NCBI GenBank assembly: GCA_016186945.1 | Contig: JACPKR010000008.1 | Span: forward strand, 3,950 to 67,949 | Reading direction: 5' to 3' | DNA from: Deltaproteobacteria bacterium | Lineage (GTDB): Bacteria; Bdellovibrionota_B; Oligoflexia; Oligoflexales; Bog-1112 | Length of the DNA: 64,000 bases | In this document: positions 1 to 64,000 of the stretch, piece after piece | How positions within the stretch are numbered: position 1 is the first letter of the stretch | Layout of the letters: each line of letters opens with the position of its first letter | Position numbers and translations under genes: made by a program | Notes under the pieces: model-generated | Databases searched by the model: none | What the model saw: the letters and a program-made list of their open reading frames with translations, nothing else | Told to the model about the DNA's origin: nothing

Positions 1-721
1 TTGCTCGAACTGACCCTCGTGGGACATTCAAATAAATCTCGCCTTCCTTGAAGACATCAGCCCACAGACGAGCTTCATTATGGTTCTCCAACTTGGGAAG
101 GTAGAAGTAGGGGCCACTTCTGCGGCTTAGCAACTCCTGCGCGTTGTTGAAGAAATACACCGCGAAATCGAATAGACTTGCGGAAACAGGTTCGTTATCG
201 ACGAGCAGGTTTTTCTCGATAAGGTGCCAACCACGCGGTCGAACAAGGAGGGTCGCTGTCTTTTCGTTCAACGTGTAAGCTTTCCCATCCTCGTTCACAA
301 AGTCGATCGTCCGCCGAACAGCACGGTTGAGGTTGTCATGACCTCGCAAGATATTGGCCCAGCGGGGGGAGCAGGAATCTTCAAGATCCGCCATAAACAC
401 CTTGGCCCCGCAGTTGAGCGCATTTATCATCATCTTACGCTCAACGGGACCTGTGATTTCCACCCGCCTGTCTTGCAGGTCATGGGGAACTGAGGCGACT
501 CGCCATTCTGAGTTACGGATGTCTTGTGTGGTTGAAAGAAAGCAGGGCTTTGTGCCCCGATCCCATTCCTTCTGTCGTTCAACACGGTCCTGTAGGAGCT
601 TTTTTCTCCTCTCATGGAAGGTTTTATGGAGGTGGATAACAAAATCAAGAGCGCCCGGGGTTAAGACAAAGTCTCTGTAATACGCATCCACGGGGCCCAA
701 AAGTTTCGCACTTGAAGGCAT
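1..721 (-). CDS. aceB: malate synthase A, N-terminal part (gene continues past the left edge)
   Basis: Absent from the ORF track because it is open at the edge. Reverse translation from ATG at 721 gives [20 protein letters not shown]...[35 protein letters not shown]...[19 protein letters not shown], collinear with E. coli AceB motifs ([29 protein letters not shown]). Confidence 0.85.
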
Positions 722-820
722 AAGCAAGTTACCTTTTAAGTTAAAGTTTCGATGTTATCTATTTTATAAAAAGATTATAGAACTTGATTGGGGTGGTCAA
801 ACTTTTTTTCGCAAAAAAAG

Positions 821-891
821 AGAAGGGAGTTCTTGGAGGAAGCAGCTGCGCAGTTTCCTCCAAACCACCTCCTTGCCAAGGCGGCTTACGC
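821..891 (-). repeat. F1 palindromic element, short form (core A + TIR-like end)
   Basis: + strand reads CTTGGAGGAAGCAGCTGCGCAGTTTCCTCCAAACCACCTCCTTGCCAAGGCGGCTTACGC. Sits in the aceB/nadE divergent intergenic region. Confidence 0.85.
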
Positions 892-915
892 CGCAACGAA
901 TAAAAGGAAGGGTCC

Positions 916-2553
916 GTGCCGCATTCACAGATTAAAATCGCACTCGCACAGGTCAATTTCCTCATGGGCGACATAGAAGGAAACATGAGGCGCATGATTA
1001 AGTTTGCAGGGGAAGCAAAACGCGCTGGTGCCGCTCTTATTGCCTTTCCCGAGTTGGGTATTACAGGATACCCCCCGCAAGACCTGCTTCTGCGTCAGGA
1101 ATTGTACGAACGCGTAAATAAAGCACTAAGCCAATTAAAGGAAGAGTGTCGAGGGATCGACCTTCTGGTGGGCTATCCCGAGCAGGAAGGAAAGGTGCGG
1201 TATAATGCCGCAGCATTCATTAGAGATGGCAAAATTCTTGCTAATTACCGAAAGCAGTGTCTCCCCAACTATGGGGTTTTTGACGACCGTCGCTATTTCA
1301 CACCCGGGAGCGCCCCCTGTGTGGTTGAAGTTAAGGGAGTCTTCGTGGGAGTGCTGATTTGCGAAGATATCTGGTACCCCGAACCCATCCAACAAAGTAA
1401 AAAAGCAGGTGCAGAACTTTGCATCTGTTTGAACGCGTCGCCTTTCGATCGAGACAAGGCACAGTCGCGTAAACAAACACTGAAAAGCCGTGTGCAAGAA
1501 AGCGGACTGCCTGTCGCCTACGTTCAGTGGGTGGGTGGACATGATGATCTGGTTTATGACGGTGGGTCAATGGTGCTTGATCAGGCCGGGACGCTCTGCC
1601 AAGATGCTGGGTTTTTCAAAGAATCGCTCCTGATAGCTCCATTCAAACGGACGAAGGAAGGGCTGCGGGTTGTTTCGGGACCGCTTCCTCCAGAAATGCC
1701 GACAGAAGCAAGAATTTACAACGCTCTTGTTCTCGGTGTCCGTGATTACATTCAAAAGTCAAGCTTTGATCGCGCCCTCATCGGCCTGTCTGGTGGGATT
1801 GACTCTGCTCTCACTCTTGCCATCGCCGTCGATGCGTTGGGAAAAGATAACGTGACCGCCGTGATGATGCCCTCTCGCTTTACCTCGGACTTGAGCATTC
1901 AAGCAGCCGATGAACAGGCAAGACTGTTGGGCGTGAAATTGCTCCAGATTTCGATCGAGCCAACGTTCCAGGCGTTCCTCTCAAGCTTGGGAATCGAGGA
2001 AAAAGACATAACGAGTGTCCCCTCGCAAAATATCCAGGCGCGGTGCCGTGGCGTTATCCTCATGGCCCTCTCCAATCAGACGGGAGCCATTGTGTTAGCC
2101 ACCGGGAACAAAAGCGAACTCGCAGTCGGTTACTCAACTCTCTACGGAGACTTGGTAGGTGGATTCTGTGTGCTAAAGGACGTTCTGAAAACGTTTGTAT
2201 ATAAACTGGCACACTACAGAAACTCGCTCTCCCCAGCCATTCTAAAAAACATTATAGATCGCGAGCCAACCGCTGAACTTGCACCGGGACAGAAAGATCA
2301 GGACACCCTTCCTCCCTATCCGGTCCTTGATAAGATTATCGAAGGCTACATTGAAAACAACAAAAGTATCGAAGATCTAGTGGCGGAAGGTCTCGACGAA
2401 GCTACCGTGAGAAAGACGACAAGGTCTATCGACCAGAATGAATATAAGCGCAGACAGTCGGCAACAGGTTTGCGGGTGACTAGCTGCGCTTTTGAGAGAG
2501 AGCGACGTTATCCAATCGTCTCAGGATTTCGAAAGGTTATCTATAGTATTTAA
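916..2553 (+). CDS. nadE: glutamine-dependent NAD+ synthetase (CN-hydrolase domain + NAD synthase domain)
   Basis: 545 aa. N-terminal nitrilase-like domain (IALAQVN...FPEL...LICEDIW), C-terminal SGGIDS PP-loop. GTG start preceded by AAGGAAGG. Confidence 0.9.
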   Translation: MPHSQIKIALAQVNFLMGDIEGNMRRMIKFAGEAKRAGAALIAFPELGITGYPPQDLLLRQELYERVNKALSQLKEECRGIDLLVGYPEQEGKVRYNAAAFIRDGKILANYRKQCLPNYGVFDDRRYFTPGSAPCVVEVKGVFVGVLICEDIWYPEPIQQSKKAGAELCICLNASPFDRDKAQSRKQTLKSRVQESGLPVAYVQWVGGHDDLVYDGGSMVLDQAGTLCQDAGFFKESLLIAPFKRTKEGLRVVSGPLPPEMPTEARIYNALVLGVRDYIQKSSFDRALIGLSGGIDSALTLAIAVDALGKDNVTAVMMPSRFTSDLSIQAADEQARLLGVKLLQISIEPTFQAFLSSLGIEEKDITSVPSQNIQARCRGVILMALSNQTGAIVLATGNKSELAVGYSTLYGDLVGGFCVLKDVLKTFVYKLAHYRNSLSPAILKNIIDREPTAELAPGQKDQDTLPPYPVLDKIIEGYIENNKSIEDLVAEGLDEATVRKTTRSIDQNEYKRRQSATGLRVTSCAFERERRYPIVSGFRKVIYSI

Positions 2554-2558
2554 GAGAA

Positions 2559-2705
2559 TCAATTTTGGGAAAAACTTTTTGAAAAAAGTTCCCCTCCACT
2601 GTCATCCCGCGGCTTGACCGCGGGATGACAGTGGCAGCCTCTCTCGAAAAAGTTGGATCCCGCGGCTTGACCGCGGGATGACACGTAGAATTTTTTCCCA
2701 AATTG
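2559..2705. repeat. F2-related composite palindromic element with two nested GTCATCCCGCGG hairpins
   Basis: Terminal inverted repeat CAATTTTGGGAAAAA / TTTTTTCCCAAATTG. Perfect 17-bp stem CCACTGTCATCCCGCGG-CTTGA-CCGCGGGATGACAGTGG at 2596-2634 and a second 9-bp-stem copy at 2657-2679. Fills the gap between the convergent nadE and 2707-4467 stops. Confidence 0.85.
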
Positions 2706-2706
2706 C

Positions 2707-4467
2707 TTATCTTGTAGCACTATAGTCGAACCAGCGTTTCCAAAATGGCTTGGAAAGATCCTCTAATTTAGCCTGCTCGTACTGGTTCAGAACAATGCCT
2801 TTGCTTTTCACATAGCGACCCAGGTGTCGGAAGAAGCGGTCTGACTTGCCGAAATTCCACTGTCTGTGAAGAAGGTGGGGAATGTTGCGCTCAATCGCAG
2901 TTCTGACCTCAGTCTCCGACAAGCTCGTTCCTCGACCGTAGGCCTGTAAATTACCTGACAGGAACTTGTCCAACTTGCTTGTGTGGCGTATGTCACGAAC
3001 GACTCCATCCACGAATGAACTATCGCTCATTGTATCGCTGTACGTTTCTTTAAACTTCTTTAAGGCTTTGATCACCACGTCATTGCTGGGTAGGTAAGCC
3101 ACGATTCCTTCTTCTTCAGTGACCATAAGGCGCTTCATGAGAGCCATACTTTGCAAGGCGGAGTGGAGCGCACGGTTCATTTTCAACTCAGCGTCGACCA
3201 ACTTAGAAAAGGATGAAACAAACAGCCCGTCGATTTCACCCCCTTCGTCAAGAACATGACGGAGGTTGTCTTTGAAAGCCTGACGATTGAACGCCAAACT
3301 GCGGGTAGACTCGACGAAGAGTCCGAGGCTATTCGTGTACAAGTCATGTGCACGTCGTCCCGTGTTGAGAAGGTTGAGATATTCTTCGTCAACCTTGATT
3401 TTGCTGGAACGGTAAGAAGATGTGGACGTCAAGATTGTCGGTAACGTTCCGTAGCCGAGATTGACGGCAAAACGGGGGTCGTAAATTCCGGGTGTTTCAA
3501 TAGTGGCCAATGTGCTACCAGTCGCTGCAATACCGATATTCAGTTTAGCGATTTCGTTCAAAACGGCTACGATACGAAGTTCCACGGAACGTTCAACAAC
3601 CTTACTGAGGAACGTTTCTTTGTTGGCGTACCGTTCTTCAAGGTCTTCTAATTGACGAACGATTGTGGGAAATTCTTCAAGGTTGCGAATGTTGACGCGC
3701 GTAGCTCCCAGGTTACCATGTTCATCCATTTTCAGAGCCATTGTATATGCCAGTTCATCGAAGAGCAGTTTGAGTTCTCCACGGTTCAGCGCCATTTCTG
3801 TCGCAACATCTCCCGTAAAGGCCAACATCGTATTGATGTGACGCTCGGATTGAGGAAACAAGCGTTTCAATAAAAGCGCATGCACCATGTAGAAGTTGCG
3901 AATTTCAAAATCTTGAATACCCTTATGTACGGCAATGAACAAATTCTCAGCTCGGTAATATTCGTCCAATGCCATTTTCATGAAGAGCAGGCGTGAGGCA
4001 TCGTAAGCCTTGTAACTGTTTACAAGGTTTAACCACGTCTGAGGGAGAACAAATCCGAAGAGGTTTCTAAACAAGTTATGCACATTGGGGGAAATTCCGT
4101 CTCCGAATTTAATGCTGACTGAAGGAAACACAGCTCCCCAACTTGTATGACGCCCCATCCCTGACCTGTATAATTCTTCGATCTTATGTCGAACGGGGAT
4201 CCCCTGGCCGAGCACTCGCTCGATGACGTCCTTCATGCTGTAGAATTCGTCCCGTGTTCCCAGTAAATGACTGCCGTATTGCCGTTTCGTTCTGTCCCAC
4301 GTCGGGTTCTCATACGCATCCCGGAAAAAAAAGAGATTCTTTTCCCCAAGAACCGTGGAAATTTCTCCGTCAGACATGACGAGCTCCGGTTCAATGGGGG
4401 TAATCCGTGCCCATGAAAGCGACGCTGACGTCAACAACACAATGGGGATAAAATGCTTCATCTTCAT
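2707..4467 (-). CDS. secreted protein, possibly a TolC-like outer-membrane factor with a C-terminal extension
   Basis: 586 aa. Signal peptide MKMKHFIPIVLLTSASLSWA. Long helical segments and short beta segments (AVFPSVSIKFGDG, AVNLGYGT) in a pattern reminiscent of OEP/TolC repeats. By-eye impression only. Confidence 0.35.
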   Translation of the reverse strand: MKMKHFIPIVLLTSASLSWARITPIEPELVMSDGEISTVLGEKNLFFFRDAYENPTWDRTKRQYGSHLLGTRDEFYSMKDVIERVLGQGIPVRHKIEELYRSGMGRHTSWGAVFPSVSIKFGDGISPNVHNLFRNLFGFVLPQTWLNLVNSYKAYDASRLLFMKMALDEYYRAENLFIAVHKGIQDFEIRNFYMVHALLLKRLFPQSERHINTMLAFTGDVATEMALNRGELKLLFDELAYTMALKMDEHGNLGATRVNIRNLEEFPTIVRQLEDLEERYANKETFLSKVVERSVELRIVAVLNEIAKLNIGIAATGSTLATIETPGIYDPRFAVNLGYGTLPTILTSTSSYRSSKIKVDEEYLNLLNTGRRAHDLYTNSLGLFVESTRSLAFNRQAFKDNLRHVLDEGGEIDGLFVSSFSKLVDAELKMNRALHSALQSMALMKRLMVTEEEGIVAYLPSNDVVIKALKKFKETYSDTMSDSSFVDGVVRDIRHTSKLDKFLSGNLQAYGRGTSLSETEVRTAIERNIPHLLHRQWNFGKSDRFFRHLGRYVKSKGIVLNQYEQAKLEDLSKPFWKRWFDYSATR

Positions 4468-4573
4468 AATTCACCCTTAAAGATGATTAACAAGCAGACA
4501 CCCAACGAAACAATTGGTTAAAGGAAAGTCAAAGTTTTTTCAAATCTTATTTTCAGAAAAAAAATTGCCCGTC

Positions 4574-4609
4574 CTGATTTTCAAATCATTCTTGATATCT
4601 GAAAATCAG
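4574..4609. promoter_or_regulatory. 10-bp perfect inverted repeat in the leader of the Nar/Nxr-type operon
   Basis: CTGATTTTCA (4574-4583) ... TGAAAATCAG (4600-4609), 16-bp spacer. Also contains the 14-bp palindrome TGATTTTCAAATCA at 4575-4588. About 235 bp upstream of the alpha-subunit ATG. Confidence 0.2.
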
Positions 4610-4773
4610 ACCAAGACGCGAACGTGCATACACACGGACGCTTGCTCGGTTATTGAAAACAATTCCCATTTATACCAAAAAATATCTCACAATTTTGTTT
4701 TACAAAGAAATATTTTTCTGTTTCACTGTAGGGGCTTTATACGCCTTGGAGGCCTTGAATATCATGTGTTTCA

Positions 4774-4817
4774 GTCGACATTAACTTGAGAAAGTTAAGC
4801 GATACGGTCGACATTAA
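4774..4817. promoter_or_regulatory. direct repeat GTCGACATTAA x2 (33-bp period) flanking a small hairpin just upstream of the alpha-subunit start
   Basis: GTCGACATTAA at 4774-4784 and 4807-4817. TTAACTT-GAGA-AAGTTAA hairpin at 4781-4798. ATG at 4842. Confidence 0.2.
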
Positions 4818-4841
4818 TTTGTAATTTGAAAAGGGGTCGGT

Positions 4842-7800
4842 ATGCAAGAAGATGAAAACAAATTGAGTTTTAAAAGACGAGATTTTGTTCGAGGTCTAGC
4901 AGCAACCGGTGCATTTGTTTCTGCACAGGCTGCTTTTGGTGCACCCATACGTTACTTTAAACCCACGCATGTAGAAAACCCACTCGCCTTCTATCCAAAC
5001 AGGGACTGGGAAAAAATTTACAGGAATCTGTTTGAGCCTGACTCTTCGTTTGTCTTTTTGTGTGCTCCGAACGACACACATAATTGTTTGTTGAGAACCT
5101 ATGTCAAGAACGGTGTCGCTGTACGCATCGGACCCACGTACGGTTATGGAAAAGCGACTGATCTCGACGGCAATAAGGCATCCTCACGATGGGATCCCAG
5201 AATTTGCCAGAAGGGTTTGGCAATGGTTCGTCGCTTCTACGGAGACCGTCGTGTTAAAGCTGCTATGGTGCGGAGGGGTTACAGACAGTGGGTCAACGAT
5301 GGATTCCCGAGAGATGCGAAGACAGGAAAGCCAGACGCTAAGTACTTCGAAAGGGGGAAGGATAAATGGGTGAGAGTCGAGTGGGATGAGGCCTACGACA
5401 TTACCGCACGCGCCCTCGACAATATTACTCGTACCTATTCGGGAAAGCAGGGAGAGTCCTACCTCCGTGAGCAAGGCTATGATCCTGCCATGATTGAAGC
5501 CACGGAGGGTGCAGGAACCCAGACTATAAAATTTCGTGGTGGCATGGCGTTTCTTGGCTCCACCCGCATCTTCGGCCTTTACCGTTTTTGTAACATGCTT
5601 GCTTTGCTCGACTCGAAAATACGAGGGGTGGATGAAAGCAAGGCGGTTGGCGCTCGTGGTTGGGATAGTTATAGTTGGCATACAGACCTGCCTCCCGGCC
5701 ATCCAATGGTAACAGGGGCACAGACGAACGATTTCGACCTCTTCGCGGCCGACCATGCGAATCTTATTCTTGCATGGGGTATGAATTGGATTACCACCAA
5801 AATGCCCGATTCGCATTGGATGACGGAAGCGCGTCTCAAAGGTGCAAAAACTGTTGCCATCACCGTGGAATACAGCGCCACCGCTTCAAAAACCGATGAA
5901 GTTGTTATTATCCGCCCAGGGACCGACCCGGCTTTCGCCCTGGGTCTGGCCCAGGTCATCATTGACAGGAAGCTCTACGACGAAGAGTTCGTGATGAACA
6001 ACACCGACCTGCCGTTCCTTGTTCGCACCGATACTCTTCAACCGCTTCGCCCTGAAGAAGTGATAGAGGGATACAAAGCCCCTGAATTGAAAAGTTTGAA
6101 AGTCTTGAAAAAAGGCGACAAACCAAACAATCTTCAAGACAATATCCAGTCAATTCCTGAAGCCATGCTGGGCGAATTCAAGCCTTTCGTAGTCTTCGAC
6201 AAGAAATCAAAGAAATTAGTCGCCGTCACGCGTGATGAGTACGGTGCCCACTTCATGAAGACGGGAGTCAAGCCAGATCTGAAAGCCAGTCAGAAGGTAA
6301 AAACTGTCGATGGCAAGACGGTGGAAGTCAGGACAATCTTCGATCTTACCGTCGAATACCTGAACAAGAATTTCACGCCCAAGCAAACTTCCAAACTTAC
6401 CAACGCTCCTGAAAAGGCCATCATCTCCCTTGCCACACAGATTGCGAAGAACAAGGAAAAGACACTCTTTGCTTGTGGGATGGGTCCCAATCAGTTCTTC
6501 AACTCGGATTTGAAGGATCGAGCTATTTTCCTCGTCGCAGCGTTGACGCGCAACATCGGCTTTCCAGGAGGTAACGTCGGCAGCTATGCAGGCAATTACA
6601 GGGCAGCATTGATAGGTGGTGAGCCTGTTTATGCGATGGAGGATCCCTTCCACCCGCAACTGGAAAAGGGAGGAAAGGTCAAGCTCGGCAAATTCCTTCA
6701 TTACGAGTCCCTTCACTACTTCAACTACGGTGACAGACCTTTGCGTATAGGCAAAACCCTTTTCACGGGCAAAGGGCATGTACCGACACCGACGAAGGCC
6801 ATGTGGCTTAACAATTCCAACTCCGTCATCGGTAACATCAAGTGGCATTTCGATGTTGTTAACAATACGCTTCCCAAGTTGGAAATGATCGCCTATGCCG
6901 ACTGGTGGTGGACAGGATCTTGCGAGTATTCGGACATCGTTTTTGGTGTCGACAGTTGGGGTGAATTCAAGGCCCCCGACATGTGTGGCTCATGCACGAA
7001 CCCGTTCGTGTCCATTTGGCCACAGACTCCCCTACCTCGTATTTTTGACACAAAGACTGACATGGACATACTTGCTGGTGTGGCTAAGCGTTTGGGAGAA
7101 ATCATCGAAGAGCCACGAATGGAGCAAATGTGGAAATTTGTGTTCGACAACGACGTCCATGAGTACCTTCAACGCATCATCGATCATTCCTTCACGTTGA
7201 AAGGTTACAATATTCACGATCTTGAGAAAAAAGCACAGGAAGGCATTCCCGCTCTGATGCAAAACCGCACCTACCCACGCATTTCATCTTACGAACAAGC
7301 GAAGTCGGAACAACCCTGGCATACGAAATCGGGACGTCTGGAATTCTACAGACCGGAGCAGGAATTCCTCGATAACGGAGAAAACCTGATCATCTATCGC
7401 GAGCCAATCGACTCGACACCGTACGAACCCAATGTGATTGTCGCCCACGAGCACATCGCCATCAGACCGAAGAGTCCCAAAGACTTGGGTCTTGATCCGA
7501 ACGATTTGTCGGTGGAAGTTAGGCAGGTTCGTAACGTCCTCAAAACACCGGACGAAGTCGTCAACTCAAAACACCCGCTGCGGCTGAAACTTTACACCCA
7601 CGTCTACCACACTCCCAAGTACCGGCACGGGGCGCACTCTACACCTGTTGACACGGACTATACGTCTGTCTGGTTCGGACCCTTTGGTGACGTTTACCGT
7701 CATGACAAACGGATGCCCTCCTGCACAGAAGGCTTTGTCGACATCAACCCACTCGATGCCAAGGAACTGAAGCTGGAAGACGGGGACTACGTTTATGTCG

Positions 7801-8318
7801 ACGCGGATCCGGAAGATCGTCCCTACAGGAATTTCAAGAAAGATACGGAGGAATATAAGGTCGCTCGCCTGATGTTACGTGTCCGCTACTACCCTGGCAC
7901 ACCACGAGGGATTGCACGCACTTGGCACAACATGTATGGCGCAACGTTCGGAAGCGTTCGCGCTCACGAAAGTCGCGCTGACGGTTTGGCGAAAAGTGCG
8001 GAAACAGGGTACCAATCGATGTACCGATACGGAAGCCATCAAAGCGCCACCCGTGCCTGGCTGCGTCCCGTTCACATGACGGAAACACTGGTACACAAAG
8101 GTATGTTTGGTCAGGAAATTGGCAAAGGCTTTGCCCCAGATATTCACTGTCCGGTTGGTGCGCCACGAGAAGCATTCGTCAAGTTCACCAAAGCAGAAGA
8201 TGGTGGAATGGGTGGCCAAGGAAAATGGCGTCCTGCATCGCTCGGTTTCCGTCCGACTTACGAAAATGTGGCAATGAAAGAATATTTGAAAGGCAGCTTT
8301 CTTAAAGTGAAAGCTTAA
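4842..8318 (+). CDS. Tat-exported molybdopterin (bis-MGD) oxidoreductase alpha subunit, Nar/Nxr clade of the type II DMSO reductase family
   Basis: 1158 aa. Twin-arginine signal [20 protein letters not shown]0-type motif C74-x3-D78-x3-C82-x39-C122. SWHTD282LPPGHP...ILAWGMNW...MPDSHW...[13 protein letters not shown]...[11 protein letters not shown] is collinear with the E. coli NarG segment around the Mo-ligand Asp. Confidence 0.85.
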
Positions 8319-8332
8319 GGGGAGAAACGAAC

Positions 8333-9463
8333 ATGGCAAAAGTTAAAAATTGGCAAATCAATCGTGAGATGGAATACCCTTACGAGGAACATAGGCCGAA
8401 AAAACAGTGGGCGATCGTTTTCGACCTCAACAAATGTATCGCCTGTCAAACCTGCTCTATCGCATGTAAGACGACTTGGACCAGCGGCAAGGGCCAGGAG
8501 TACATGTTCTGGAACAACGTCGAAACAAAGCCTTACGGAAGTTACCCTCTGGCTTATGACCTTCGCGTCCTGGAACAGCTCGGCGCGCAGGAGTGGGAGA
8601 AACAGAAACCCTACCAAGGGAAAACTATTTTCGAAGCTGCACCCCCCAATGAGCGGGTTGTCCATTTTCATCCGAAAGATGAAGACTGGATGTATCCAAA
8701 CATAGGTGAGGATGACTGCACGAAAAATGTGCCCGCTGGCGATCATTTGGAACTTCCGCACGACAAGTGGTTTTTCTACCTGCCGAGGACTTGCGCTCAC
8801 TGCACCTACCCCGCTTGCCTTTCCGCCTGTCCCCGGAAGGCAATCTACAAACGGGAGGAAGATGGAATCGTCCTGATCGACCAGTCCAGGTGCAAAGGTT
8901 ACGGGGAATGCGTACGAGCTTGCCCCTATAAAAAGTCGATGTACAACCCTTACACTAGGGTCAGTGAGAAGTGCGTAGGCTGCTACCCCGCAGTGGAGCA
9001 AGGAAAACAACCTATGTGCGTGCAGAACTGCATCGGTAAAATTCGCGTCATGGGCTTCATCAACCCGCCGTGGAAAGCAAGGGAAGACAACCCGATCGAC
9101 TACCTCGTACATAAAAAACAGATTGCTCTCCCTTACTACCCGCAACTTGGGCTGGAGCCAAACATTTACTACGTTCCCCCCATTCATGCAGACCGTAAAT
9201 ATCTGCGTCAGATGTTTGGTCCCCATGTTGATGACGCGATTGAACGTTACAAGAAACTAAAGGAAGATACGAAAACACAGGGTCTGCTCGTCCTCATGGG
9301 CGGCACAGACAAAATCATGCACAGCTTCAAAGTCAACGACAGAACAGCGTTCGGCTACGACGAAAAAGGGGAGGAAGTGGTAAGCAGTCCTCTCGTCGAA
9401 CCTTTGATTGAACGCCCCGCCTTTGATACGAAGGTCGGTGCCATCCGTAACAATACACCGTAA
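8333..9463 (+). CDS. iron-sulfur beta subunit (NarH/NxrB-like, four Cys clusters)
   Basis: 376 aa. CIACQTCSIACK, CAHCTYPACLSACP, CKGYGECVRACP, CVGCYP...CVQNC. Immediately follows the alpha subunit. Confidence 0.85.
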   Translation: MAKVKNWQINREMEYPYEEHRPKKQWAIVFDLNKCIACQTCSIACKTTWTSGKGQEYMFWNNVETKPYGSYPLAYDLRVLEQLGAQEWEKQKPYQGKTIFEAAPPNERVVHFHPKDEDWMYPNIGEDDCTKNVPAGDHLELPHDKWFFYLPRTCAHCTYPACLSACPRKAIYKREEDGIVLIDQSRCKGYGECVRACPYKKSMYNPYTRVSEKCVGCYPAVEQGKQPMCVQNCIGKIRVMGFINPPWKAREDNPIDYLVHKKQIALPYYPQLGLEPNIYYVPPIHADRKYLRQMFGPHVDDAIERYKKLKEDTKTQGLLVLMGGTDKIMHSFKVNDRTAFGYDEKGEEVVSSPLVEPLIERPAFDTKVGAIRNNTP

Positions 9464-9473
9464 GGAGGCTGAT

Positions 9474-10322
9474 ATGAAATTTCTCGATAGAAAATTGGTA
9501 ATAGGTCTAAGTGTCTTTTACTCACTCAACGTAACAGCAATCGTAGCTCCCTCCGTAAAAGGGGATTTAAGCAAGCCAAGTTTGGATGAGACAATCTGGG
9601 CGACAGCTAAAGAAGAAACCGTTACGCTCATGGCGCAGCCCATGGCTATACCTCGACCCGCAGAGACAGCAACAGCACAGGTTAAGGTAAAGGCGGTGCA
9701 TAACGATTCGTGGATTGCCTTCCGTCTTAGCTGGGAGGATAAAGAGAAAAGTGAAGCGGGCAAACTGGGCGAGTTTTCCGATGCTGTTGCTGTGCAATTT
9801 CCTGTAAAGGACAACAAAAGCCCTCCGCCTGTTTTCATGGGGATGAAAGATAACCCCGTGCATATTTTCCACTGGCGTGCGCAATACCAGATCGATAAGG
9901 AAAAAGGCAAGAGGGAGATGAAGGATATTTACCCCAACATGAATCCAGACATGTACCCGATGGAATTCAAAGACGAGGGCCATCTGACAGGTTTGACGGA
10001 TGAAAAGCGGGAAATATTCTCACACGGCCGAGCCGCAGGAAACCCACAGTCGTACGCAAAAGCAGGTGTGGATGAAATCTTCGCAGAAGGGTTTGGCACT
10101 AGCTCGGTGATCAAGAATGTCGAAGCCGTTGCACATGGAGAATGGCAGAAGAGCGGCTGGACCGTCGTCATTTCCCGTCCTCTGGTGAGAGAAGAAGGCT
10201 CACACCTTAAAGTTGGTGAGGACACCTTTGTCGGGTTCGCTGTCTGGCAGGGTGGCAAAGATGAAGTCGGTTCACGTAAGTCTGTAACCATGCAATGGAC
10301 CCCACTGTCCATCGCAAAATAA
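9474..10322 (+). CDS. heme-b gamma subunit of type II DMSO reductase family enzymes (EbdC/DdhC/NxrC-like)
   Basis: Start moved to ATG 9474 (RBS AAGGAGG at 9462-9468). N-terminal Sec signal/anchor. WIAFRLSWED...AVAVQFPV...HIFHWRA block typical of this subunit family. Position in operon. Confidence 0.65.
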   Translation: MKFLDRKLVIGLSVFYSLNVTAIVAPSVKGDLSKPSLDETIWATAKEETVTLMAQPMAIPRPAETATAQVKVKAVHNDSWIAFRLSWEDKEKSEAGKLGEFSDAVAVQFPVKDNKSPPPVFMGMKDNPVHIFHWRAQYQIDKEKGKREMKDIYPNMNPDMYPMEFKDEGHLTGLTDEKREIFSHGRAAGNPQSYAKAGVDEIFAEGFGTSSVIKNVEAVAHGEWQKSGWTVVISRPLVREEGSHLKVGEDTFVGFAVWQGGKDEVGSRKSVTMQWTPLSIAK

Positions 10323-10332
10323 AGGAACTTCC

Positions 10333-28297: not shown

Positions 28298-28966
28298 ATG
28301 AAAATCGGAATACTTGGAACAGGCCAGGTGGCACAGGGCATAGCTGCAAAGCTTTCCGAACGCGGCCATCAAATCAAGGTGGGTTCACGCACAGGTGAGC
28401 ACACGAAAGGTAAGGAATGGGTGGAAAACCTGGAGAACGCCTCGCTTGCATCGTATGAAAAGGCCACACGTTTTGGAGAGATGATTTTCAACTGCGTCGC
28501 GGGTGTGGGTGTCTTAGATGCTCTCAAACTGGCGGGCAAAGACAATTTCGAGAATAAAATTCTTGTCGACGTTAGTAACCCACTTGATTTTTCAAAGGGC
28601 ATGCCTCCGTCACTGTTTGTTGGGAGTGACGACTCTCTCGCTGAGCAAATACAACGCGCTCTGCCTTCCGCAAAGGTCGTGAAAGTCTTGAATACGTTGA
28701 ATGTCGAGCTTATGGTCAATCCTTCGTCGTTGCCAGGAGAGCACAACTTGTTTATGGCTGGAGATAACGAGGACGCAAAAAAAGAAGTCTGCAGACTTCT
28801 CACGAAAGACTTCGGGTGGCCTGATAAAGCGATTCTCGACCTAGGAGACATTTCCGCAGCTCGCGGGACAGAAGCCGCAGTCTTGTTGTGGGTAAGACTT
28901 TGGACGAAATTTCAAAACCACAAATTCAACTTCCACATCGTCGTCGATCCCAAAACAAAACGGTAG
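28298..28966 (+). CDS. NADP oxidoreductase, coenzyme F420-dependent-type (NADPH-dependent F420 reductase / P5CR-like Rossmann family)
   Basis: Start moved to ATG 28298 (RBS AAAGGAG). MKIGILGTGQVAQGIA Rossmann motif. The upstream part of the ORF is F1 repeat. Confidence 0.7.
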   Translation: MKIGILGTGQVAQGIAAKLSERGHQIKVGSRTGEHTKGKEWVENLENASLASYEKATRFGEMIFNCVAGVGVLDALKLAGKDNFENKILVDVSNPLDFSKGMPPSLFVGSDDSLAEQIQRALPSAKVVKVLNTLNVELMVNPSSLPGEHNLFMAGDNEDAKKEVCRLLTKDFGWPDKAILDLGDISAARGTEAAVLLWVRLWTKFQNHKFNFHIVVDPKTKR

Positions 28967-28989
28967 GACAATAGCAAGGAGATAATGCG

Positions 28990-30633
28990 ATGATAAGTAG
29001 GATTACGGCCTTCTCTCTGGCATTGCTGTTGCCATTGTCATGCAAGGAGCGGGAAAGCACTCCGGTTGAGTTAAAGATAGAACCTGTTGAAAAACAAACA
29101 GTCGAAGTGGCCCGGGGAAAAATTGGCGGCCTCGCCCTAGTAGACGCGAATAGCCTGACAGTACCGAAGCTCCAAGTCAGTAAAGTGCAGGTTTGCGACA
29201 GCGAAGCTATGAAGATCATGATCACCGGACATGACCCTCGAACCGATGCCTTTCAGTTCGTTTTATGCAATTCCTCGGATCCCACGCAATGCAGCCCTAG
29301 CGAGAGTGAAAGTGTGACTTTCGCCGAAACGGAGTTAACGTTTCCCAATACAAGTCAGGGCGACATTCCCCTTGTTCGCATTCGCCCATGTGTACGTTCC
29401 TACAATGCACAAGACCCAGCTTCACTTTGCACTCCCAATTGGGATGAAGCAAAACTTGAGATGGCAATCGCCAAGGGAGGAAATGGCGCCCAGGACCTTC
29501 TGGCAGTTTTTCAGGGGGAACAGAAAATCACGAAACTATGCTGGCAACTGCGAGACAGCATTGTGACTTACCTGGCCAATGCAGACGACACCGAAAAGGG
29601 AGATCTCAGGACTCTGCTCGATAGTAATGTTGCCATAGGAGTTGATCTTTGCCGCGTCTTGATAGCGAATTACTATCTTAACATTGCCGAAGATGAACTG
29701 GCTCTTGAAGAGCAGCCAGGGAGTCGTCGATCGACGACATTCACATCGGACAGCAAGGAGGAAGAAGATGAAGATAAGGAGAAAACTCAAAAAAAATGGC
29801 TTCTTACGGGCGTTATTGGACTTCTTACTTTGGGATCGATTGCAGCGACTGTGACAGCTGTCGGATTTACTCAAAAACGGATCAACTCAATGCAGGCGGA
29901 ATTGAAAACCCTCCCGTCCGACCCTGTAAGGATGGCCACTCTAAAGGAGGAAATCGCTAAGTTGGAGGGATTGAAGGGGACAGAAACTGTCGACGATAAG
30001 ATCCGATCTCTTGAAAGTCTCCTTGGTGGCAAGACCCCGGAACAGAAAATAGTGGAAATCAAAACAATGCTGGGCCCAGCGACGGAAAAGAGAGTGGGCC
30101 TATTTAACGAATTGAAGGAAAAGATAAAGGGTTCGGTAGACGGCACTTTCAGGCTAACTTATGGGCAAGTAAGAAAGCTAGGATATGGCCCAGAACTGAT
30201 CGCAAAGTGGGCCGGTGTAACGGAGGATGTGGCTGGAACGACCCTTCGAGATAAACCCAACACTGTCATAAATAGAGATTTTAGGCCCGACGATATGAGA
30301 ACGCCCTCAACGACGGAAATGAAATATAATAACCGGATAGAAGCTTTTAAAAAATTTCCCGAGCTGCAGCAACTCATGAAGGCTGATACCGCTAGGGCGA
30401 CAACGTCCAAAAAAATTCAACAATTTGAAACTGCTAAAAAAGCAGGGGTGGCAGGAGGAGTCGGCTTGCTTGCTGCAGGTGTAATCATTGGGGCCTTTGT
30501 TCAGAGTTATGGTCTGGCCGGATCGGCTCAAGAAGCTTTCATCAATGAACTTCAAGCGATCCGGCAAGAAATTGAGACGGTCCAAGGTGAAATTGCAGCC
30601 GCTAACTTACGCCTGGAAAGCTGTAGTGAGTAA
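28990..30633 (+). CDS. probable lipoprotein with 4-Cys N-terminal domain, two TM helices and C-terminal coiled coil (paralog family member 2)
   Basis: 547 aa. Signal peptide ending LPLSC. TMs WLLTGVIGLLTLGSIAATVTAVGF and GVAGGVGLLAAGVIIGAFV. C-terminal LAGS + heptad region as in 25960-28137. Confidence 0.6.
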   Translation: MISRITAFSLALLLPLSCKERESTPVELKIEPVEKQTVEVARGKIGGLALVDANSLTVPKLQVSKVQVCDSEAMKIMITGHDPRTDAFQFVLCNSSDPTQCSPSESESVTFAETELTFPNTSQGDIPLVRIRPCVRSYNAQDPASLCTPNWDEAKLEMAIAKGGNGAQDLLAVFQGEQKITKLCWQLRDSIVTYLANADDTEKGDLRTLLDSNVAIGVDLCRVLIANYYLNIAEDELALEEQPGSRRSTTFTSDSKEEEDEDKEKTQKKWLLTGVIGLLTLGSIAATVTAVGFTQKRINSMQAELKTLPSDPVRMATLKEEIAKLEGLKGTETVDDKIRSLESLLGGKTPEQKIVEIKTMLGPATEKRVGLFNELKEKIKGSVDGTFRLTYGQVRKLGYGPELIAKWAGVTEDVAGTTLRDKPNTVINRDFRPDDMRTPSTTEMKYNNRIEAFKKFPELQQLMKADTARATTSKKIQQFETAKKAGVAGGVGLLAAGVIIGAFVQSYGLAGSAQEAFINELQAIRQEIETVQGEIAAANLRLESCSE

Positions 30634-30665
30634 GCTCCAGGAGGTGGAGGTAATGGGTAAACTTT

Positions 30666-30783
30666 GGGCAAGGAGGTGGTTTGGAGGAAACTGCGCAGCT
30701 GGTTCCTCCAAGAAATGCTTTGGGGGAGCGACGGTTCCCTCGCCCCCCCAAACCCCCCTCTCCCTATTTGCCCCAAGTGGCTA
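30666..30783 (+). repeat. F1 element, long form (A + B + right TIR)
   Basis: GGGCAAGGAGGTGGTTTGGAGGAAACTGCGCAGCTGGTTCCTCCAAGAAATGCTTTGGGGGAGCGACGGTTCCCTCGCCCCCCCAAACCCCCCTCTCCCTATTTGCCCCAAGTGGCTA. Its last 3 nt are the stop codon of 30781-31734. Confidence 0.9.
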
Positions 30784-31734
30784 ATCCTTGTCCTTGTCTT
30801 TCATGGAATTCTTAACTGTTTCTCCGAGATTATCCATTTGAGAGTTGATAACCTCTTGTTTGACTTCCTGTTGTTTCATCATGACGGGGTTGGAGCGTTC
30901 TTTGGTAAGTTGGCTGATCTGCTCAACCGTCATGTTTTCCATTGTTTTCGCTTCTTTGATGAAAGTTGATTCTTCTATCATTTTGCGCGTCTGTGCCAAT
31001 GCGGCGGCATCGGGGGCAGGAGCGTTTGAACCTTCGGGCGACATGAAGCCTGTCATTTTTTCTATCATTTTGACGGTGTTTTCAATATTTCCCGTCGCTT
31101 TTGAATAGTTTTCAATTGCTTTGCGTCGGTCAGGGCTGACACTTTCGGGTTTAAAGGTTTTCCAGTGTTCGATCAGTTCTTTTTGGCCTTCCTGTGACTG
31201 AAAGTAAACTTCGCGATCAGCGGCTTCTGACACGATGGGTTTGTCGTAGATTTCCCGAAGCTGCGCAAGTTCCTCTTCGGAAAATTTCTCATTCATCAGC
31301 TGTTTATAGTTTTCCATCATTTTTTCGCCACTCACGGCGTTGCGAAGTTTCTCAATTTCTTCCTGTTCTGCCACACTAAGATCTTGTGCTGACAAAAGCT
31401 GGTCGAACTGTATGTCAAGGAGTTCATCCATCGCTTTGAATTCGTCGAAAATTCGTGAAGCGTGAACCACTTTTTCAAGCTTTTCTTTTTTTGATGCTGA
31501 AACGGTGGATGTCGCTTTGGCAAGGGCTGAGCTGTCAATTATTTTAGGCGCGGAGAGGTCTGGCTCGGTGTCCATGTTTCCACTGGAACCCATCGGTTCA
31601 TCCATCTGGTAAGCAGGCTCGACAACAGCCGATTCCTGACTGTCTTCCAAAACGCTGCTTCTGGGCCACATCACAATTAAGAGAGTAACGGCAACAAGGC
31701 CGACAGCGAGGCCAACAAGGTACATTTTCTTCAT
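30781..31734 (-). CDS. membrane-anchored helical protein, hypothetical
   Basis: 317 aa. N-terminal TM anchor LVGLAVGLVAVTLLIVMW. Lys/Glu-rich helical remainder. Confidence 0.5.
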   Translation of the reverse strand: MKKMYLVGLAVGLVAVTLLIVMWPRSSVLEDSQESAVVEPAYQMDEPMGSSGNMDTEPDLSAPKIIDSSALAKATSTVSASKKEKLEKVVHASRIFDEFKAMDELLDIQFDQLLSAQDLSVAEQEEIEKLRNAVSGEKMMENYKQLMNEKFSEEELAQLREIYDKPIVSEAADREVYFQSQEGQKELIEHWKTFKPESVSPDRRKAIENYSKATGNIENTVKMIEKMTGFMSPEGSNAPAPDAAALAQTRKMIEESTFIKEAKTMENMTVEQISQLTKERSNPVMMKQQEVKQEVINSQMDNLGETVKNSMKDKDKD

Positions 31735-31862
31735 AGGGGTTCCTCAATACAGAATCAAAAGTCTGGTTAAAAAAGAAATTAAGGGTTAGAAACGCACTTT
31801 TAACATAAATTTTTGCAAAAACCAAAAATTTTTACCAGTTTTTATATCATTGAGGGGTTCGC

Positions 31863-32669
31863 GTGAACAAGTTTCTATTATCACTGGCTTTACTTGCCCC
31901 CCAAGGGACTAAGGCAGACTCTTGTCCCCTTCCCCATTCTTCGGGAACAGTCCGATTCGCTGGGGGGACGGCCCACATCCCGCTTATTGAGGAACTGGGT
32001 CAGGGGCTACGGAAGAAATGCCCAGGGTTACGGTTCTTGTTGGCAGGTGGGGGTTCAGGCGTGGGCGTCCAGAAACTGAGCGCAGGTCTGGTGGATATTG
32101 CCAACACAGGGCGTCCCCTTTCGGATGCAGAGAGAAAGAAGGGCGGACTGAAATCCTATCCTCTTGCTTCAGACGCCATGGTCATGATTGTTCACCCCTC
32201 TAATGCTATTTCGGACATCTCCCTTTCGGAATTGCAAACGATGTTTGCAGCGGAGCCTCCCCGCTGGCCCACAAATACAAATCCAACCCACATCTTCGTC
32301 CGCGATGAAGCAAGCGGGACACAGGAGGTCTTCATGCAACTCGTAATGAGAGGCAAGAAAATCTCCCGCCAAGCGCACTATACGAGTTCCCATGGGGCGA
32401 TGAAACTGGCGGTAAGTCGCGATCCGCAAGCGATCGGGTTTCTCAGTTTCGCCTACGTCGATGAGCAGGTCAAAGCCCTGTCGATCGGGGGAACAGCACC
32501 CACGCGGCAAAACATGGTCAATGGACTCTACCCCCTTATGAGGACTCTTTTTGTCAATGTGAAGGAAACACCCTCACCTTTGGCGAGCGATGTCATTTCT
32601 TTTTTGCTTGGACCAGAGACAAAGGCTTTGCTTGAAAAACATGGTTTCCTTCCTCCACCTCTTGGTTAA
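31863..32669 (+). CDS. PstS-family periplasmic substrate-binding protein
   Basis: 268 aa. GGGSGVGVQKLSAGLVDIANTGRPLSDAE matches the PstS/PBP-like-2 signature region. GTG start. Confidence 0.65.
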   Translation: MNKFLLSLALLAPQGTKADSCPLPHSSGTVRFAGGTAHIPLIEELGQGLRKKCPGLRFLLAGGGSGVGVQKLSAGLVDIANTGRPLSDAERKKGGLKSYPLASDAMVMIVHPSNAISDISLSELQTMFAAEPPRWPTNTNPTHIFVRDEASGTQEVFMQLVMRGKKISRQAHYTSSHGAMKLAVSRDPQAIGFLSFAYVDEQVKALSIGGTAPTRQNMVNGLYPLMRTLFVNVKETPSPLASDVISFLLGPETKALLEKHGFLPPPLG

Positions 32670-32672
32670 CAG

Positions 32673-33422
32673 ATGCTCGCAGCGAAACATTGGCAGCAAT
32701 TCCTGAACTTGAACTGGGATCCAAGCTCTCAAGATTTTGGAATTCTATCGTTCGCTCTTAATTCTCTTTTTCTAGCGTTCCTTGCAACTTTGCTCTCAAC
32801 TTTGTGGGTTCTTGTGTTATCCGTTTTCTTGTTTGGGGTGGAGGACAACATGTTTCATCGTCCCCTTCGCATGTCATTGCGGATCATGCTTGCTGTTCCT
32901 ACGATCGTCTATGCGCTGATGGGGGCGTTGTATCTTGTCCCAGCCGTCAGAGGTTTCACAGGAGCAAGCGGCTATTCCTTTTTAGCTGTCACCTTGACTT
33001 TGAGTGTGATGCTGGTGCCTTTTCTCATGAAGCAGTGTGAGGGGCTGTTTCAGGCAGCATTGCTTCATCAGAATTCAGCTGCCTCTAACAGTGGGTTCTC
33101 TGTGCTCCAAACGTTCCTTTGGGTTATATTTCCCCAATGCAGGACTGGATTTTTAGCACTAGTTTTCCTCGGGTTCTGTCGATCCTTGGGGGACACCATG
33201 ATTGCGTTGATCGTATCTGGAAACACACCGGTTCTAGTCGAGGGATGGCTATCTCCCTTTCGCAACCTGACTGCTCATATTGCCCTAATGGCTCCTACAG
33301 ATGCCTATTCCTTAATGTATGCCTCATCGTTTGTCAGTCTGGGGCTTTTACTGGCGTTTTCTGTCACCATAAGCAGCGTCGCATACGTCCTGATTTTTAA
33401 AAACAAAAGATGGTTATGGTAA
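32673..33422 (+). CDS. PstC-like ABC transporter permease
   Basis: 249 aa, multi-TM. CRSLGDTMIALIVSGN resembles the PstC/PstA conserved loop. Confidence 0.6.
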   Translation: MLAAKHWQQFLNLNWDPSSQDFGILSFALNSLFLAFLATLLSTLWVLVLSVFLFGVEDNMFHRPLRMSLRIMLAVPTIVYALMGALYLVPAVRGFTGASGYSFLAVTLTLSVMLVPFLMKQCEGLFQAALLHQNSAASNSGFSVLQTFLWVIFPQCRTGFLALVFLGFCRSLGDTMIALIVSGNTPVLVEGWLSPFRNLTAHIALMAPTDAYSLMYASSFVSLGLLLAFSVTISSVAYVLIFKNKRWLW

Positions 33423-33425
33423 GCG
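33407..33425 (+). repeat. 19-bp direct repeat, left copy (contains pstC-like stop)
   Basis: AAGATGGTTATGGTAAGCG, identical to 34219-34237. Confidence 0.95.
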
Positions 33426-33515
33426 AAAGGGCCGAGTTATTGACCCGACCCTTTGGAAAGCTAGCTATGTAGAAATCGGCTGGAAAACCGTGTCAACCTC
33501 AAGCAATTGGCTCGA

Positions 33516-34028
33516 TTAGAGAGTCCCATCTCCACCAACCAATTTTTCGCCAAGATCCTGAGGTACAGCATTGTTCCAAGCATCAGTGATGAGGCGATGG
33601 AAAGCAGCTGTCGTAAGAACGGATGCAAAATGACCTGATTCCCTCAATGCAGGACCAAAACCAAAGGGGATATGCGTAACTGCACTTTGGACGACTGGAA
33701 TTGATGACATTCCGTAGGCAGCAACGACCGAAAAGCCTCGAGCTGCCGCTTTACGGAGACCATCCTGATTCGTTAACCATCCAAGACCATAGACACCACC
33801 AAGGAGCGAAAACACAGCACGAACGGCAGGCGGCGTTTGCATGTAGCGCATAGCACCTTCGCCAGCTGCTACCATCAGCCCAGCACCGAGCAACTTAATC
33901 AACGCACTGCTTCCTTCATCCTGTCTCTCAACCCGGTTTGACTCTGTTCGGCCACCCTGAGCAGCCATGGCTCCAGAACCAAGACCAAACGCAAGAAGGA
34001 CGGCGCAAGATTTTTTCAACATTAACAT
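33516..34028 (-). CDS. Gly/Ala-rich secreted or membrane protein, hypothetical (carried on the insertion splitting the pst-like operon)
   Basis: Start at ATG 34028 (RBS AGGAGA). 170 aa. Signal peptide MLMLKKSCAVLLAFGLGSGAMA. Confidence 0.45.
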   Translation of the reverse strand: MLMLKKSCAVLLAFGLGSGAMAAQGGRTESNRVERQDEGSSALIKLLGAGLMVAAGEGAMRYMQTPPAVRAVFSLLGGVYGLGWLTNQDGLRKAAARGFSVVAAYGMSSIPVVQSAVTHIPFGFGPALRESGHFASVLTTAAFHRLITDAWNNAVPQDLGEKLVGGDGTL

Positions 34029-34218
34029 TTTGTCTCCTGATAAAAGTAAAAAAATTGTTGCGAACGTGTGCAAAACACACCCTCCAATTTGTTTCCTTAT
34101 AGGTTCGCCGAATAAAAAAGCAATGAAATTGGTTTGAATTTGGGGGCGATATTCTATTGTATCACCCTAGAAATCTGGTTATGGTAAGCATTCTCAGTTC
34201 GTCGAGCAAACAAACATT

Positions 34219-34237
34219 AAGATGGTTATGGTAAGCG
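34219..34237 (+). repeat. 19-bp direct repeat, right copy (contains pstA-like start)
   Basis: AAGATGGTTATGGTAAGCG. A third degenerate copy TGGTTATGGTAAGC lies at 34176-34189. Confidence 0.95.
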
Positions 34238-35058
34238 TTGTTGAAATTTCGTCGAAAGTATTGGGTTGGCTGGGGGCCTTTCTTTTTCTGCTCCTCAGTG
34301 GCGCTTTTTTAGGCCTTCTGATGTCTCGCGGATTTTTGTGGTTCCTTGCCTCTTATTCCACCGAGACTGCCTTTGAAATCATGATCGCTGCTTTGGGTAC
34401 CTTATTCGTCACGGTGCTATCCGTATTTATTGCCGCGCCTCTTGGGATGATCGTGGGGATTGTTAAAGCTCAGAGACTGCTCCCCCGTTTTGGCCATTTC
34501 CTCGACGTTTTCATAGACAGCTTGGCGAGTCTGCCCTCCATCGCCGTTGGCTTTCTAGGATATTGGGCCATCTTGCAAATGCGAACTTACTTCGACTGGA
34601 ATCTCTTCCCTGGTCTGCTACCTGCCGCATCATGTTTGGCAATCCTCAACTTGCCGATCATTGTGCGAACGACAGAATCGGCCATAATCCAAATCCCGCG
34701 CGATTTGCAAGTTACGGGAGCTTCGCTCGGGTTCACTCCCTTGCAGAATATTTTCTACGTGCTGTTACCGCTTGCCAAGAAAGGGATCGGTGGCGGCTTA
34801 TCCCTTGCTTTCTCCCGAGCTGCGGAAGATACGGCGGTCGTGATGCTGACCGGAGCTGTCGTAGACGCGATCTTGCCAAGAAATCTGTGGGATGCTTTTC
34901 CCACCCTGTCTATGCAAATCTTCTTCGGCATTACCGATGCTCGCTCTGAAAATGACGAGGCCAAACTTTTCGTATGCACACTTGTTCTACTCGCCATGAC
35001 AACACTGTCCTCTCTCTTCGGCGAGCGCCTGCTTAGAAAGAGGGAACGTTCACCATGA
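34222..35058 (+). CDS. PstA-like ABC transporter permease
   Basis: 278 aa, multi-TM. SRAAEDTAVVMLTGA conserved-loop-like motif. Confidence 0.6.
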   Translation: MVMVSVVEISSKVLGWLGAFLFLLLSGAFLGLLMSRGFLWFLASYSTETAFEIMIAALGTLFVTVLSVFIAAPLGMIVGIVKAQRLLPRFGHFLDVFIDSLASLPSIAVGFLGYWAILQMRTYFDWNLFPGLLPAASCLAILNLPIIVRTTESAIIQIPRDLQVTGASLGFTPLQNIFYVLLPLAKKGIGGGLSLAFSRAAEDTAVVMLTGAVVDAILPRNLWDAFPTLSMQIFFGITDARSENDEAKLFVCTLVLLAMTTLSSLFGERLLRKRERSP

Positions 35059-35846
35059 CCGTCACAGCCCGGATCAAAGAACTGTCTCTGTCTTACGGCG
35101 AAAGCGTCGTTTTTGAGAAGATAAGTTTTTCCCTCCGAAAAGGCGAACTGACTTTCCTAAACGGACCGTCGGGTGCTGGAAAGACCTCCTTGCTGCAAGC
35201 ATTCAATCGAACCTTGCCCGCGCCCCCTGCTTGCCTGACAGGTGGTGTTGAATTTTTTCTGTCAGAAAGATGGGTGTCGTCTCACTCTCTCCCTCTGCCC
35301 TTGCTAAGAACCAAAGTCGCTCTGATCCTGCAAACTCCTCAACTTCTCCCGGGAAGCATCAGACGTAACGTGGAACTCCCTTTGAAAGTTGTGGGCAAAA
35401 TTGGAAAAAGTGAGCGAAACGAAAGGATAGAAGTCTCCTTGAAACGGACGGGTCTCTGGGAAACGGTAAAAGACAAGTTGAATCAACCGGCCTCGATTCT
35501 CTCGGGTGGGCAGAAGCAACGACTCTGTCTTGCGCGCGCCATCGCTATGAAGCCAGCATTCCTCCTCCTCGACGAACCCACGGCCTTTCTCGATCAGGCG
35601 TCTGCTGAGCAAATTCTAGTCCTCCTGCAAGAACTGAAGGACGAGTGCACGATTCTCGTTGTTTCTCATAAGGAAAAAGAAGCCGAAGTCTTTGCAGATA
35701 AAAAACTATTTCTGCTAGAGCTTCAAGAGACCTGCCCCCAAGGGATTTCTTGGAGGAACCAGCTGCGCAGTTTCCTCCAAACCACCTCCTTGCCAAAAAA
35801 CCTCCTTGCCACAATCCAAACCACCTCCTTGCCACTAGACCGGTAG
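35055..35846 (+). CDS. PstB-like ABC transporter ATPase with repeat-encoded C-terminus
   Basis: Walker A GPSGAGKTS, signature LSGGQKQRL, Walker B LLLDEPTAFLD, H-loop VSHK. Last 37 aa (PQGISWRNQLRSFLQTTSLP...) are encoded by F1 copy 35735-35835. Confidence 0.7.
   Translation: MTVTARIKELSLSYGESVVFEKISFSLRKGELTFLNGPSGAGKTSLLQAFNRTLPAPPACLTGGVEFFLSERWVSSHSLPLPLLRTKVALILQTPQLLPGSIRRNVELPLKVVGKIGKSERNERIEVSLKRTGLWETVKDKLNQPASILSGGQKQRLCLARAIAMKPAFLLLDEPTAFLDQASAEQILVLLQELKDECTILVVSHKEKEAEVFADKKLFLLELQETCPQGISWRNQLRSFLQTTSLPKNLLATIQTTSLPLDR
35735..35835 (-). repeat. F1 element, core A with triplicated CCTCCTTGCC terminal module
   Basis: CCCCCAAGGGATTTCTTGGAGGAACCAGCTGCGCAGTTTCCTCCAAACCACCTCCTTGCC-AAAAAACCTCCTTGCC-ACAATCCAAACCACCTCCTTGCCAC. 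Confidence 0.9.
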
Positions 35847-35927
35847 GCAATTTTGTTGTATGGAACTACAAAATACAAGCGTGTAAATTGTAGTCAGGCA
35901 TAAATTAGAGGAAAAGGTTTCCCAAGC

Positions 35928-37055
35928 ATGAAACAAAGGTATCTTTTTGAACCCATAGAAGATTTTCTCACCAAAAAAATGGTTTTTGTTGGAGGCCCCC
36001 GTCAGGTTGGAAAGACAACCTTATGCATTCAGTTCCTCAACCCTCCTCATTTGGACAATCGAGCGTACCTAAACTGGGACGATCTTGAGAGTAAGTCGAT
36101 GATCCGTAATGGCAATTTACCCCCCGACCCTCTTGTAGTCCTTGATGAAATTCATAAATACACTTCTTGGCGAAATCTGGTTAAAGGTTTTTACGACAAG
36201 AAAAAGGAGGTTCAGAAGTTTTTAATAACCGGGTCAGCGCGTTTGGACTATTACAGAAGAGGAGGAGATTCCTTGATGGGGCGTTACCGATACCTGCGTC
36301 TTCATCCATTTAGCCTTCCAGAATTGAAATTGGAAACTGTGAAGGACATGGAACCACTTATCAAATTTGGGGGATTTCCTGAGCCTTTATTTTCCCAAAA
36401 CGAAAGGGAATGGAAACTTTGGACCAGAGAACGCCTGTACAGGGTCGTGAATGATGATATTCGTGATTTGGAGGGCATTCGAGACTTCAACAAAATAGAG
36501 CTTCTTGCGGAACACCTTCCGGACCGTGTCGGTTCTCCCCTCTCCATTAACAATATTGCCAACGATCTAGCGGTCAATCATCGGACAGCGGAACATTGGA
36601 TCGGAATTTTAGAACGAGTTTATTACTGCTTTCGTATTCCTCCCTACGGGCCAAAGAAAATTAATGCTGTCAAGAAAGAGCAGAAGCTCTACCTCTGGGA
36701 TTGGAGTGTCATCTCCCCTGAGGGGGTAAGGTTTGAAAACCTGGTCGCAAGTCATCTTCTCAAATACTGTCATTTTCACGAAGACACGCAAGGGGACAAA
36801 ATGGAATTGCGTTTTCTTCGCGATGTCGAAAAGCGAGAGGTCGATTTTGTCGTTCTCAAAAACTCCAAACCGTTGTTTGCTGTTGAATGCAAGACGGGAG
36901 AGCGAGTTGTTTCCCCTCATCTCCGTTATTTCAGCGAGCGGACAACGATCCCTCTTTTTTTTCAAGTCCATCTTGGAAAAAAAGACTTCGCTCCCGACGC
37001 AAAAATCAGGGTCCTCCCTTTTCCTCGATTCTGCCAAGAATCCCTTCTTATATAG
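35928..37055 (+). CDS. AAA-type ATPase with DUF4143-like C-terminal region
   Basis: 375 aa. P-loop GGPRQVGKTT, Walker B VVLDEIH. C-terminal EVDFVV...AVECK restriction-endonuclease-like segment typical of this family. Confidence 0.6.
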   Translation: MKQRYLFEPIEDFLTKKMVFVGGPRQVGKTTLCIQFLNPPHLDNRAYLNWDDLESKSMIRNGNLPPDPLVVLDEIHKYTSWRNLVKGFYDKKKEVQKFLITGSARLDYYRRGGDSLMGRYRYLRLHPFSLPELKLETVKDMEPLIKFGGFPEPLFSQNEREWKLWTRERLYRVVNDDIRDLEGIRDFNKIELLAEHLPDRVGSPLSINNIANDLAVNHRTAEHWIGILERVYYCFRIPPYGPKKINAVKKEQKLYLWDWSVISPEGVRFENLVASHLLKYCHFHEDTQGDKMELRFLRDVEKREVDFVVLKNSKPLFAVECKTGERVVSPHLRYFSERTTIPLFFQVHLGKKDFAPDAKIRVLPFPRFCQESLLI

Positions 37056-37058
37056 AAG

Positions 37059-37165
37059 CTATAGTATTTGGGAAAAAGAATTTGTGGAGAGGACCTTTTT
37101 TGAAAAAAAGTTCCCCTCCACACCTCCCCCCAAAAAACTTCAAATCTGAAGTTTTTGAAAAGGGG
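37059..37165 (+). repeat. F2 composite palindromic element
   Basis: CTATAGTATTTGGGAAAAAGAATTT-GTGGAGAGGACC..GTTCCCCTCCAC-ACCT-CCCCCCAAAAAACTTCAAATCTGAAGTTTTTGAAAAGGGGG. Confidence 0.9.
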
Positions 37166-37239
37166 GTTGTCAGTCCTTTCCTCAGGCATTATCCTCCGAG
37201 CCAAGCTATTTCCGCCATTCCAGTCTAAGGACATAGATC

Positions 37240-38427
37240 ATGGACCGTAATTTTCTCAACTTTCTCCGTGAGGAAACTCAGGGCGTCAAAAGCGCTGGCC
37301 TCTTCAAACATGAACGCGTGATAAGCTCCCCGCAAGACGCTCATATCGTGAGCGAGGGGCAGAGCGTCATCAACTTCTGCGCCAACAACTACCTCGGCCT
37401 TTGTAACAGTCCTGACCTTATTGCTACCGCGCGGGAAGCTTTGGAACGCTACGGCTTCGGGATGTCGTCGGTAAGGTTCATCTGCGGTACGCAGACGATC
37501 CACAAACAACTGGAGCGACGCCTCAGCGAATTCCTCCAGACCGAAGACACGATCCTCTACAGTTCATGCTTCGATGCGAACGGAGGACTCTTCGAAACCT
37601 TGCTCGGCCCCGAAGATGCCGTCATCTCTGACGAACTGAACCACGCCAGTATTATTGACGGAATCCGCCTGTGCAAAGCCCAACGCTTCCGCTACAAAAA
37701 CAACGACATGAACGACCTCGAAGCCAAGCTGCGCGAAGCACAGACCGCACGTTTTCGCCTGATTTGCACGGACGGCGTCTTCTCGATGGACGGCATCATT
37801 GCTAATTTGCCCGCCATCACTCAGCTTGCCGAAACATACAACGCCCTCGTCATGGTCGACGACTCCCATGCGGTCGGATTCATGGGAACACATGGCCGCG
37901 GCACGCATGAACACTGGGACGTGATCGACAAGATCGACATCATCACCGGCACCCTCGGCAAAGCTTTGGGGGGAGCCTCGGGAGGTTATACCAGTGGTCG
38001 AAAGGAAATCATCGCCTGGTTGAGGCAACGATCGCGCCCTTACCTCTTCTCTAACACTCTCGCACCGGTCATTGCAGCGACATCTCTCAAAGTCCTCGCT
38101 CTCATCGAACAAAACAGCGAACTCCGCCAGTGCCTTCACGCTAACAGTTCTTACTTCCGTAAACAAATGACCGACTTGGGCTTCCAACTCCGTCCCGGCA
38201 GCCACCCCATTATCCCCATCATGATCGGCGATGCTACACTCGCTCAAAATGCGGCAGAACAGCTGTTGAAAGAAGGTATTTACGTCATAGCCTTCTCTTA
38301 CCCAGTCGTGCCCAAAGGGTCAGCAAGGATACGCACTCAAATTTCCGCTGCCCATTCTCGCAAAGACCTAGACCAGGCAATCCAAGCGTTTTCCAAAGTT
38401 GGGAGAGCGCTTAAACTTATTCCCTGA
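37240..38427 (+). CDS. kbl: glycine C-acetyltransferase (2-amino-3-ketobutyrate CoA ligase)
   Basis: 395 aa. [25 protein letters not shown]-lysine region. Confidence 0.9.
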
Positions 38428-38437
38428 GAGCAAAAAG

Positions 38438-39466
38438 ATGAAAGCACTAATAAAAAAGGAACCTAAAGTCGGCCTTTGGATGGGTGAAGTCGACAAACCA
38501 AGCATCAGCGATCATGAACTCCTCATCCGTATCAAGAAAACAGCGGTCTGCGGAACAGACCTTCATATTTACAACTGGGACCAGTGGTCGCAGTCCACCA
38601 TTAAGACTCCCCTTGTCATCGGCCATGAATTCGTCGGAGCAGTCGCTGAAATTGGCAAAAGCGTGCAAGGCTTCCAAGTGGGCGACCGCGTGTCAGGTGA
38701 AGGGCACATTACGTGTGGTCACTGCCGCAACTGCCGCGCAGGCCGTAGGCACTTCTGCAGAAACACCGTCGGGATCGGCATCCAACGAATGGGAGCCTTC
38801 GCTGAATATTTGACGATGCCTGCTGTCAACGCGTTCAAAATTGATGCGAGTATTCCCGACGAGATAGCCAGTATCTTCGACCCCTATGGAAATGCTGTTC
38901 ACACGGCCTTAACATTTGACCTCGTTGGTGAAGACGTCCTCATCACAGGAGCAGGGCCCATAGGTATCATGGCAACAGCCATCGCTAAACACGTCGGTGC
39001 TCGCTACGTTGTTACTACCGACGTAAATGAGAACCGTCTAAAACTTGCGAAGGACATGGGCGCTACGAGAGTTGTGAATCCATCAAAGGAAAAACTCCCG
39101 CAAGTCATGAAAGAACTTGGCATGACGGAAGGCTTCGACGTCGGTCTGGAAATGTCCGGCAATCCATCCGCCTTCTCCTCCATGATCGACACGATGAACC
39201 ACGGTGGAAACATCGCTCTACTCGGCCTTTTCTCAGAAAAAACAGCAATCGACTGGGACAAAGTCATTTTTAAAAGCCTGACGATCAGGGGAATTTATGG
39301 GCGAGAGATGTTCGAAACCTGGTACAAAATGGCAGCAATGCTGCAAAGTGGTTTGAAAATTGACAAGGTTATCACCCACAAGTTTCCTTTCCATCAGTTT
39401 GAAAAAGCGTTTACTCTCATGAATAAAGGTGAAGCTGCGAAAGTCATCCTCGATTGGGAGGTCTGA
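38438..39466 (+). CDS. tdh: L-threonine 3-dehydrogenase
   Basis: Start at ATG 38438. [24 protein letters not shown] zinc motifs. Adjacent to kbl. Confidence 0.9.
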
Positions 39467-39467
39467 G

Positions 39468-40472
39468 TTGAAAGCCATGGTACTGGAAGAGGACAAACGC
39501 CCCCTCATCCTGCAGGAGATCCCCCTTCCTCAACCCACTCATGAGCAGGTTCTTGTAAAAATCTCTGCCTGTGGTGTTTGCCGCACAGACTTGCACATTG
39601 TTGATGGCGACCTTCGTCCTCCCCTCCCTCTTATTCCAGGTCATCAGATTGTTGGGACGGTTGAGGCGGCAGGAAAACATGTCAAACATTATAAAATAGG
39701 CGATCGCGTCGGCATTCCTTGGTTAGGAAAGACCTGTGGTCAATGCATTTTTTGTAAAAGTGATCGGGAAAACCTTTGCGACAATGCTCTTTTCACAGGT
39801 TATCAAGTCAACGGAGGGTTTGCGGAATACTGCGTCGCTGATGCACGATACTGCTTTCCCCTTGCGCCCCAACTCGCTGATCTGCAAGTTGCGCCACTCC
39901 TCTGTGCGGGGCTTATTGGTTACCGCGCCTATAGGATGACAGGCAATGCGCAAAGGCTCGGCTTTTATGGCTTCGGCTCATCTGCTCATATACTTACCCA
40001 ACTTGCCCGCTTCGAAAAGCGAGAGGTTTTCGCGTTCACAAGAGAAGGCGACGTGGAAACACAGTCCTTCGCCCGATCCTTGGGCGCATCCTGGGCGGGT
40101 GGCTCAGACAGCTCTCCACCTAACCCCCTTGATGCAGCGATCATCTTCGCTCCCGTCGGAGCGCTTATTCCCAAAGCTCTCAAGGTTCTCAGAAAAGGTG
40201 GCATCATTGTCAGTGCCGGTATTCACATGAGTGAAATTCCCTCGTTTCCCTACAAAGATTTGTGGGGCGAGAGAAAAATCATGTCTGTCGCAAATCTTAC
40301 GAGACGTGATGGGGAAGATCTGCTTGCTATCGCACCCAAGGTTCCCATAAAAACCATAGTTCAAACATATAGGTTGGAGGACGCCAACGAGGCGCTTAAC
40401 GATATTCGCACAGGCAGATTGCAAGGGAGTGCGGTCCTTGACCTGTCGTTGTTTGGGGGCAAAAAGTTATGA
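39468..40472 (+). CDS. zinc-type alcohol dehydrogenase family protein
   Basis: TTG 39468 (RBS GGGAGG), or alternatively ATG 39477. CGVCRTDLHIVDG, GHQIVG, CGQCIFCKSDRENLC. Confidence 0.8.
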   Translation: MKAMVLEEDKRPLILQEIPLPQPTHEQVLVKISACGVCRTDLHIVDGDLRPPLPLIPGHQIVGTVEAAGKHVKHYKIGDRVGIPWLGKTCGQCIFCKSDRENLCDNALFTGYQVNGGFAEYCVADARYCFPLAPQLADLQVAPLLCAGLIGYRAYRMTGNAQRLGFYGFGSSAHILTQLARFEKREVFAFTREGDVETQSFARSLGASWAGGSDSSPPNPLDAAIIFAPVGALIPKALKVLRKGGIIVSAGIHMSEIPSFPYKDLWGERKIMSVANLTRRDGEDLLAIAPKVPIKTIVQTYRLEDANEALNDIRTGRLQGSAVLDLSLFGGKKL

Positions 40473-41584
40473 GTCTTTACCTCCGGCAGACCTTGCTTCC
40501 CGAGATAGGCACAAAAGGCCAGGAGCTTCTACGCTCAAGCAAGGTCCTCATCGTGGGAGTCGGAGGACTCGGTTGCCCCGCTGCCCTCTATCTCGCAGGG
40601 GCAGGAGTAGGAACGCTCGGCCTTATAGATGACGACAAAGTTTCTCTCAGCAATCTTCACCGGCAGATCCTTTTCACACACGCGGATGTGGGTGCTTCCA
40701 AAGCAGTCGTTGCGCAAAAGCGCCTAGCCGCCTTCAACCCAACCCTTCGCGTGGAAGCGATCACGGAGCGTCTTACAGCCGCAAATACCCTCAATCTTAT
40801 GCAAGACTTTGATCTGGTTATAGACGGCACAGACAATTTTCCTGCTAAGTTTCTAATTAACGATGGGGCTGCGAAGTTGGAAATTCCCGTCGTCTATGGG
40901 GCCATCTCTCAATTTGAAGGGCAGGTGGCAGTCTTTTCGGCAAAACGCCATGCCTGTTACCGTTGCTTTCGTCCTAAACCACCGCTTCACTATGTTCCCA
41001 ACTGTGCCGAGGCAGGAGTCCTTGGTTCTGTAGCAGGTTTGGTGGGAACGCTCCAGGCGACGGAAGCCCTCAAGTGCCTTCTGTCAGCCCACACTCCAAG
41101 TTTATGCCCACAGTTTGGGAAACTCTACATCGTAAACACGAAGACGATGGAATTCTCAGCGTTTCAAATTTCTAAGAATCGGGAGTGTCCCGTTTGCTCT
41201 CGCCCTCCCGATCAAATTGTCATAAAGGAGGAGACTATGGATCATTGTTCAACTGGTTGTCAGTGTAGCCAACTTGCCTCTAAGCAGGAAATAGACACCG
41301 AAGCGTTGCTGCGTGACGATTACTTCAAGCGCTGTCAGCTCATCGACGTTAGAACTCAGGAGGAATGGGACGAAGGCCATATCGCTAGTGCTCTTCACTG
41401 GCCCTTGTCACGGATTGAAGGAGGTGAGCTTCCACCGTTCGCATCAGATAAGCCCCGTATCTTATACTGTCGCAGCGGGGGTCGTTCTAGTCGAGCACTC
41501 ACGCTTCTTGCTGAAAAAGGGATTAAAGATGTCTCGCACTTAAAGCAAGGTTTCCTTTCCTGGAAAGGACCGGTCGCCCTGTAG
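40469..41584 (+). CDS. moeB: MoeB/ThiF-family adenylyltransferase fused to a rhodanese domain (MoeZ-like)
   Basis: 371 aa. GVGGLGCPAALYLAGAGVG, CYRC...CPVC zinc pairs. C-terminal rhodanese with YCRSGGRS active-site loop. Confidence 0.8.
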   Translation: MSLYLRQTLLPEIGTKGQELLRSSKVLIVGVGGLGCPAALYLAGAGVGTLGLIDDDKVSLSNLHRQILFTHADVGASKAVVAQKRLAAFNPTLRVEAITERLTAANTLNLMQDFDLVIDGTDNFPAKFLINDGAAKLEIPVVYGAISQFEGQVAVFSAKRHACYRCFRPKPPLHYVPNCAEAGVLGSVAGLVGTLQATEALKCLLSAHTPSLCPQFGKLYIVNTKTMEFSAFQISKNRECPVCSRPPDQIVIKEETMDHCSTGCQCSQLASKQEIDTEALLRDDYFKRCQLIDVRTQEEWDEGHIASALHWPLSRIEGGELPPFASDKPRILYCRSGGRSSRALTLLAEKGIKDVSHLKQGFLSWKGPVAL

Positions 41585-41914
41585 CGGACGTTTCTGTTTC
41601 AGAGAAAAAGCATCCACTTCGAAACGAACCTTTAGAAAGGTTGCATCCTCCAAAGGAAACTGCCACTTAAGTTCGGCGTCGTGCAATGGGCCGCTTGTCG
41701 AAACTTTCTCCAGTGATTCCTTGCTCAGAACGAGGGTCAAGACGTTGTCAGCAAGGGAAACCTGTGAATCTTTGTCGGAAACCTTGACAGAAAACGTAAA
41801 AACACCATGAGGAAAATAAACGCGTTCTTCAAGCGCTTCCCCCTCCTTCAGTTTAGCAAATTCGTTTCTATGAACGCGGAACCGCACTAAACCGCGTGAA
41901 AGTCTGACGTTCAT
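41540..41914 (-). CDS. hypothetical beta-rich protein translationally coupled to mobA
   Basis: Start ATG 41914 overlaps the mobA stop (ATGA). 124 aa. 3' end overlaps the convergent moeB by 45 nt. Confidence 0.4.
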   Translation of the reverse strand: MNVRLSRGLVRFRVHRNEFAKLKEGEALEERVYFPHGVFTFSVKVSDKDSQVSLADNVLTLVLSKESLEKVSTSGPLHDAELKWQFPLEDATFLKVRFEVDAFSLKQKRPLQGDRSFPGKETLL

Positions 41915-42513
41915 ACGGAAACCCTCCTCATCTGTTCCCATTGGACAGGCGTGTTGACGTTGTAAAAACATTCCAGATCATAAAGTGTAGCATCCAATAG
42001 GTTTACGTCCAAGCTAAGCAAAAGTTGTTTGATGGAACGCTTAGACTGAGGAACATGTTCGCGACACATCGAGGAGACGCTAGTCTTGACGCGCCGGTTA
42101 ACCTGTAAGTATAGAGGAAATTCGTAACCCTGAAACATCGCAGCCTCATAGCCACTCCCTGAAACAATCAGGTTACGCAACATGTTGGACGTGATCGCAG
42201 GCATATCAATGGGGACCAGGATCAAACTTAGATGATCCCGTGGGCCGAGGTAACTTAGAACGGACTCCAGTCCCCCAATAGGCCCTATGTTTAATAGCCT
42301 GTCTGGTAAACACGGATAACCTTCAAGGTTACCACTGATAAGAATCTCCCTATCAAGTTGTGATGTACCGAACATGAGAGTTTCACGCAAAAGAGCCAGG
42401 GAACGGTCAATAAGGCGCTGGCCTTCAAACTCTAGAAAAGCTTTATTGGTACCCATTCTGGACGAACGCCCACCAGCCAGGACAACTCCGACCATGTCTT
42501 GTGACGAATTCAC
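41911..42513 (-). CDS. mobA: molybdenum cofactor guanylyltransferase
   Basis: VVLAGGRSSRMG...NKAF motif. Proposed GTG start 42513 (GGAGG 7 nt upstream, GTGA overlap with the moaE stop). Confidence 0.8.
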   Translation of the reverse strand: MNSSQDMVGVVLAGGRSSRMGTNKAFLEFEGQRLIDRSLALLRETLMFGTSQLDREILISGNLEGYPCLPDRLLNIGPIGGLESVLSYLGPRDHLSLILVPIDMPAITSNMLRNLIVSGSGYEAAMFQGYEFPLYLQVNRRVKTSVSSMCREHVPQSKRSIKQLLLSLDVNLLDATLYDLECFYNVNTPVQWEQMRRVSV

Positions 42514-42962
42514 CGACTCCCCTCCTTCCCGCAAAGAGCATGACCTTGCAACCAGTCTGTTTCACCCGTTTCGTAATGCTCTTTTTTCCAGATCGGCGCT
42601 CTCACTTTCAACTCTTCGATGATGTAACGGGAAATCTGGTAAGCTTCCTCACGGTGGGGAGTGCTCACGGCTATGCAAACACTCACGTCCCCAACCTTAA
42701 GTTTTCCCTCCCGGTGGACGACGATCATTTTCGCTCGCCCCTCGAAACGGTCTCTCGCCTCTTCACAAATTTGTCGCAACACTTTCACCGCCAGCGGTGC
42801 AAAGATATCATACGAAACCGCAAGAACTTTCTTCCCATGGTTATGATTCCTCACGAGACCGAGAAAATACACTTGCGCGCCATGTTCATAAGTTCCAAAA
42901 TCCCTCAGGATCTCGTCCGCCTTGATTGGCTCGTCTGTGATTCTACATACAAGTTCTTCCAT
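42510..42962 (-). CDS. moaE: molybdopterin synthase catalytic subunit
   Basis: Start ATG 42962. GAQVYFLGLVRN...APIWKKE motifs. Confidence 0.85.
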   Translation of the reverse strand: MEELVCRITDEPIKADEILRDFGTYEHGAQVYFLGLVRNHNHGKKVLAVSYDIFAPLAVKVLRQICEEARDRFEGRAKMIVVHREGKLKVGDVSVCIAVSTPHREEAYQISRYIIEELKVRAPIWKKEHYETGETDWLQGHALCGKEGSR

Positions 42963-42964
42963 CC

Positions 42965-43228
42965 CTAGCCTCCACACACAGGTGGTAGCACCGCAATTTC
43001 ACAGTCCCTACTGAATCGCGCGTCTCGTTCCAAGATCGTATCCTCGTCTGCAAACGCAGCATCTTCAAGCAACTGTGAATCGAACTCAGACGCAATCTTC
43101 CTAAGTGAAGAAGCCAGAAACGTTTTAACCGTCGTCAAATCCGATCCGCTTGGAACCTGAATTTCAAGAAAGGGATCGCTATAAAAAGACCGGAAGCGTC
43201 CAAAGAGTCTTAGTTTCACCTTGATCAT
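42965..43228 (-). CDS. moaD: molybdopterin synthase sulfur-carrier subunit
   Basis: Start ATG 43228. 87 aa. Ends ...LPPVCGG (C-terminal Gly-Gly). Confidence 0.8.
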   Translation of the reverse strand: MIKVKLRLFGRFRSFYSDPFLEIQVPSGSDLTTVKTFLASSLRKIASEFDSQLLEDAAFADEDTILERDARFSRDCEIAVLPPVCGG

Positions 43229-43241
43229 TTCCCACCCCCCT

Positions 43242-43343
43242 CCCCCCAAAAAACTTTAACTATTGAAGTTTTTAAAAAGGGGCTTGGGGAAATAACTTTT
43301 TTCAAAAAGTTTGTCCCCAAATTGATTATCTTGAATATTATAG
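43242..43343 (+). repeat. F2 element (hairpin modules 3 + 4) inside the moeA-moaD intergenic space
   Basis: CCCCCCAAAAAACTTTAACTATTGAAGTTTTTAAAAAGGGG-CTTGGGGAAATAACTTTTTTCAAAAAGTTTGTCCCCAA-ATTGATTATCTTGAATATTATAGG. Confidence 0.85.
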
Positions 43344-43345
43344 GC

Positions 43346-44605
43346 TCAGAGCAAAACAAGCTCGACCACGTCTCCCTTCCTCAACTGTTTGCCTTCCTCA
43401 GGAAGAATGGCCCACGCGTTCGCATCGAGAAGCGAACTTACCATAAATGATGCTTGGCCTGGTACGATCGTAAGTTCCGAGCCTTCCGGCGATGGGTGCC
43501 ATCGGGCCTTCATAAAACACCGCAAACCTTCCGGTTTTTGAAAGTCATGAGTCAGACGAGCTTTCCATGGTGCGTTTAGGTTTTCCCCCAACATGGCCTG
43601 TAGGTAGGGCAGCACAAAAAAGCGAAACCCCACTGCTGTCGAAACAGGATTGCCGGGAAGGCCGAAACATACCGGCCCATGTTCAAATTCCGCAAAAAGA
43701 ATCGGTTTCCCAGGTCGAATGGCCACCTTGTGAAAATGGATCCTTGCCTGCAGGTCGTTCAAACCTTTCAAGATGAAGTCATATTTGCCAACGGAAACTG
43801 CCCCGGTTGTTATGATAACGTCTGGCCCTTCCTCTAATAGAGACGTCATGAGACTGATGAAGCGATCGGGTTCATCGTGAACCGTCCCGTAAAATTTTGC
43901 CTCCACCCCAACTTGCTCAAGGGCAGCCATAAGGTAGGGGCCAGTCGAGTTACGAATCATACCAGGCTCAAGCGTGACCTGGGTGTGAGGCACCAGCTCC
44001 TTTCCTGTCGAGATAACCGCGACTTTCAAACGTCTAACGGGAACGTCACTAACCCCTAGACTGGCAAGAGCCAAAACGTCTGTCGGTACGAGTTTCCTCC
44101 CTGAGGGGATCAGGATTTGGCCCTCCTTAAAGTCTTCACCTTTCCTTCTAATATTTGCCCCCGGTTTAACAGGGTGTCTGATAAACATTTTGTGAGTGCT
44201 CCCCTCGCAAAGAAGCACATCTTCAACCCGTACAACGGCGTCGAAACAATGGCCTTCCGGGAGGGGGGCGCCTGTCATGATTTCAACGGCATAGTTCCCA
44301 GCAGCTGGCTTCTCGATCAGAACGTCTCCCGCCGCAACACTCCCCATCACTGTGAACTCAAGCGGTGCCTCTGGTGTCGCCCCGGAACTCAGCGAAGATT
44401 GAAGAGCATAGCCATCCATAGCTGAGTTATCGAAAGAGGGGAGTGATTCCCTTGCATATAGATCGTCTGTCACAATTTTTCCTATTGCATCCCCTAACCC
44501 GAGCATCTTGGGGGAGCGACGGTTCCCTCGCCCCCCCAAACCCCCCTCTCCCTTAGAAAGAGCTACACCGCGGATTTTCTCAAAAGCTTCTCCATAGGAA
44601 ATCAT
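43346..44605 (-). CDS. moeA: molybdopterin molybdenumtransferase carrying an in-frame F1 module-B insertion near the N-terminus
   Basis: 419 aa. SFDNSAMDGYAL, PGNPVS motifs. Residues KGEGGLGGRGNRRSPK are encoded by the repeat at 44507-44553. Confidence 0.85.
   Translation of the reverse strand: MISYGEAFEKIRGVALSKGEGGLGGRGNRRSPKMLGLGDAIGKIVTDDLYARESLPSFDNSAMDGYALQSSLSSGATPEAPLEFTVMGSVAAGDVLIEKPAAGNYAVEIMTGAPLPEGHCFDAVVRVEDVLLCEGSTHKMFIRHPVKPGANIRRKGEDFKEGQILIPSGRKLVPTDVLALASLGVSDVPVRRLKVAVISTGKELVPHTQVTLEPGMIRNSTGPYLMAALEQVGVEAKFYGTVHDEPDRFISLMTSLLEEGPDVIITTGAVSVGKYDFILKGLNDLQARIHFHKVAIRPGKPILFAEFEHGPVCFGLPGNPVSTAVGFRFFVLPYLQAMLGENLNAPWKARLTHDFQKPEGLRCFMKARWHPSPEGSELTIVPGQASFMVSSLLDANAWAILPEEGKQLRKGDVVELVLL
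44507..44553 (+). repeat. F1 module B fragment embedded in the moeA coding sequence
   Basis: CTTGGGGGAGCGACGGTTCCCTCGCCCCCCCAAACCCCCCTCTCCCT, identical to module B of copies at 30718-30765 and 62047-62090. Confidence 0.9.
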
Positions 44606-45591
44606 GGATGTCCTCCCCCTTTCGCAATATGGACCGCATGGGGCAATAGAGTTTCCAACGTTTCGATTCCTGCCTCAAGCGCCTGCGGCTTTCCTGGCAA
44701 TGCGATCACTAAAGTTTGGCCAATGAGGCCCCCCTCACTTCCGCTAAGCCAGGATTTTTTGGTTTGTACAGCCCCTTTTTGTCGTAAAAGTTCACCGATA
44801 CCCGGGACCGGTTTTGTGAAAAGTTTCGACAGCGTCACAAGTGTGACATCACGAGGCCCCAACCCGGTACCGCCTGTTGTCACGACAAGGTCAGCCTGCT
44901 GAACCTCTACGAAATGCAAGACGGCCTCACGGATGCGTTCTCCCTCGTCGGGGACAAGCTTGGCGTCGAGAACAGCCGCACCGCGTTCTTCAAGTAGATG
45001 CCTGAGGCGAGGCCCAGAGTGATCTTCAGTCTCACCGCGTGCGCAACGGTCACTTACCGTCAGGACACATGCGCGTATCTTTGCCAACGGATGCTCGACT
45101 TTCTTTTCAACCTTTTCAACGTTCTCGAATTTGGGATGCAGCCAGACACCTGATTTTCCCCCTTCTTTTCTCACCAGATGAATGTCTGACAGACAAAGGA
45201 CAGGATCGACTCCCTTGCTAAGATCGTAAATCGCAAGAAGTGCTGCACTCACTCCCGTCAGAGCTTCCATCTCTACACCCGTCTTTGCTGTTGTGAATGC
45301 TTCGCAGCTTACGGTGATCGAGTGATTGTCACTAAATTCGCAGCTCACCTTCACGCCGTCCAAGCCCAGAGGGTGACAGAGGGGAAGTATGTCGGAAGTC
45401 CTTTTAGCCGCTGCAATTCCGGCTAGTTCGGCCATTGCCAACACATCTCCTTTCGGCATCTGTCGCGAGCGGATACGTTGTAAAGTTTCCGCCGCCATGA
45501 TGATCCTTCCCCGCGCAAGGGCACGGCGTCGTGTTGCTGTTTTTTCCGTTACGTCTATCATGTGAAAGGAACTATGCTCGACCATTCCCAT
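44602..45591 (-). CDS. moaC: bifunctional MoaC (cyclic pyranopterin monophosphate synthase) / MoaB-MogA-like protein
   Basis: Start about 45591. MoaC part has AKRTSDILPLCHPL. C-terminal part has LTVSDR...TTGGTGLGPRDVT. Confidence 0.8.
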   Translation of the reverse strand: MGMVEHSSFHMIDVTEKTATRRRALARGRIIMAAETLQRIRSRQMPKGDVLAMAELAGIAAAKRTSDILPLCHPLGLDGVKVSCEFSDNHSITVSCEAFTTAKTGVEMEALTGVSAALLAIYDLSKGVDPVLCLSDIHLVRKEGGKSGVWLHPKFENVEKVEKKVEHPLAKIRACVLTVSDRCARGETEDHSGPRLRHLLEERGAAVLDAKLVPDEGERIREAVLHFVEVQQADLVVTTGGTGLGPRDVTLVTLSKLFTKPVPGIGELLRQKGAVQTKKSWLSGSEGGLIGQTLVIALPGKPQALEAGIETLETLLPHAVHIAKGGGHP

Positions 45592-45842
45592 CCTTTCTGT
45601 GTGTTTATAAGTAAGGTGGTTTAATATCACAAAGAAAGACAGATATATGTCTAAAAAATGCACGGTTCTAAATACGGAAGCATGTCCGGCGAGAGAAAGC
45701 GTCGCCTTCAGAAATTTGGAAAAACTTTCTTTGTTTAATAGCTACTTAAGAAATGTTGTGTATCCAAATCTTGCAAAGCAAGATTGTCCGAATAAAAATG
45801 ATCTAACCAACGAAACATTTTAACTTTTGGAGTGGTGCCACG

Positions 45843-48134
45843 ATGTATGCGCTTGACCTATCCTATTACCCAAAAGAGATTAAAAAACGTAACGGCGAAA
45901 TCGTTCCCTTCGATGAGTCAAAAATTGAAAACGCTGTGCTGAAAGCGATGCAGGCTTGCGGAGAAGGTTCGCCTCAACAGGCTCAGAAAGTTGCCAAGGG
46001 CGTGTTGAAGGAAATCATCAAAATCAAGCGGCACTTCAGAGGCTTCGTGCCTGAAGTCGAGGGGATTCAAGACCTCGTCGAAAAGACGCTTATTTTTGAA
46101 CGCCTCGTCAAGACGGCGAAAGCTTATATTTTGTATCGCGACAAACGGTCATCCTTTCGCCAACAAAAAGAACATATTCCAGAGCACATCAAAAAATTAG
46201 CTGACGAAAGTAAGACGTATTTTAAAAGCGACTTCAACGAGTTTGTCTACCTGCGCACATACTCCCGTTGGGTTGAAGATGAGAACAGGCGGGAGACTTG
46301 GGTCGAAACAGTCGACCGTTACATGAATTTCATGCGTGAGAATATCGGCAACAAACTTACAGAAAAAGAATACAAGGAACTACGAGAAGGCATCCTCACA
46401 CAGAATGTCATGCCATCTATGCGCCTCATGCAATTTTCCGGCACGGCAGCTCGGGCAACAAACGTTTGCGCTTACAACTGTTCCTACATTGCACCCGTCA
46501 AACTCGATGACTTTGCCGATGTGATGTACGTACTTATGTGCGGTACAGGTGTGGGTTTTTCCGTTGAGAACCAAAATATCCAGGCCCTTCCTCAAATTGC
46601 TATGCAGACGGGACGCAAACACCCTACCTATGTTGTGGAAGACAGTCGCGAAGGTTGGTGCGATGCCTTCAAGATCGGCCTAAAAACATGGTATGCGGGG
46701 GAAGATATCGACTTTGACTTCTCCCAATGTCGTCCAGCCGGGGCAAGGTTGAAAACACTTGGGGGTAAAAGTTCAGGTCCCCGCCCTTTGAATGACTTGC
46801 TGACTTTTTCCCGTGGGAAAATCCTGAGTCGACAAGGGGGAAGGCTATCAACACTCGATACTCATGACATTCTGTGCAAGATTGGGGAAATCGTCGTGGC
46901 AGGAGGAGTGCGCAGAAGTGCGATGATTTCTCTGTCAGACTTGAATGATGCCGACCTCAGGAATGCAAAAAAAGGGCAATTTTACTACAACGACCCACAG
47001 AGGATCATTGCGAACAACTCAGCAGCTTATGTGCGCAAACCTTCCAGCCGTGAGTTTCTGGAAGAATGGTTAGCACTCGTCAACAGTGGCTCCGGTGAGC
47101 GAGGCATTTTCAACCGCGGAGGGCTTCTTCACACCTTGCCTGAAAGACGCCTCAAACACCTTCGGCAGAAAGAAGACATCGTTAATGGGAATATCGTAGG
47201 GTTTATCGGCACAAATCCCTGTGGTGAAATTGTCCTGCGTTCAAAACAGTTCTGCAACCTGACAGAAGTCATCGCAAAGCCGGAAGATACGAGAGAAAGT
47301 CTGCTTAACAAGGTACGCCTAGCTGCCATCCTCGGTACTTACCAGGCATCGCTCACCCACTTCCCGTACCTCTCAGAAGATTGGGTGAAAAACTGTGAGG
47401 AAGAACGCCTGCTCGGTGTTTCCATCACAGGCCAGTGGGACAGCGAAGCCGTTCGTCATGCAGACGTGTTTCGGGACTTGAAAGAAGAAAGTCTGAAAAC
47501 CAACAGGGAGTATGCGAAACGCTTCGGCATCAATCCCGCAACAGCCGTTACATGCGTGAAACCTTCCGGAAACGTCTCCCAGGTTGTCGACTGTGCTTCG
47601 GGAATGCACCCACGCTTCGCCAAGTATTACATCCGACGTGTGCGCGTGGCCGCAACCGATGCGCTTTTCCAGATGATGAAAGCCAAGGGACTTCCCTACC
47701 ATCCCGAAGTTGGACAAACCTTGGAGAATGCCACAACCTACATTCTGGAATTCCCCATCAAGGCTCCCGAAAACGCAGTCACACGCCACGATCTCTCAGC
47801 TCTCCAGCAACTGGAATACTGGAAAGTTGTAAAAACCAACTACACCGAACACAACCCATCCATTACCGTCTATGTAAAAGATGAAGAATGGGTTGCCGTC
47901 GCCGACTGGGTCTATGAAAACTGGGATCTGGTAGGAGGCTTAACCTTCCTTCCCCATACCGACCACGTCTACCGCCTGGCTCCCTATGAAGAGATCGACG
48001 AAGCTACCTACAACGATCTTATGAAGAAAACTCCGCACCTGGACTTTTCAGAGCTTTACCTTTTCGAAACCACTGACCCAACGGAATTGAAAAGGGAACT
48101 CGCCTGTAGTGCAGGCGTCTGCGAGATCGTTTAG
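45843..48134 (+). CDS. nrdJ: class II (adenosylcobalamin-dependent) ribonucleotide reductase with N-terminal ATP-cone
   Basis: 763 aa. ATP-cone KKRNGEIVPFDESKI. Active-site NPCGEI. No class I/III signatures. Confidence 0.8.
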   Translation: MYALDLSYYPKEIKKRNGEIVPFDESKIENAVLKAMQACGEGSPQQAQKVAKGVLKEIIKIKRHFRGFVPEVEGIQDLVEKTLIFERLVKTAKAYILYRDKRSSFRQQKEHIPEHIKKLADESKTYFKSDFNEFVYLRTYSRWVEDENRRETWVETVDRYMNFMRENIGNKLTEKEYKELREGILTQNVMPSMRLMQFSGTAARATNVCAYNCSYIAPVKLDDFADVMYVLMCGTGVGFSVENQNIQALPQIAMQTGRKHPTYVVEDSREGWCDAFKIGLKTWYAGEDIDFDFSQCRPAGARLKTLGGKSSGPRPLNDLLTFSRGKILSRQGGRLSTLDTHDILCKIGEIVVAGGVRRSAMISLSDLNDADLRNAKKGQFYYNDPQRIIANNSAAYVRKPSSREFLEEWLALVNSGSGERGIFNRGGLLHTLPERRLKHLRQKEDIVNGNIVGFIGTNPCGEIVLRSKQFCNLTEVIAKPEDTRESLLNKVRLAAILGTYQASLTHFPYLSEDWVKNCEEERLLGVSITGQWDSEAVRHADVFRDLKEESLKTNREYAKRFGINPATAVTCVKPSGNVSQVVDCASGMHPRFAKYYIRRVRVAATDALFQMMKAKGLPYHPEVGQTLENATTYILEFPIKAPENAVTRHDLSALQQLEYWKVVKTNYTEHNPSITVYVKDEEWVAVADWVYENWDLVGGLTFLPHTDHVYRLAPYEEIDEATYNDLMKKTPHLDFSELYLFETTDPTELKRELACSAGVCEIV

Positions 48135-48143
48135 GCCACAAAG

Positions 48144-48303
48144 AGCCACTTGGGGCAAGGAGGTGGTTTGGAGGAAACTCCGCAGCTGGTTCCTCCAAGA
48201 AATCCCTTGGGGGAGCGACCCTTCGCTTTGCTCAGGGCAGGCTTTTCCCTCGCCCCCCCAACCCCCCCTCTCCCTATTTGCCCCAAGTGGCTTACGCATT
48301 ACG
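48144..48303 (+). repeat. F1 element, longest copy (A + expanded B + right TIR)
   Basis: AGCCACTTGGGGCAAGGAGG...CTCCCTATTTGCCCCAAGTGGCTTACGCATTACG. The module-B hairpin loop is expanded by about 31 nt (CCCTTCGCTTTGCTCAGGGCAGGCTTTTCCC). Begins 9 bp after the nrdJ stop. Confidence 0.9.
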
Positions 48304-48389
48304 AGCCGATAAAATCGCCGCTTGCAAACGGCGGTGTTTTTGGCTATAAAGCCTCTAAACAACCCGCTAAAATTACATAAAGAATTTTT

Positions 48390-49370
48390 ATGAGTAAGAT
48401 CAATACAATAAGACTCCTTACCTTCTTGGTCTGTCTCCACTTGCCGCTTTGTTATGCCATGCCTCCCAAGAGGCCACTCGGCTTCGAATTGTTGGAAGGA
48501 GCAAGGCTAGCCGAAAGTGATGGAGAAGATAGCGGGGATGAGGGGGCGGCAGCAGCACATCCCATCTATGCCCTGGCTGAAGATGATGAAGAAGAAGATG
48601 ACGAGTTTGTTGCAGGTACTGCCTTTCCTGCACTCCCCGTAATTATAATCACACCCGCTGACCCCCCCACAATTATAATCACACCCGCTGAAACCGAACC
48701 TGCCTTCAACGGAATCCTGCAACGATTCCTTCTCACTGTCAGGACCTATCTGGATCAAGAGCGGGACGACCTGACTCCTTACGTACCTCGATCTCTACGT
48801 GCAAACATTGCTGGAATTCGTCGATTGATGACGGCTGTGCTTGCCGACGACCTTACGACCGCACGGCGCCTTTTGGAAGAAGGGGTGGACCCACGTGTTC
48901 CTGACTTTGAAGACTCTGCGGGTAGAGTTCCCTTGCATGCTGCCACAACAACCGGAATGGTGGATTTATTGCTTAGGCACGGCGCAGACATAGAACAACC
49001 CGACTACGATGGGATGACCCCACTACATGTTGCGGTGATGCTGTTTCGTTTTGGTCATGTGGAGGATTTCGGGGGATATGATCGTCATTATGATGTCGTG
49101 CGACACCTTCTCGATCATGGTGCAGATATCAATGCGCGCAATATTCACGGCCATCGACCTCTCGATTTTGCGGCGCTGGAAGACTTACCAAGGAACATCT
49201 TAGATATGTTGACCCCCCCTAATCCTCAAGCGGGCGCGGCTACGGGACAAGGATTCGGGTTGGGGTTTGGCTCGGCAGAGGACAGCGGATCCCTCGATTC
49301 TCTATCAAGCATGGGCTCGCTTCACGGTGGCGAAAGAAGGGGGGGAGAGCGAGAGGGTGCCGCCGAATGA
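48390..49370 (+). CDS. secreted ankyrin-repeat protein
   Basis: 326 aa. Signal peptide. ANK repeats (GRVPLHAATTTGMVDLLLRHGADIEQPDYDGMTPLHVA..., LLDHGADINARNIHGHRPLDFA). 30-bp tandem duplication at 48641-48691. Confidence 0.75.
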   Translation: MSKINTIRLLTFLVCLHLPLCYAMPPKRPLGFELLEGARLAESDGEDSGDEGAAAAHPIYALAEDDEEEDDEFVAGTAFPALPVIIITPADPPTIIITPAETEPAFNGILQRFLLTVRTYLDQERDDLTPYVPRSLRANIAGIRRLMTAVLADDLTTARRLLEEGVDPRVPDFEDSAGRVPLHAATTTGMVDLLLRHGADIEQPDYDGMTPLHVAVMLFRFGHVEDFGGYDRHYDVVRHLLDHGADINARNIHGHRPLDFAALEDLPRNILDMLTPPNPQAGAATGQGFGLGFGSAEDSGSLDSLSSMGSLHGGERRGGEREGAAE

Positions 49371-49484
49371 CACGGTGTCTTTACACATACTGCACTGATG
49401 CTTACGGTAGGAAAAATTGTGCACTTAAGGTTTCTCTGCTTCTTCCGCAAAGGACTTCAGAGAGTTTTCTAACGGAGGCACGCA

Positions 49485-49814
49485 GTGTCCGCAGAAGATT
49501 ACGAAACATACAAACAGATCAAGGAAGAACTCTCCCAACCCATCGACGAGAAAGACCTCGATAGGGCAACGCTCAAGAAACTATACGAAAGCAAGCTCGT
49601 CTACCTGGACTACCTCCGGATCAAATGTTTCACAGCAGTAAACCAGCAAAAGATGACCCCCTTCACTATTGACGACTACACTTACATTCTGGATGCCATC
49701 AAGCAGACAAAGGCTCAAATCACCAAGCTTGTACGCTCTGCAGTCCTCTCCTCCCTTGAACTCCCCTTTTGTGATACAGTACCTGGGATAAGAAACCCCT
49801 CAGATCGCAAATAG
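49485..49814 (+). CDS. hypothetical protein
   Basis: 109 aa, GTG start. No motif recognised. Stop codon lies in the target-site duplication of the F3 element. Confidence 0.35.
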   Translation: MSAEDYETYKQIKEELSQPIDEKDLDRATLKKLYESKLVYLDYLRIKCFTAVNQQKMTPFTIDDYTYILDAIKQTKAQITKLVRSAVLSSLELPFCDTVPGIRNPSDRK

Positions 49815-49815
49815 G

Positions 49816-49968
49816 CAGGGTATGTTCATATGAGAATGGAATGAGAAAAAATAACGTCATTGCGAGAAGGGCGAAGCCCGACGAAGCAATCCAGGTTGTC
49901 TGCCGCTTACAAGGTGGGCAAATTTCAGCCTGGATTGCTTCGCATTCGCTCGCAATGAACAGGCCCTG
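49816..49968. mobile_element. F3 MITE with 14-bp imperfect TIRs and 9-bp target-site duplication
   Basis: TSD GCAAATAGG at 49807-49815 and 49969-49977. TIRs CAGGGTATGTTCAT (49816-49829) / ATGAACAGGCCCTG (49955-49968). Internal long arms GTCATTGCGAG...GAAGCAATCCAGG (49856-49895) / CCTGGATTGCTTC...CTCGCAATGAAC (49929-49960). Confidence 0.8.
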
Positions 49969-50037
49969 GCAAATAGGAAGGTTCCCTTGTCTAAGTTTCA
50001 CAACCCGAAAGTGTTTTACTTTGTGGCAACTCCTCCC

Positions 50038-50559
50038 ATGAAGAAGATCATCCAGCTTGCCCTTGAGGATTTTCCTTTAAACCTCTATGAGGGGACAAAC
50101 TGGGAGGAAGCTGAACAGTTCCTCACCTTGGGTAACTTTGACCTCGTCATATTAGACGCGACTCTCCTCGATGAAAGCCGGTCGGAGTCGTTCCTTGCTA
50201 AGGCTACGAATGTCCCCCTTCTGCTATTGGACGGAGCGGGAACCCCACGCCGAAGGATTGCGGAAAGCGGGCGTTCTGCGGTGCTCCGACGACCTTTTGA
50301 GAAGGAGGACTTTCTCGCTGCGATTCGAAACATGGGCGTGCAGTGGAAAAGGGAACAGCCCCCCGCCCCCCAAGTGGGGGCAGAAGAACTGGAAACCCTT
50401 CAACTTGGGATGAGCCTAAAAGAGGAACTCAAACTCCAAGTAAGACTATATGTAGAAAAGTACTGCCAGGAACACTTCCCCGCCCTTGCTGAGAAAGTGT
50501 TGACGAGAGAGATTCGGCGCCTTACAGATGAACGCGCGTCCCTTCTTGACAACGATTGA
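50038..50559 (+). CDS. degenerate receiver-like domain protein
   Basis: Start ATG 50038. 173 aa. DLVILDATL resembles the receiver beta3 with Asp, but the N-terminal acidic pair and the conserved Lys are not canonical. Confidence 0.4.
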   Translation: MKKIIQLALEDFPLNLYEGTNWEEAEQFLTLGNFDLVILDATLLDESRSESFLAKATNVPLLLLDGAGTPRRRIAESGRSAVLRRPFEKEDFLAAIRNMGVQWKREQPPAPQVGAEELETLQLGMSLKEELKLQVRLYVEKYCQEHFPALAEKVLTREIRRLTDERASLLDND

Positions 50560-50575
50560 ACGAGGAAAGCTTTCC

Positions 50576-51421
50576 ATGCCAGAAATTCATAGCCTTCAAC
50601 TCCAGCCGATCATAGATCGGGCGTTGGAAGAAGATTGGGGAAACGGAGATTGGACCACCGATTTGTGCGTGCAAAAAGGGACCAAGGCCCATGCAAGCAT
50701 CATAGCGAAAAAACCGACGCTGGCATCCTGTCTTGAAATCGCCCAGGCTGTGTTCTTCCGCGTCGATCCTGGACTGAACATCAAACTTCGTGCCAAGAAT
50801 GGTGATCCTGTAGGGGAAAAAACTCTCCTCATGGAAATTGAAGGGGAAGCCCGCTCGATTCTAAAAGCTGAACGTGTAGCGCTTAACTTTCTCTGCAGAA
50901 TGTGCGGTGTCTCACACATGACCAGCCGATACGTTGCCAAGCTGAAGGGATTCAAAGCCAAATTGCTTGACACCCGCAAGACATCCCCAGGGCTGCGCCT
51001 TCTTGAGAAGTGGGCGACCTCGATCGGTGGCGCGCGTAACCACAGACTTTGTCTCACAGACGGTGTCCTTGTGAAGGAGAACCATATACGAGCAGCAGGC
51101 AGTATTACAAACGCAGTCAATCGTCTGTTAGAAAGCCTGCCTCCCACGCTCAAGATCGAGGTTGAAGCCAGCACCCTTGACGAAGTTCACGAAGCCCTCG
51201 ACGCCGGTGCTGACCTTATCCTTCTGGACAACATGTCAATTTCCGAAATGAAACTCGCCGTTCGTACTGTAAGGGGACGTGTTTTGCTAGAAGCGTCTGG
51301 CAATATTACCCTGGATAACATCGCGGACGTTGCTGAGACGGGCGTCGATTTTATCTCCTCAAGTGCGATCATCCATTCAGCTCCCTGGGCTGACCTTAGC
51401 CTACTTTTTACAGTCCCATGA
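50576..51421 (+). CDS. nadC: nicotinate-nucleotide pyrophosphorylase (quinolinate phosphoribosyltransferase)
   Basis: Start ATG 50576. ERVALNFL, LDTRKT, ILLDNM motifs. Confidence 0.9.
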   Translation: MPEIHSLQLQPIIDRALEEDWGNGDWTTDLCVQKGTKAHASIIAKKPTLASCLEIAQAVFFRVDPGLNIKLRAKNGDPVGEKTLLMEIEGEARSILKAERVALNFLCRMCGVSHMTSRYVAKLKGFKAKLLDTRKTSPGLRLLEKWATSIGGARNHRLCLTDGVLVKENHIRAAGSITNAVNRLLESLPPTLKIEVEASTLDEVHEALDAGADLILLDNMSISEMKLAVRTVRGRVLLEASGNITLDNIADVAETGVDFISSSAIIHSAPWADLSLLFTVP

Positions 51422-52137
51422 AGATTTACAGGTACGAATCCATTGGGTCGACGTCCACGGAAGCAACACAACTTCTCTTACAAGGTGTACGCCCACCATT
51501 TGTTGTCACAGCAAAAACGCAAACAGCAGGCAGGGGAAGCGGCTCGCGGACATGGAAAAGCCCGGCTGGTAATCTTTACCTTTCTCTCGCCCTGACTTGC
51601 AGAAAAGACGAAGTCGGCCCCCTGCCTTTAAAGGTTGCGGTACTCCTTGCCCATTGGATGCAGGAACGTGTGAAACTGACGCCAACTCTAAAATGGCCGA
51701 ACGACCTACTTCTGGACGGAAAGAAACTCGCAGGAATCTTATGTGAAGCAAGCTGGCAGCCAGGAAACGTCTCATGCGACGTAATCGTGGGAATCGGAAT
51801 CAATGTGAATAACACGCCAGAACTTGAGTCAGACTACCAAGCCACCTGCTTGCGGACCGCAAGTAGCAAGGAATGGGAACTCGAAAGCCTATTGGATTCT
51901 CTCTTACTTTTTTGGGAACAGAAGGAACCAAAATGGAGGAACAAAGAACTTTACCTGGCGGCTTATCGAACCCTTCATCTGCCACCAGGTCAAGTTCTTC
52001 AGGATACAGTTTACCCTCATGACTTATATAGTTTTGAGGCGATTGATAGCGAAGGATGCCTCGTGGTGCGTAACATTAACGATACGTCCTCGCGAAGCAT
52101 TGTTACTGCGCAACATACCTTACGCTGGCAGCTTTAG
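51418..52137 (+). CDS. birA: biotin--[acetyl-CoA-carboxylase] ligase (no N-terminal HTH)
   Basis: 239 aa. GRGSGSRTWKSPAGNLYLS matches GRGRxGRxWxSPxGxLYxS. Confidence 0.85.
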   Translation: MKIYRYESIGSTSTEATQLLLQGVRPPFVVTAKTQTAGRGSGSRTWKSPAGNLYLSLALTCRKDEVGPLPLKVAVLLAHWMQERVKLTPTLKWPNDLLLDGKKLAGILCEASWQPGNVSCDVIVGIGINVNNTPELESDYQATCLRTASSKEWELESLLDSLLLFWEQKEPKWRNKELYLAAYRTLHLPPGQVLQDTVYPHDLYSFEAIDSEGCLVVRNINDTSSRSIVTAQHTLRWQL

Positions 52138-52682
52138 AGGTCTTCATCCACAGCGGCGGCTTCGACGTCCCATTCATCATTCTTGATGCCATAAGATTCC
52201 CTCTCGCCGAGGTGGTCTTTGTATTTTGCAAACAAAGCAGATTCAGCAAGCGAAGCTCTGAATTCAACGGGCAGACTTTCTAGCGATGTCAATTGGGGAA
52301 TGGCAATCAGGAGAATCGTTTCTGCAAACTCAATCCGCACCTCGTCCATCTGGGAACCAGGGAAAAACTGTGAGTGAAGGATCAGGACACGATCGTCTGT
52401 TTTTTCGCGATCTTTTCCCACCAGACTGACAATCAAGGCTTTGTTGTGACGGTCGCGACAGATGTTAAGGTTGTCTCTATCGTAAGCTGTCATGTCAATG
52501 GCTGTAATCAGTTCCTTTCCCTCAACAAAAGAGAGATAGCCTTCTAATTCTTCATAGGATGGAACTATAAATTCCGCATCCTCCGCTTTCCTCCAGTCGA
52601 AGCTTTCACAAAAGTTGTTCGCGAATGCTGAACCTGTAAGGCTAGCAAAAAAGAGAGAACAGATAACAATCTTCCTAATCAT
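52134..52682 (-). CDS. secreted hypothetical protein
   Basis: 182 aa. Signal peptide MIRKIVICSLFFASLTGSAFA. Confidence 0.45.
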   Translation of the reverse strand: MIRKIVICSLFFASLTGSAFANNFCESFDWRKAEDAEFIVPSYEELEGYLSFVEGKELITAIDMTAYDRDNLNICRDRHNKALIVSLVGKDREKTDDRVLILHSQFFPGSQMDEVRIEFAETILLIAIPQLTSLESLPVEFRASLAESALFAKYKDHLGERESYGIKNDEWDVEAAAVDEDL

Positions 52683-52733
52683 TTTTTACTCCTCATGTTA
52701 GGATTGATAGGTTTGCAAGTAATGTGTAAACCC

Positions 52734-52866
52734 TTTGGGGCAAGGAGGAGGTTTGGAGGAAACTGCGCAGCTGGTTCCTCCAAAGAAATCCCTTGAGGGA
52801 GCGACGGTTCCCTCGCCCCCCCAAACCCCCCCCTCCCTTTTTGCCCCTAGCGGCTTACGGGTTACG
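52734..52866 (+). repeat. F1 element, long form (A + B + right TIR), diverged
   Basis: TTTGGGGCAAGGAGGAGGTTTGGAGGAAACTGCGCAGCTGGTTCCTCCAAAGAAATCCCTTGAGGGAGCGACGGTTCCCTCGCCCCCCCAAACCCCCCCCTCCCTTTTTGCCCCTAGCGGCTTACGGGTTACG. Confidence 0.9.
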
Positions 52867-52945
52867 TTTGTAAGTCGCGTATGGATTACCTAAGTTTCTT
52901 CATCGTGGATAGTTTTATTTTGTAGCCCCTTAATCGAGAGATAAA

Positions 52946-53437
52946 ATGAGAAGCGGAAAAAAACCTAGAGAATCTTGGGTAGAAATGACGGAAATCGTTT
53001 TGCCACAACACACGAATGGCCTCGGTACAGTTTTCGGTGGCGTTGTCGTGTCCTGGGTTGACATCGCCGCTGCAATTTGTGCGCAACGACACAGCGAGCA
53101 AATTGTAGTAACTGCATCCATTGACGCGATGCACTTCCTCGCACCCATTCGCTTGGGTTGGGTGGTCAATATCAAAGCAAGTATGAACTTCGTTGCCCAC
53201 TCCAGCTGTGAAGTGGGTGTAAAAATTATGGCAGAAAATCCACTGACCCAGGAACACCACCACACTGCGAGTGCGTACGTAACTATGGTAGCGTTAGCCC
53301 GTGATGGGCACGCGTTGACGATGCCCCCTCTCCTTGCGGAGACAGACGATGAAAAAAGGCGCTTTCGCGAAGCAGCGGAAAGACGAATGACGCGATTGGA
53401 ATTGCGAGACCGACTTAAAAAACGTCATAAGGGGTGA
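52946..53437 (+). CDS. acyl-CoA thioesterase (hotdog fold, YciA-like)
   Basis: 163 aa. LPQHTNGLGTVFGGVVVSWVD motif. Confidence 0.75.
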   Translation: MRSGKKPRESWVEMTEIVLPQHTNGLGTVFGGVVVSWVDIAAAICAQRHSEQIVVTASIDAMHFLAPIRLGWVVNIKASMNFVAHSSCEVGVKIMAENPLTQEHHHTASAYVTMVALARDGHALTMPPLLAETDDEKRRFREAAERRMTRLELRDRLKKRHKG

Positions 53438-53462
53438 GGTAAAAAAAACTTTAGGAGCATGT

Positions 53463-56400
53463 ATGTTGTTTCGAATGCGTTGCTTGATTCTCGTTGTCGG
53501 TTTTTTTCCTTCCCTGATTAGTTTTGCTCATATCCATGAAGACGAACTCGGTCTGGAAGATTCTCAAGACTTGCGAGAGGCTGTTGCTCAGCTCCTTCGA
53601 CCAGACGGGAGTCTTTCCCTCAAGGAACTTGGACTCTTTGAAAATGAAATACAGAATAAACGTGACGAACTGTACAAACTTCTGGTTGACACCGAAAAAG
53701 CTGGCGGCATGTCGCAAGACGAAGCGGAGGACGAAGCCCTAGGCCAAAAGCAAATCTTTGTCCTCGAGTTTATCCTCGATAGGCTAGAGGACTTAAAGCA
53801 TGAAGCTGACCCTATTCAACGCTTTGCCTTAGCAAAGCAGATTTTGCGGTTGTCGTCGACTTTTTCGGCGGATGGAGCGCCTCCCAGCATTCAGCTCGCA
53901 TTTGAAATAGGTAGAGTCGCTTTTCTTGAATCCCATAATGTAGCTCTGGATGAGAGAAAGACCGGCCCAGCTGCAAATCTTGTAAACCCTGCCCACCAAC
54001 AGTACTTCAGCAAGGACGAACTTAGGCAAAAAATTGAAAGGCATGAAGATATATCCGTTTACGATCCTCCCAACTCATCTTTCTGGGCCAAGCCTGCCTC
54101 TATTGCTCAACAAAGTGTGCTGAAGCCGATGGAAATCAATAGTGCGGTGCCCCAGACTTTCACCTACAAGAAGGTTATCAAATCTGACCATCACCCGAAG
54201 ATTAAAACTTTCTCACGTTCTCCCAGTGGCAAGAAGATTGAATGGAAGATGAAATTTGGCCGTGAAGTGGAAACAGAGTATTTTGCGACTCGATGGATGG
54301 AGTTGATGGGTTTCAACAGCGACGAGTCCTACTTTGTCTCAAACGCAAAGGTCTATTTTGAGAACGAGGACGAGTTCAAGAGCATGGTCAGGGAATGGGT
54401 CAAATTTTACCCAAAGGAATTGGATACACCATCGAATTTTATCGTAGAAGAAGGATCCGACTCCGACGGCTTTTTCGTCGTTTTTCACAAAACACTCATC
54501 GAAGCTCGCCCCAAAGACACGGAACGAGTCGGACCCATGCACTTAACCTTGTTGGGAAATCATGAGAGGCGAGAGGTACGTGCCCAACTTCTCCTACAAG
54601 CGTTCATAAACAACACGGATATTAAGGAATCTCATAATAACAAAACAAAGATGGTCAAAGACAGTCAAGGGCGTTGGCATGTTCAGGAGTTGATACACGA
54701 CCTTGGCAAATCATTCGGCAGCCTCCTTGTTTCTAACTTTCCGAACGGATTTTCCTGGAACTTTCTGAAAACCAGCCGGGGAAAACTTCGAATCGACTAT
54801 CGACGCTACCACTACATTTCACGAGACAAAAACCCATTCATGCAAGCCAGTTATTCCGATCTTAAATGGGCCGCCCGTCTTCTTGTCCAGGTCACGCCAG
54901 AACAGATTCGCACCCTCATAAACAATTCTGGATGGCCTGAACCTGTAGGTCATCTCTACTTCGAAAAGCTTACAACTCGCCGTAATGAAGTCGTGAGGGA
55001 ATTCCATCTGGAAGGAGAGTACCTGGATGGTCAAAAAGTTAACCTATGGCCAGAGGTAAAACCAAAGGAATTCAATTTTGGTGCTGCTGTCATAGAGGGA
55101 GAGCTTTTCAAGGATTACAAGTCGCATCCTCAGGATATCAACTACGCGAACGCCGTCGGAGTGAATTTCGATTTTAACGGCGTTCTCCTACGCCTTTTAG
55201 TCAACAGTGCCTCGATGGGTATTGAAAAGGCTCCCTTAGAGCGGATTTTTACTTTGAGAGACGATCACGGTTCCTTCGTTCTCAAGAATTATTTGGGTGG
55301 CATGCACGTTGTGATACATCGTGAAATTACTCGCAACGAAAATACGAATGACGATAGCAAACTTTGGGTCGTTAAAGACCGGCTAGATGTGGGTCTTGCT
55401 GTTGGACTGGGTGTAGACATCCCGGTCGGACCTGGCGGGTTCGATCTCAAAGCGAGATCAATCGTAGGCAAACGGTACACCCTCACACATTATACCGGGC
55501 AACTTGTTGGGGCCGCGAAAAGTAAATTCAACCGAGTATTTCGCCTCCCCTTCCAGCCTCAGGAAGTCATCGAAGCCCTTAGTCCTGGGGAAGAAGTTAC
55601 TGATGGCTTTTTCATAAGCCTAAAGTTGCAGGAAGAATTTGAACTAGGCAACACATGGACTGCTGCTGTGGGGCCTGGACTCGGCCAAGAAACACGTTTC
55701 CTCGTCCACACAGGGGTAAAAAACCTAGACAATGGGAAAATCGAGGTCGCCCATCAAAAGAGTAACGAACTCGAAGGCGAGTTCTACGTCTTTGCACAAT
55801 TCTTCAAAATTTTGAAATTGGAATTCTTCCGGGCATCTATGATGTTGGGGCAATCGAAGGGTCAAGCATACACCTTTGATTTTTCCACGCCTCCCTCAAT
55901 CGACACACAGCGTGCCTACAATCGTCTCGTTTACAACCATAAAGACGATCTAGCGGAGCAATACAAAATACCGTTCGCCACCATGCGTTCGAATTTCAAA
56001 GGGAAAGGCTGGTGGTTTGGAGTCTTAGCCGGCCTAGGATCCCAATACCACGGAACTTATGCTTTAAGGACCGACCCGGACCACACCATGCACAGAACCT
56101 TCGAATACAAGATTGAAAAGGAACGAGAAAATCCACTCTTTCTGAGAAGGAGGGCTTACCGAGTTCTGACTTCGCTAGACTTCGGGGACAACAGCTTTAC
56201 AGATCTCACACGAAGCTCCCTCGTGCTGATGATGGAATGGGAAAACGAAAAGACCGCCAGTAGCTACATGAAAAGAATGCTGGAAAAGGTGAACGCAACG
56301 GTAGGTGATACTTCCTTCGTAGAATTCACCCCTGAACGATGGGCTGAAAAGCACCTGGGGAACACATACACAATTTTCCAAGTGAGGCTAAAGGATGATG

Positions 56401-56666
56401 CAATCGCCTGCCTTTTGGAAGCCATCGGCTGTGCTCAAGAAAGCGAGGGACACTTGATGAAGTGGGACCTCACCCATATACGCAAGGCTCATGATCCGGC
56501 GACCCGTTACAAGCGCCTTAGCCGCTGGCTGGCACACATGTTCACACGTCCCCAGAACTGGGAAAAAGTTCGCACCTACGTCGGGGATGAGAAGTTCGCC
56601 AAGGAACTCTTCGTCCAAGGCGAATTTCTTCCTACGGGCAAGCCCATTCACGTTTTGAAATTATAA
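53463..56666 (+). CDS. large secreted protein with a central kinase-like motif set
   Basis: 1067 aa, signal peptide. KIEWKMKFGREVETEYFATR (Lys/Glu pair), FINNTDIKESHNN (nt 54603-54641) and HDLGKSFG (nt 54696-54719) resemble kinase catalytic-loop and DFG-like elements. Beta-rich C-terminal half. Confidence 0.5.
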   Translation: MLFRMRCLILVVGFFPSLISFAHIHEDELGLEDSQDLREAVAQLLRPDGSLSLKELGLFENEIQNKRDELYKLLVDTEKAGGMSQDEAEDEALGQKQIFVLEFILDRLEDLKHEADPIQRFALAKQILRLSSTFSADGAPPSIQLAFEIGRVAFLESHNVALDERKTGPAANLVNPAHQQYFSKDELRQKIERHEDISVYDPPNSSFWAKPASIAQQSVLKPMEINSAVPQTFTYKKVIKSDHHPKIKTFSRSPSGKKIEWKMKFGREVETEYFATRWMELMGFNSDESYFVSNAKVYFENEDEFKSMVREWVKFYPKELDTPSNFIVEEGSDSDGFFVVFHKTLIEARPKDTERVGPMHLTLLGNHERREVRAQLLLQAFINNTDIKESHNNKTKMVKDSQGRWHVQELIHDLGKSFGSLLVSNFPNGFSWNFLKTSRGKLRIDYRRYHYISRDKNPFMQASYSDLKWAARLLVQVTPEQIRTLINNSGWPEPVGHLYFEKLTTRRNEVVREFHLEGEYLDGQKVNLWPEVKPKEFNFGAAVIEGELFKDYKSHPQDINYANAVGVNFDFNGVLLRLLVNSASMGIEKAPLERIFTLRDDHGSFVLKNYLGGMHVVIHREITRNENTNDDSKLWVVKDRLDVGLAVGLGVDIPVGPGGFDLKARSIVGKRYTLTHYTGQLVGAAKSKFNRVFRLPFQPQEVIEALSPGEEVTDGFFISLKLQEEFELGNTWTAAVGPGLGQETRFLVHTGVKNLDNGKIEVAHQKSNELEGEFYVFAQFFKILKLEFFRASMMLGQSKGQAYTFDFSTPPSIDTQRAYNRLVYNHKDDLAEQYKIPFATMRSNFKGKGWWFGVLAGLGSQYHGTYALRTDPDHTMHRTFEYKIEKERENPLFLRRRAYRVLTSLDFGDNSFTDLTRSSLVLMMEWENEKTASSYMKRMLEKVNATVGDTSFVEFTPERWAEKHLGNTYTIFQVRLKDDAIACLLEAIGCAQESEGHLMKWDLTHIRKAHDPATRYKRLSRWLAHMFTRPQNWEKVRTYVGDEKFAKELFVQGEFLPTGKPIHVLKL

Positions 56667-56671
56667 GGAGG

Positions 56672-56751
56672 TTGGAGCAAGGAGGTGGTTTGGAGGAAAC
56701 TGCGCAGCTGGTTCCTCCAAGAAATCCCTATTTGCCCCAAGTGGCTTACGC
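56672..56751 (+). repeat. F1 element, A + right TIR (module B absent)
   Basis: TTGGAGCAAGGAGGTGGTTTGGAGGAAACTGCGCAGCTGGTTCCTCCAAGAAATCCCTATTTGCCCCAAGTGGCTTACGC, 5 bp after the stop of 53463-56666. Confidence 0.9.
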
Positions 56752-56789
56752 TGATATTCTGTGTCAGAACTTACGAAGAGAGGTCAGCT

Positions 56790-57389
56790 GTGGAACATCA
56801 ACGTGTAGTCCGAGAATCGGAAAGTTTGGGAGAACGCCTATTCAGGTTGAGAGATTTTACGCCGATCCCCCTTCTCATCCTCTTGCTCATCTTTGAAAAA
56901 CCAACCGTAGCAACCGTTACAGTAGGATGCTGCCTTGTATTTTTCGGCGAGCTGATCAGGTTATATAGCGTCTCCTTCATCGGCGGTGTATCAAGGACAC
57001 GGTCAGGATCTCTCGGCGGGCAACTTGTGGTTGATGGCCCTTTCCGCTGGGTGCGGAACCCTCTGTACGTCGGAAATTTCTTCATCGCCCTGGGGATAGC
57101 CGTCTTCGCAGGAGTTTTGTGGTTGATCGCTTTGTCGCTCATCCTATTCGTTTTCCAGTACGCGTCGATTGTTAAATACGAAGAAAGCCTTCTTTTGGAA
57201 AAATTCGGCAGTGAGTACGAAGCTTACAAGACCCGCGTCCCCGCTTGGCTTCCCAAGCGCTTCCCGTCCCTCAAGGACCTGGATTGGCCCGAGTCGTTCG
57301 CCCCCGCCCTTCGGAGCGAGAAACGAACACTCACAGCAATTGCCATTGTTTTGTTCCTCCTGGTTCTTCTAACCCCCTCTCGCCACTAA
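56790..57389 (+). CDS. isoprenylcysteine carboxyl methyltransferase (ICMT)/phospholipid methyltransferase family membrane protein
   Basis: Start moved to GTG 56790 (RBS AGAGG); the upstream part of the ORF is F1 repeat. GPFRWVRNPLYVGNF motif, multi-TM. Confidence 0.65.
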   Translation: MEHQRVVRESESLGERLFRLRDFTPIPLLILLLIFEKPTVATVTVGCCLVFFGELIRLYSVSFIGGVSRTRSGSLGGQLVVDGPFRWVRNPLYVGNFFIALGIAVFAGVLWLIALSLILFVFQYASIVKYEESLLLEKFGSEYEAYKTRVPAWLPKRFPSLKDLDWPESFAPALRSEKRTLTAIAIVLFLLVLLTPSRH

Positions 57390-57447
57390 AAAAATTTGCC
57401 TGCCTTAATCATGGTTTTTGGCATGTTAACAACAAGAGGCTGCCGTT

Positions 57448-58167
57448 ATGAACAAAAAAAGTTTGGTCATCGTACCGACTTACAATGAAGCCAAAAATAT
57501 AGGACCGTTAGTAGGGCAAATCTTCGCTATTCTGCCTTCGCTTTCTATACTCTTCGTTGATGATAACAGCCCGGACGGCACTTTGCAGCGAATCGAGGAC
57601 GTTCAAAAACAGCACCCCATGCGTATCGACGTCATTTCACGGTCGGGCAAACTCGGACTGGGAACTGCCTACATAGCAGGTTTCCGCTGGGGGCTGGAAA
57701 ACGGCTTCGATTATTTTATAGAAATGGATGCCGATTTTTCGCACGACCCGCGCTACCTTCCGAGATTTTTAGAACTTCTGGAAACGAACGACGTTGTAGT
57801 GGGCAGTCGCTACATTCCGGGAGGGGGGACCAAAAACTGGAACTGGCTCCGTCGCCTCATCAGCCGGGCTGGCTCTTTTTACGCCCGCACTGTCCTTGGA
57901 CTTCGCTTGATTGATTTAACCGGCGGTTTTAACGCCTGGCGTCGCAATGTACTGGAATCCATCGGCCTCGATCGTATCAAAAGTGAAGGGTATGCCTTTC
58001 AGATCGAACTTAAGTATAGGGCCCATCTAAAGGGATTTCGCATCGTTGAGTCTCCTATAATTTTTGTAGATCGTCTTGTTGGCACATCCAAGATGTCTAA
58101 AAAAATCGTCTGGGAAGCAATTTATAGGGTGCTGATGCTCCGCTTTGGGAAACACTCAGAAGTTTAA
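57448..58167 (+). CDS. polyprenol-phosphate mannosyltransferase-like family 2 glycosyltransferase
   Basis: 239 aa. VIVPTYNEAKNI, VDDNSPDGT, EMDADFSH motifs (Dpm1-like). Confidence 0.8.
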   Translation: MNKKSLVIVPTYNEAKNIGPLVGQIFAILPSLSILFVDDNSPDGTLQRIEDVQKQHPMRIDVISRSGKLGLGTAYIAGFRWGLENGFDYFIEMDADFSHDPRYLPRFLELLETNDVVVGSRYIPGGGTKNWNWLRRLISRAGSFYARTVLGLRLIDLTGGFNAWRRNVLESIGLDRIKSEGYAFQIELKYRAHLKGFRIVESPIIFVDRLVGTSKMSKKIVWEAIYRVLMLRFGKHSEV

Positions 58168-59511
58168 CGACGGGTTCCTTGAGGCTATCGCTATGAGCTG
58201 AGGTTTGGCTTTGTTGAGCGTCTCCTTGTATTCCCGTTCCGGAATCGCATCGAAAGTGATACCGCCTCCTGCCCACGTGTATGCTTTGTCTCTTTTGCAT
58301 ACGATCGACCGGATCATGATGTTGAAGTCCATGTTTCCGCACCGGCTGATATAACCAAGAGAGCCTGTGTAAATACTGCGATTGTGAGGCTCCAGCTCAT
58401 GGATGATTTCCATCGTCCGGATTTTAGGAACACCTGTAATTGTTCCGCCCGGAAAAACTGCTCGAAAGATGTCCCAAAAACTGACGTCAGATCTTAGTTT
58501 CCCGATGACATCTGACTCCGTATGGATGACATAACTGTAGGGCACAAACTCCATAAACTTGTCGACTTTGACCGTTCCAAACTCGCAAATCCTCCCCAAA
58601 TCGTTTCGCGCCAAATCCACCAGCATCGCATGTTCCGCACACTCCTTGGGATCAGAGGCAAGCTCTTTAATAAACTTCGCAAGTTCCTCAGGACTTCCCA
58701 TCCTTCGCGTACCTGCAATAGGTCGTGTGTGGATGTTTCGCCCAACCTTTTTAAATAGGCGTTCGGGAGAGGCACTTAGGATAACAATGTCGTCCCACTC
58801 AAAGTAGGAAGCAAAGGGAACAGGACTTATCCTTGATAACTCTCTGTAAATCGCAAGAGGATCGGCAATGCTAGGAAGCGTAAAACGCTGAGCCAAGTTG
58901 ACTTGGTAACTGTGCCCCGATCGAATGAATTCCTGAATGCGCTTAATCGTAGCTAAATAGTGCTCAGGGGTGAAATTTGAGAAGCTCTGTAGCCTTTCTA
59001 AAGGAAAAGGAATTCCTGTCCCTTCGCGATCCTTGTGTTTGGATACTCGTGAAACGTAATGATCCAATTTGTCTATTTTGCTTTGGCACTCTTTTCTGTC
59101 GTGGCCAATGGCTATGATTTGTAAAGATTTCTCCCAAAGGTCAAATAAGAAGAAATGGTCGACGTAATAAAAAAACAGGTGAGGCAAACCTATTGAGTCC
59201 TCATGAACCGGTATATCTTCAAAAAGCTGAGACGCTTCGTAGGAAAGCCCTCCCACCCATCCCCCGCAAAATGGCAAACGAGAGTCCGGCGCCCCGCTTG
59301 ATTCCAGCAATCGCGACCACTCCGTAAAAAGATCGCAAGCTCCTCCCCAATGCGAAGATGAAAAACGACCGCTCGGGTCGAAACCAAGAAGTGCATAACG
59401 ATGTTCCTTAGAAATCAAAGTACTTTCCAAAAGAAAACGCGAGCCTTTGGGAAGCACTTCCAAAAGTTCGATGGGAGAAACAAAAGGGCTTATGATTTTT
59501 TTTACAAGCAC
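58156..59511 (-). CDS. pabB: chorismate-binding enzyme, aminodeoxychorismate synthase component I-like
   Basis: 451 aa. FPGGTITGVPK and GGGITFDA motifs. No adjacent trp genes, so PabB is favoured over TrpE. Confidence 0.6.
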   Translation of the reverse strand: MLVKKIISPFVSPIELLEVLPKGSRFLLESTLISKEHRYALLGFDPSGRFSSSHWGGACDLFTEWSRLLESSGAPDSRLPFCGGWVGGLSYEASQLFEDIPVHEDSIGLPHLFFYYVDHFFLFDLWEKSLQIIAIGHDRKECQSKIDKLDHYVSRVSKHKDREGTGIPFPLERLQSFSNFTPEHYLATIKRIQEFIRSGHSYQVNLAQRFTLPSIADPLAIYRELSRISPVPFASYFEWDDIVILSASPERLFKKVGRNIHTRPIAGTRRMGSPEELAKFIKELASDPKECAEHAMLVDLARNDLGRICEFGTVKVDKFMEFVPYSYVIHTESDVIGKLRSDVSFWDIFRAVFPGGTITGVPKIRTMEIIHELEPHNRSIYTGSLGYISRCGNMDFNIMIRSIVCKRDKAYTWAGGGITFDAIPEREYKETLNKAKPQLIAIASRNPSLNF

Positions 59512-59595
59512 TTGTTACATCTTGATTATATTGAGATTTTGTGAGAAACCATACTTGGTGACCGACAACTTTGACTAGCAGATGATGAAGGTACA

Positions 59596-60327
59596 ATGAA
59601 GCTGATTATCTCTCTACTTATGGTTATGAATAGCTGGACGGCGTTAAAAGCGGCATCCCTAGCTGATGTAGGGGTCGCCTATTTTTCCAGATACTGGGGC
59701 TTGCTGTATAACCAGTTTCGTAAAATTCACAGTAATGGTTCCCGCCTGGAATGGTTCAACGAGGTCGCGTTACCCAATGCTGCCTCCTTTCCCAAGAGTG
59801 CCAAGCTTTTTGTTGGTGCTCTTCCTATTCATTATGACGCGATATCGGGGATTGACTACTACAATGAAATGTTACATGTGGGTGTGAATGCTGTCCTAAG
59901 TGTCGTGGACGAGTATGAAATTCAGTCCCGAGAGGGGCTTAGTGATTACAAGGCCTACTTTTCGCGCTTTCGACCCGTGACCAAGGAGGATTGGAGGAAA
60001 GCAAACGTCGATCAATTGCACCTTGAGTCTCCTGATTTTGACGGGGTTTCAGTAGAAAACTTGCTTGCAGCAGCAGCTTATATCAGGATCAGTTTACACG
60101 ATGGGAAAGTCATCTACGTGCACTGCAAATCTGGTGTGGGACGCAGTGTTTCAGCAATACTTGCCTTTTTGATCAGAGATGAAAAAATGTCGCTTGAGGA
60201 AGCATATGCGTATGTGACTCGATACAGACCACAAGCGCACCTGAACGCAAAACAGTTTGAAAAAATGAAGGAATTTGAAAAAATAGTCCACCCGAATTTA
60301 AGGGACACTAATGCCTCCGCACAATAG
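59596..60327 (+). CDS. secreted dual-specificity (Cys-based) protein phosphatase
   Basis: 243 aa, signal peptide. VHCKSGVGRSVS = HCx5R(S/T) P-loop. Confidence 0.75.
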   Translation: MKLIISLLMVMNSWTALKAASLADVGVAYFSRYWGLLYNQFRKIHSNGSRLEWFNEVALPNAASFPKSAKLFVGALPIHYDAISGIDYYNEMLHVGVNAVLSVVDEYEIQSREGLSDYKAYFSRFRPVTKEDWRKANVDQLHLESPDFDGVSVENLLAAAAYIRISLHDGKVIYVHCKSGVGRSVSAILAFLIRDEKMSLEEAYAYVTRYRPQAHLNAKQFEKMKEFEKIVHPNLRDTNASAQ

Positions 60328-61294
60328 TGGAAGAATCTCTGCCTTTACAATTGATTCGCTTCTCTTCCTTCTGATCGTGTGGGGTTTTTATTGGTTTCGC
60401 TCTGATGCTTTGAGTCGATTTCTCCTTTCCCTTCTCACTCTCTCTGCTCAAAAAACACAGTTACTAAGCTGGTATGCGGTCAGCGTCGTTTTTATCTTTG
60501 CACCTGCGATTTTAAGTTTGTTTTTGTATTTACGATCGGCAACACCTGGACAGGCAATCCTTCGGATGCGCACAACGGGAGCGTACAACGATAGCCGGCT
60601 TAACCTTCTTCAAAGTTTCATGCGAATGTTTCTGACTGTCTTGTCTGTCTTCCCCTTGAATTTCATTCCGCAATTTTTGTCTCTTTTAAGGGAAGATAGA
60701 AGGAGCCTCATTGACCTGGTGACGGGGACAAAAGTGGTCTCCCCAACAATTTCTGAAAGGCCGGTGAAAGCTTCGCCTGTACTCGGTTTTGTCCTTTTCC
60801 TGCTTGCGATCTATCCAACCGGTAGTCTTATCCTGATGCTTGTCGGAGCTACTTATCTCGGAAACGGAGTCTTGCTTGGTGGAACTGCAGAAGAGAGGGC
60901 GCGGTGGCTGATGGAGAAACAGGGCACTCCTCATGAATACCGCCGAAATTCGCCCGAAGATGCCTTTGAAGCTCTAAAAATGGCCCTCCGTACAAAAGAT
61001 GAAGCTGCTCTTTTCGAAATCCTTAGCTTGCCCAGTCAGTTTATTTTCCGCACTCTTCAGCTAAGTGGATCTTGGATGGAGGACATGCCAACAGAGATTG
61101 GTTTTGAGAGAAAGGAAATGACTTCAAAGAGTCTCTGCAAAATCTTCTTCCGGGAAATTGAGGAGGGGGGGCCTAGCACACGTGTCTTTTTCATGACATT
61201 CTCTAAAGAAGAGGGCGAGTGGAAACTTGACCTGCTTCGCTTCCTACAGGATCCCGAAAATCCTTTTGTGGGAAGAGAACGGAAGAGTGAGTGA
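60311..61294 (+). CDS. RDD-family membrane protein with C-terminal soluble domain
   Basis: 327 aa. N-terminal RISAFTIDSLLFLLIVW RDD-like segment. 4-5 TM helices. Confidence 0.5.
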   Translation: MPPHNSGRISAFTIDSLLFLLIVWGFYWFRSDALSRFLLSLLTLSAQKTQLLSWYAVSVVFIFAPAILSLFLYLRSATPGQAILRMRTTGAYNDSRLNLLQSFMRMFLTVLSVFPLNFIPQFLSLLREDRRSLIDLVTGTKVVSPTISERPVKASPVLGFVLFLLAIYPTGSLILMLVGATYLGNGVLLGGTAEERARWLMEKQGTPHEYRRNSPEDAFEALKMALRTKDEAALFEILSLPSQFIFRTLQLSGSWMEDMPTEIGFERKEMTSKSLCKIFFREIEEGGPSTRVFFMTFSKEEGEWKLDLLRFLQDPENPFVGRERKSE

Positions 61295-61327
61295 ACATAA
61301 AACAACATGAATAGAAGGAGAGAAAGA

Positions 61328-61966
61328 ATGGACGGATCAAAAACGATGGTTCGTTTCCTTGGGACTCTTGTCTTTGTTTTCTTTTTCCAGTTGCCTGACT
61401 TGGCGAAGGCTATGGACTCGATGTCGGAGAGTGAAGAGTCGGAACATCCCCGTTTTGGCGTGTGGGCAGGTGCAGGATCAGGAGTGATGATTTCGGATAA
61501 AAAATCGATGGCTTTTCATCCCAGTGCAGGGTTTGAAATATTTGTAGGAGAAGGGCGTCAACTCTCTTTTGGATATATGGCTGTTTTCCCGATTTCGTCG
61601 GAAGAAACAACTTTAAAGGATGGCACACAGTCAAATGTTTTGCGTATGATACACTACTTTCCCGTTTTTCGTTTCTTTTTGGTACCTGATACTCTGTCCT
61701 TTCGAGTGTCTCCTGGGATCTCGTTACAACATAGTGGAACTATGATGGCCGGAAATAATGACAGAGAGAGTTCCGCTTCCACTGCGGTCTTCGCGGGATT
61801 GGAATACTTCTTCCAGGTGGAACCCCGCTTAGATATCGGGGTGGAAGGAACTTATGAATACATTTCAAAAAACTCGGACAGTTTTTCTCGCGTCCTTGTT
61901 GGGGCAATCAATTTGAATGTACACTATCGATTCGGTGGATTCGGAATGCACGGACACCACAAATAG
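61328..61966 (+). CDS. small outer-membrane beta-barrel protein
   Basis: Start ATG 61328 (RBS AGGAGA). Signal peptide ...QLPDLAKA. Alternating strand pattern. Confidence 0.5.
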   Translation: MDGSKTMVRFLGTLVFVFFFQLPDLAKAMDSMSESEESEHPRFGVWAGAGSGVMISDKKSMAFHPSAGFEIFVGEGRQLSFGYMAVFPISSEETTLKDGTQSNVLRMIHYFPVFRFFLVPDTLSFRVSPGISLQHSGTMMAGNNDRESSASTAVFAGLEYFFQVEPRLDIGVEGTYEYISKNSDSFSRVLVGAINLNVHYRFGGFGMHGHHK

Positions 61967-61970
61967 GTAA

Positions 61971-62093
61971 CGTAATGCGTAAGCCACTTGGGGCAAGGAG
62001 GTGGTTTGGAGGAAACTGCGCAGCTGGTTCCTCCAAGAAAAATCATGGGGGAGCGACGGTTCCCTCGCCCCCCCAAACCCCCCTCTCCCTATT
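61971..62093 (+). repeat. F1 element with complete left TIR (A + B; right end truncated)
   Basis: CGTAATGCGTAAGCCACTTGGGGCAAGGAGGTGGTTTGGAGGAAACTGCGCAGCTGGTTCCTCCAAGAAAAATCATGGGGGAGCGACGGTTCCCTCGCCCCCCCAAACCCCCCTCTCCCTATTC. Confidence 0.9.
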
Positions 62094-63043
62094 CAGACAC
62101 GCTTCGAGCACCATTCCCTGAGAAGGTCTAGAATTTCCTGTTCCGTCAGTCGCTCGAAGTTATTTAGGGAACTGAGCGTCAACGGCCGCACACCCCTCAG
62201 ATCCTCCTCTTTCATTCCGTAGTTTTGGCAAAACAGGTAGGTCATTGGCTCAAGGAAGGACGAAGACACTATCTTATTTTCATGGAATAACTTGAACGCT
62301 TGCCAGTATGAGTCGAAAGGTACGACAGGATCAGTGAGGGGAGGGTGAAGGGGAAAGTCATAGCTTGGCAATTTGCGGATCATGATCAAGCCTATGCGAA
62401 AGGGGCCAAGTTTCAGGTGACGAAGAAGTTGAAGTGAAAGTTTCTTATCCACCTTCAGTATGTCTAAATACTTCAAATAAGCCATTCTCGTCAGACGTTT
62501 TTCTACAAATAGTTTTACCCCTAGGTAAATGAAAGCATCGGATTCGGCATTGTCTCCAATCATATGAAAGACCGTTTCGGGCCGGGATAAGTTAAGGACA
62601 TTGAGAATCGCGGCCGACTTGTAGGCCATCTGGCTTTTCAGGAGGTGAAAACGGCCTTTCCTTATATTGTAAACCTGGTCTTTAAAGGTGTCAGAACTCC
62701 ACAAGAGGCCATCCATACGAAGTTTTCGCGACAAAACACGGCGAAGTTGAGGAGGGGACGAGGATACGAAGTGAATAGGTCGCTCGGCGTGAGGAGCGTC
62801 GAAAGAGTACTGTCGGAATGCCTGGAGAAACTCCCTTGCCCCCGTTACGGTAATTTTTTCGTGGGCCTTTTCAAAGGGGATTTTCGCTAGCTTAAGCAGG
62901 GATTCAAAATTCGTTTCCAGATATGTTTTGTCAATATCACAAATGAGGTGTTCACGCTTCGAGTCCCACGTTTCCAGGATACGGCAATCGACCAGTTTCC
63001 ACAGGTCGTATTGTCGGTTTAGAGAATTTAGCGTTTGACTCAT
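62093..63043 (-). CDS. HAD-like phosphatase, App1/DUF2183-like (phosphatidate phosphatase family)
   Basis: Start ATG 63043 (RBS GGAGGAAAG). DIDKTYLET (DxDxT), SSSPPQL, IGDNAESDAFIY motifs. Confidence 0.5.
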   Translation of the reverse strand: MSQTLNSLNRQYDLWKLVDCRILETWDSKREHLICDIDKTYLETNFESLLKLAKIPFEKAHEKITVTGAREFLQAFRQYSFDAPHAERPIHFVSSSPPQLRRVLSRKLRMDGLLWSSDTFKDQVYNIRKGRFHLLKSQMAYKSAAILNVLNLSRPETVFHMIGDNAESDAFIYLGVKLFVEKRLTRMAYLKYLDILKVDKKLSLQLLRHLKLGPFRIGLIMIRKLPSYDFPLHPPLTDPVVPFDSYWQAFKLFHENKIVSSSFLEPMTYLFCQNYGMKEEDLRGVRPLTLSSLNNFERLTEQEILDLLREWCSKRV

Positions 63044-63138
63044 GGGGGCTTTCCTCCGCGAGACTTGGCAGTAAAGTTCCAATCCTTGTAAACTAGTAGA
63101 GAGTTTCTGTGAACATGCAAAGAAAAGGTGGTGGAGCC

Positions 63139-63591
63139 ATGCCCGACAATCAGAGACTGTGCAATTACTGTCAACAGTATAAAGCATGGGTGTGGAGTGG
63201 CAAACACTTGAAGGATGGTTCCAAGGTTTACATAGATGAGAAAAGCATAAGGTGGGCGGGGAAACGCTGTCCCGACTGTGAAAAGAAAAGGATACGGGCT
63301 GCCCTCAAATGTTCCCCCCCGGAAAAGGCTTTGATTATTGCCGAACTGAAAAAGCAGGGTTTTAATGTATTATCGTCATCCTTTCCTCTCAAAGTTGAAC
63401 GAGAGGGAAAGCATCTAAGTGTGGGTTTGCGTTACGCCTCGACCCACAACGGCAAGATTGTTCTTGCCCATGACGATATCTCCGAAAAGGCTGACATGTT
63501 TGCCATCTTTTTCCAGTCGGTACGTATTTTCCCGAGGGAAACTTTGCAGAAGCTTAATGCACAAACTTCCTCACTTGAGTCTACCAGATGA
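63139..63591 (+). CDS. zinc-ribbon hypothetical protein
   Basis: About 150 aa. CNYC...CPDC pairs. Start uncertain (63109/63115/63139). Confidence 0.35.
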   Translation: MPDNQRLCNYCQQYKAWVWSGKHLKDGSKVYIDEKSIRWAGKRCPDCEKKRIRAALKCSPPEKALIIAELKKQGFNVLSSSFPLKVEREGKHLSVGLRYASTHNGKIVLAHDDISEKADMFAIFFQSVRIFPRETLQKLNAQTSSLESTR

Positions 63592-64000
63592 CCGTATCTT
63601 TCTGCCATTCTGGGGATTGTTCCGGGTAGTCGATATTGTAGTGAATGCCTCGGGATTCCTTCCGACTGATCGCGCAGCGCACGGTCAGGAATGCCACTTG
63701 CGAAAGGTTCCGCACTTCGAGAAGCTTTCCGTCCACTTCGTAATTCCAGTAGTATTCGTCCAGCTCATTTTGAATTGCTATAATCCTGCGCATAGCTCGC
63801 TTTAAACGTTTCTCACTCCGCACTATCCCCACGTAGTGCCACATGAGGCGTCTGATTTCATCCCACAGGTTTGAGAGGACCACCCCTTCGTCTGTCGGGA
63901 TAGCTTTCCCCTTCCTCCAATGCGGAAGTTTCAGAGTAAGCTTGTCGTTTGTCTCGGCAAGCGCATTTTCTGCAGCACGAGAAGCCATGACACAGGCTTC
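63581..64000 (-). CDS. nadB: L-aspartate oxidase, C-terminal part (gene continues past the right edge)
   Basis: Frame open to the window end. ...ESRGIHYNIDYP and the C-terminal helical domain are typical of NadB. Confidence 0.8.
   Translation of the reverse strand, partial: EACVMASRAAENALAETNDKLTLKLPHWRKGKAIPTDEGVVLSNLWDEIRRLMWHYVGIVRSEKRLKRAMRRIIAIQNELDEYYWNYEVDGKLLEVRNLSQVAFLTVRCAISRKESRGIHYNIDYPEQSPEWQKDTVIW

Follow-up and report, generated by a model that had tools for sequence, protein, structure and literature searches.

Bacterial MITEs have been documented as partial copies without terminal inverted repeats (TIRs) or direct repeats, as in-frame fusions and with terminator-like modules (PMC10969869). 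The Rickettsia palindromic elements (RPEs), of ∼150 bp, can lie in frame inside conserved protein genes and place their peptide at a structurally tolerant position (PMC10969869). Members of the IS66 family have ends that begin with GTAAGCG, inverted repeats of 20–30 bp and 8 bp target duplications (PMC11946415), one such end being GTAAGCGTCCGGCGAACTCACCTT (PMC12888890).

The repeat family described here, F1, was analysed in a 64 kb stretch of DNA (the window) from the MAG of an uncultured bacterium. F1 resembles bacterial MITEs such as Correia (CREE) of Neisseria and Chunjie of Geobacter in its size class (∼100–200 bp), its TIRs of ∼26 nt, the lack of a transposase gene and its occurrence in dozens to hundreds of scattered copies, for the most part intergenic and many of them partial, which would form a stable hairpin if transcribed. 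The target duplication of Correia is TA, whereas the flanking repeat of F1 is 8 bp at the one testable copy. F1 further differs from known bacterial MITEs in that no sequence similarity to them was detected, in its very high density of about one copy per 4.3 kb and in a centre that is far better conserved than the termini. With the RPEs it shares a palindromic structure and the placement of 16 element-coded residues in a predicted disordered loop of MoeA; however, it belongs to a different phylum, shows no peptide similarity (searches with element peptides matched one MAG only) and is mostly intergenic or at ORF ends, the single internal coding insertion found being a fragment and not a whole element. 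Like BOX of Streptococcus pneumoniae and the BIMEs of E. coli, F1 contains recurring sub-motifs that vary in number per copy and lies at gene boundaries, but it has clear long TIRs, one likely target duplication and no GTAG-headed REP unit, and truncation and microhomology deletion account for much of its modularity. In one orientation, hairpin B precedes UUUCUU and lies directly after stop codons, which recalls SPRITE, the pneumococcal repeats that resemble rho-independent terminators; in F1, however, only one module in one orientation is terminator-like, with a weak U-tract, and neither hairpin A nor the whole element is. An IS66-family parent is suggested by the GTAAGCC contained in the TIR, by tips that start with GTAA and by the 8 bp direct repeat at one complete copy, but the likeness is limited to 6–7 nt (6/7 compared with GTAAGCG) and is internal to the F1 TIR, the actual tip of which is GTAATGC.

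Anatomy of the F1 element

As read from the alignment of copies, the complete element is a noncoding palindrome of ∼148 bp that comprises 26 nt TIRs (CGTAATGCGTAAGCCACTTGGGGCAA, with tips GTAA...TTAC), an SD box, hairpin A, hairpin B and a C-tract. The inverted repeat continues inwards with weaker complementarity, the SD box (GGAGGTGGTTTGG) pairing with the C-tract, and the two hairpins are internal and unrelated to each other. The SD box reads as a perfect 9 nt Shine–Dalgarno sequence or its complement. The consensus has a predicted folding energy of −92 to −98 kcal/mol (z ∼ −10), and no protein-coding capacity of its own was found in its 148 nt. The stem of hairpin A, given as 7 bp in the preliminary description, is 9–10 bp in length (TTGGAGGAA/TTCCTCCAA). 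Copies carry one to three SD boxes in tandem arrays, and hairpin B is present, absent or replaced by variants (B1, B2 or expanded). This variation had been described as the presence or absence of whole modules; the variation stands, but it is better read as truncations and microhomology deletions, as in the copy at 56672–56751, which has lost hairpin B and the C-tract through a deletion between TCCC microhomologies.

The family is well separated from chance matches in the window. The 27 nt core of hairpin A (GGAGGAAACTGCGCAGCTGGTTCCTCC) has 13 matches with at most one mismatch (none expected from 100 shuffles), a 20-mer of the TIR has eight with at most three mismatches (0.01 expected) and the module-B hairpin has five with at most one mismatch (none expected). 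A sensitive blastn search of the window with a composite full-length element returned the same 15 loci that had been recognized previously and none beyond, covering 2.2% of the window; the loci are unchanged, but several copies reach beyond their earlier limits (those now starting at 11732, 13637, 22131, 25822, 28149, 30650, 35735 and 52719).

Copies in the window and their neighbouring genes

Both tips are kept in one copy only, on the plus strand at 52719–52865 (GTAATG...GGTTAC), in which hairpin A is perfect and the TIRs have diverged from one another; both inner TIR arms are kept in two more. The first of these, near-complete, lies at 30650–30787 (plus strand) between convergent genes, and its right TIR contains the stop codon of ORF 30781–31734. 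The second (48144–48303, plus strand) is also near-complete, keeps its right tip intact, lacks the left one and carries a 23 nt insertion in the loop of hairpin B; it is 9 nt from the stop codon of a B12-dependent ribonucleotide reductase gene, the intrinsic terminator of which lies beyond the element (48314–48335). Two copies have a left TIR, an SD box, both hairpins and the C-tract without a right TIR: one on the minus strand at 11732–11849 (TIR from GCGTAAGC), which occupies the divergent pdxH/NarK-like gap and leaves 19 and 53 nt at its sides, and one on the plus strand at 61971–62093, which has a perfect left TIR and separates two convergent genes, the stop codons of which are 4 and −1 nt away. 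The latter also has an improved U-tract. The minus-strand copy at 28149–28262, starting 11 nt past the stop codon of ORF 25960–28137, consists of a degenerate inner TIR, an SD box, hairpin A, the hairpin-B variant B2 (GGGGGAGGCGACGCTTCACTCGCCCCC) and a C-tract, with hairpin B in the terminator-like orientation.

The remaining copies are shorter. A left TIR, an SD box and hairpin A make up the minus-strand copy at 13637–13703, 9 nt past the stop codon of the NarK-like gene; in the truncated copy at 830–891 (minus strand), 24 nt upstream of the nadE start, the left TIR is degenerate and hairpin A has one mismatch. An SD box, hairpin A and the right TIR remain at 56672–56751 (plus strand), 5 nt past the stop codon of ORF 53463–56666. 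At 25822–25888 (plus strand), in a divergent gap, a degenerate inner TIR (the GTGGCAAGG variant) precedes the SD box and hairpin A. The copy at 16685–16731 (minus strand) is core-only (SD box and hairpin A) and lies 5 nt past the stop codon of ORF 14574–16679, while that at 22131–22202 (plus strand) consists of two SD boxes in tandem and hairpin A and directly adjoins the stop codon of ORF 22198–23352. Three SD boxes, hairpin A and half of hairpin B are found at 35735–35838 (minus strand) in the 3′ part of ORF 35055–35846. Two loci are fragments: a solo left terminus (GTAATGCGTAAGCCGCTGGGGGCAAGGAGG) at 21213–21242 (plus strand), 18 nt from the stop codon of ORF 21261–22085, and hairpin B with the C-tract at 44505–44553 (plus strand), in frame within moeA.

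The earlier view that most copies lie near stop codons and the rest in divergent gaps is borne out in its first part, with nine of the 15 within 16 nt of a stop codon or overlapping it, but does not accommodate the copy inside moeA. In co-directional gaps, the copy is closer to the upstream stop than to the downstream start in seven of eight cases. The 3′-located copies share no common orientation with respect to the gene upstream (about five minus and four plus), and housekeeping genes in both orientations flank the elements (nadE, cox, ribonucleotide reductase, moeA, pdxH and nadC).

Coding effects and distribution in the genome

The core had been reported as free of stop codons in all frames, which is literally true; in the 148 nt consensus stops occur only at the TIR tips and as one minus-strand TAG. 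The depletion is weakly unusual compared with dinucleotide-preserving shuffles (P = 0.03–0.1), and the paucity of stops is mostly a composition effect. With almost no stop codons, an element in coding sequence can extend or interrupt the ORF in frame and need not destroy it, as in the MoeA loop and the PstB-like and SCO1-like tails. In MoeA, 16 element-coded residues (KGEGGLGGRGNRRSPK, residues 18–33) lie in frame after the conserved N-terminal helix and before the first strand; the N-terminus upstream is conserved, homologues lack the insertion and the pLDDT of the structure model falls below 50 in this segment only. The fragment is a genuine in-frame coding insertion, placed by the model in a disordered surface loop. 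The copy at 35735–35838 supplies the final ∼37 codons of the PstB-like ABC ATPase ORF, and that at 16685–16731 is read through as the C-terminal tail of a convergent SCO1/SenC-like ORF (16633–17508). In QueA (P0122), 49 element-coded residues precede the Pfam domain, which begins at residue 55. The spurious ORFs anticipated by the preliminary description are apparent in the NCBI annotation, which contains many hypothetical proteins and N-terminal extensions starting inside the element.

Element-encoded peptides are present in 11 + 17 annotated proteins, at least 26 of which are outside the window contig on 20 other contigs. The copy number is raised well beyond the window, with copies on at least 21 contigs that total ∼1.37 Mb. 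All 24 proteins that were looked up and three more carry HYW48_ locus tags or accessions in the range MBI26014xx–26037xx and belong to a single MAG; for the last protein the only name given is ‘MAG: Deltaproteobacteria bacterium’. No element peptide was found in other organisms among 5.8 billion proteins and 1.8 billion representative proteins, and F1 had no match in Rfam or in plasmid, viral and JGI metagenome searches; neither a conserved RNA nor a conserved protein family matched it. The nearest relatives share 54–69% protein identity. F1 is a genuine repeat family and, in these searches, is restricted to one lineage, that of an uncultured Bdellovibrio-like bacterium represented by one MAG.

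Origin of the family and conservation of its centre

F1 is probably a non-autonomous transposon (MITE) family, this being the simplest reading, and its mobility is putative. The MITE-like reading proposed earlier gains support from the TIRs, the small size, the lack of coding capacity, the stable fold and a putative 8 bp target-site duplication, GTTTGCAA at 52711–52718 and GTTTGTAA at 52866–52873 (7/8 identical), with an empirical P of ∼4e-4 per placement at the single both-tip copy, where it was tested. As stated previously, the window contains no transposase, and no transposase domain is present among its ∼57 ORFs. A transposase encoded elsewhere in the genome would recognize the GTAA...TTAC termini and insert the element, duplicating an 8 bp target; an IS66-type enzyme is weakly indicated by this 8 bp duplication and by the GTAAGC motif. 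Copies would persist where they are least harmful, in spacers that are very short in this compact genome, and mostly directly 3′ of stop codons, clear of promoters and ribosome-binding sites. After insertion the tips would erode or be deleted, while the central 41–45 nt remain near-identical.

Conservation is much higher in the F1 core than in the TIRs, unlike what is typical of a decaying MITE. The central 41–45 nt are 99.4% identical across all 13 core copies, whereas the TIRs are ∼75% identical or absent. Ten of the 13 lack one or both recognizable TIR arms and their cores are still perfect (SD box 181/182, hairpin A 349/351); simple neutral decay of a TIR-dependent transposon is not expected to give this pattern. 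Elsewhere in the genome the core peptide EEPAAQFPPNHLLA is invariant in ∼24 copies and the TIR peptide is intact in ∼10. Either gene conversion among many copies or selection may account for the near-identity of the centre.

The same contrast, in the window and in the peptides, would also suit a rather unlikely model in which the ∼45 nt core (SD box and hairpin A) is itself the propagating unit, as in REP/BIME systems, acted upon in single-stranded DNA by a hairpin-recognizing RAYT-type HUH transposase or similar, with the TIRs, hairpin B and the C-tract as optional accessory motifs of a mosaic. The sharply bounded core-only copies (16685 and 22131), the tandem arrays of two or three SD boxes and the recurrence of the GTGGCAAGG variant, with degenerate or absent TIR, at three window loci and in several other proteins are in keeping with it. 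However, the left junction between core and TIR is always at the same base, the ‘TIR-less’ copies at 25822 and 28149 still show inner-TIR remnants, each element has a single hairpin A without inverted REP pairs or a GTAG-type head beside the hairpin, no Y1/HUH transposase domain was found in the window and the 8 bp repeat around one complete copy fits DDE transposition.

That the core is a useful cis-acting element, spread or retained by host selection, is unlikely. It might act as a 3′-UTR stabilizer or terminator, as an RNase target or, through a ribosome-binding (AAGGAGGUG) or anti-SD-mimic (CACCUCCUU) sequence, as a modulator of the translation of neighbouring genes. The extreme conservation of the core between eroded flanks, the perfect 9 nt motif of the SD box and the bias towards positions just past stop codons are compatible with such a role. 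Hairpin B with its U-rich tail also gives the two best terminator-like matches in the 20 kb scanned, the top site being the minus strand of copy 61971, where UGAUUUUUCU follows the hairpin with the improved U-tract, and this orientation occurs directly after stop codons at 28149, 30650 and 61971. Against this, hairpin A has a U-tract in neither orientation, the orientation of the 3′-located copies is mixed, the reductase gene at 48144 retains its own terminator downstream of the element and some copies lie in 5′ regions or within coding sequence. There is no deep conservation, since F1 was not found in any other lineage searched, and gene conversion among short repeats would equally give a homogenized centre with eroded edges.

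That the repeats or their arrangement arose in metagenomic assembly, through chimeric joining at a repeated k-mer or through a contaminating sequence, is very improbable, although the contig derives from a MAG, identical 45 nt blocks can mislead assemblers and the independent check of joins covers a minority of copies. Short-read contigs from other runs are 100% identical to the window between repeats and break inside them; Logan assemblies of five other runs reproduce the flanks at 100% and reach up to 30 nt into the element with the same junctions (contig L001 ends inside the copy at 16685–16731 and L084 starts inside that at 44505–44553). Moreover, the moeA copy has MoeA sequence on either side, all in a single reading frame, TIR variants are flank-specific and differ between loci, and operon order is coherent (cox, nxr-like, moa/moe and pst-like). 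Integron attC-like recombination sites following cassette ORFs would likewise be imperfect palindromes of 60–150 nt located 0–16 nt past stop codons, but this identification is scarcely credible given housekeeping flanks in both orientations, mixed F1 orientation, no RYYYAAC/GTTRRRY core sites seen in the sequence and no integrase domain found in the window.

F1 would have several side effects: mRNA untranslated regions would gain very stable stem-loops, hairpin B would in one orientation resemble an intrinsic terminator just past three stop codons, and gene callers would yield artefactual ORFs and N-terminal extensions. F1 adds a new MITE-like member, with RPE-like and BOX-like traits, to a familiar class of bacterial selfish DNA; its 45-base centre is unusually invariant.

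Copies, anatomy and predicted fold of the F1 element

The F1 repeats are genuine. A sensitive blastn search of the window with a composite full-length element recovered all 15 loci listed in the preliminary description (copies are cited here by their start coordinates) and no others. The 27-nt core of hairpin A gives 13 matches in the window at no more than one mismatch (0 expected), a 20-nt segment of the terminal inverted repeat (TIR) gives eight at no more than three mismatches (0.01 expected) and the hairpin of module B, the earlier name for hairpin B plus the C-tract, gives five (0 expected). The loci stand as first listed, but alignment of the copies shows that several are longer than had been given (e.g. 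30650–30787 and 52719–52866). In total, F1 occupies ∼1.4 kb, or 2.2% of the 64 kb.

A complete element is ∼148 bp in length (consensus 148 nt) and its six-frame translation reveals no independent gene of its own. The left TIR (CGTAATGCGTAAGCCACTTGGGGCAA) is separated from hairpin A by the SD box (GGAGGTGGTTTGG), which reads AAGGAGGTG, a perfect Shine–Dalgarno sequence, and the complement of which is CACCTCCTT, the sequence of the 16S rRNA 3′ tail. Next come hairpin A (stem TTGGAGGAA/TTCCTCCAA, loop ACTGCGCAGCTGG), a 9-nt spacer and hairpin B (GGGGGAGCGA-CGGTTCCC-TCGCCCCC), and the right TIR is preceded by the C-tract, which repeats the SD box imperfectly in inverted orientation. The inverted repeat of the consensus is 26 nt long and perfect; copies 30650, 48144 and 52719 keep both arms. 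The terminus expected to bound any parent transposase gene is GTAATGCGTAAGCCACTTGGGGCAA. The consensus is predicted to fold into one long stem with two side hairpins, with energies of −92 and −98 kcal/mol for the two orientations, compared with an average of ∼−50 kcal/mol for shuffled sequences (z ∼−10). For copy 52719 the fold falls to −68 kcal/mol; compensatory changes were looked for between its two TIRs and none were found, the arms having diverged independently.

At least three variants of hairpin B exist, all with the stem preserved. They are B1, B2, which is found at 28149 and is also the usual one in the rest of the genome, and a version at 48144 whose loop carries a 23-nt insertion. 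In copy 56672, hairpin B and the C-tract have been deleted exactly between two TCCC repeats, and several copies carry tandem SD boxes, two to three each. Much of the apparent modularity, which had been read as the presence or absence of whole modules, therefore reflects truncation, microhomology deletion and local duplication.

Placement among genes and effects on coding sequence

The neighbours of F1 in the window are all ordinary chromosomal genes: nadE, an NXR/ethylbenzene-dehydrogenase-type molybdoenzyme operon, pdxH and pdxJ, an aa3 oxidase operon, a B12-dependent ribonucleotide reductase, moaCB, moeA, mobA and moeB, a pst-like transporter, nadC and others. Domain searches of ∼57 window ORFs revealed neither a transposase nor an integrase nor an HUH domain; for transposases, this had been stated from the sequence. 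Nine of the 15 copies lie within 16 nt of a stop codon or overlap one and three fill divergent gaps, leaving as little as 19 nt to the start codon; the earlier assignment of all copies to these two settings fails for copy 44505–44553, which lies inside moeA. Seven of the eight copies in co-directional gaps are closer to the upstream stop than to the downstream start (binomial P ∼0.035). The orientation of F1 with respect to the upstream gene is mixed.

The copy at 44505–44553, consisting of hairpin B and the C-tract, is in frame within moeA, a gene whose start shares bases with the stop codon of moaCB (ATGA). Residues 1–17 of MoeA (MISYGEAFEKIRGVALS) agree with the conserved N-terminus of the family and residues 18–33 (KGEGGLGGRGNRRSPK) are encoded by the element and correspond to a gap in twenty homologues. 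The AlphaFold model of MoeA has a mean pLDDT of 86, and its sole segment below 50, residues 21–28, is located in the loop joining helix 4–19 to strand 33–36. This is the situation described for the RPEs of Rickettsia (PMC10969869). In a PstB-like ATPase the last ∼37 codons are supplied by copy 35735, and similarity to solved PstB structures stops at residue 220; no remnant of a displaced PstB C-terminus was seen downstream of the copy. The tail of a SCO1-like ORF runs through copy 16685.

On other contigs of the same metagenome-assembled genome (MAG), NCBI starts QueA, KamA, an LEA-2 protein and radical-SAM proteins at an ATG internal to the TIR (MRKPLGA...). The Pfam domain of QueA starts only at residue 55, and these N-termini are most likely to be annotation artefacts; F1 copies can thus sit only a few nucleotides 5′ of true start codons. 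Element-encoded N- or C-termini are found in the annotation of QueA, KamA, HemA, a UbiG-like methyltransferase, LEA-2, phospholipase C and radical-SAM proteins (among the element-containing proteins P0121–P0128 and P0130–P0147), and more than 15 hypothetical ORFs of 45–130 residues on other contigs consist mostly of F1 sequence. The suspicion that read-through of F1 generates spurious ORFs is borne out by dozens of small ORFs and false extensions in the NCBI annotation, where the false N- and C-terminal extensions (QueA, KamA, HemA, UbiG-like, PstB-like and others) should be corrected.

Stop triplets in F1 are limited to a TAA at position 3 and another at position 10 of each tip, together with one minus-strand TAG. 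The scarcity on which the description of a stop-free core was based is real, but is only marginally below that of dinucleotide-preserving shuffles (P = 0.03–0.1) and is therefore not taken as evidence of selection; stop-codon depletion as a sign of selection for coding compatibility was dropped as weak.

Several other features of the window were recorded. A second palindromic repeat family, unrelated to F1, is present at 2562–2599, 11018–11137, 23697–23734, 37057–37176 and 43239–43292. Its members share a near-perfect palindrome of 38 nt (GTGGAGAGGACCTTTTTTTCAAAAAAGTTCCCCTCCAC), with CCTCCCCCCAAAAAACTTTAGATATTGAAGTTTTTGAAAAGGGGCT frequently coming next; identity between the 110-nt units 11018–11127 and 37057–37166 is 86%, and the copies lie in 3′ gaps of genes and resemble bidirectional terminators. 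Two identical 27-nt hairpin units (ATCCCGCGGCTTGACCGCGGGATGACA; 2604–2630 and 2657–2683), 53 nt apart, are located between the convergently oriented nadE and ORF 2707–4467. The molybdoenzyme operon (4842–11019 and 11903–13627, with an adjoining NarK-like transporter) is of the type-II DMSO-reductase family and encodes a 1158-residue α subunit resembling NXR and ethylbenzene dehydrogenase, an Fe–S β subunit, an EB_dh haem subunit and a NarJ-like chaperone; nitrite/nitrate metabolism would be unexpected for a Bdellovibrionota-like MAG. Molybdenum-cofactor genes (a moaC–moaB fusion, moeA, mobA and ThiF-rhodanese) are located at 40469–45663. A secreted-looking ankyrin-repeat protein (48390–49370), directly 3′ of copy 48144, contains a 30-nt tandem duplication, with the repeat at 48628–48687. 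ORFs 53463–56666, 25960–28137, 28990–30633 and 2707–4467 (1067, 725, 547 and 586 residues, respectively) have no Pfam or NCBIfam match.

Host lineage and genome-wide spread

The MoeA of the window and NCBI protein MBI2601809.1 (‘MAG: Deltaproteobacteria bacterium’) have identical sequences, and the next-best homologue is 54% identical. Among GTDB species genomes, CtaD finds its best relatives in Bdellovibrionales/Oligoflexia MAGs (69% identity). From these values we conclude that the host lineage is isolated.

Since F1 is nearly free of stops, gene callers read through it, and the element peptides were used as a probe of protein databases. The six reading frames, concatenated, gave 11 matches among 5.8 billion proteins and one frame of copy 11733–11852 gave 17 HMMER matches among 1.84 billion representative proteins. 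All 24 matches that were looked up, and three more by name, carry HYW48_ tags or accessions within MBI2601433–2603746 and belong to one MAG; the remaining match is labelled just ‘MAG: Deltaproteobacteria bacterium’. No F1 peptide was found in another organism in either database. The matches are spread over 21 contigs, including that of the window, which together span ∼1.37 Mb. At least 26 further copies are present on the 20 other contigs, so that the copy number is elevated well outside the window, as expected for a dispersed repeat.

Exact matching of the 27-mer core to GTDB species genomes showed no loci among the matches listed, and zero matches were obtained in JGI metagenome contigs (exact scans for the core and for the TIR), in IMG/VR (SD box plus stem) and in plasmids (blastn with the F1 consensus). 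Rfam, consulted for a conserved functional RNA matching F1, gave no hits at the gathering threshold over the whole window and a single chance hit (E = 0.83) over 48100–48350. The window contains no tRNAs. Full-text literature searching on the core sequence, and on Bdellovibrio MITEs, returned nothing relevant.

Logan contigs, which are short-read assemblies from other sequencing runs (SRR12113383, SRR12113384, SRR12113422, SRR12113424 and SRR12113430), are 100% identical to the window between repeats and end inside hairpin A or hairpin B, which confirms the F1 junctions and shows that the raw data contain multiple copies of the repeat. Positions 1–14 of one of these (L085, from SRR12113384) are a Nextera adapter remnant (GTGTATAAGAGACAG). 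Just two of the 15 window copies are detectable through annotated proteins, compared with 26 detected elsewhere, which extrapolates roughly to ∼200 copies; scaling the window density to a genome of ∼2.4 Mb gives, equally roughly, ∼550. By such rough extrapolation, the genome contains of the order of a few hundred copies. The family explains why short-read assemblies of this organism break every few kilobases.

Termini, relationship to known repeats and the invariant core

Both tips survive in one copy alone, 52719–52865. On its two sides lie GTTTGCAA and GTTTGTAA, a direct repeat matching at 7/8 positions (empirical P ∼4 × 10−4 per placement, for this one copy), with junctions ...GCAA|GTAATG and GTTAC|GTTTG, which may mark a target duplication. 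We infer that F1 has been mobile and that an enzyme mobilised it. IS66-family elements have ends beginning GTAAGCG and 8-bp duplications (PMC11946415; example in PMC12888890) and an inverted repeat of 20–30 bp (PMC11946415). The F1 tip likewise starts with GTAA, but its actual sequence is GTAATGC; GTAAGCC, a 6/7 match to the IS66 end, lies at TIR positions 9–15, and the remainder of the inverted repeat does not resemble the published one (PMC12888890). The sequence resemblance to IS66 may thus serve as a lead and does not establish membership. At the solo left terminus 21213–21242, GTGTCG ends 4 nt before the element and restarts 1 nt after it, forming a short direct repeat that may be either a footprint or the product of a deletion.

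Like bacterial MITEs, F1 is small, TIR-bearing and dispersed, with partial copies and, at one locus, a putative target duplication. Like RPEs, it can sit in frame within genes, and the in-frame insertion into a conserved ORF at a tolerant position by which RPEs are recognized is found at MoeA 18–33; its peptides show no similarity to RPE families and match this MAG alone among the 5.8 billion proteins and 1.84 billion representatives. It varies in sub-motif number as BOX and BIME elements do and, like SPRITE, carries a module resembling a terminator. The features that define REP/REPIN elements are absent from F1: hairpin A is preceded by GCAAGGAGGTGGT with no GTAG head, and the F1 tips read GTAA; each element has one hairpin A, unrelated in sequence to hairpin B, rather than a REPIN-type inverted pair, and no Y1_Tnp-type (RAYT) domain occurs in the window ORFs. 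Correia elements (CREE) were rejected since the flanks of copy 52719 have no TA duplication and the searches run gave no sequence similarity, and integron attC sites since F1 has mixed orientation and housekeeping neighbours and the window has no integrase domain. An sRNA gene family and an uptake sequence were rejected on orientation, gene context and length. We conclude that F1 is a MITE-like family that joins the known bacterial repeat types, without sequence relatives in the searches run. Its unusual properties are its density, its invariant core containing a Shine–Dalgarno sequence and its isolated host lineage.

Identity along F1 is strongly non-uniform. In the 13 copies with a core (SD box plus hairpin A, 41–45 nt), 181 of 182 SD-box positions and 349 of 351 hairpin A positions are identical, compared with ∼75% for the inner TIR where present, and ten of the 13 lack at least one recognizable TIR arm. 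In copy 52719 the TIR arms differ at 7/26 positions and hairpin A is perfect. Genome-wide, the encoded peptides show the same pattern: ∼24 copies carry EEPAAQFPPNHLLA without change, whereas PSGLRIT is intact in ∼10. This distribution counts against a simple picture of a decaying MITE. One possibility is gene conversion among many copies, homogenizing the shared centre while the element erodes at its edges; others are selection on the core and propagation of the core as a unit in its own right.

A terminator-like scan of 44–64 kb placed hairpin B, in the minus orientation and followed by UUUCUU or UGAUUUUUCU, at its two best sites, and hairpin B follows stop codons in a terminator-like orientation at 28149, 30650 and 61971. 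The reductase gene retains its own terminator 3′ of copy 48144, and hairpin A has a U-tract in neither orientation. We regard it as rather unlikely that the 41–45-nt centre is either a TIR-independent propagating unit or a domesticated cis-element kept by selection at hundreds of gene boundaries. If domesticated, it might serve as a 3′-UTR stabilizer, or as a decoy for ribosomes or the 16S tail that tunes translation or the coupling of adjacent genes in a very compact genome.

The contrast between core and termini could serve to tell concerted evolution and selection apart in short bacterial repeats. F1 provides an RPE-style in-frame insertion into a conserved enzyme outside Rickettsia, and adds a very dense MITE-like family (∼2% of the sequence) from an uncultured, deeply branching Bdellovibrionota-like lineage.

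Follow-up and report, generated by a model that had tools for sequence, protein, structure and literature searches.

How did a palindromic repeat that is otherwise found almost entirely outside coding sequence come to lie within moeA, and does it contribute residues to the protein? The original prediction held that module B of a repeat family (F1) is inserted in frame in this gene. Our analysis of the window, i.e., the whole 64-kb stretch of DNA around the gene, supports this interpretation with corrections: the repeat unit is 45 nt long and the protein has gained about 10 residues.

The host gene and its translation start

The gene order, ribosome-binding site and possible start codons at this locus are as follows.

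44602..45663 (-), moaC-mog(moaB) fusion upstream of moeA (MoaC 2e-48, MoCF_biosynth 1.7e-29)
44611..44616 (-), Shine-Dalgarno sequence GGAGGA, 5 nt before the moeA ATG at 44605-44603 (direct reading)
43346..44605 (-), moeA (molybdopterin molybdotransferase), 419 aa, identified by Pfam and fold
44504..44506 (-), in-frame ATG (M34) directly 3' of the repeat, immediately preceded by ...CGTCGCTCCCCCAAG

The moeA open reading frame contains the domains MoeA_N (1.9e-37), MoCF_biosynth (3.1e-29) and MoeA_C (1.9e-11), all above the gathering threshold, and its product is 100% identical to an NCBI MAG protein (‘Deltaproteobacteria bacterium’) annotated as MoeA. The AF2 model (75 sequences) reaches an overall pLDDT of 94 and a pTM of 0.88. 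Foldseek matched it with a TM of up to 0.86, to Cnx1E, and also retrieved gephyrin E and E. coli MoeA. The gene is part of a cluster moaC-mog / moeA / moaD / moaE / mobA, with moeB (ThiF-rhodanese) on the opposite strand, and an EBDH/Nar-type molybdoenzyme operon is located at 4842-11019 of the same window. Moco is presumably needed by the host, since the window encodes this operon together with the remaining moa/mob genes.

Three features bear on the start codon. The TGA of moaC-mog overlaps the ATG of moeA (ATGA), the Shine-Dalgarno sequence is located just upstream of the same ATG, and residues 1-17 (MISYGEAFEKIRGVALS) match the conserved N-terminal helix of the family, with M1, Y4 and A7 each conserved in at least 90% of the 75 aligned sequences. 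Taken together, they argue for a start at 44605 and place the repeat within the moeA coding sequence and not in the 5' UTR.

The original prediction had named a start downstream of the repeat as one objection to its reading. The functional moeA would then begin at ATG 44506 (M34), the repeat would be a 5' leader and the upstream 33 codons a remnant. The in-frame ATG directly after the repeat suits this scenario, as does the observation that HMMER local alignments to solved MoeA/gephyrin structures start at residue 34. However, no Shine-Dalgarno sequence was found within 15 nt upstream of this ATG, the conserved helix encoded upstream of it is modeled with high confidence (residues 4-20), and the frame is open, so that ribosomes starting at 44605 would translate the repeat anyway. 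We consider a start at M34 highly improbable and have rejected it for the missing Shine-Dalgarno sequence and the conserved upstream helix. A promoter/terminator scan around moeA revealed nothing produced by the repeat.

Module B and its parent element

The copies of module B in the window, along with two structural features of the moeA copy, are listed here.

44507..44553 (+), solo module B in moeA, exact match, oriented like the + strand copies of modules A and B
11736..11782 (-), module B with module A, intergenic, 1 mismatch
28153..28200 (-), diverged module B (94% identity) adjoining module A
30719..30765 (+), module B between module A and a right TIR, intergenic, 1 mismatch
48206..48275 (+), variant module B with an additional internal hairpin segment, in an element with a complete right TIR
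52792..52838 (+), module B with 2 mismatches, in the sole element with both TIRs (52719-52866)
62044..62090 (+), module B adjoining module A and a complete left TIR (from 61972), 1 mismatch
44508..44539 (+), hairpin of module B (GGGGGAGCGA...TCGCCCCCC), folding on both strands
44525..44552 (-), canonical G-quadruplex motif GGGAGAGGGGGGTTTGGGGGGGCGAGGG on the moeA coding strand, with runs of G6 and G7

The repeat had been described as a 47-nt string identical to intergenic copies. This string, CTTGGGGGAGCGACGGTTCCCTCGCCCCCCCAAACCCCCCTCTCCCT, is indeed found exactly at 44507-44553 (+), and a scan of the window at up to 3 mismatches returned five copies including the one in moeA, while the mean number of matches in 100 dinucleotide-preserving shuffles was 0. 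The four copies outside moeA all have at most 2 mismatches, yet each deviates from the string by 1-2 bases. As the best copies differ at its first two bases only, the truly common unit is 45 nt long (TGGGGG...CTCTCCCT, 44509-44553 in moeA). This unit is found with 0 mismatches in moeA, in the copies starting at 30721 and 62046, and on the metagenome contig L001. The copies that had been given as examples (starting at 30718 and 62047) are thus real, but their coordinates were off by 1-3 nt.

Module B has a length of exactly 15 codons, is open in all six frames and has a G+C content of 73%. It consists of a 10-12-bp hairpin followed by an 18-nt C-rich tail. Its predicted RNA fold has an energy of -20.8 kcal/mol (z -3.0) on the + strand and of -25.8 kcal/mol (z -2.6) on the moeA coding strand, and when the full element is folded, base pairs form between the C-rich tail and the head of module A. 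Seven out of eight G-quadruplex motifs found in the 64 kb by a regex scan are inside module B copies.

A census of the window gave 13 copies of module A and seven of module B. Six of the latter are located directly 3' of a module A copy, the copy in moeA being the sole exception. Module A is itself a hairpin (GGCAAGGAGGTGG-TTTGGAGGAAACTGCGCAGCTGGTTCCTCCAA-GAAATCC), and some copies are bordered by 25-nt TIRs (GTAATGCGTAAGCCACTTGGGGCAA / TTGCCCCAAGTGGCTTACGCATTAC). Based on this census and the flanking TIRs, the parent is a modular MITE-like element of about 146 nt, organized as left TIR, module A, module B and right TIR. Complementarity between the left TIR at 61972-61996 and the right one at 48278-48302 extends over 25/25 positions, while both TIRs of the element at 52719-52866 are present in diverged form. 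This sole two-ended element is flanked by GTTTGCAA / GTTTGTAA (7/8 match), and most other copies are truncated. Comparison of the junctions shows how module B fits into the element. In the copy at 56677, which has module A only, ...AAATCCCT runs directly into ATTTGCCCC..., whereas copies with both modules carry TGGGGG...CTCTCCCT between ...AAATCCCT and ATTTGCCCC.... Copies thus either contain or lack module B as a precise unit of 45 nt. Other incomplete elements in the window, besides the copies with module A only, are a solo TIR at 21213 and a stub of module B after module A at 35735.

Fourteen of the 15 elements in the window are intergenic or located at gene ends. In two cases a copy of module A is read as part of a C-terminal tail (of an SCO1-like protein and of an ABC ATPase). 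The full element has no coding capacity for a transposase, none of the 55 ORFs scanned within the 64-kb window contains a transposase Pfam family, and the window gave no Rfam match at the gathering threshold. The full consensus element is open in frames +1 and -1 only. In the frame of moeA it contains a TAG and a TAA stop codon, with the right TIR placing the TAG directly upstream of module B.

The repeat-encoded segment of MoeA

The minus strand is translated as ...ALS-K18-GEGGLGGRGNRRSP-K33-MLGLGDAIGK..., with AAG codons at 44554-44552 and 44509-44507, which agrees with the predicted in-frame reading between two AAG codons. The repeat occupies codons 18-33, and the moeA frame is intact across all 419 aa with its three Pfam domains, as had also been stated. 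The moeA copy has neither module A nor TIRs.

In the AF2 model, a helix (residues 4-20) is followed by a stretch without secondary structure (21-32) and a strand (33-36). The pLDDT drops below 50 at residues 22-27, compared to a mean of 90-96 for residues 1-20. Given the low pLDDT and the lack of secondary structure, the repeat peptide is predicted to form a disordered loop between alpha1 and beta1. Module B supplies residues 19-32 or 19-33 (GEGGLGGRGNRRSP, with or without the following K; Gly/Arg-rich) of the predicted alpha1-beta1 loop of domain I. The question raised with the original prediction, whether the segment maps to a loop of the structure, is thus answered positively at the level of a predicted fold.

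A similar segment is absent from all 119 best relatives, whose identity does not exceed 54%, so that the presence of a homologous segment in MoeA orthologs, the other objection that had been foreseen, did not materialize. A word-indexed search of 5.8 billion proteins returned the identical MAG protein and then only sequences of up to 54% identity, with no close ortholog or empty site. The next relatives, mostly from Bdellovibrionota-type MAGs, share 51-54% identity. Module B is also the G+C-richest 45 nt of moeA (73% vs 51%). The missing segment in relatives, the deviating G+C content and the 100% identity to intergenic copies all point from the element to moeA, and on this sequence evidence it is the sole reasonable direction of transfer. 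The reverse, in which an old lineage-specific loop of moeA was captured by the repeat family, could draw on the lack of a close relative by which to date the loop. We give it next to no credence, since module B is a compositional outlier in moeA, has hairpin symmetry and a tail that pairs with the head of module A, matches the intergenic copies perfectly and is also found on L001, outside moeA. Such a capture was rejected for the G+C content, the hairpin and this L001 copy.

Size of the gain

The original prediction expected a 15-16-aa indel in a comparison of orthologs. The segment is indeed specific to the query (0/119), but the net gain relative to 118 relatives is only 10 residues. The distance between the two conserved positions A7 and G42 is 35 residues in the query and 23-37 in the 118 relatives, with a mode of 25 (79/118). 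As 14 of the 118 relatives have a distance of 29-37, the loop tolerates added length. The family consensus at the site is R-x4-E, compared to K18-x14-K33 in the query, which corresponds to the net gain of 10. Other estimates are slightly higher: what we take to be the N-terminus of E. coli MoeA gives a gain of 11, and the Pfam MoeA_N alignment, which resumes at residue 31 and profile position 19, one of about 12. In the alignment with the E. coli MoeA structure 1fc5, the query residue M34 is aligned with residue 29. The by-eye estimate of a segment roughly 12 residues shorter in E. coli was therefore close, judged by the 1fc5 alignment and the MoeA_N profile.

Subtracting the 15 residues encoded by module B from 35 leaves 20, which is below every one of the 118 relatives (minimum 23), and deleting them from the model would make the helix run directly into the strand. 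Some host codons have therefore probably been replaced. On the G-rich strand, the copies at 11736 and 52792 read AAG-GGAGAG...CCCCC-AAG and have 48 nt (16 codons) in common with moeA, with AAG at both ends; at 11736, as in moeA, AAG is found on both sides of module B. The sequences suggest that about four host codons were probably replaced between the two AAG codons, or between an AAG and a GAG codon, and that this was no plain addition of 15-16 codons. A lineage-specific short loop that received a plain 45-nt insertion is a possible alternative.

A second solo copy and the spread of the family

An exact-pattern scan of JGI metagenomes identified one contig with module B (L001; 1150 nt, 41% G+C). 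Its copy is 45/45 identical and has neither module A nor TIRs. In a pabA/trpG-like gene, it starts five residues past the point where the GATase domain ends, and the ORF reads through it. The resulting protein is 225 aa long, the 119 other matches listed being between 173 and 229 aa, mostly 187-208 aa, and 11 aligned relatives end 0-8 residues past the NFL motif. Downstream of module B follows a prepilin-type gene (N_methyl motif KKGFTLLE), whose frame contains no ATG, GTG or TTG from the previous stop codon to the motif. From this arrangement, module B seems to have overwritten a gene boundary on L001 too. The contig also encodes the C-terminus of a chorismate-binding enzyme that is 67% identical to the protein encoded at 58156-59511 of the window, and represents either a diverged relative or a paralogous locus. 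A related contig, L002, does not provide an empty site for the pabA junction, as its synteny differs with an adenosine deaminase downstream. The two solo sites have no target-site duplication and no common target motif.

Module B thus occurs without module A at a second site. For the claim that it can move without module A, solo occurrence in moeA and on L001 is observed; movement is what we infer from it.

Beyond this contig, the family left few traces. Exact-pattern scans of the GTDB species representatives gave no stored match for module B and, among the matches listed, none for module A, and the scan of a viral collection for module B returned 0 matches. A six-frame peptide query with module B against a protein database, which has too low a sensitivity to recover MoeA itself, yielded 24 word-sharing candidates and three matches with an E-value of at most 10. 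All three are short hypothetical ORFs (locus tags HYW48_) over copies of modules A and B, located on further contigs of this MAG. When 1.84 billion representatives were searched exhaustively by HMMER with the frame +1 peptide of modules A and B, only four short element-derived ORFs and no long protein were found. The F1 family is rare and lineage-restricted in public data.

Origin of the moeA copy

We favor, with a probability of roughly 0.7, an account in which module B entered moeA as a repair patch. Transposition of the whole element is not the proposed route, because TIRs and module A are both missing from the moeA copy, and an in-frame TAG stop codon would come with the right TIR. Instead, a donor with both modules would have served as the source of the patch, with template switching or microhomology-mediated repair, for instance, acting at the AAG...AAG (CTT...CTT) triplets on either side of module B in donors such as those at 11736 and 52792. 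In this process the patch would have taken the place of about four ancestral codons, located between the conserved positions R/K and E/K, resulting in the net gain of 10 residues. The patch may persist as its length is a multiple of three, it is free of stop codons and the Gly/Arg peptide that it encodes is flexible and lies in a loop of variable length. Rather than an adaptation, the patch is most likely baggage, either neutral or slightly deleterious. The 2-3 nt of microhomology are weak support for the mechanism.

The repair patch competes mainly with the idea that module B is a tiny mobile element, mobilized in trans (e.g., by a hairpin-recognizing enzyme of the HUH/RAYT type), and that it inserted as plain 45 nt into one AAG codon of an already unusually short alpha1-beta1 loop without replacing anything. 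This idea would explain why module B is a precise present/absent unit of a larger element, why solo copies at two unrelated sites have the same ends and why it has a strong hairpin. Moreover, 45 nt correspond to 15 codons, and a split of the codon as A/AG gives the observed sequence exactly. It remains doubtful, however, as the ancestor would have had an A7-to-G42 distance of 20, below that of 118/118 relatives (minimum 23, mode 25), with the model helix 4-20 abutting the strand 33-36. Neither a target-site duplication nor a common motif unites the two solo sites, and no transposase family is found in the 55 ORFs, which cover 64 kb only. Entry of a complete element of about 146 nt, with later deletion of module A and both TIRs, is in line with the many incomplete elements in the window, but we regard it as very unlikely: with TAG and TAA in the moeA frame, moeA would be inactivated in the intermediate, two independent deletions would have to fall exactly at the boundaries of module B, and the independent solo copy on L001 has identical boundaries. 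The chance of an assembly artefact, with a metagenome assembler threading the repeat into moeA, is slim indeed. In favor of an artefact, the sequence comes from a MAG and misassembly classically occurs at repeats, but moeA continues on both sides of the repeat, in one frame and in the correct order. With only 1-3 nt common to the donor flanks, a de Bruijn graph would presumably need reads spanning both junctions, and a solo module B was also found in an independent assembly from another project (L001). The artefact was rejected on account of the in-frame moeA flanks and this L001 copy.

A more far-reaching interpretation is unlikely in our opinion, namely that module B is an autonomous ‘coding-compatible’ mini-cassette that spreads apart from the parent MITE, using structure-induced template switching or repair patching and no transposase. 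It cites the length of 15 codons, the six open frames, the hairpin on one strand and the G-quadruplex motif on the other, and the occurrence of a 100% identical module B in diverged organisms (L001, with its 67% identical neighbor protein). If it were true, module B would seed new loops and tails (internally in moeA, at the C-terminus in pabA) and would bring slippage-prone G6/G7 tracts and a G-quadruplex motif into the 5' coding region of moeA, by which Moco synthesis could become switchable.

Comparison with known repeat systems

In-frame palindromic repeats within genes are known as the RPE phenomenon of Rickettsia (RPE-1 to RPE-10; Ogata et al., 2000; reviewed in PMC10969869 and PMC3733652). 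Like RPEs, F1 module B is palindromic, multi-copy and mostly intergenic, with an in-frame translated copy in a housekeeping/metabolic gene, at a site that is predicted to be tolerated by the fold. The ‘RPE-like behavior’ in the original prediction is therefore a fair functional analogy, describing an in-frame palindromic repeat in an intact ORF. The differences are that the host of moeA is an uncultured ‘Deltaproteobacteria’/Bdellovibrionota-type MAG unrelated to Rickettsia, that a 45-nt sub-module was inserted compared to a whole element of about 100-150 bp, that one internal case was seen in 64 kb compared to dozens in Rickettsia, and that the net length change at moeA suggests a replacement of host codons. 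By this analogy, we consider module B in moeA an RPE analogue by behavior and not a family member.

Intragenic GTAG/CGTC REPs (Opitutus, Thioalkalivibrio and others) are hairpins of 20-40 bp that add 10-30 residues to proteins (PMC3733652), and no dedicated transposase is known for CGTC REPs (Di Nocera et al., 2013, PMC3733652). Module B resembles them as a short hairpin repeat that is occasionally found within protein genes. Tagged REPs have an unpaired GTAG/CGTC tetranucleotide at one end of a 20-40-bp palindrome (PMC3733652). On its two strands, the module B hairpin is bordered by CTT/CCAAAC and by TTT/AAG, respectively, with no GTAG/CGTC terminal tag; CGTC is present within the stem. Membership was rejected for the lack of an unpaired terminal tag. 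In addition, module B differs by its 18-nt C-rich tail and in being usually part of a larger TIR-bounded element.

Pneumococcal BOX elements (boxA-boxB-boxC), ERIC and other MITEs are known to fuse to ORFs (Delihas, 2007, 2011, PMC3184786; PMC10969869). F1 shares with BOX and ERIC its modularity (copies with A only, A and B, or B only) and the 3' extension of genes or internal fusion to an ORF, but it belongs to another sequence family and host, and here one inner module alone is found at coding sites. With its length of about 146 nt, TIRs of about 25 nt, no coding for a transposase and many, largely intergenic copies, F1 resembles a MITE. It differs in that the copies in moeA and on L001 consist of module B only, without TIRs, and in that a putative, imperfect target-site duplication is visible in one complete copy only.

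Compared to these systems, the moeA case is a further example of known in-frame repeat insertion and no new biological system. Its distinctive features are minor: the inner 45-nt module occurs alone, another coding boundary also has a solo copy of it, and the change in length is replacement-like. For genome annotation it is a warning, as repeat-masking or reassignment of the start to M34 would mis-annotate moeA. The case extends the RPE-type phenomenon, in which selfish palindromic repeats enter proteins, to an uncultured lineage far from Rickettsia. It is also small and clean, with a single 45-nt sub-module in a defined loop of an enzyme whose fold is known, and allows one to ask whether such repeats arrive by transposition or by repair-templated patching, and how proteins tolerate these insertions.

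Module Copies Read Into Genes

Two copies of module A, one of the hairpin modules of the MITE-like element, are found inside the 3' ends of genes in the window, and a solo copy of module B lies at a gene boundary in a metagenome contig:

16685-16731, module A copy inside ORF 16633-17508 (-), 3' end of a SCO1/SenC-like gene
35743-35833, module A copy inside ORF 35055-35846 (+), 3' end of an ABC-transporter ATPase gene
863-908 of contig Ga0307416_100636549 (L001), solo module B

The SCO1/SenC-like ORF and the ATPase ORF carry the module A-encoded tails ...ARRWFGGNCAAGSSKK... and ...GISWRNQLRSFLQTTSLP..., respectively, which are repeat-encoded C-terminal extensions. The solo module B of L001 is located at the exact boundary of the pabA-like and prepilin genes. 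The pabA-like ORF gains a 27-aa tail through this module, and in the N_methyl pilin frame downstream, the stretch from the previous stop to KKGFTLLE lacks a canonical start codon. This module B is identical to the window copies over 45 of 45 positions, whereas the neighboring protein and its counterpart in the window share only 67% identity.

Eight canonical G-quadruplex motifs are present across the 64 kb, seven of which fall within module B copies. In moeA, the coding (mRNA) strand carries the motif (44525-44552), which contains runs of G6 and G7, 50-80 nt downstream of the start codon.

Element Ends and Module Variants

Among the element copies, only that at 52719-52866 has a terminal inverted repeat at each end. 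Its flanking sequences, GTTTGCAA and GTTTGTAA (7/8 match), are a possible 8-bp target-site duplication. In moeA, module B is immediately followed by the heptamer TAGAAAG (44554-44560), which also occurs after module B of the minus-strand A+B copy 11736 (11720-11735), beyond a T9 run. This common heptamer may be due to chance, or it may point to an 11736-like donor as the source of the moeA patch, with some of the donor flank copied along.

Module B also occurs as a variant at 48206-48275, in which ~24 nt forming an extra small hairpin (GCGACCCTTCGC...) substitute for the loop region or enlarge it; this variant is evidence of nested modularity. The head of module A (GCAAGGAGGTGGTTTGG) shows short tandem re-duplications at 22131-22147 and 35800-35833, adjoining full A copies.

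Other Repeats and Genes in the Window

A second repeat family (CCTCCCCCCAAAAAACTTTA...GAAGTTTTT.AAAAGGGGCT.GGGGAAA), unrelated to the module A/B element, is represented by the following copies:

43239-43321, filling the space that separates the stop of moeA from the start of moaD
11018-11137, intergenic
23642-23765, intergenic
37057-37176, intergenic

Given the copy between moeA and moaD, two repeat families have therefore invaded the moa operon. Further repeats are an exact 27-nt direct repeat (2604-2630 and 2657-2683, spacing 53 nt) that includes a palindrome (ATCCCGCGGCTTGACCGCGGGATGACA), and a tandem repeat of 2 x 30 nt at 48628-48687.

In the 274-aa ORF 21261-22085 (-), two separate stretches match the 2-oxoacid dehydrogenase acyltransferase catalytic domain, a split that may reflect an internal insertion or truncation. 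A type II DMSO-reductase-family molybdoenzyme operon (4842-11019) encodes a 1158-aa catalytic subunit, 4Fe-4S and EB_dh haem subunits and a NarJ-like chaperone, and provides a physiological reason for the nearby molybdenum cofactor genes to stay functional.
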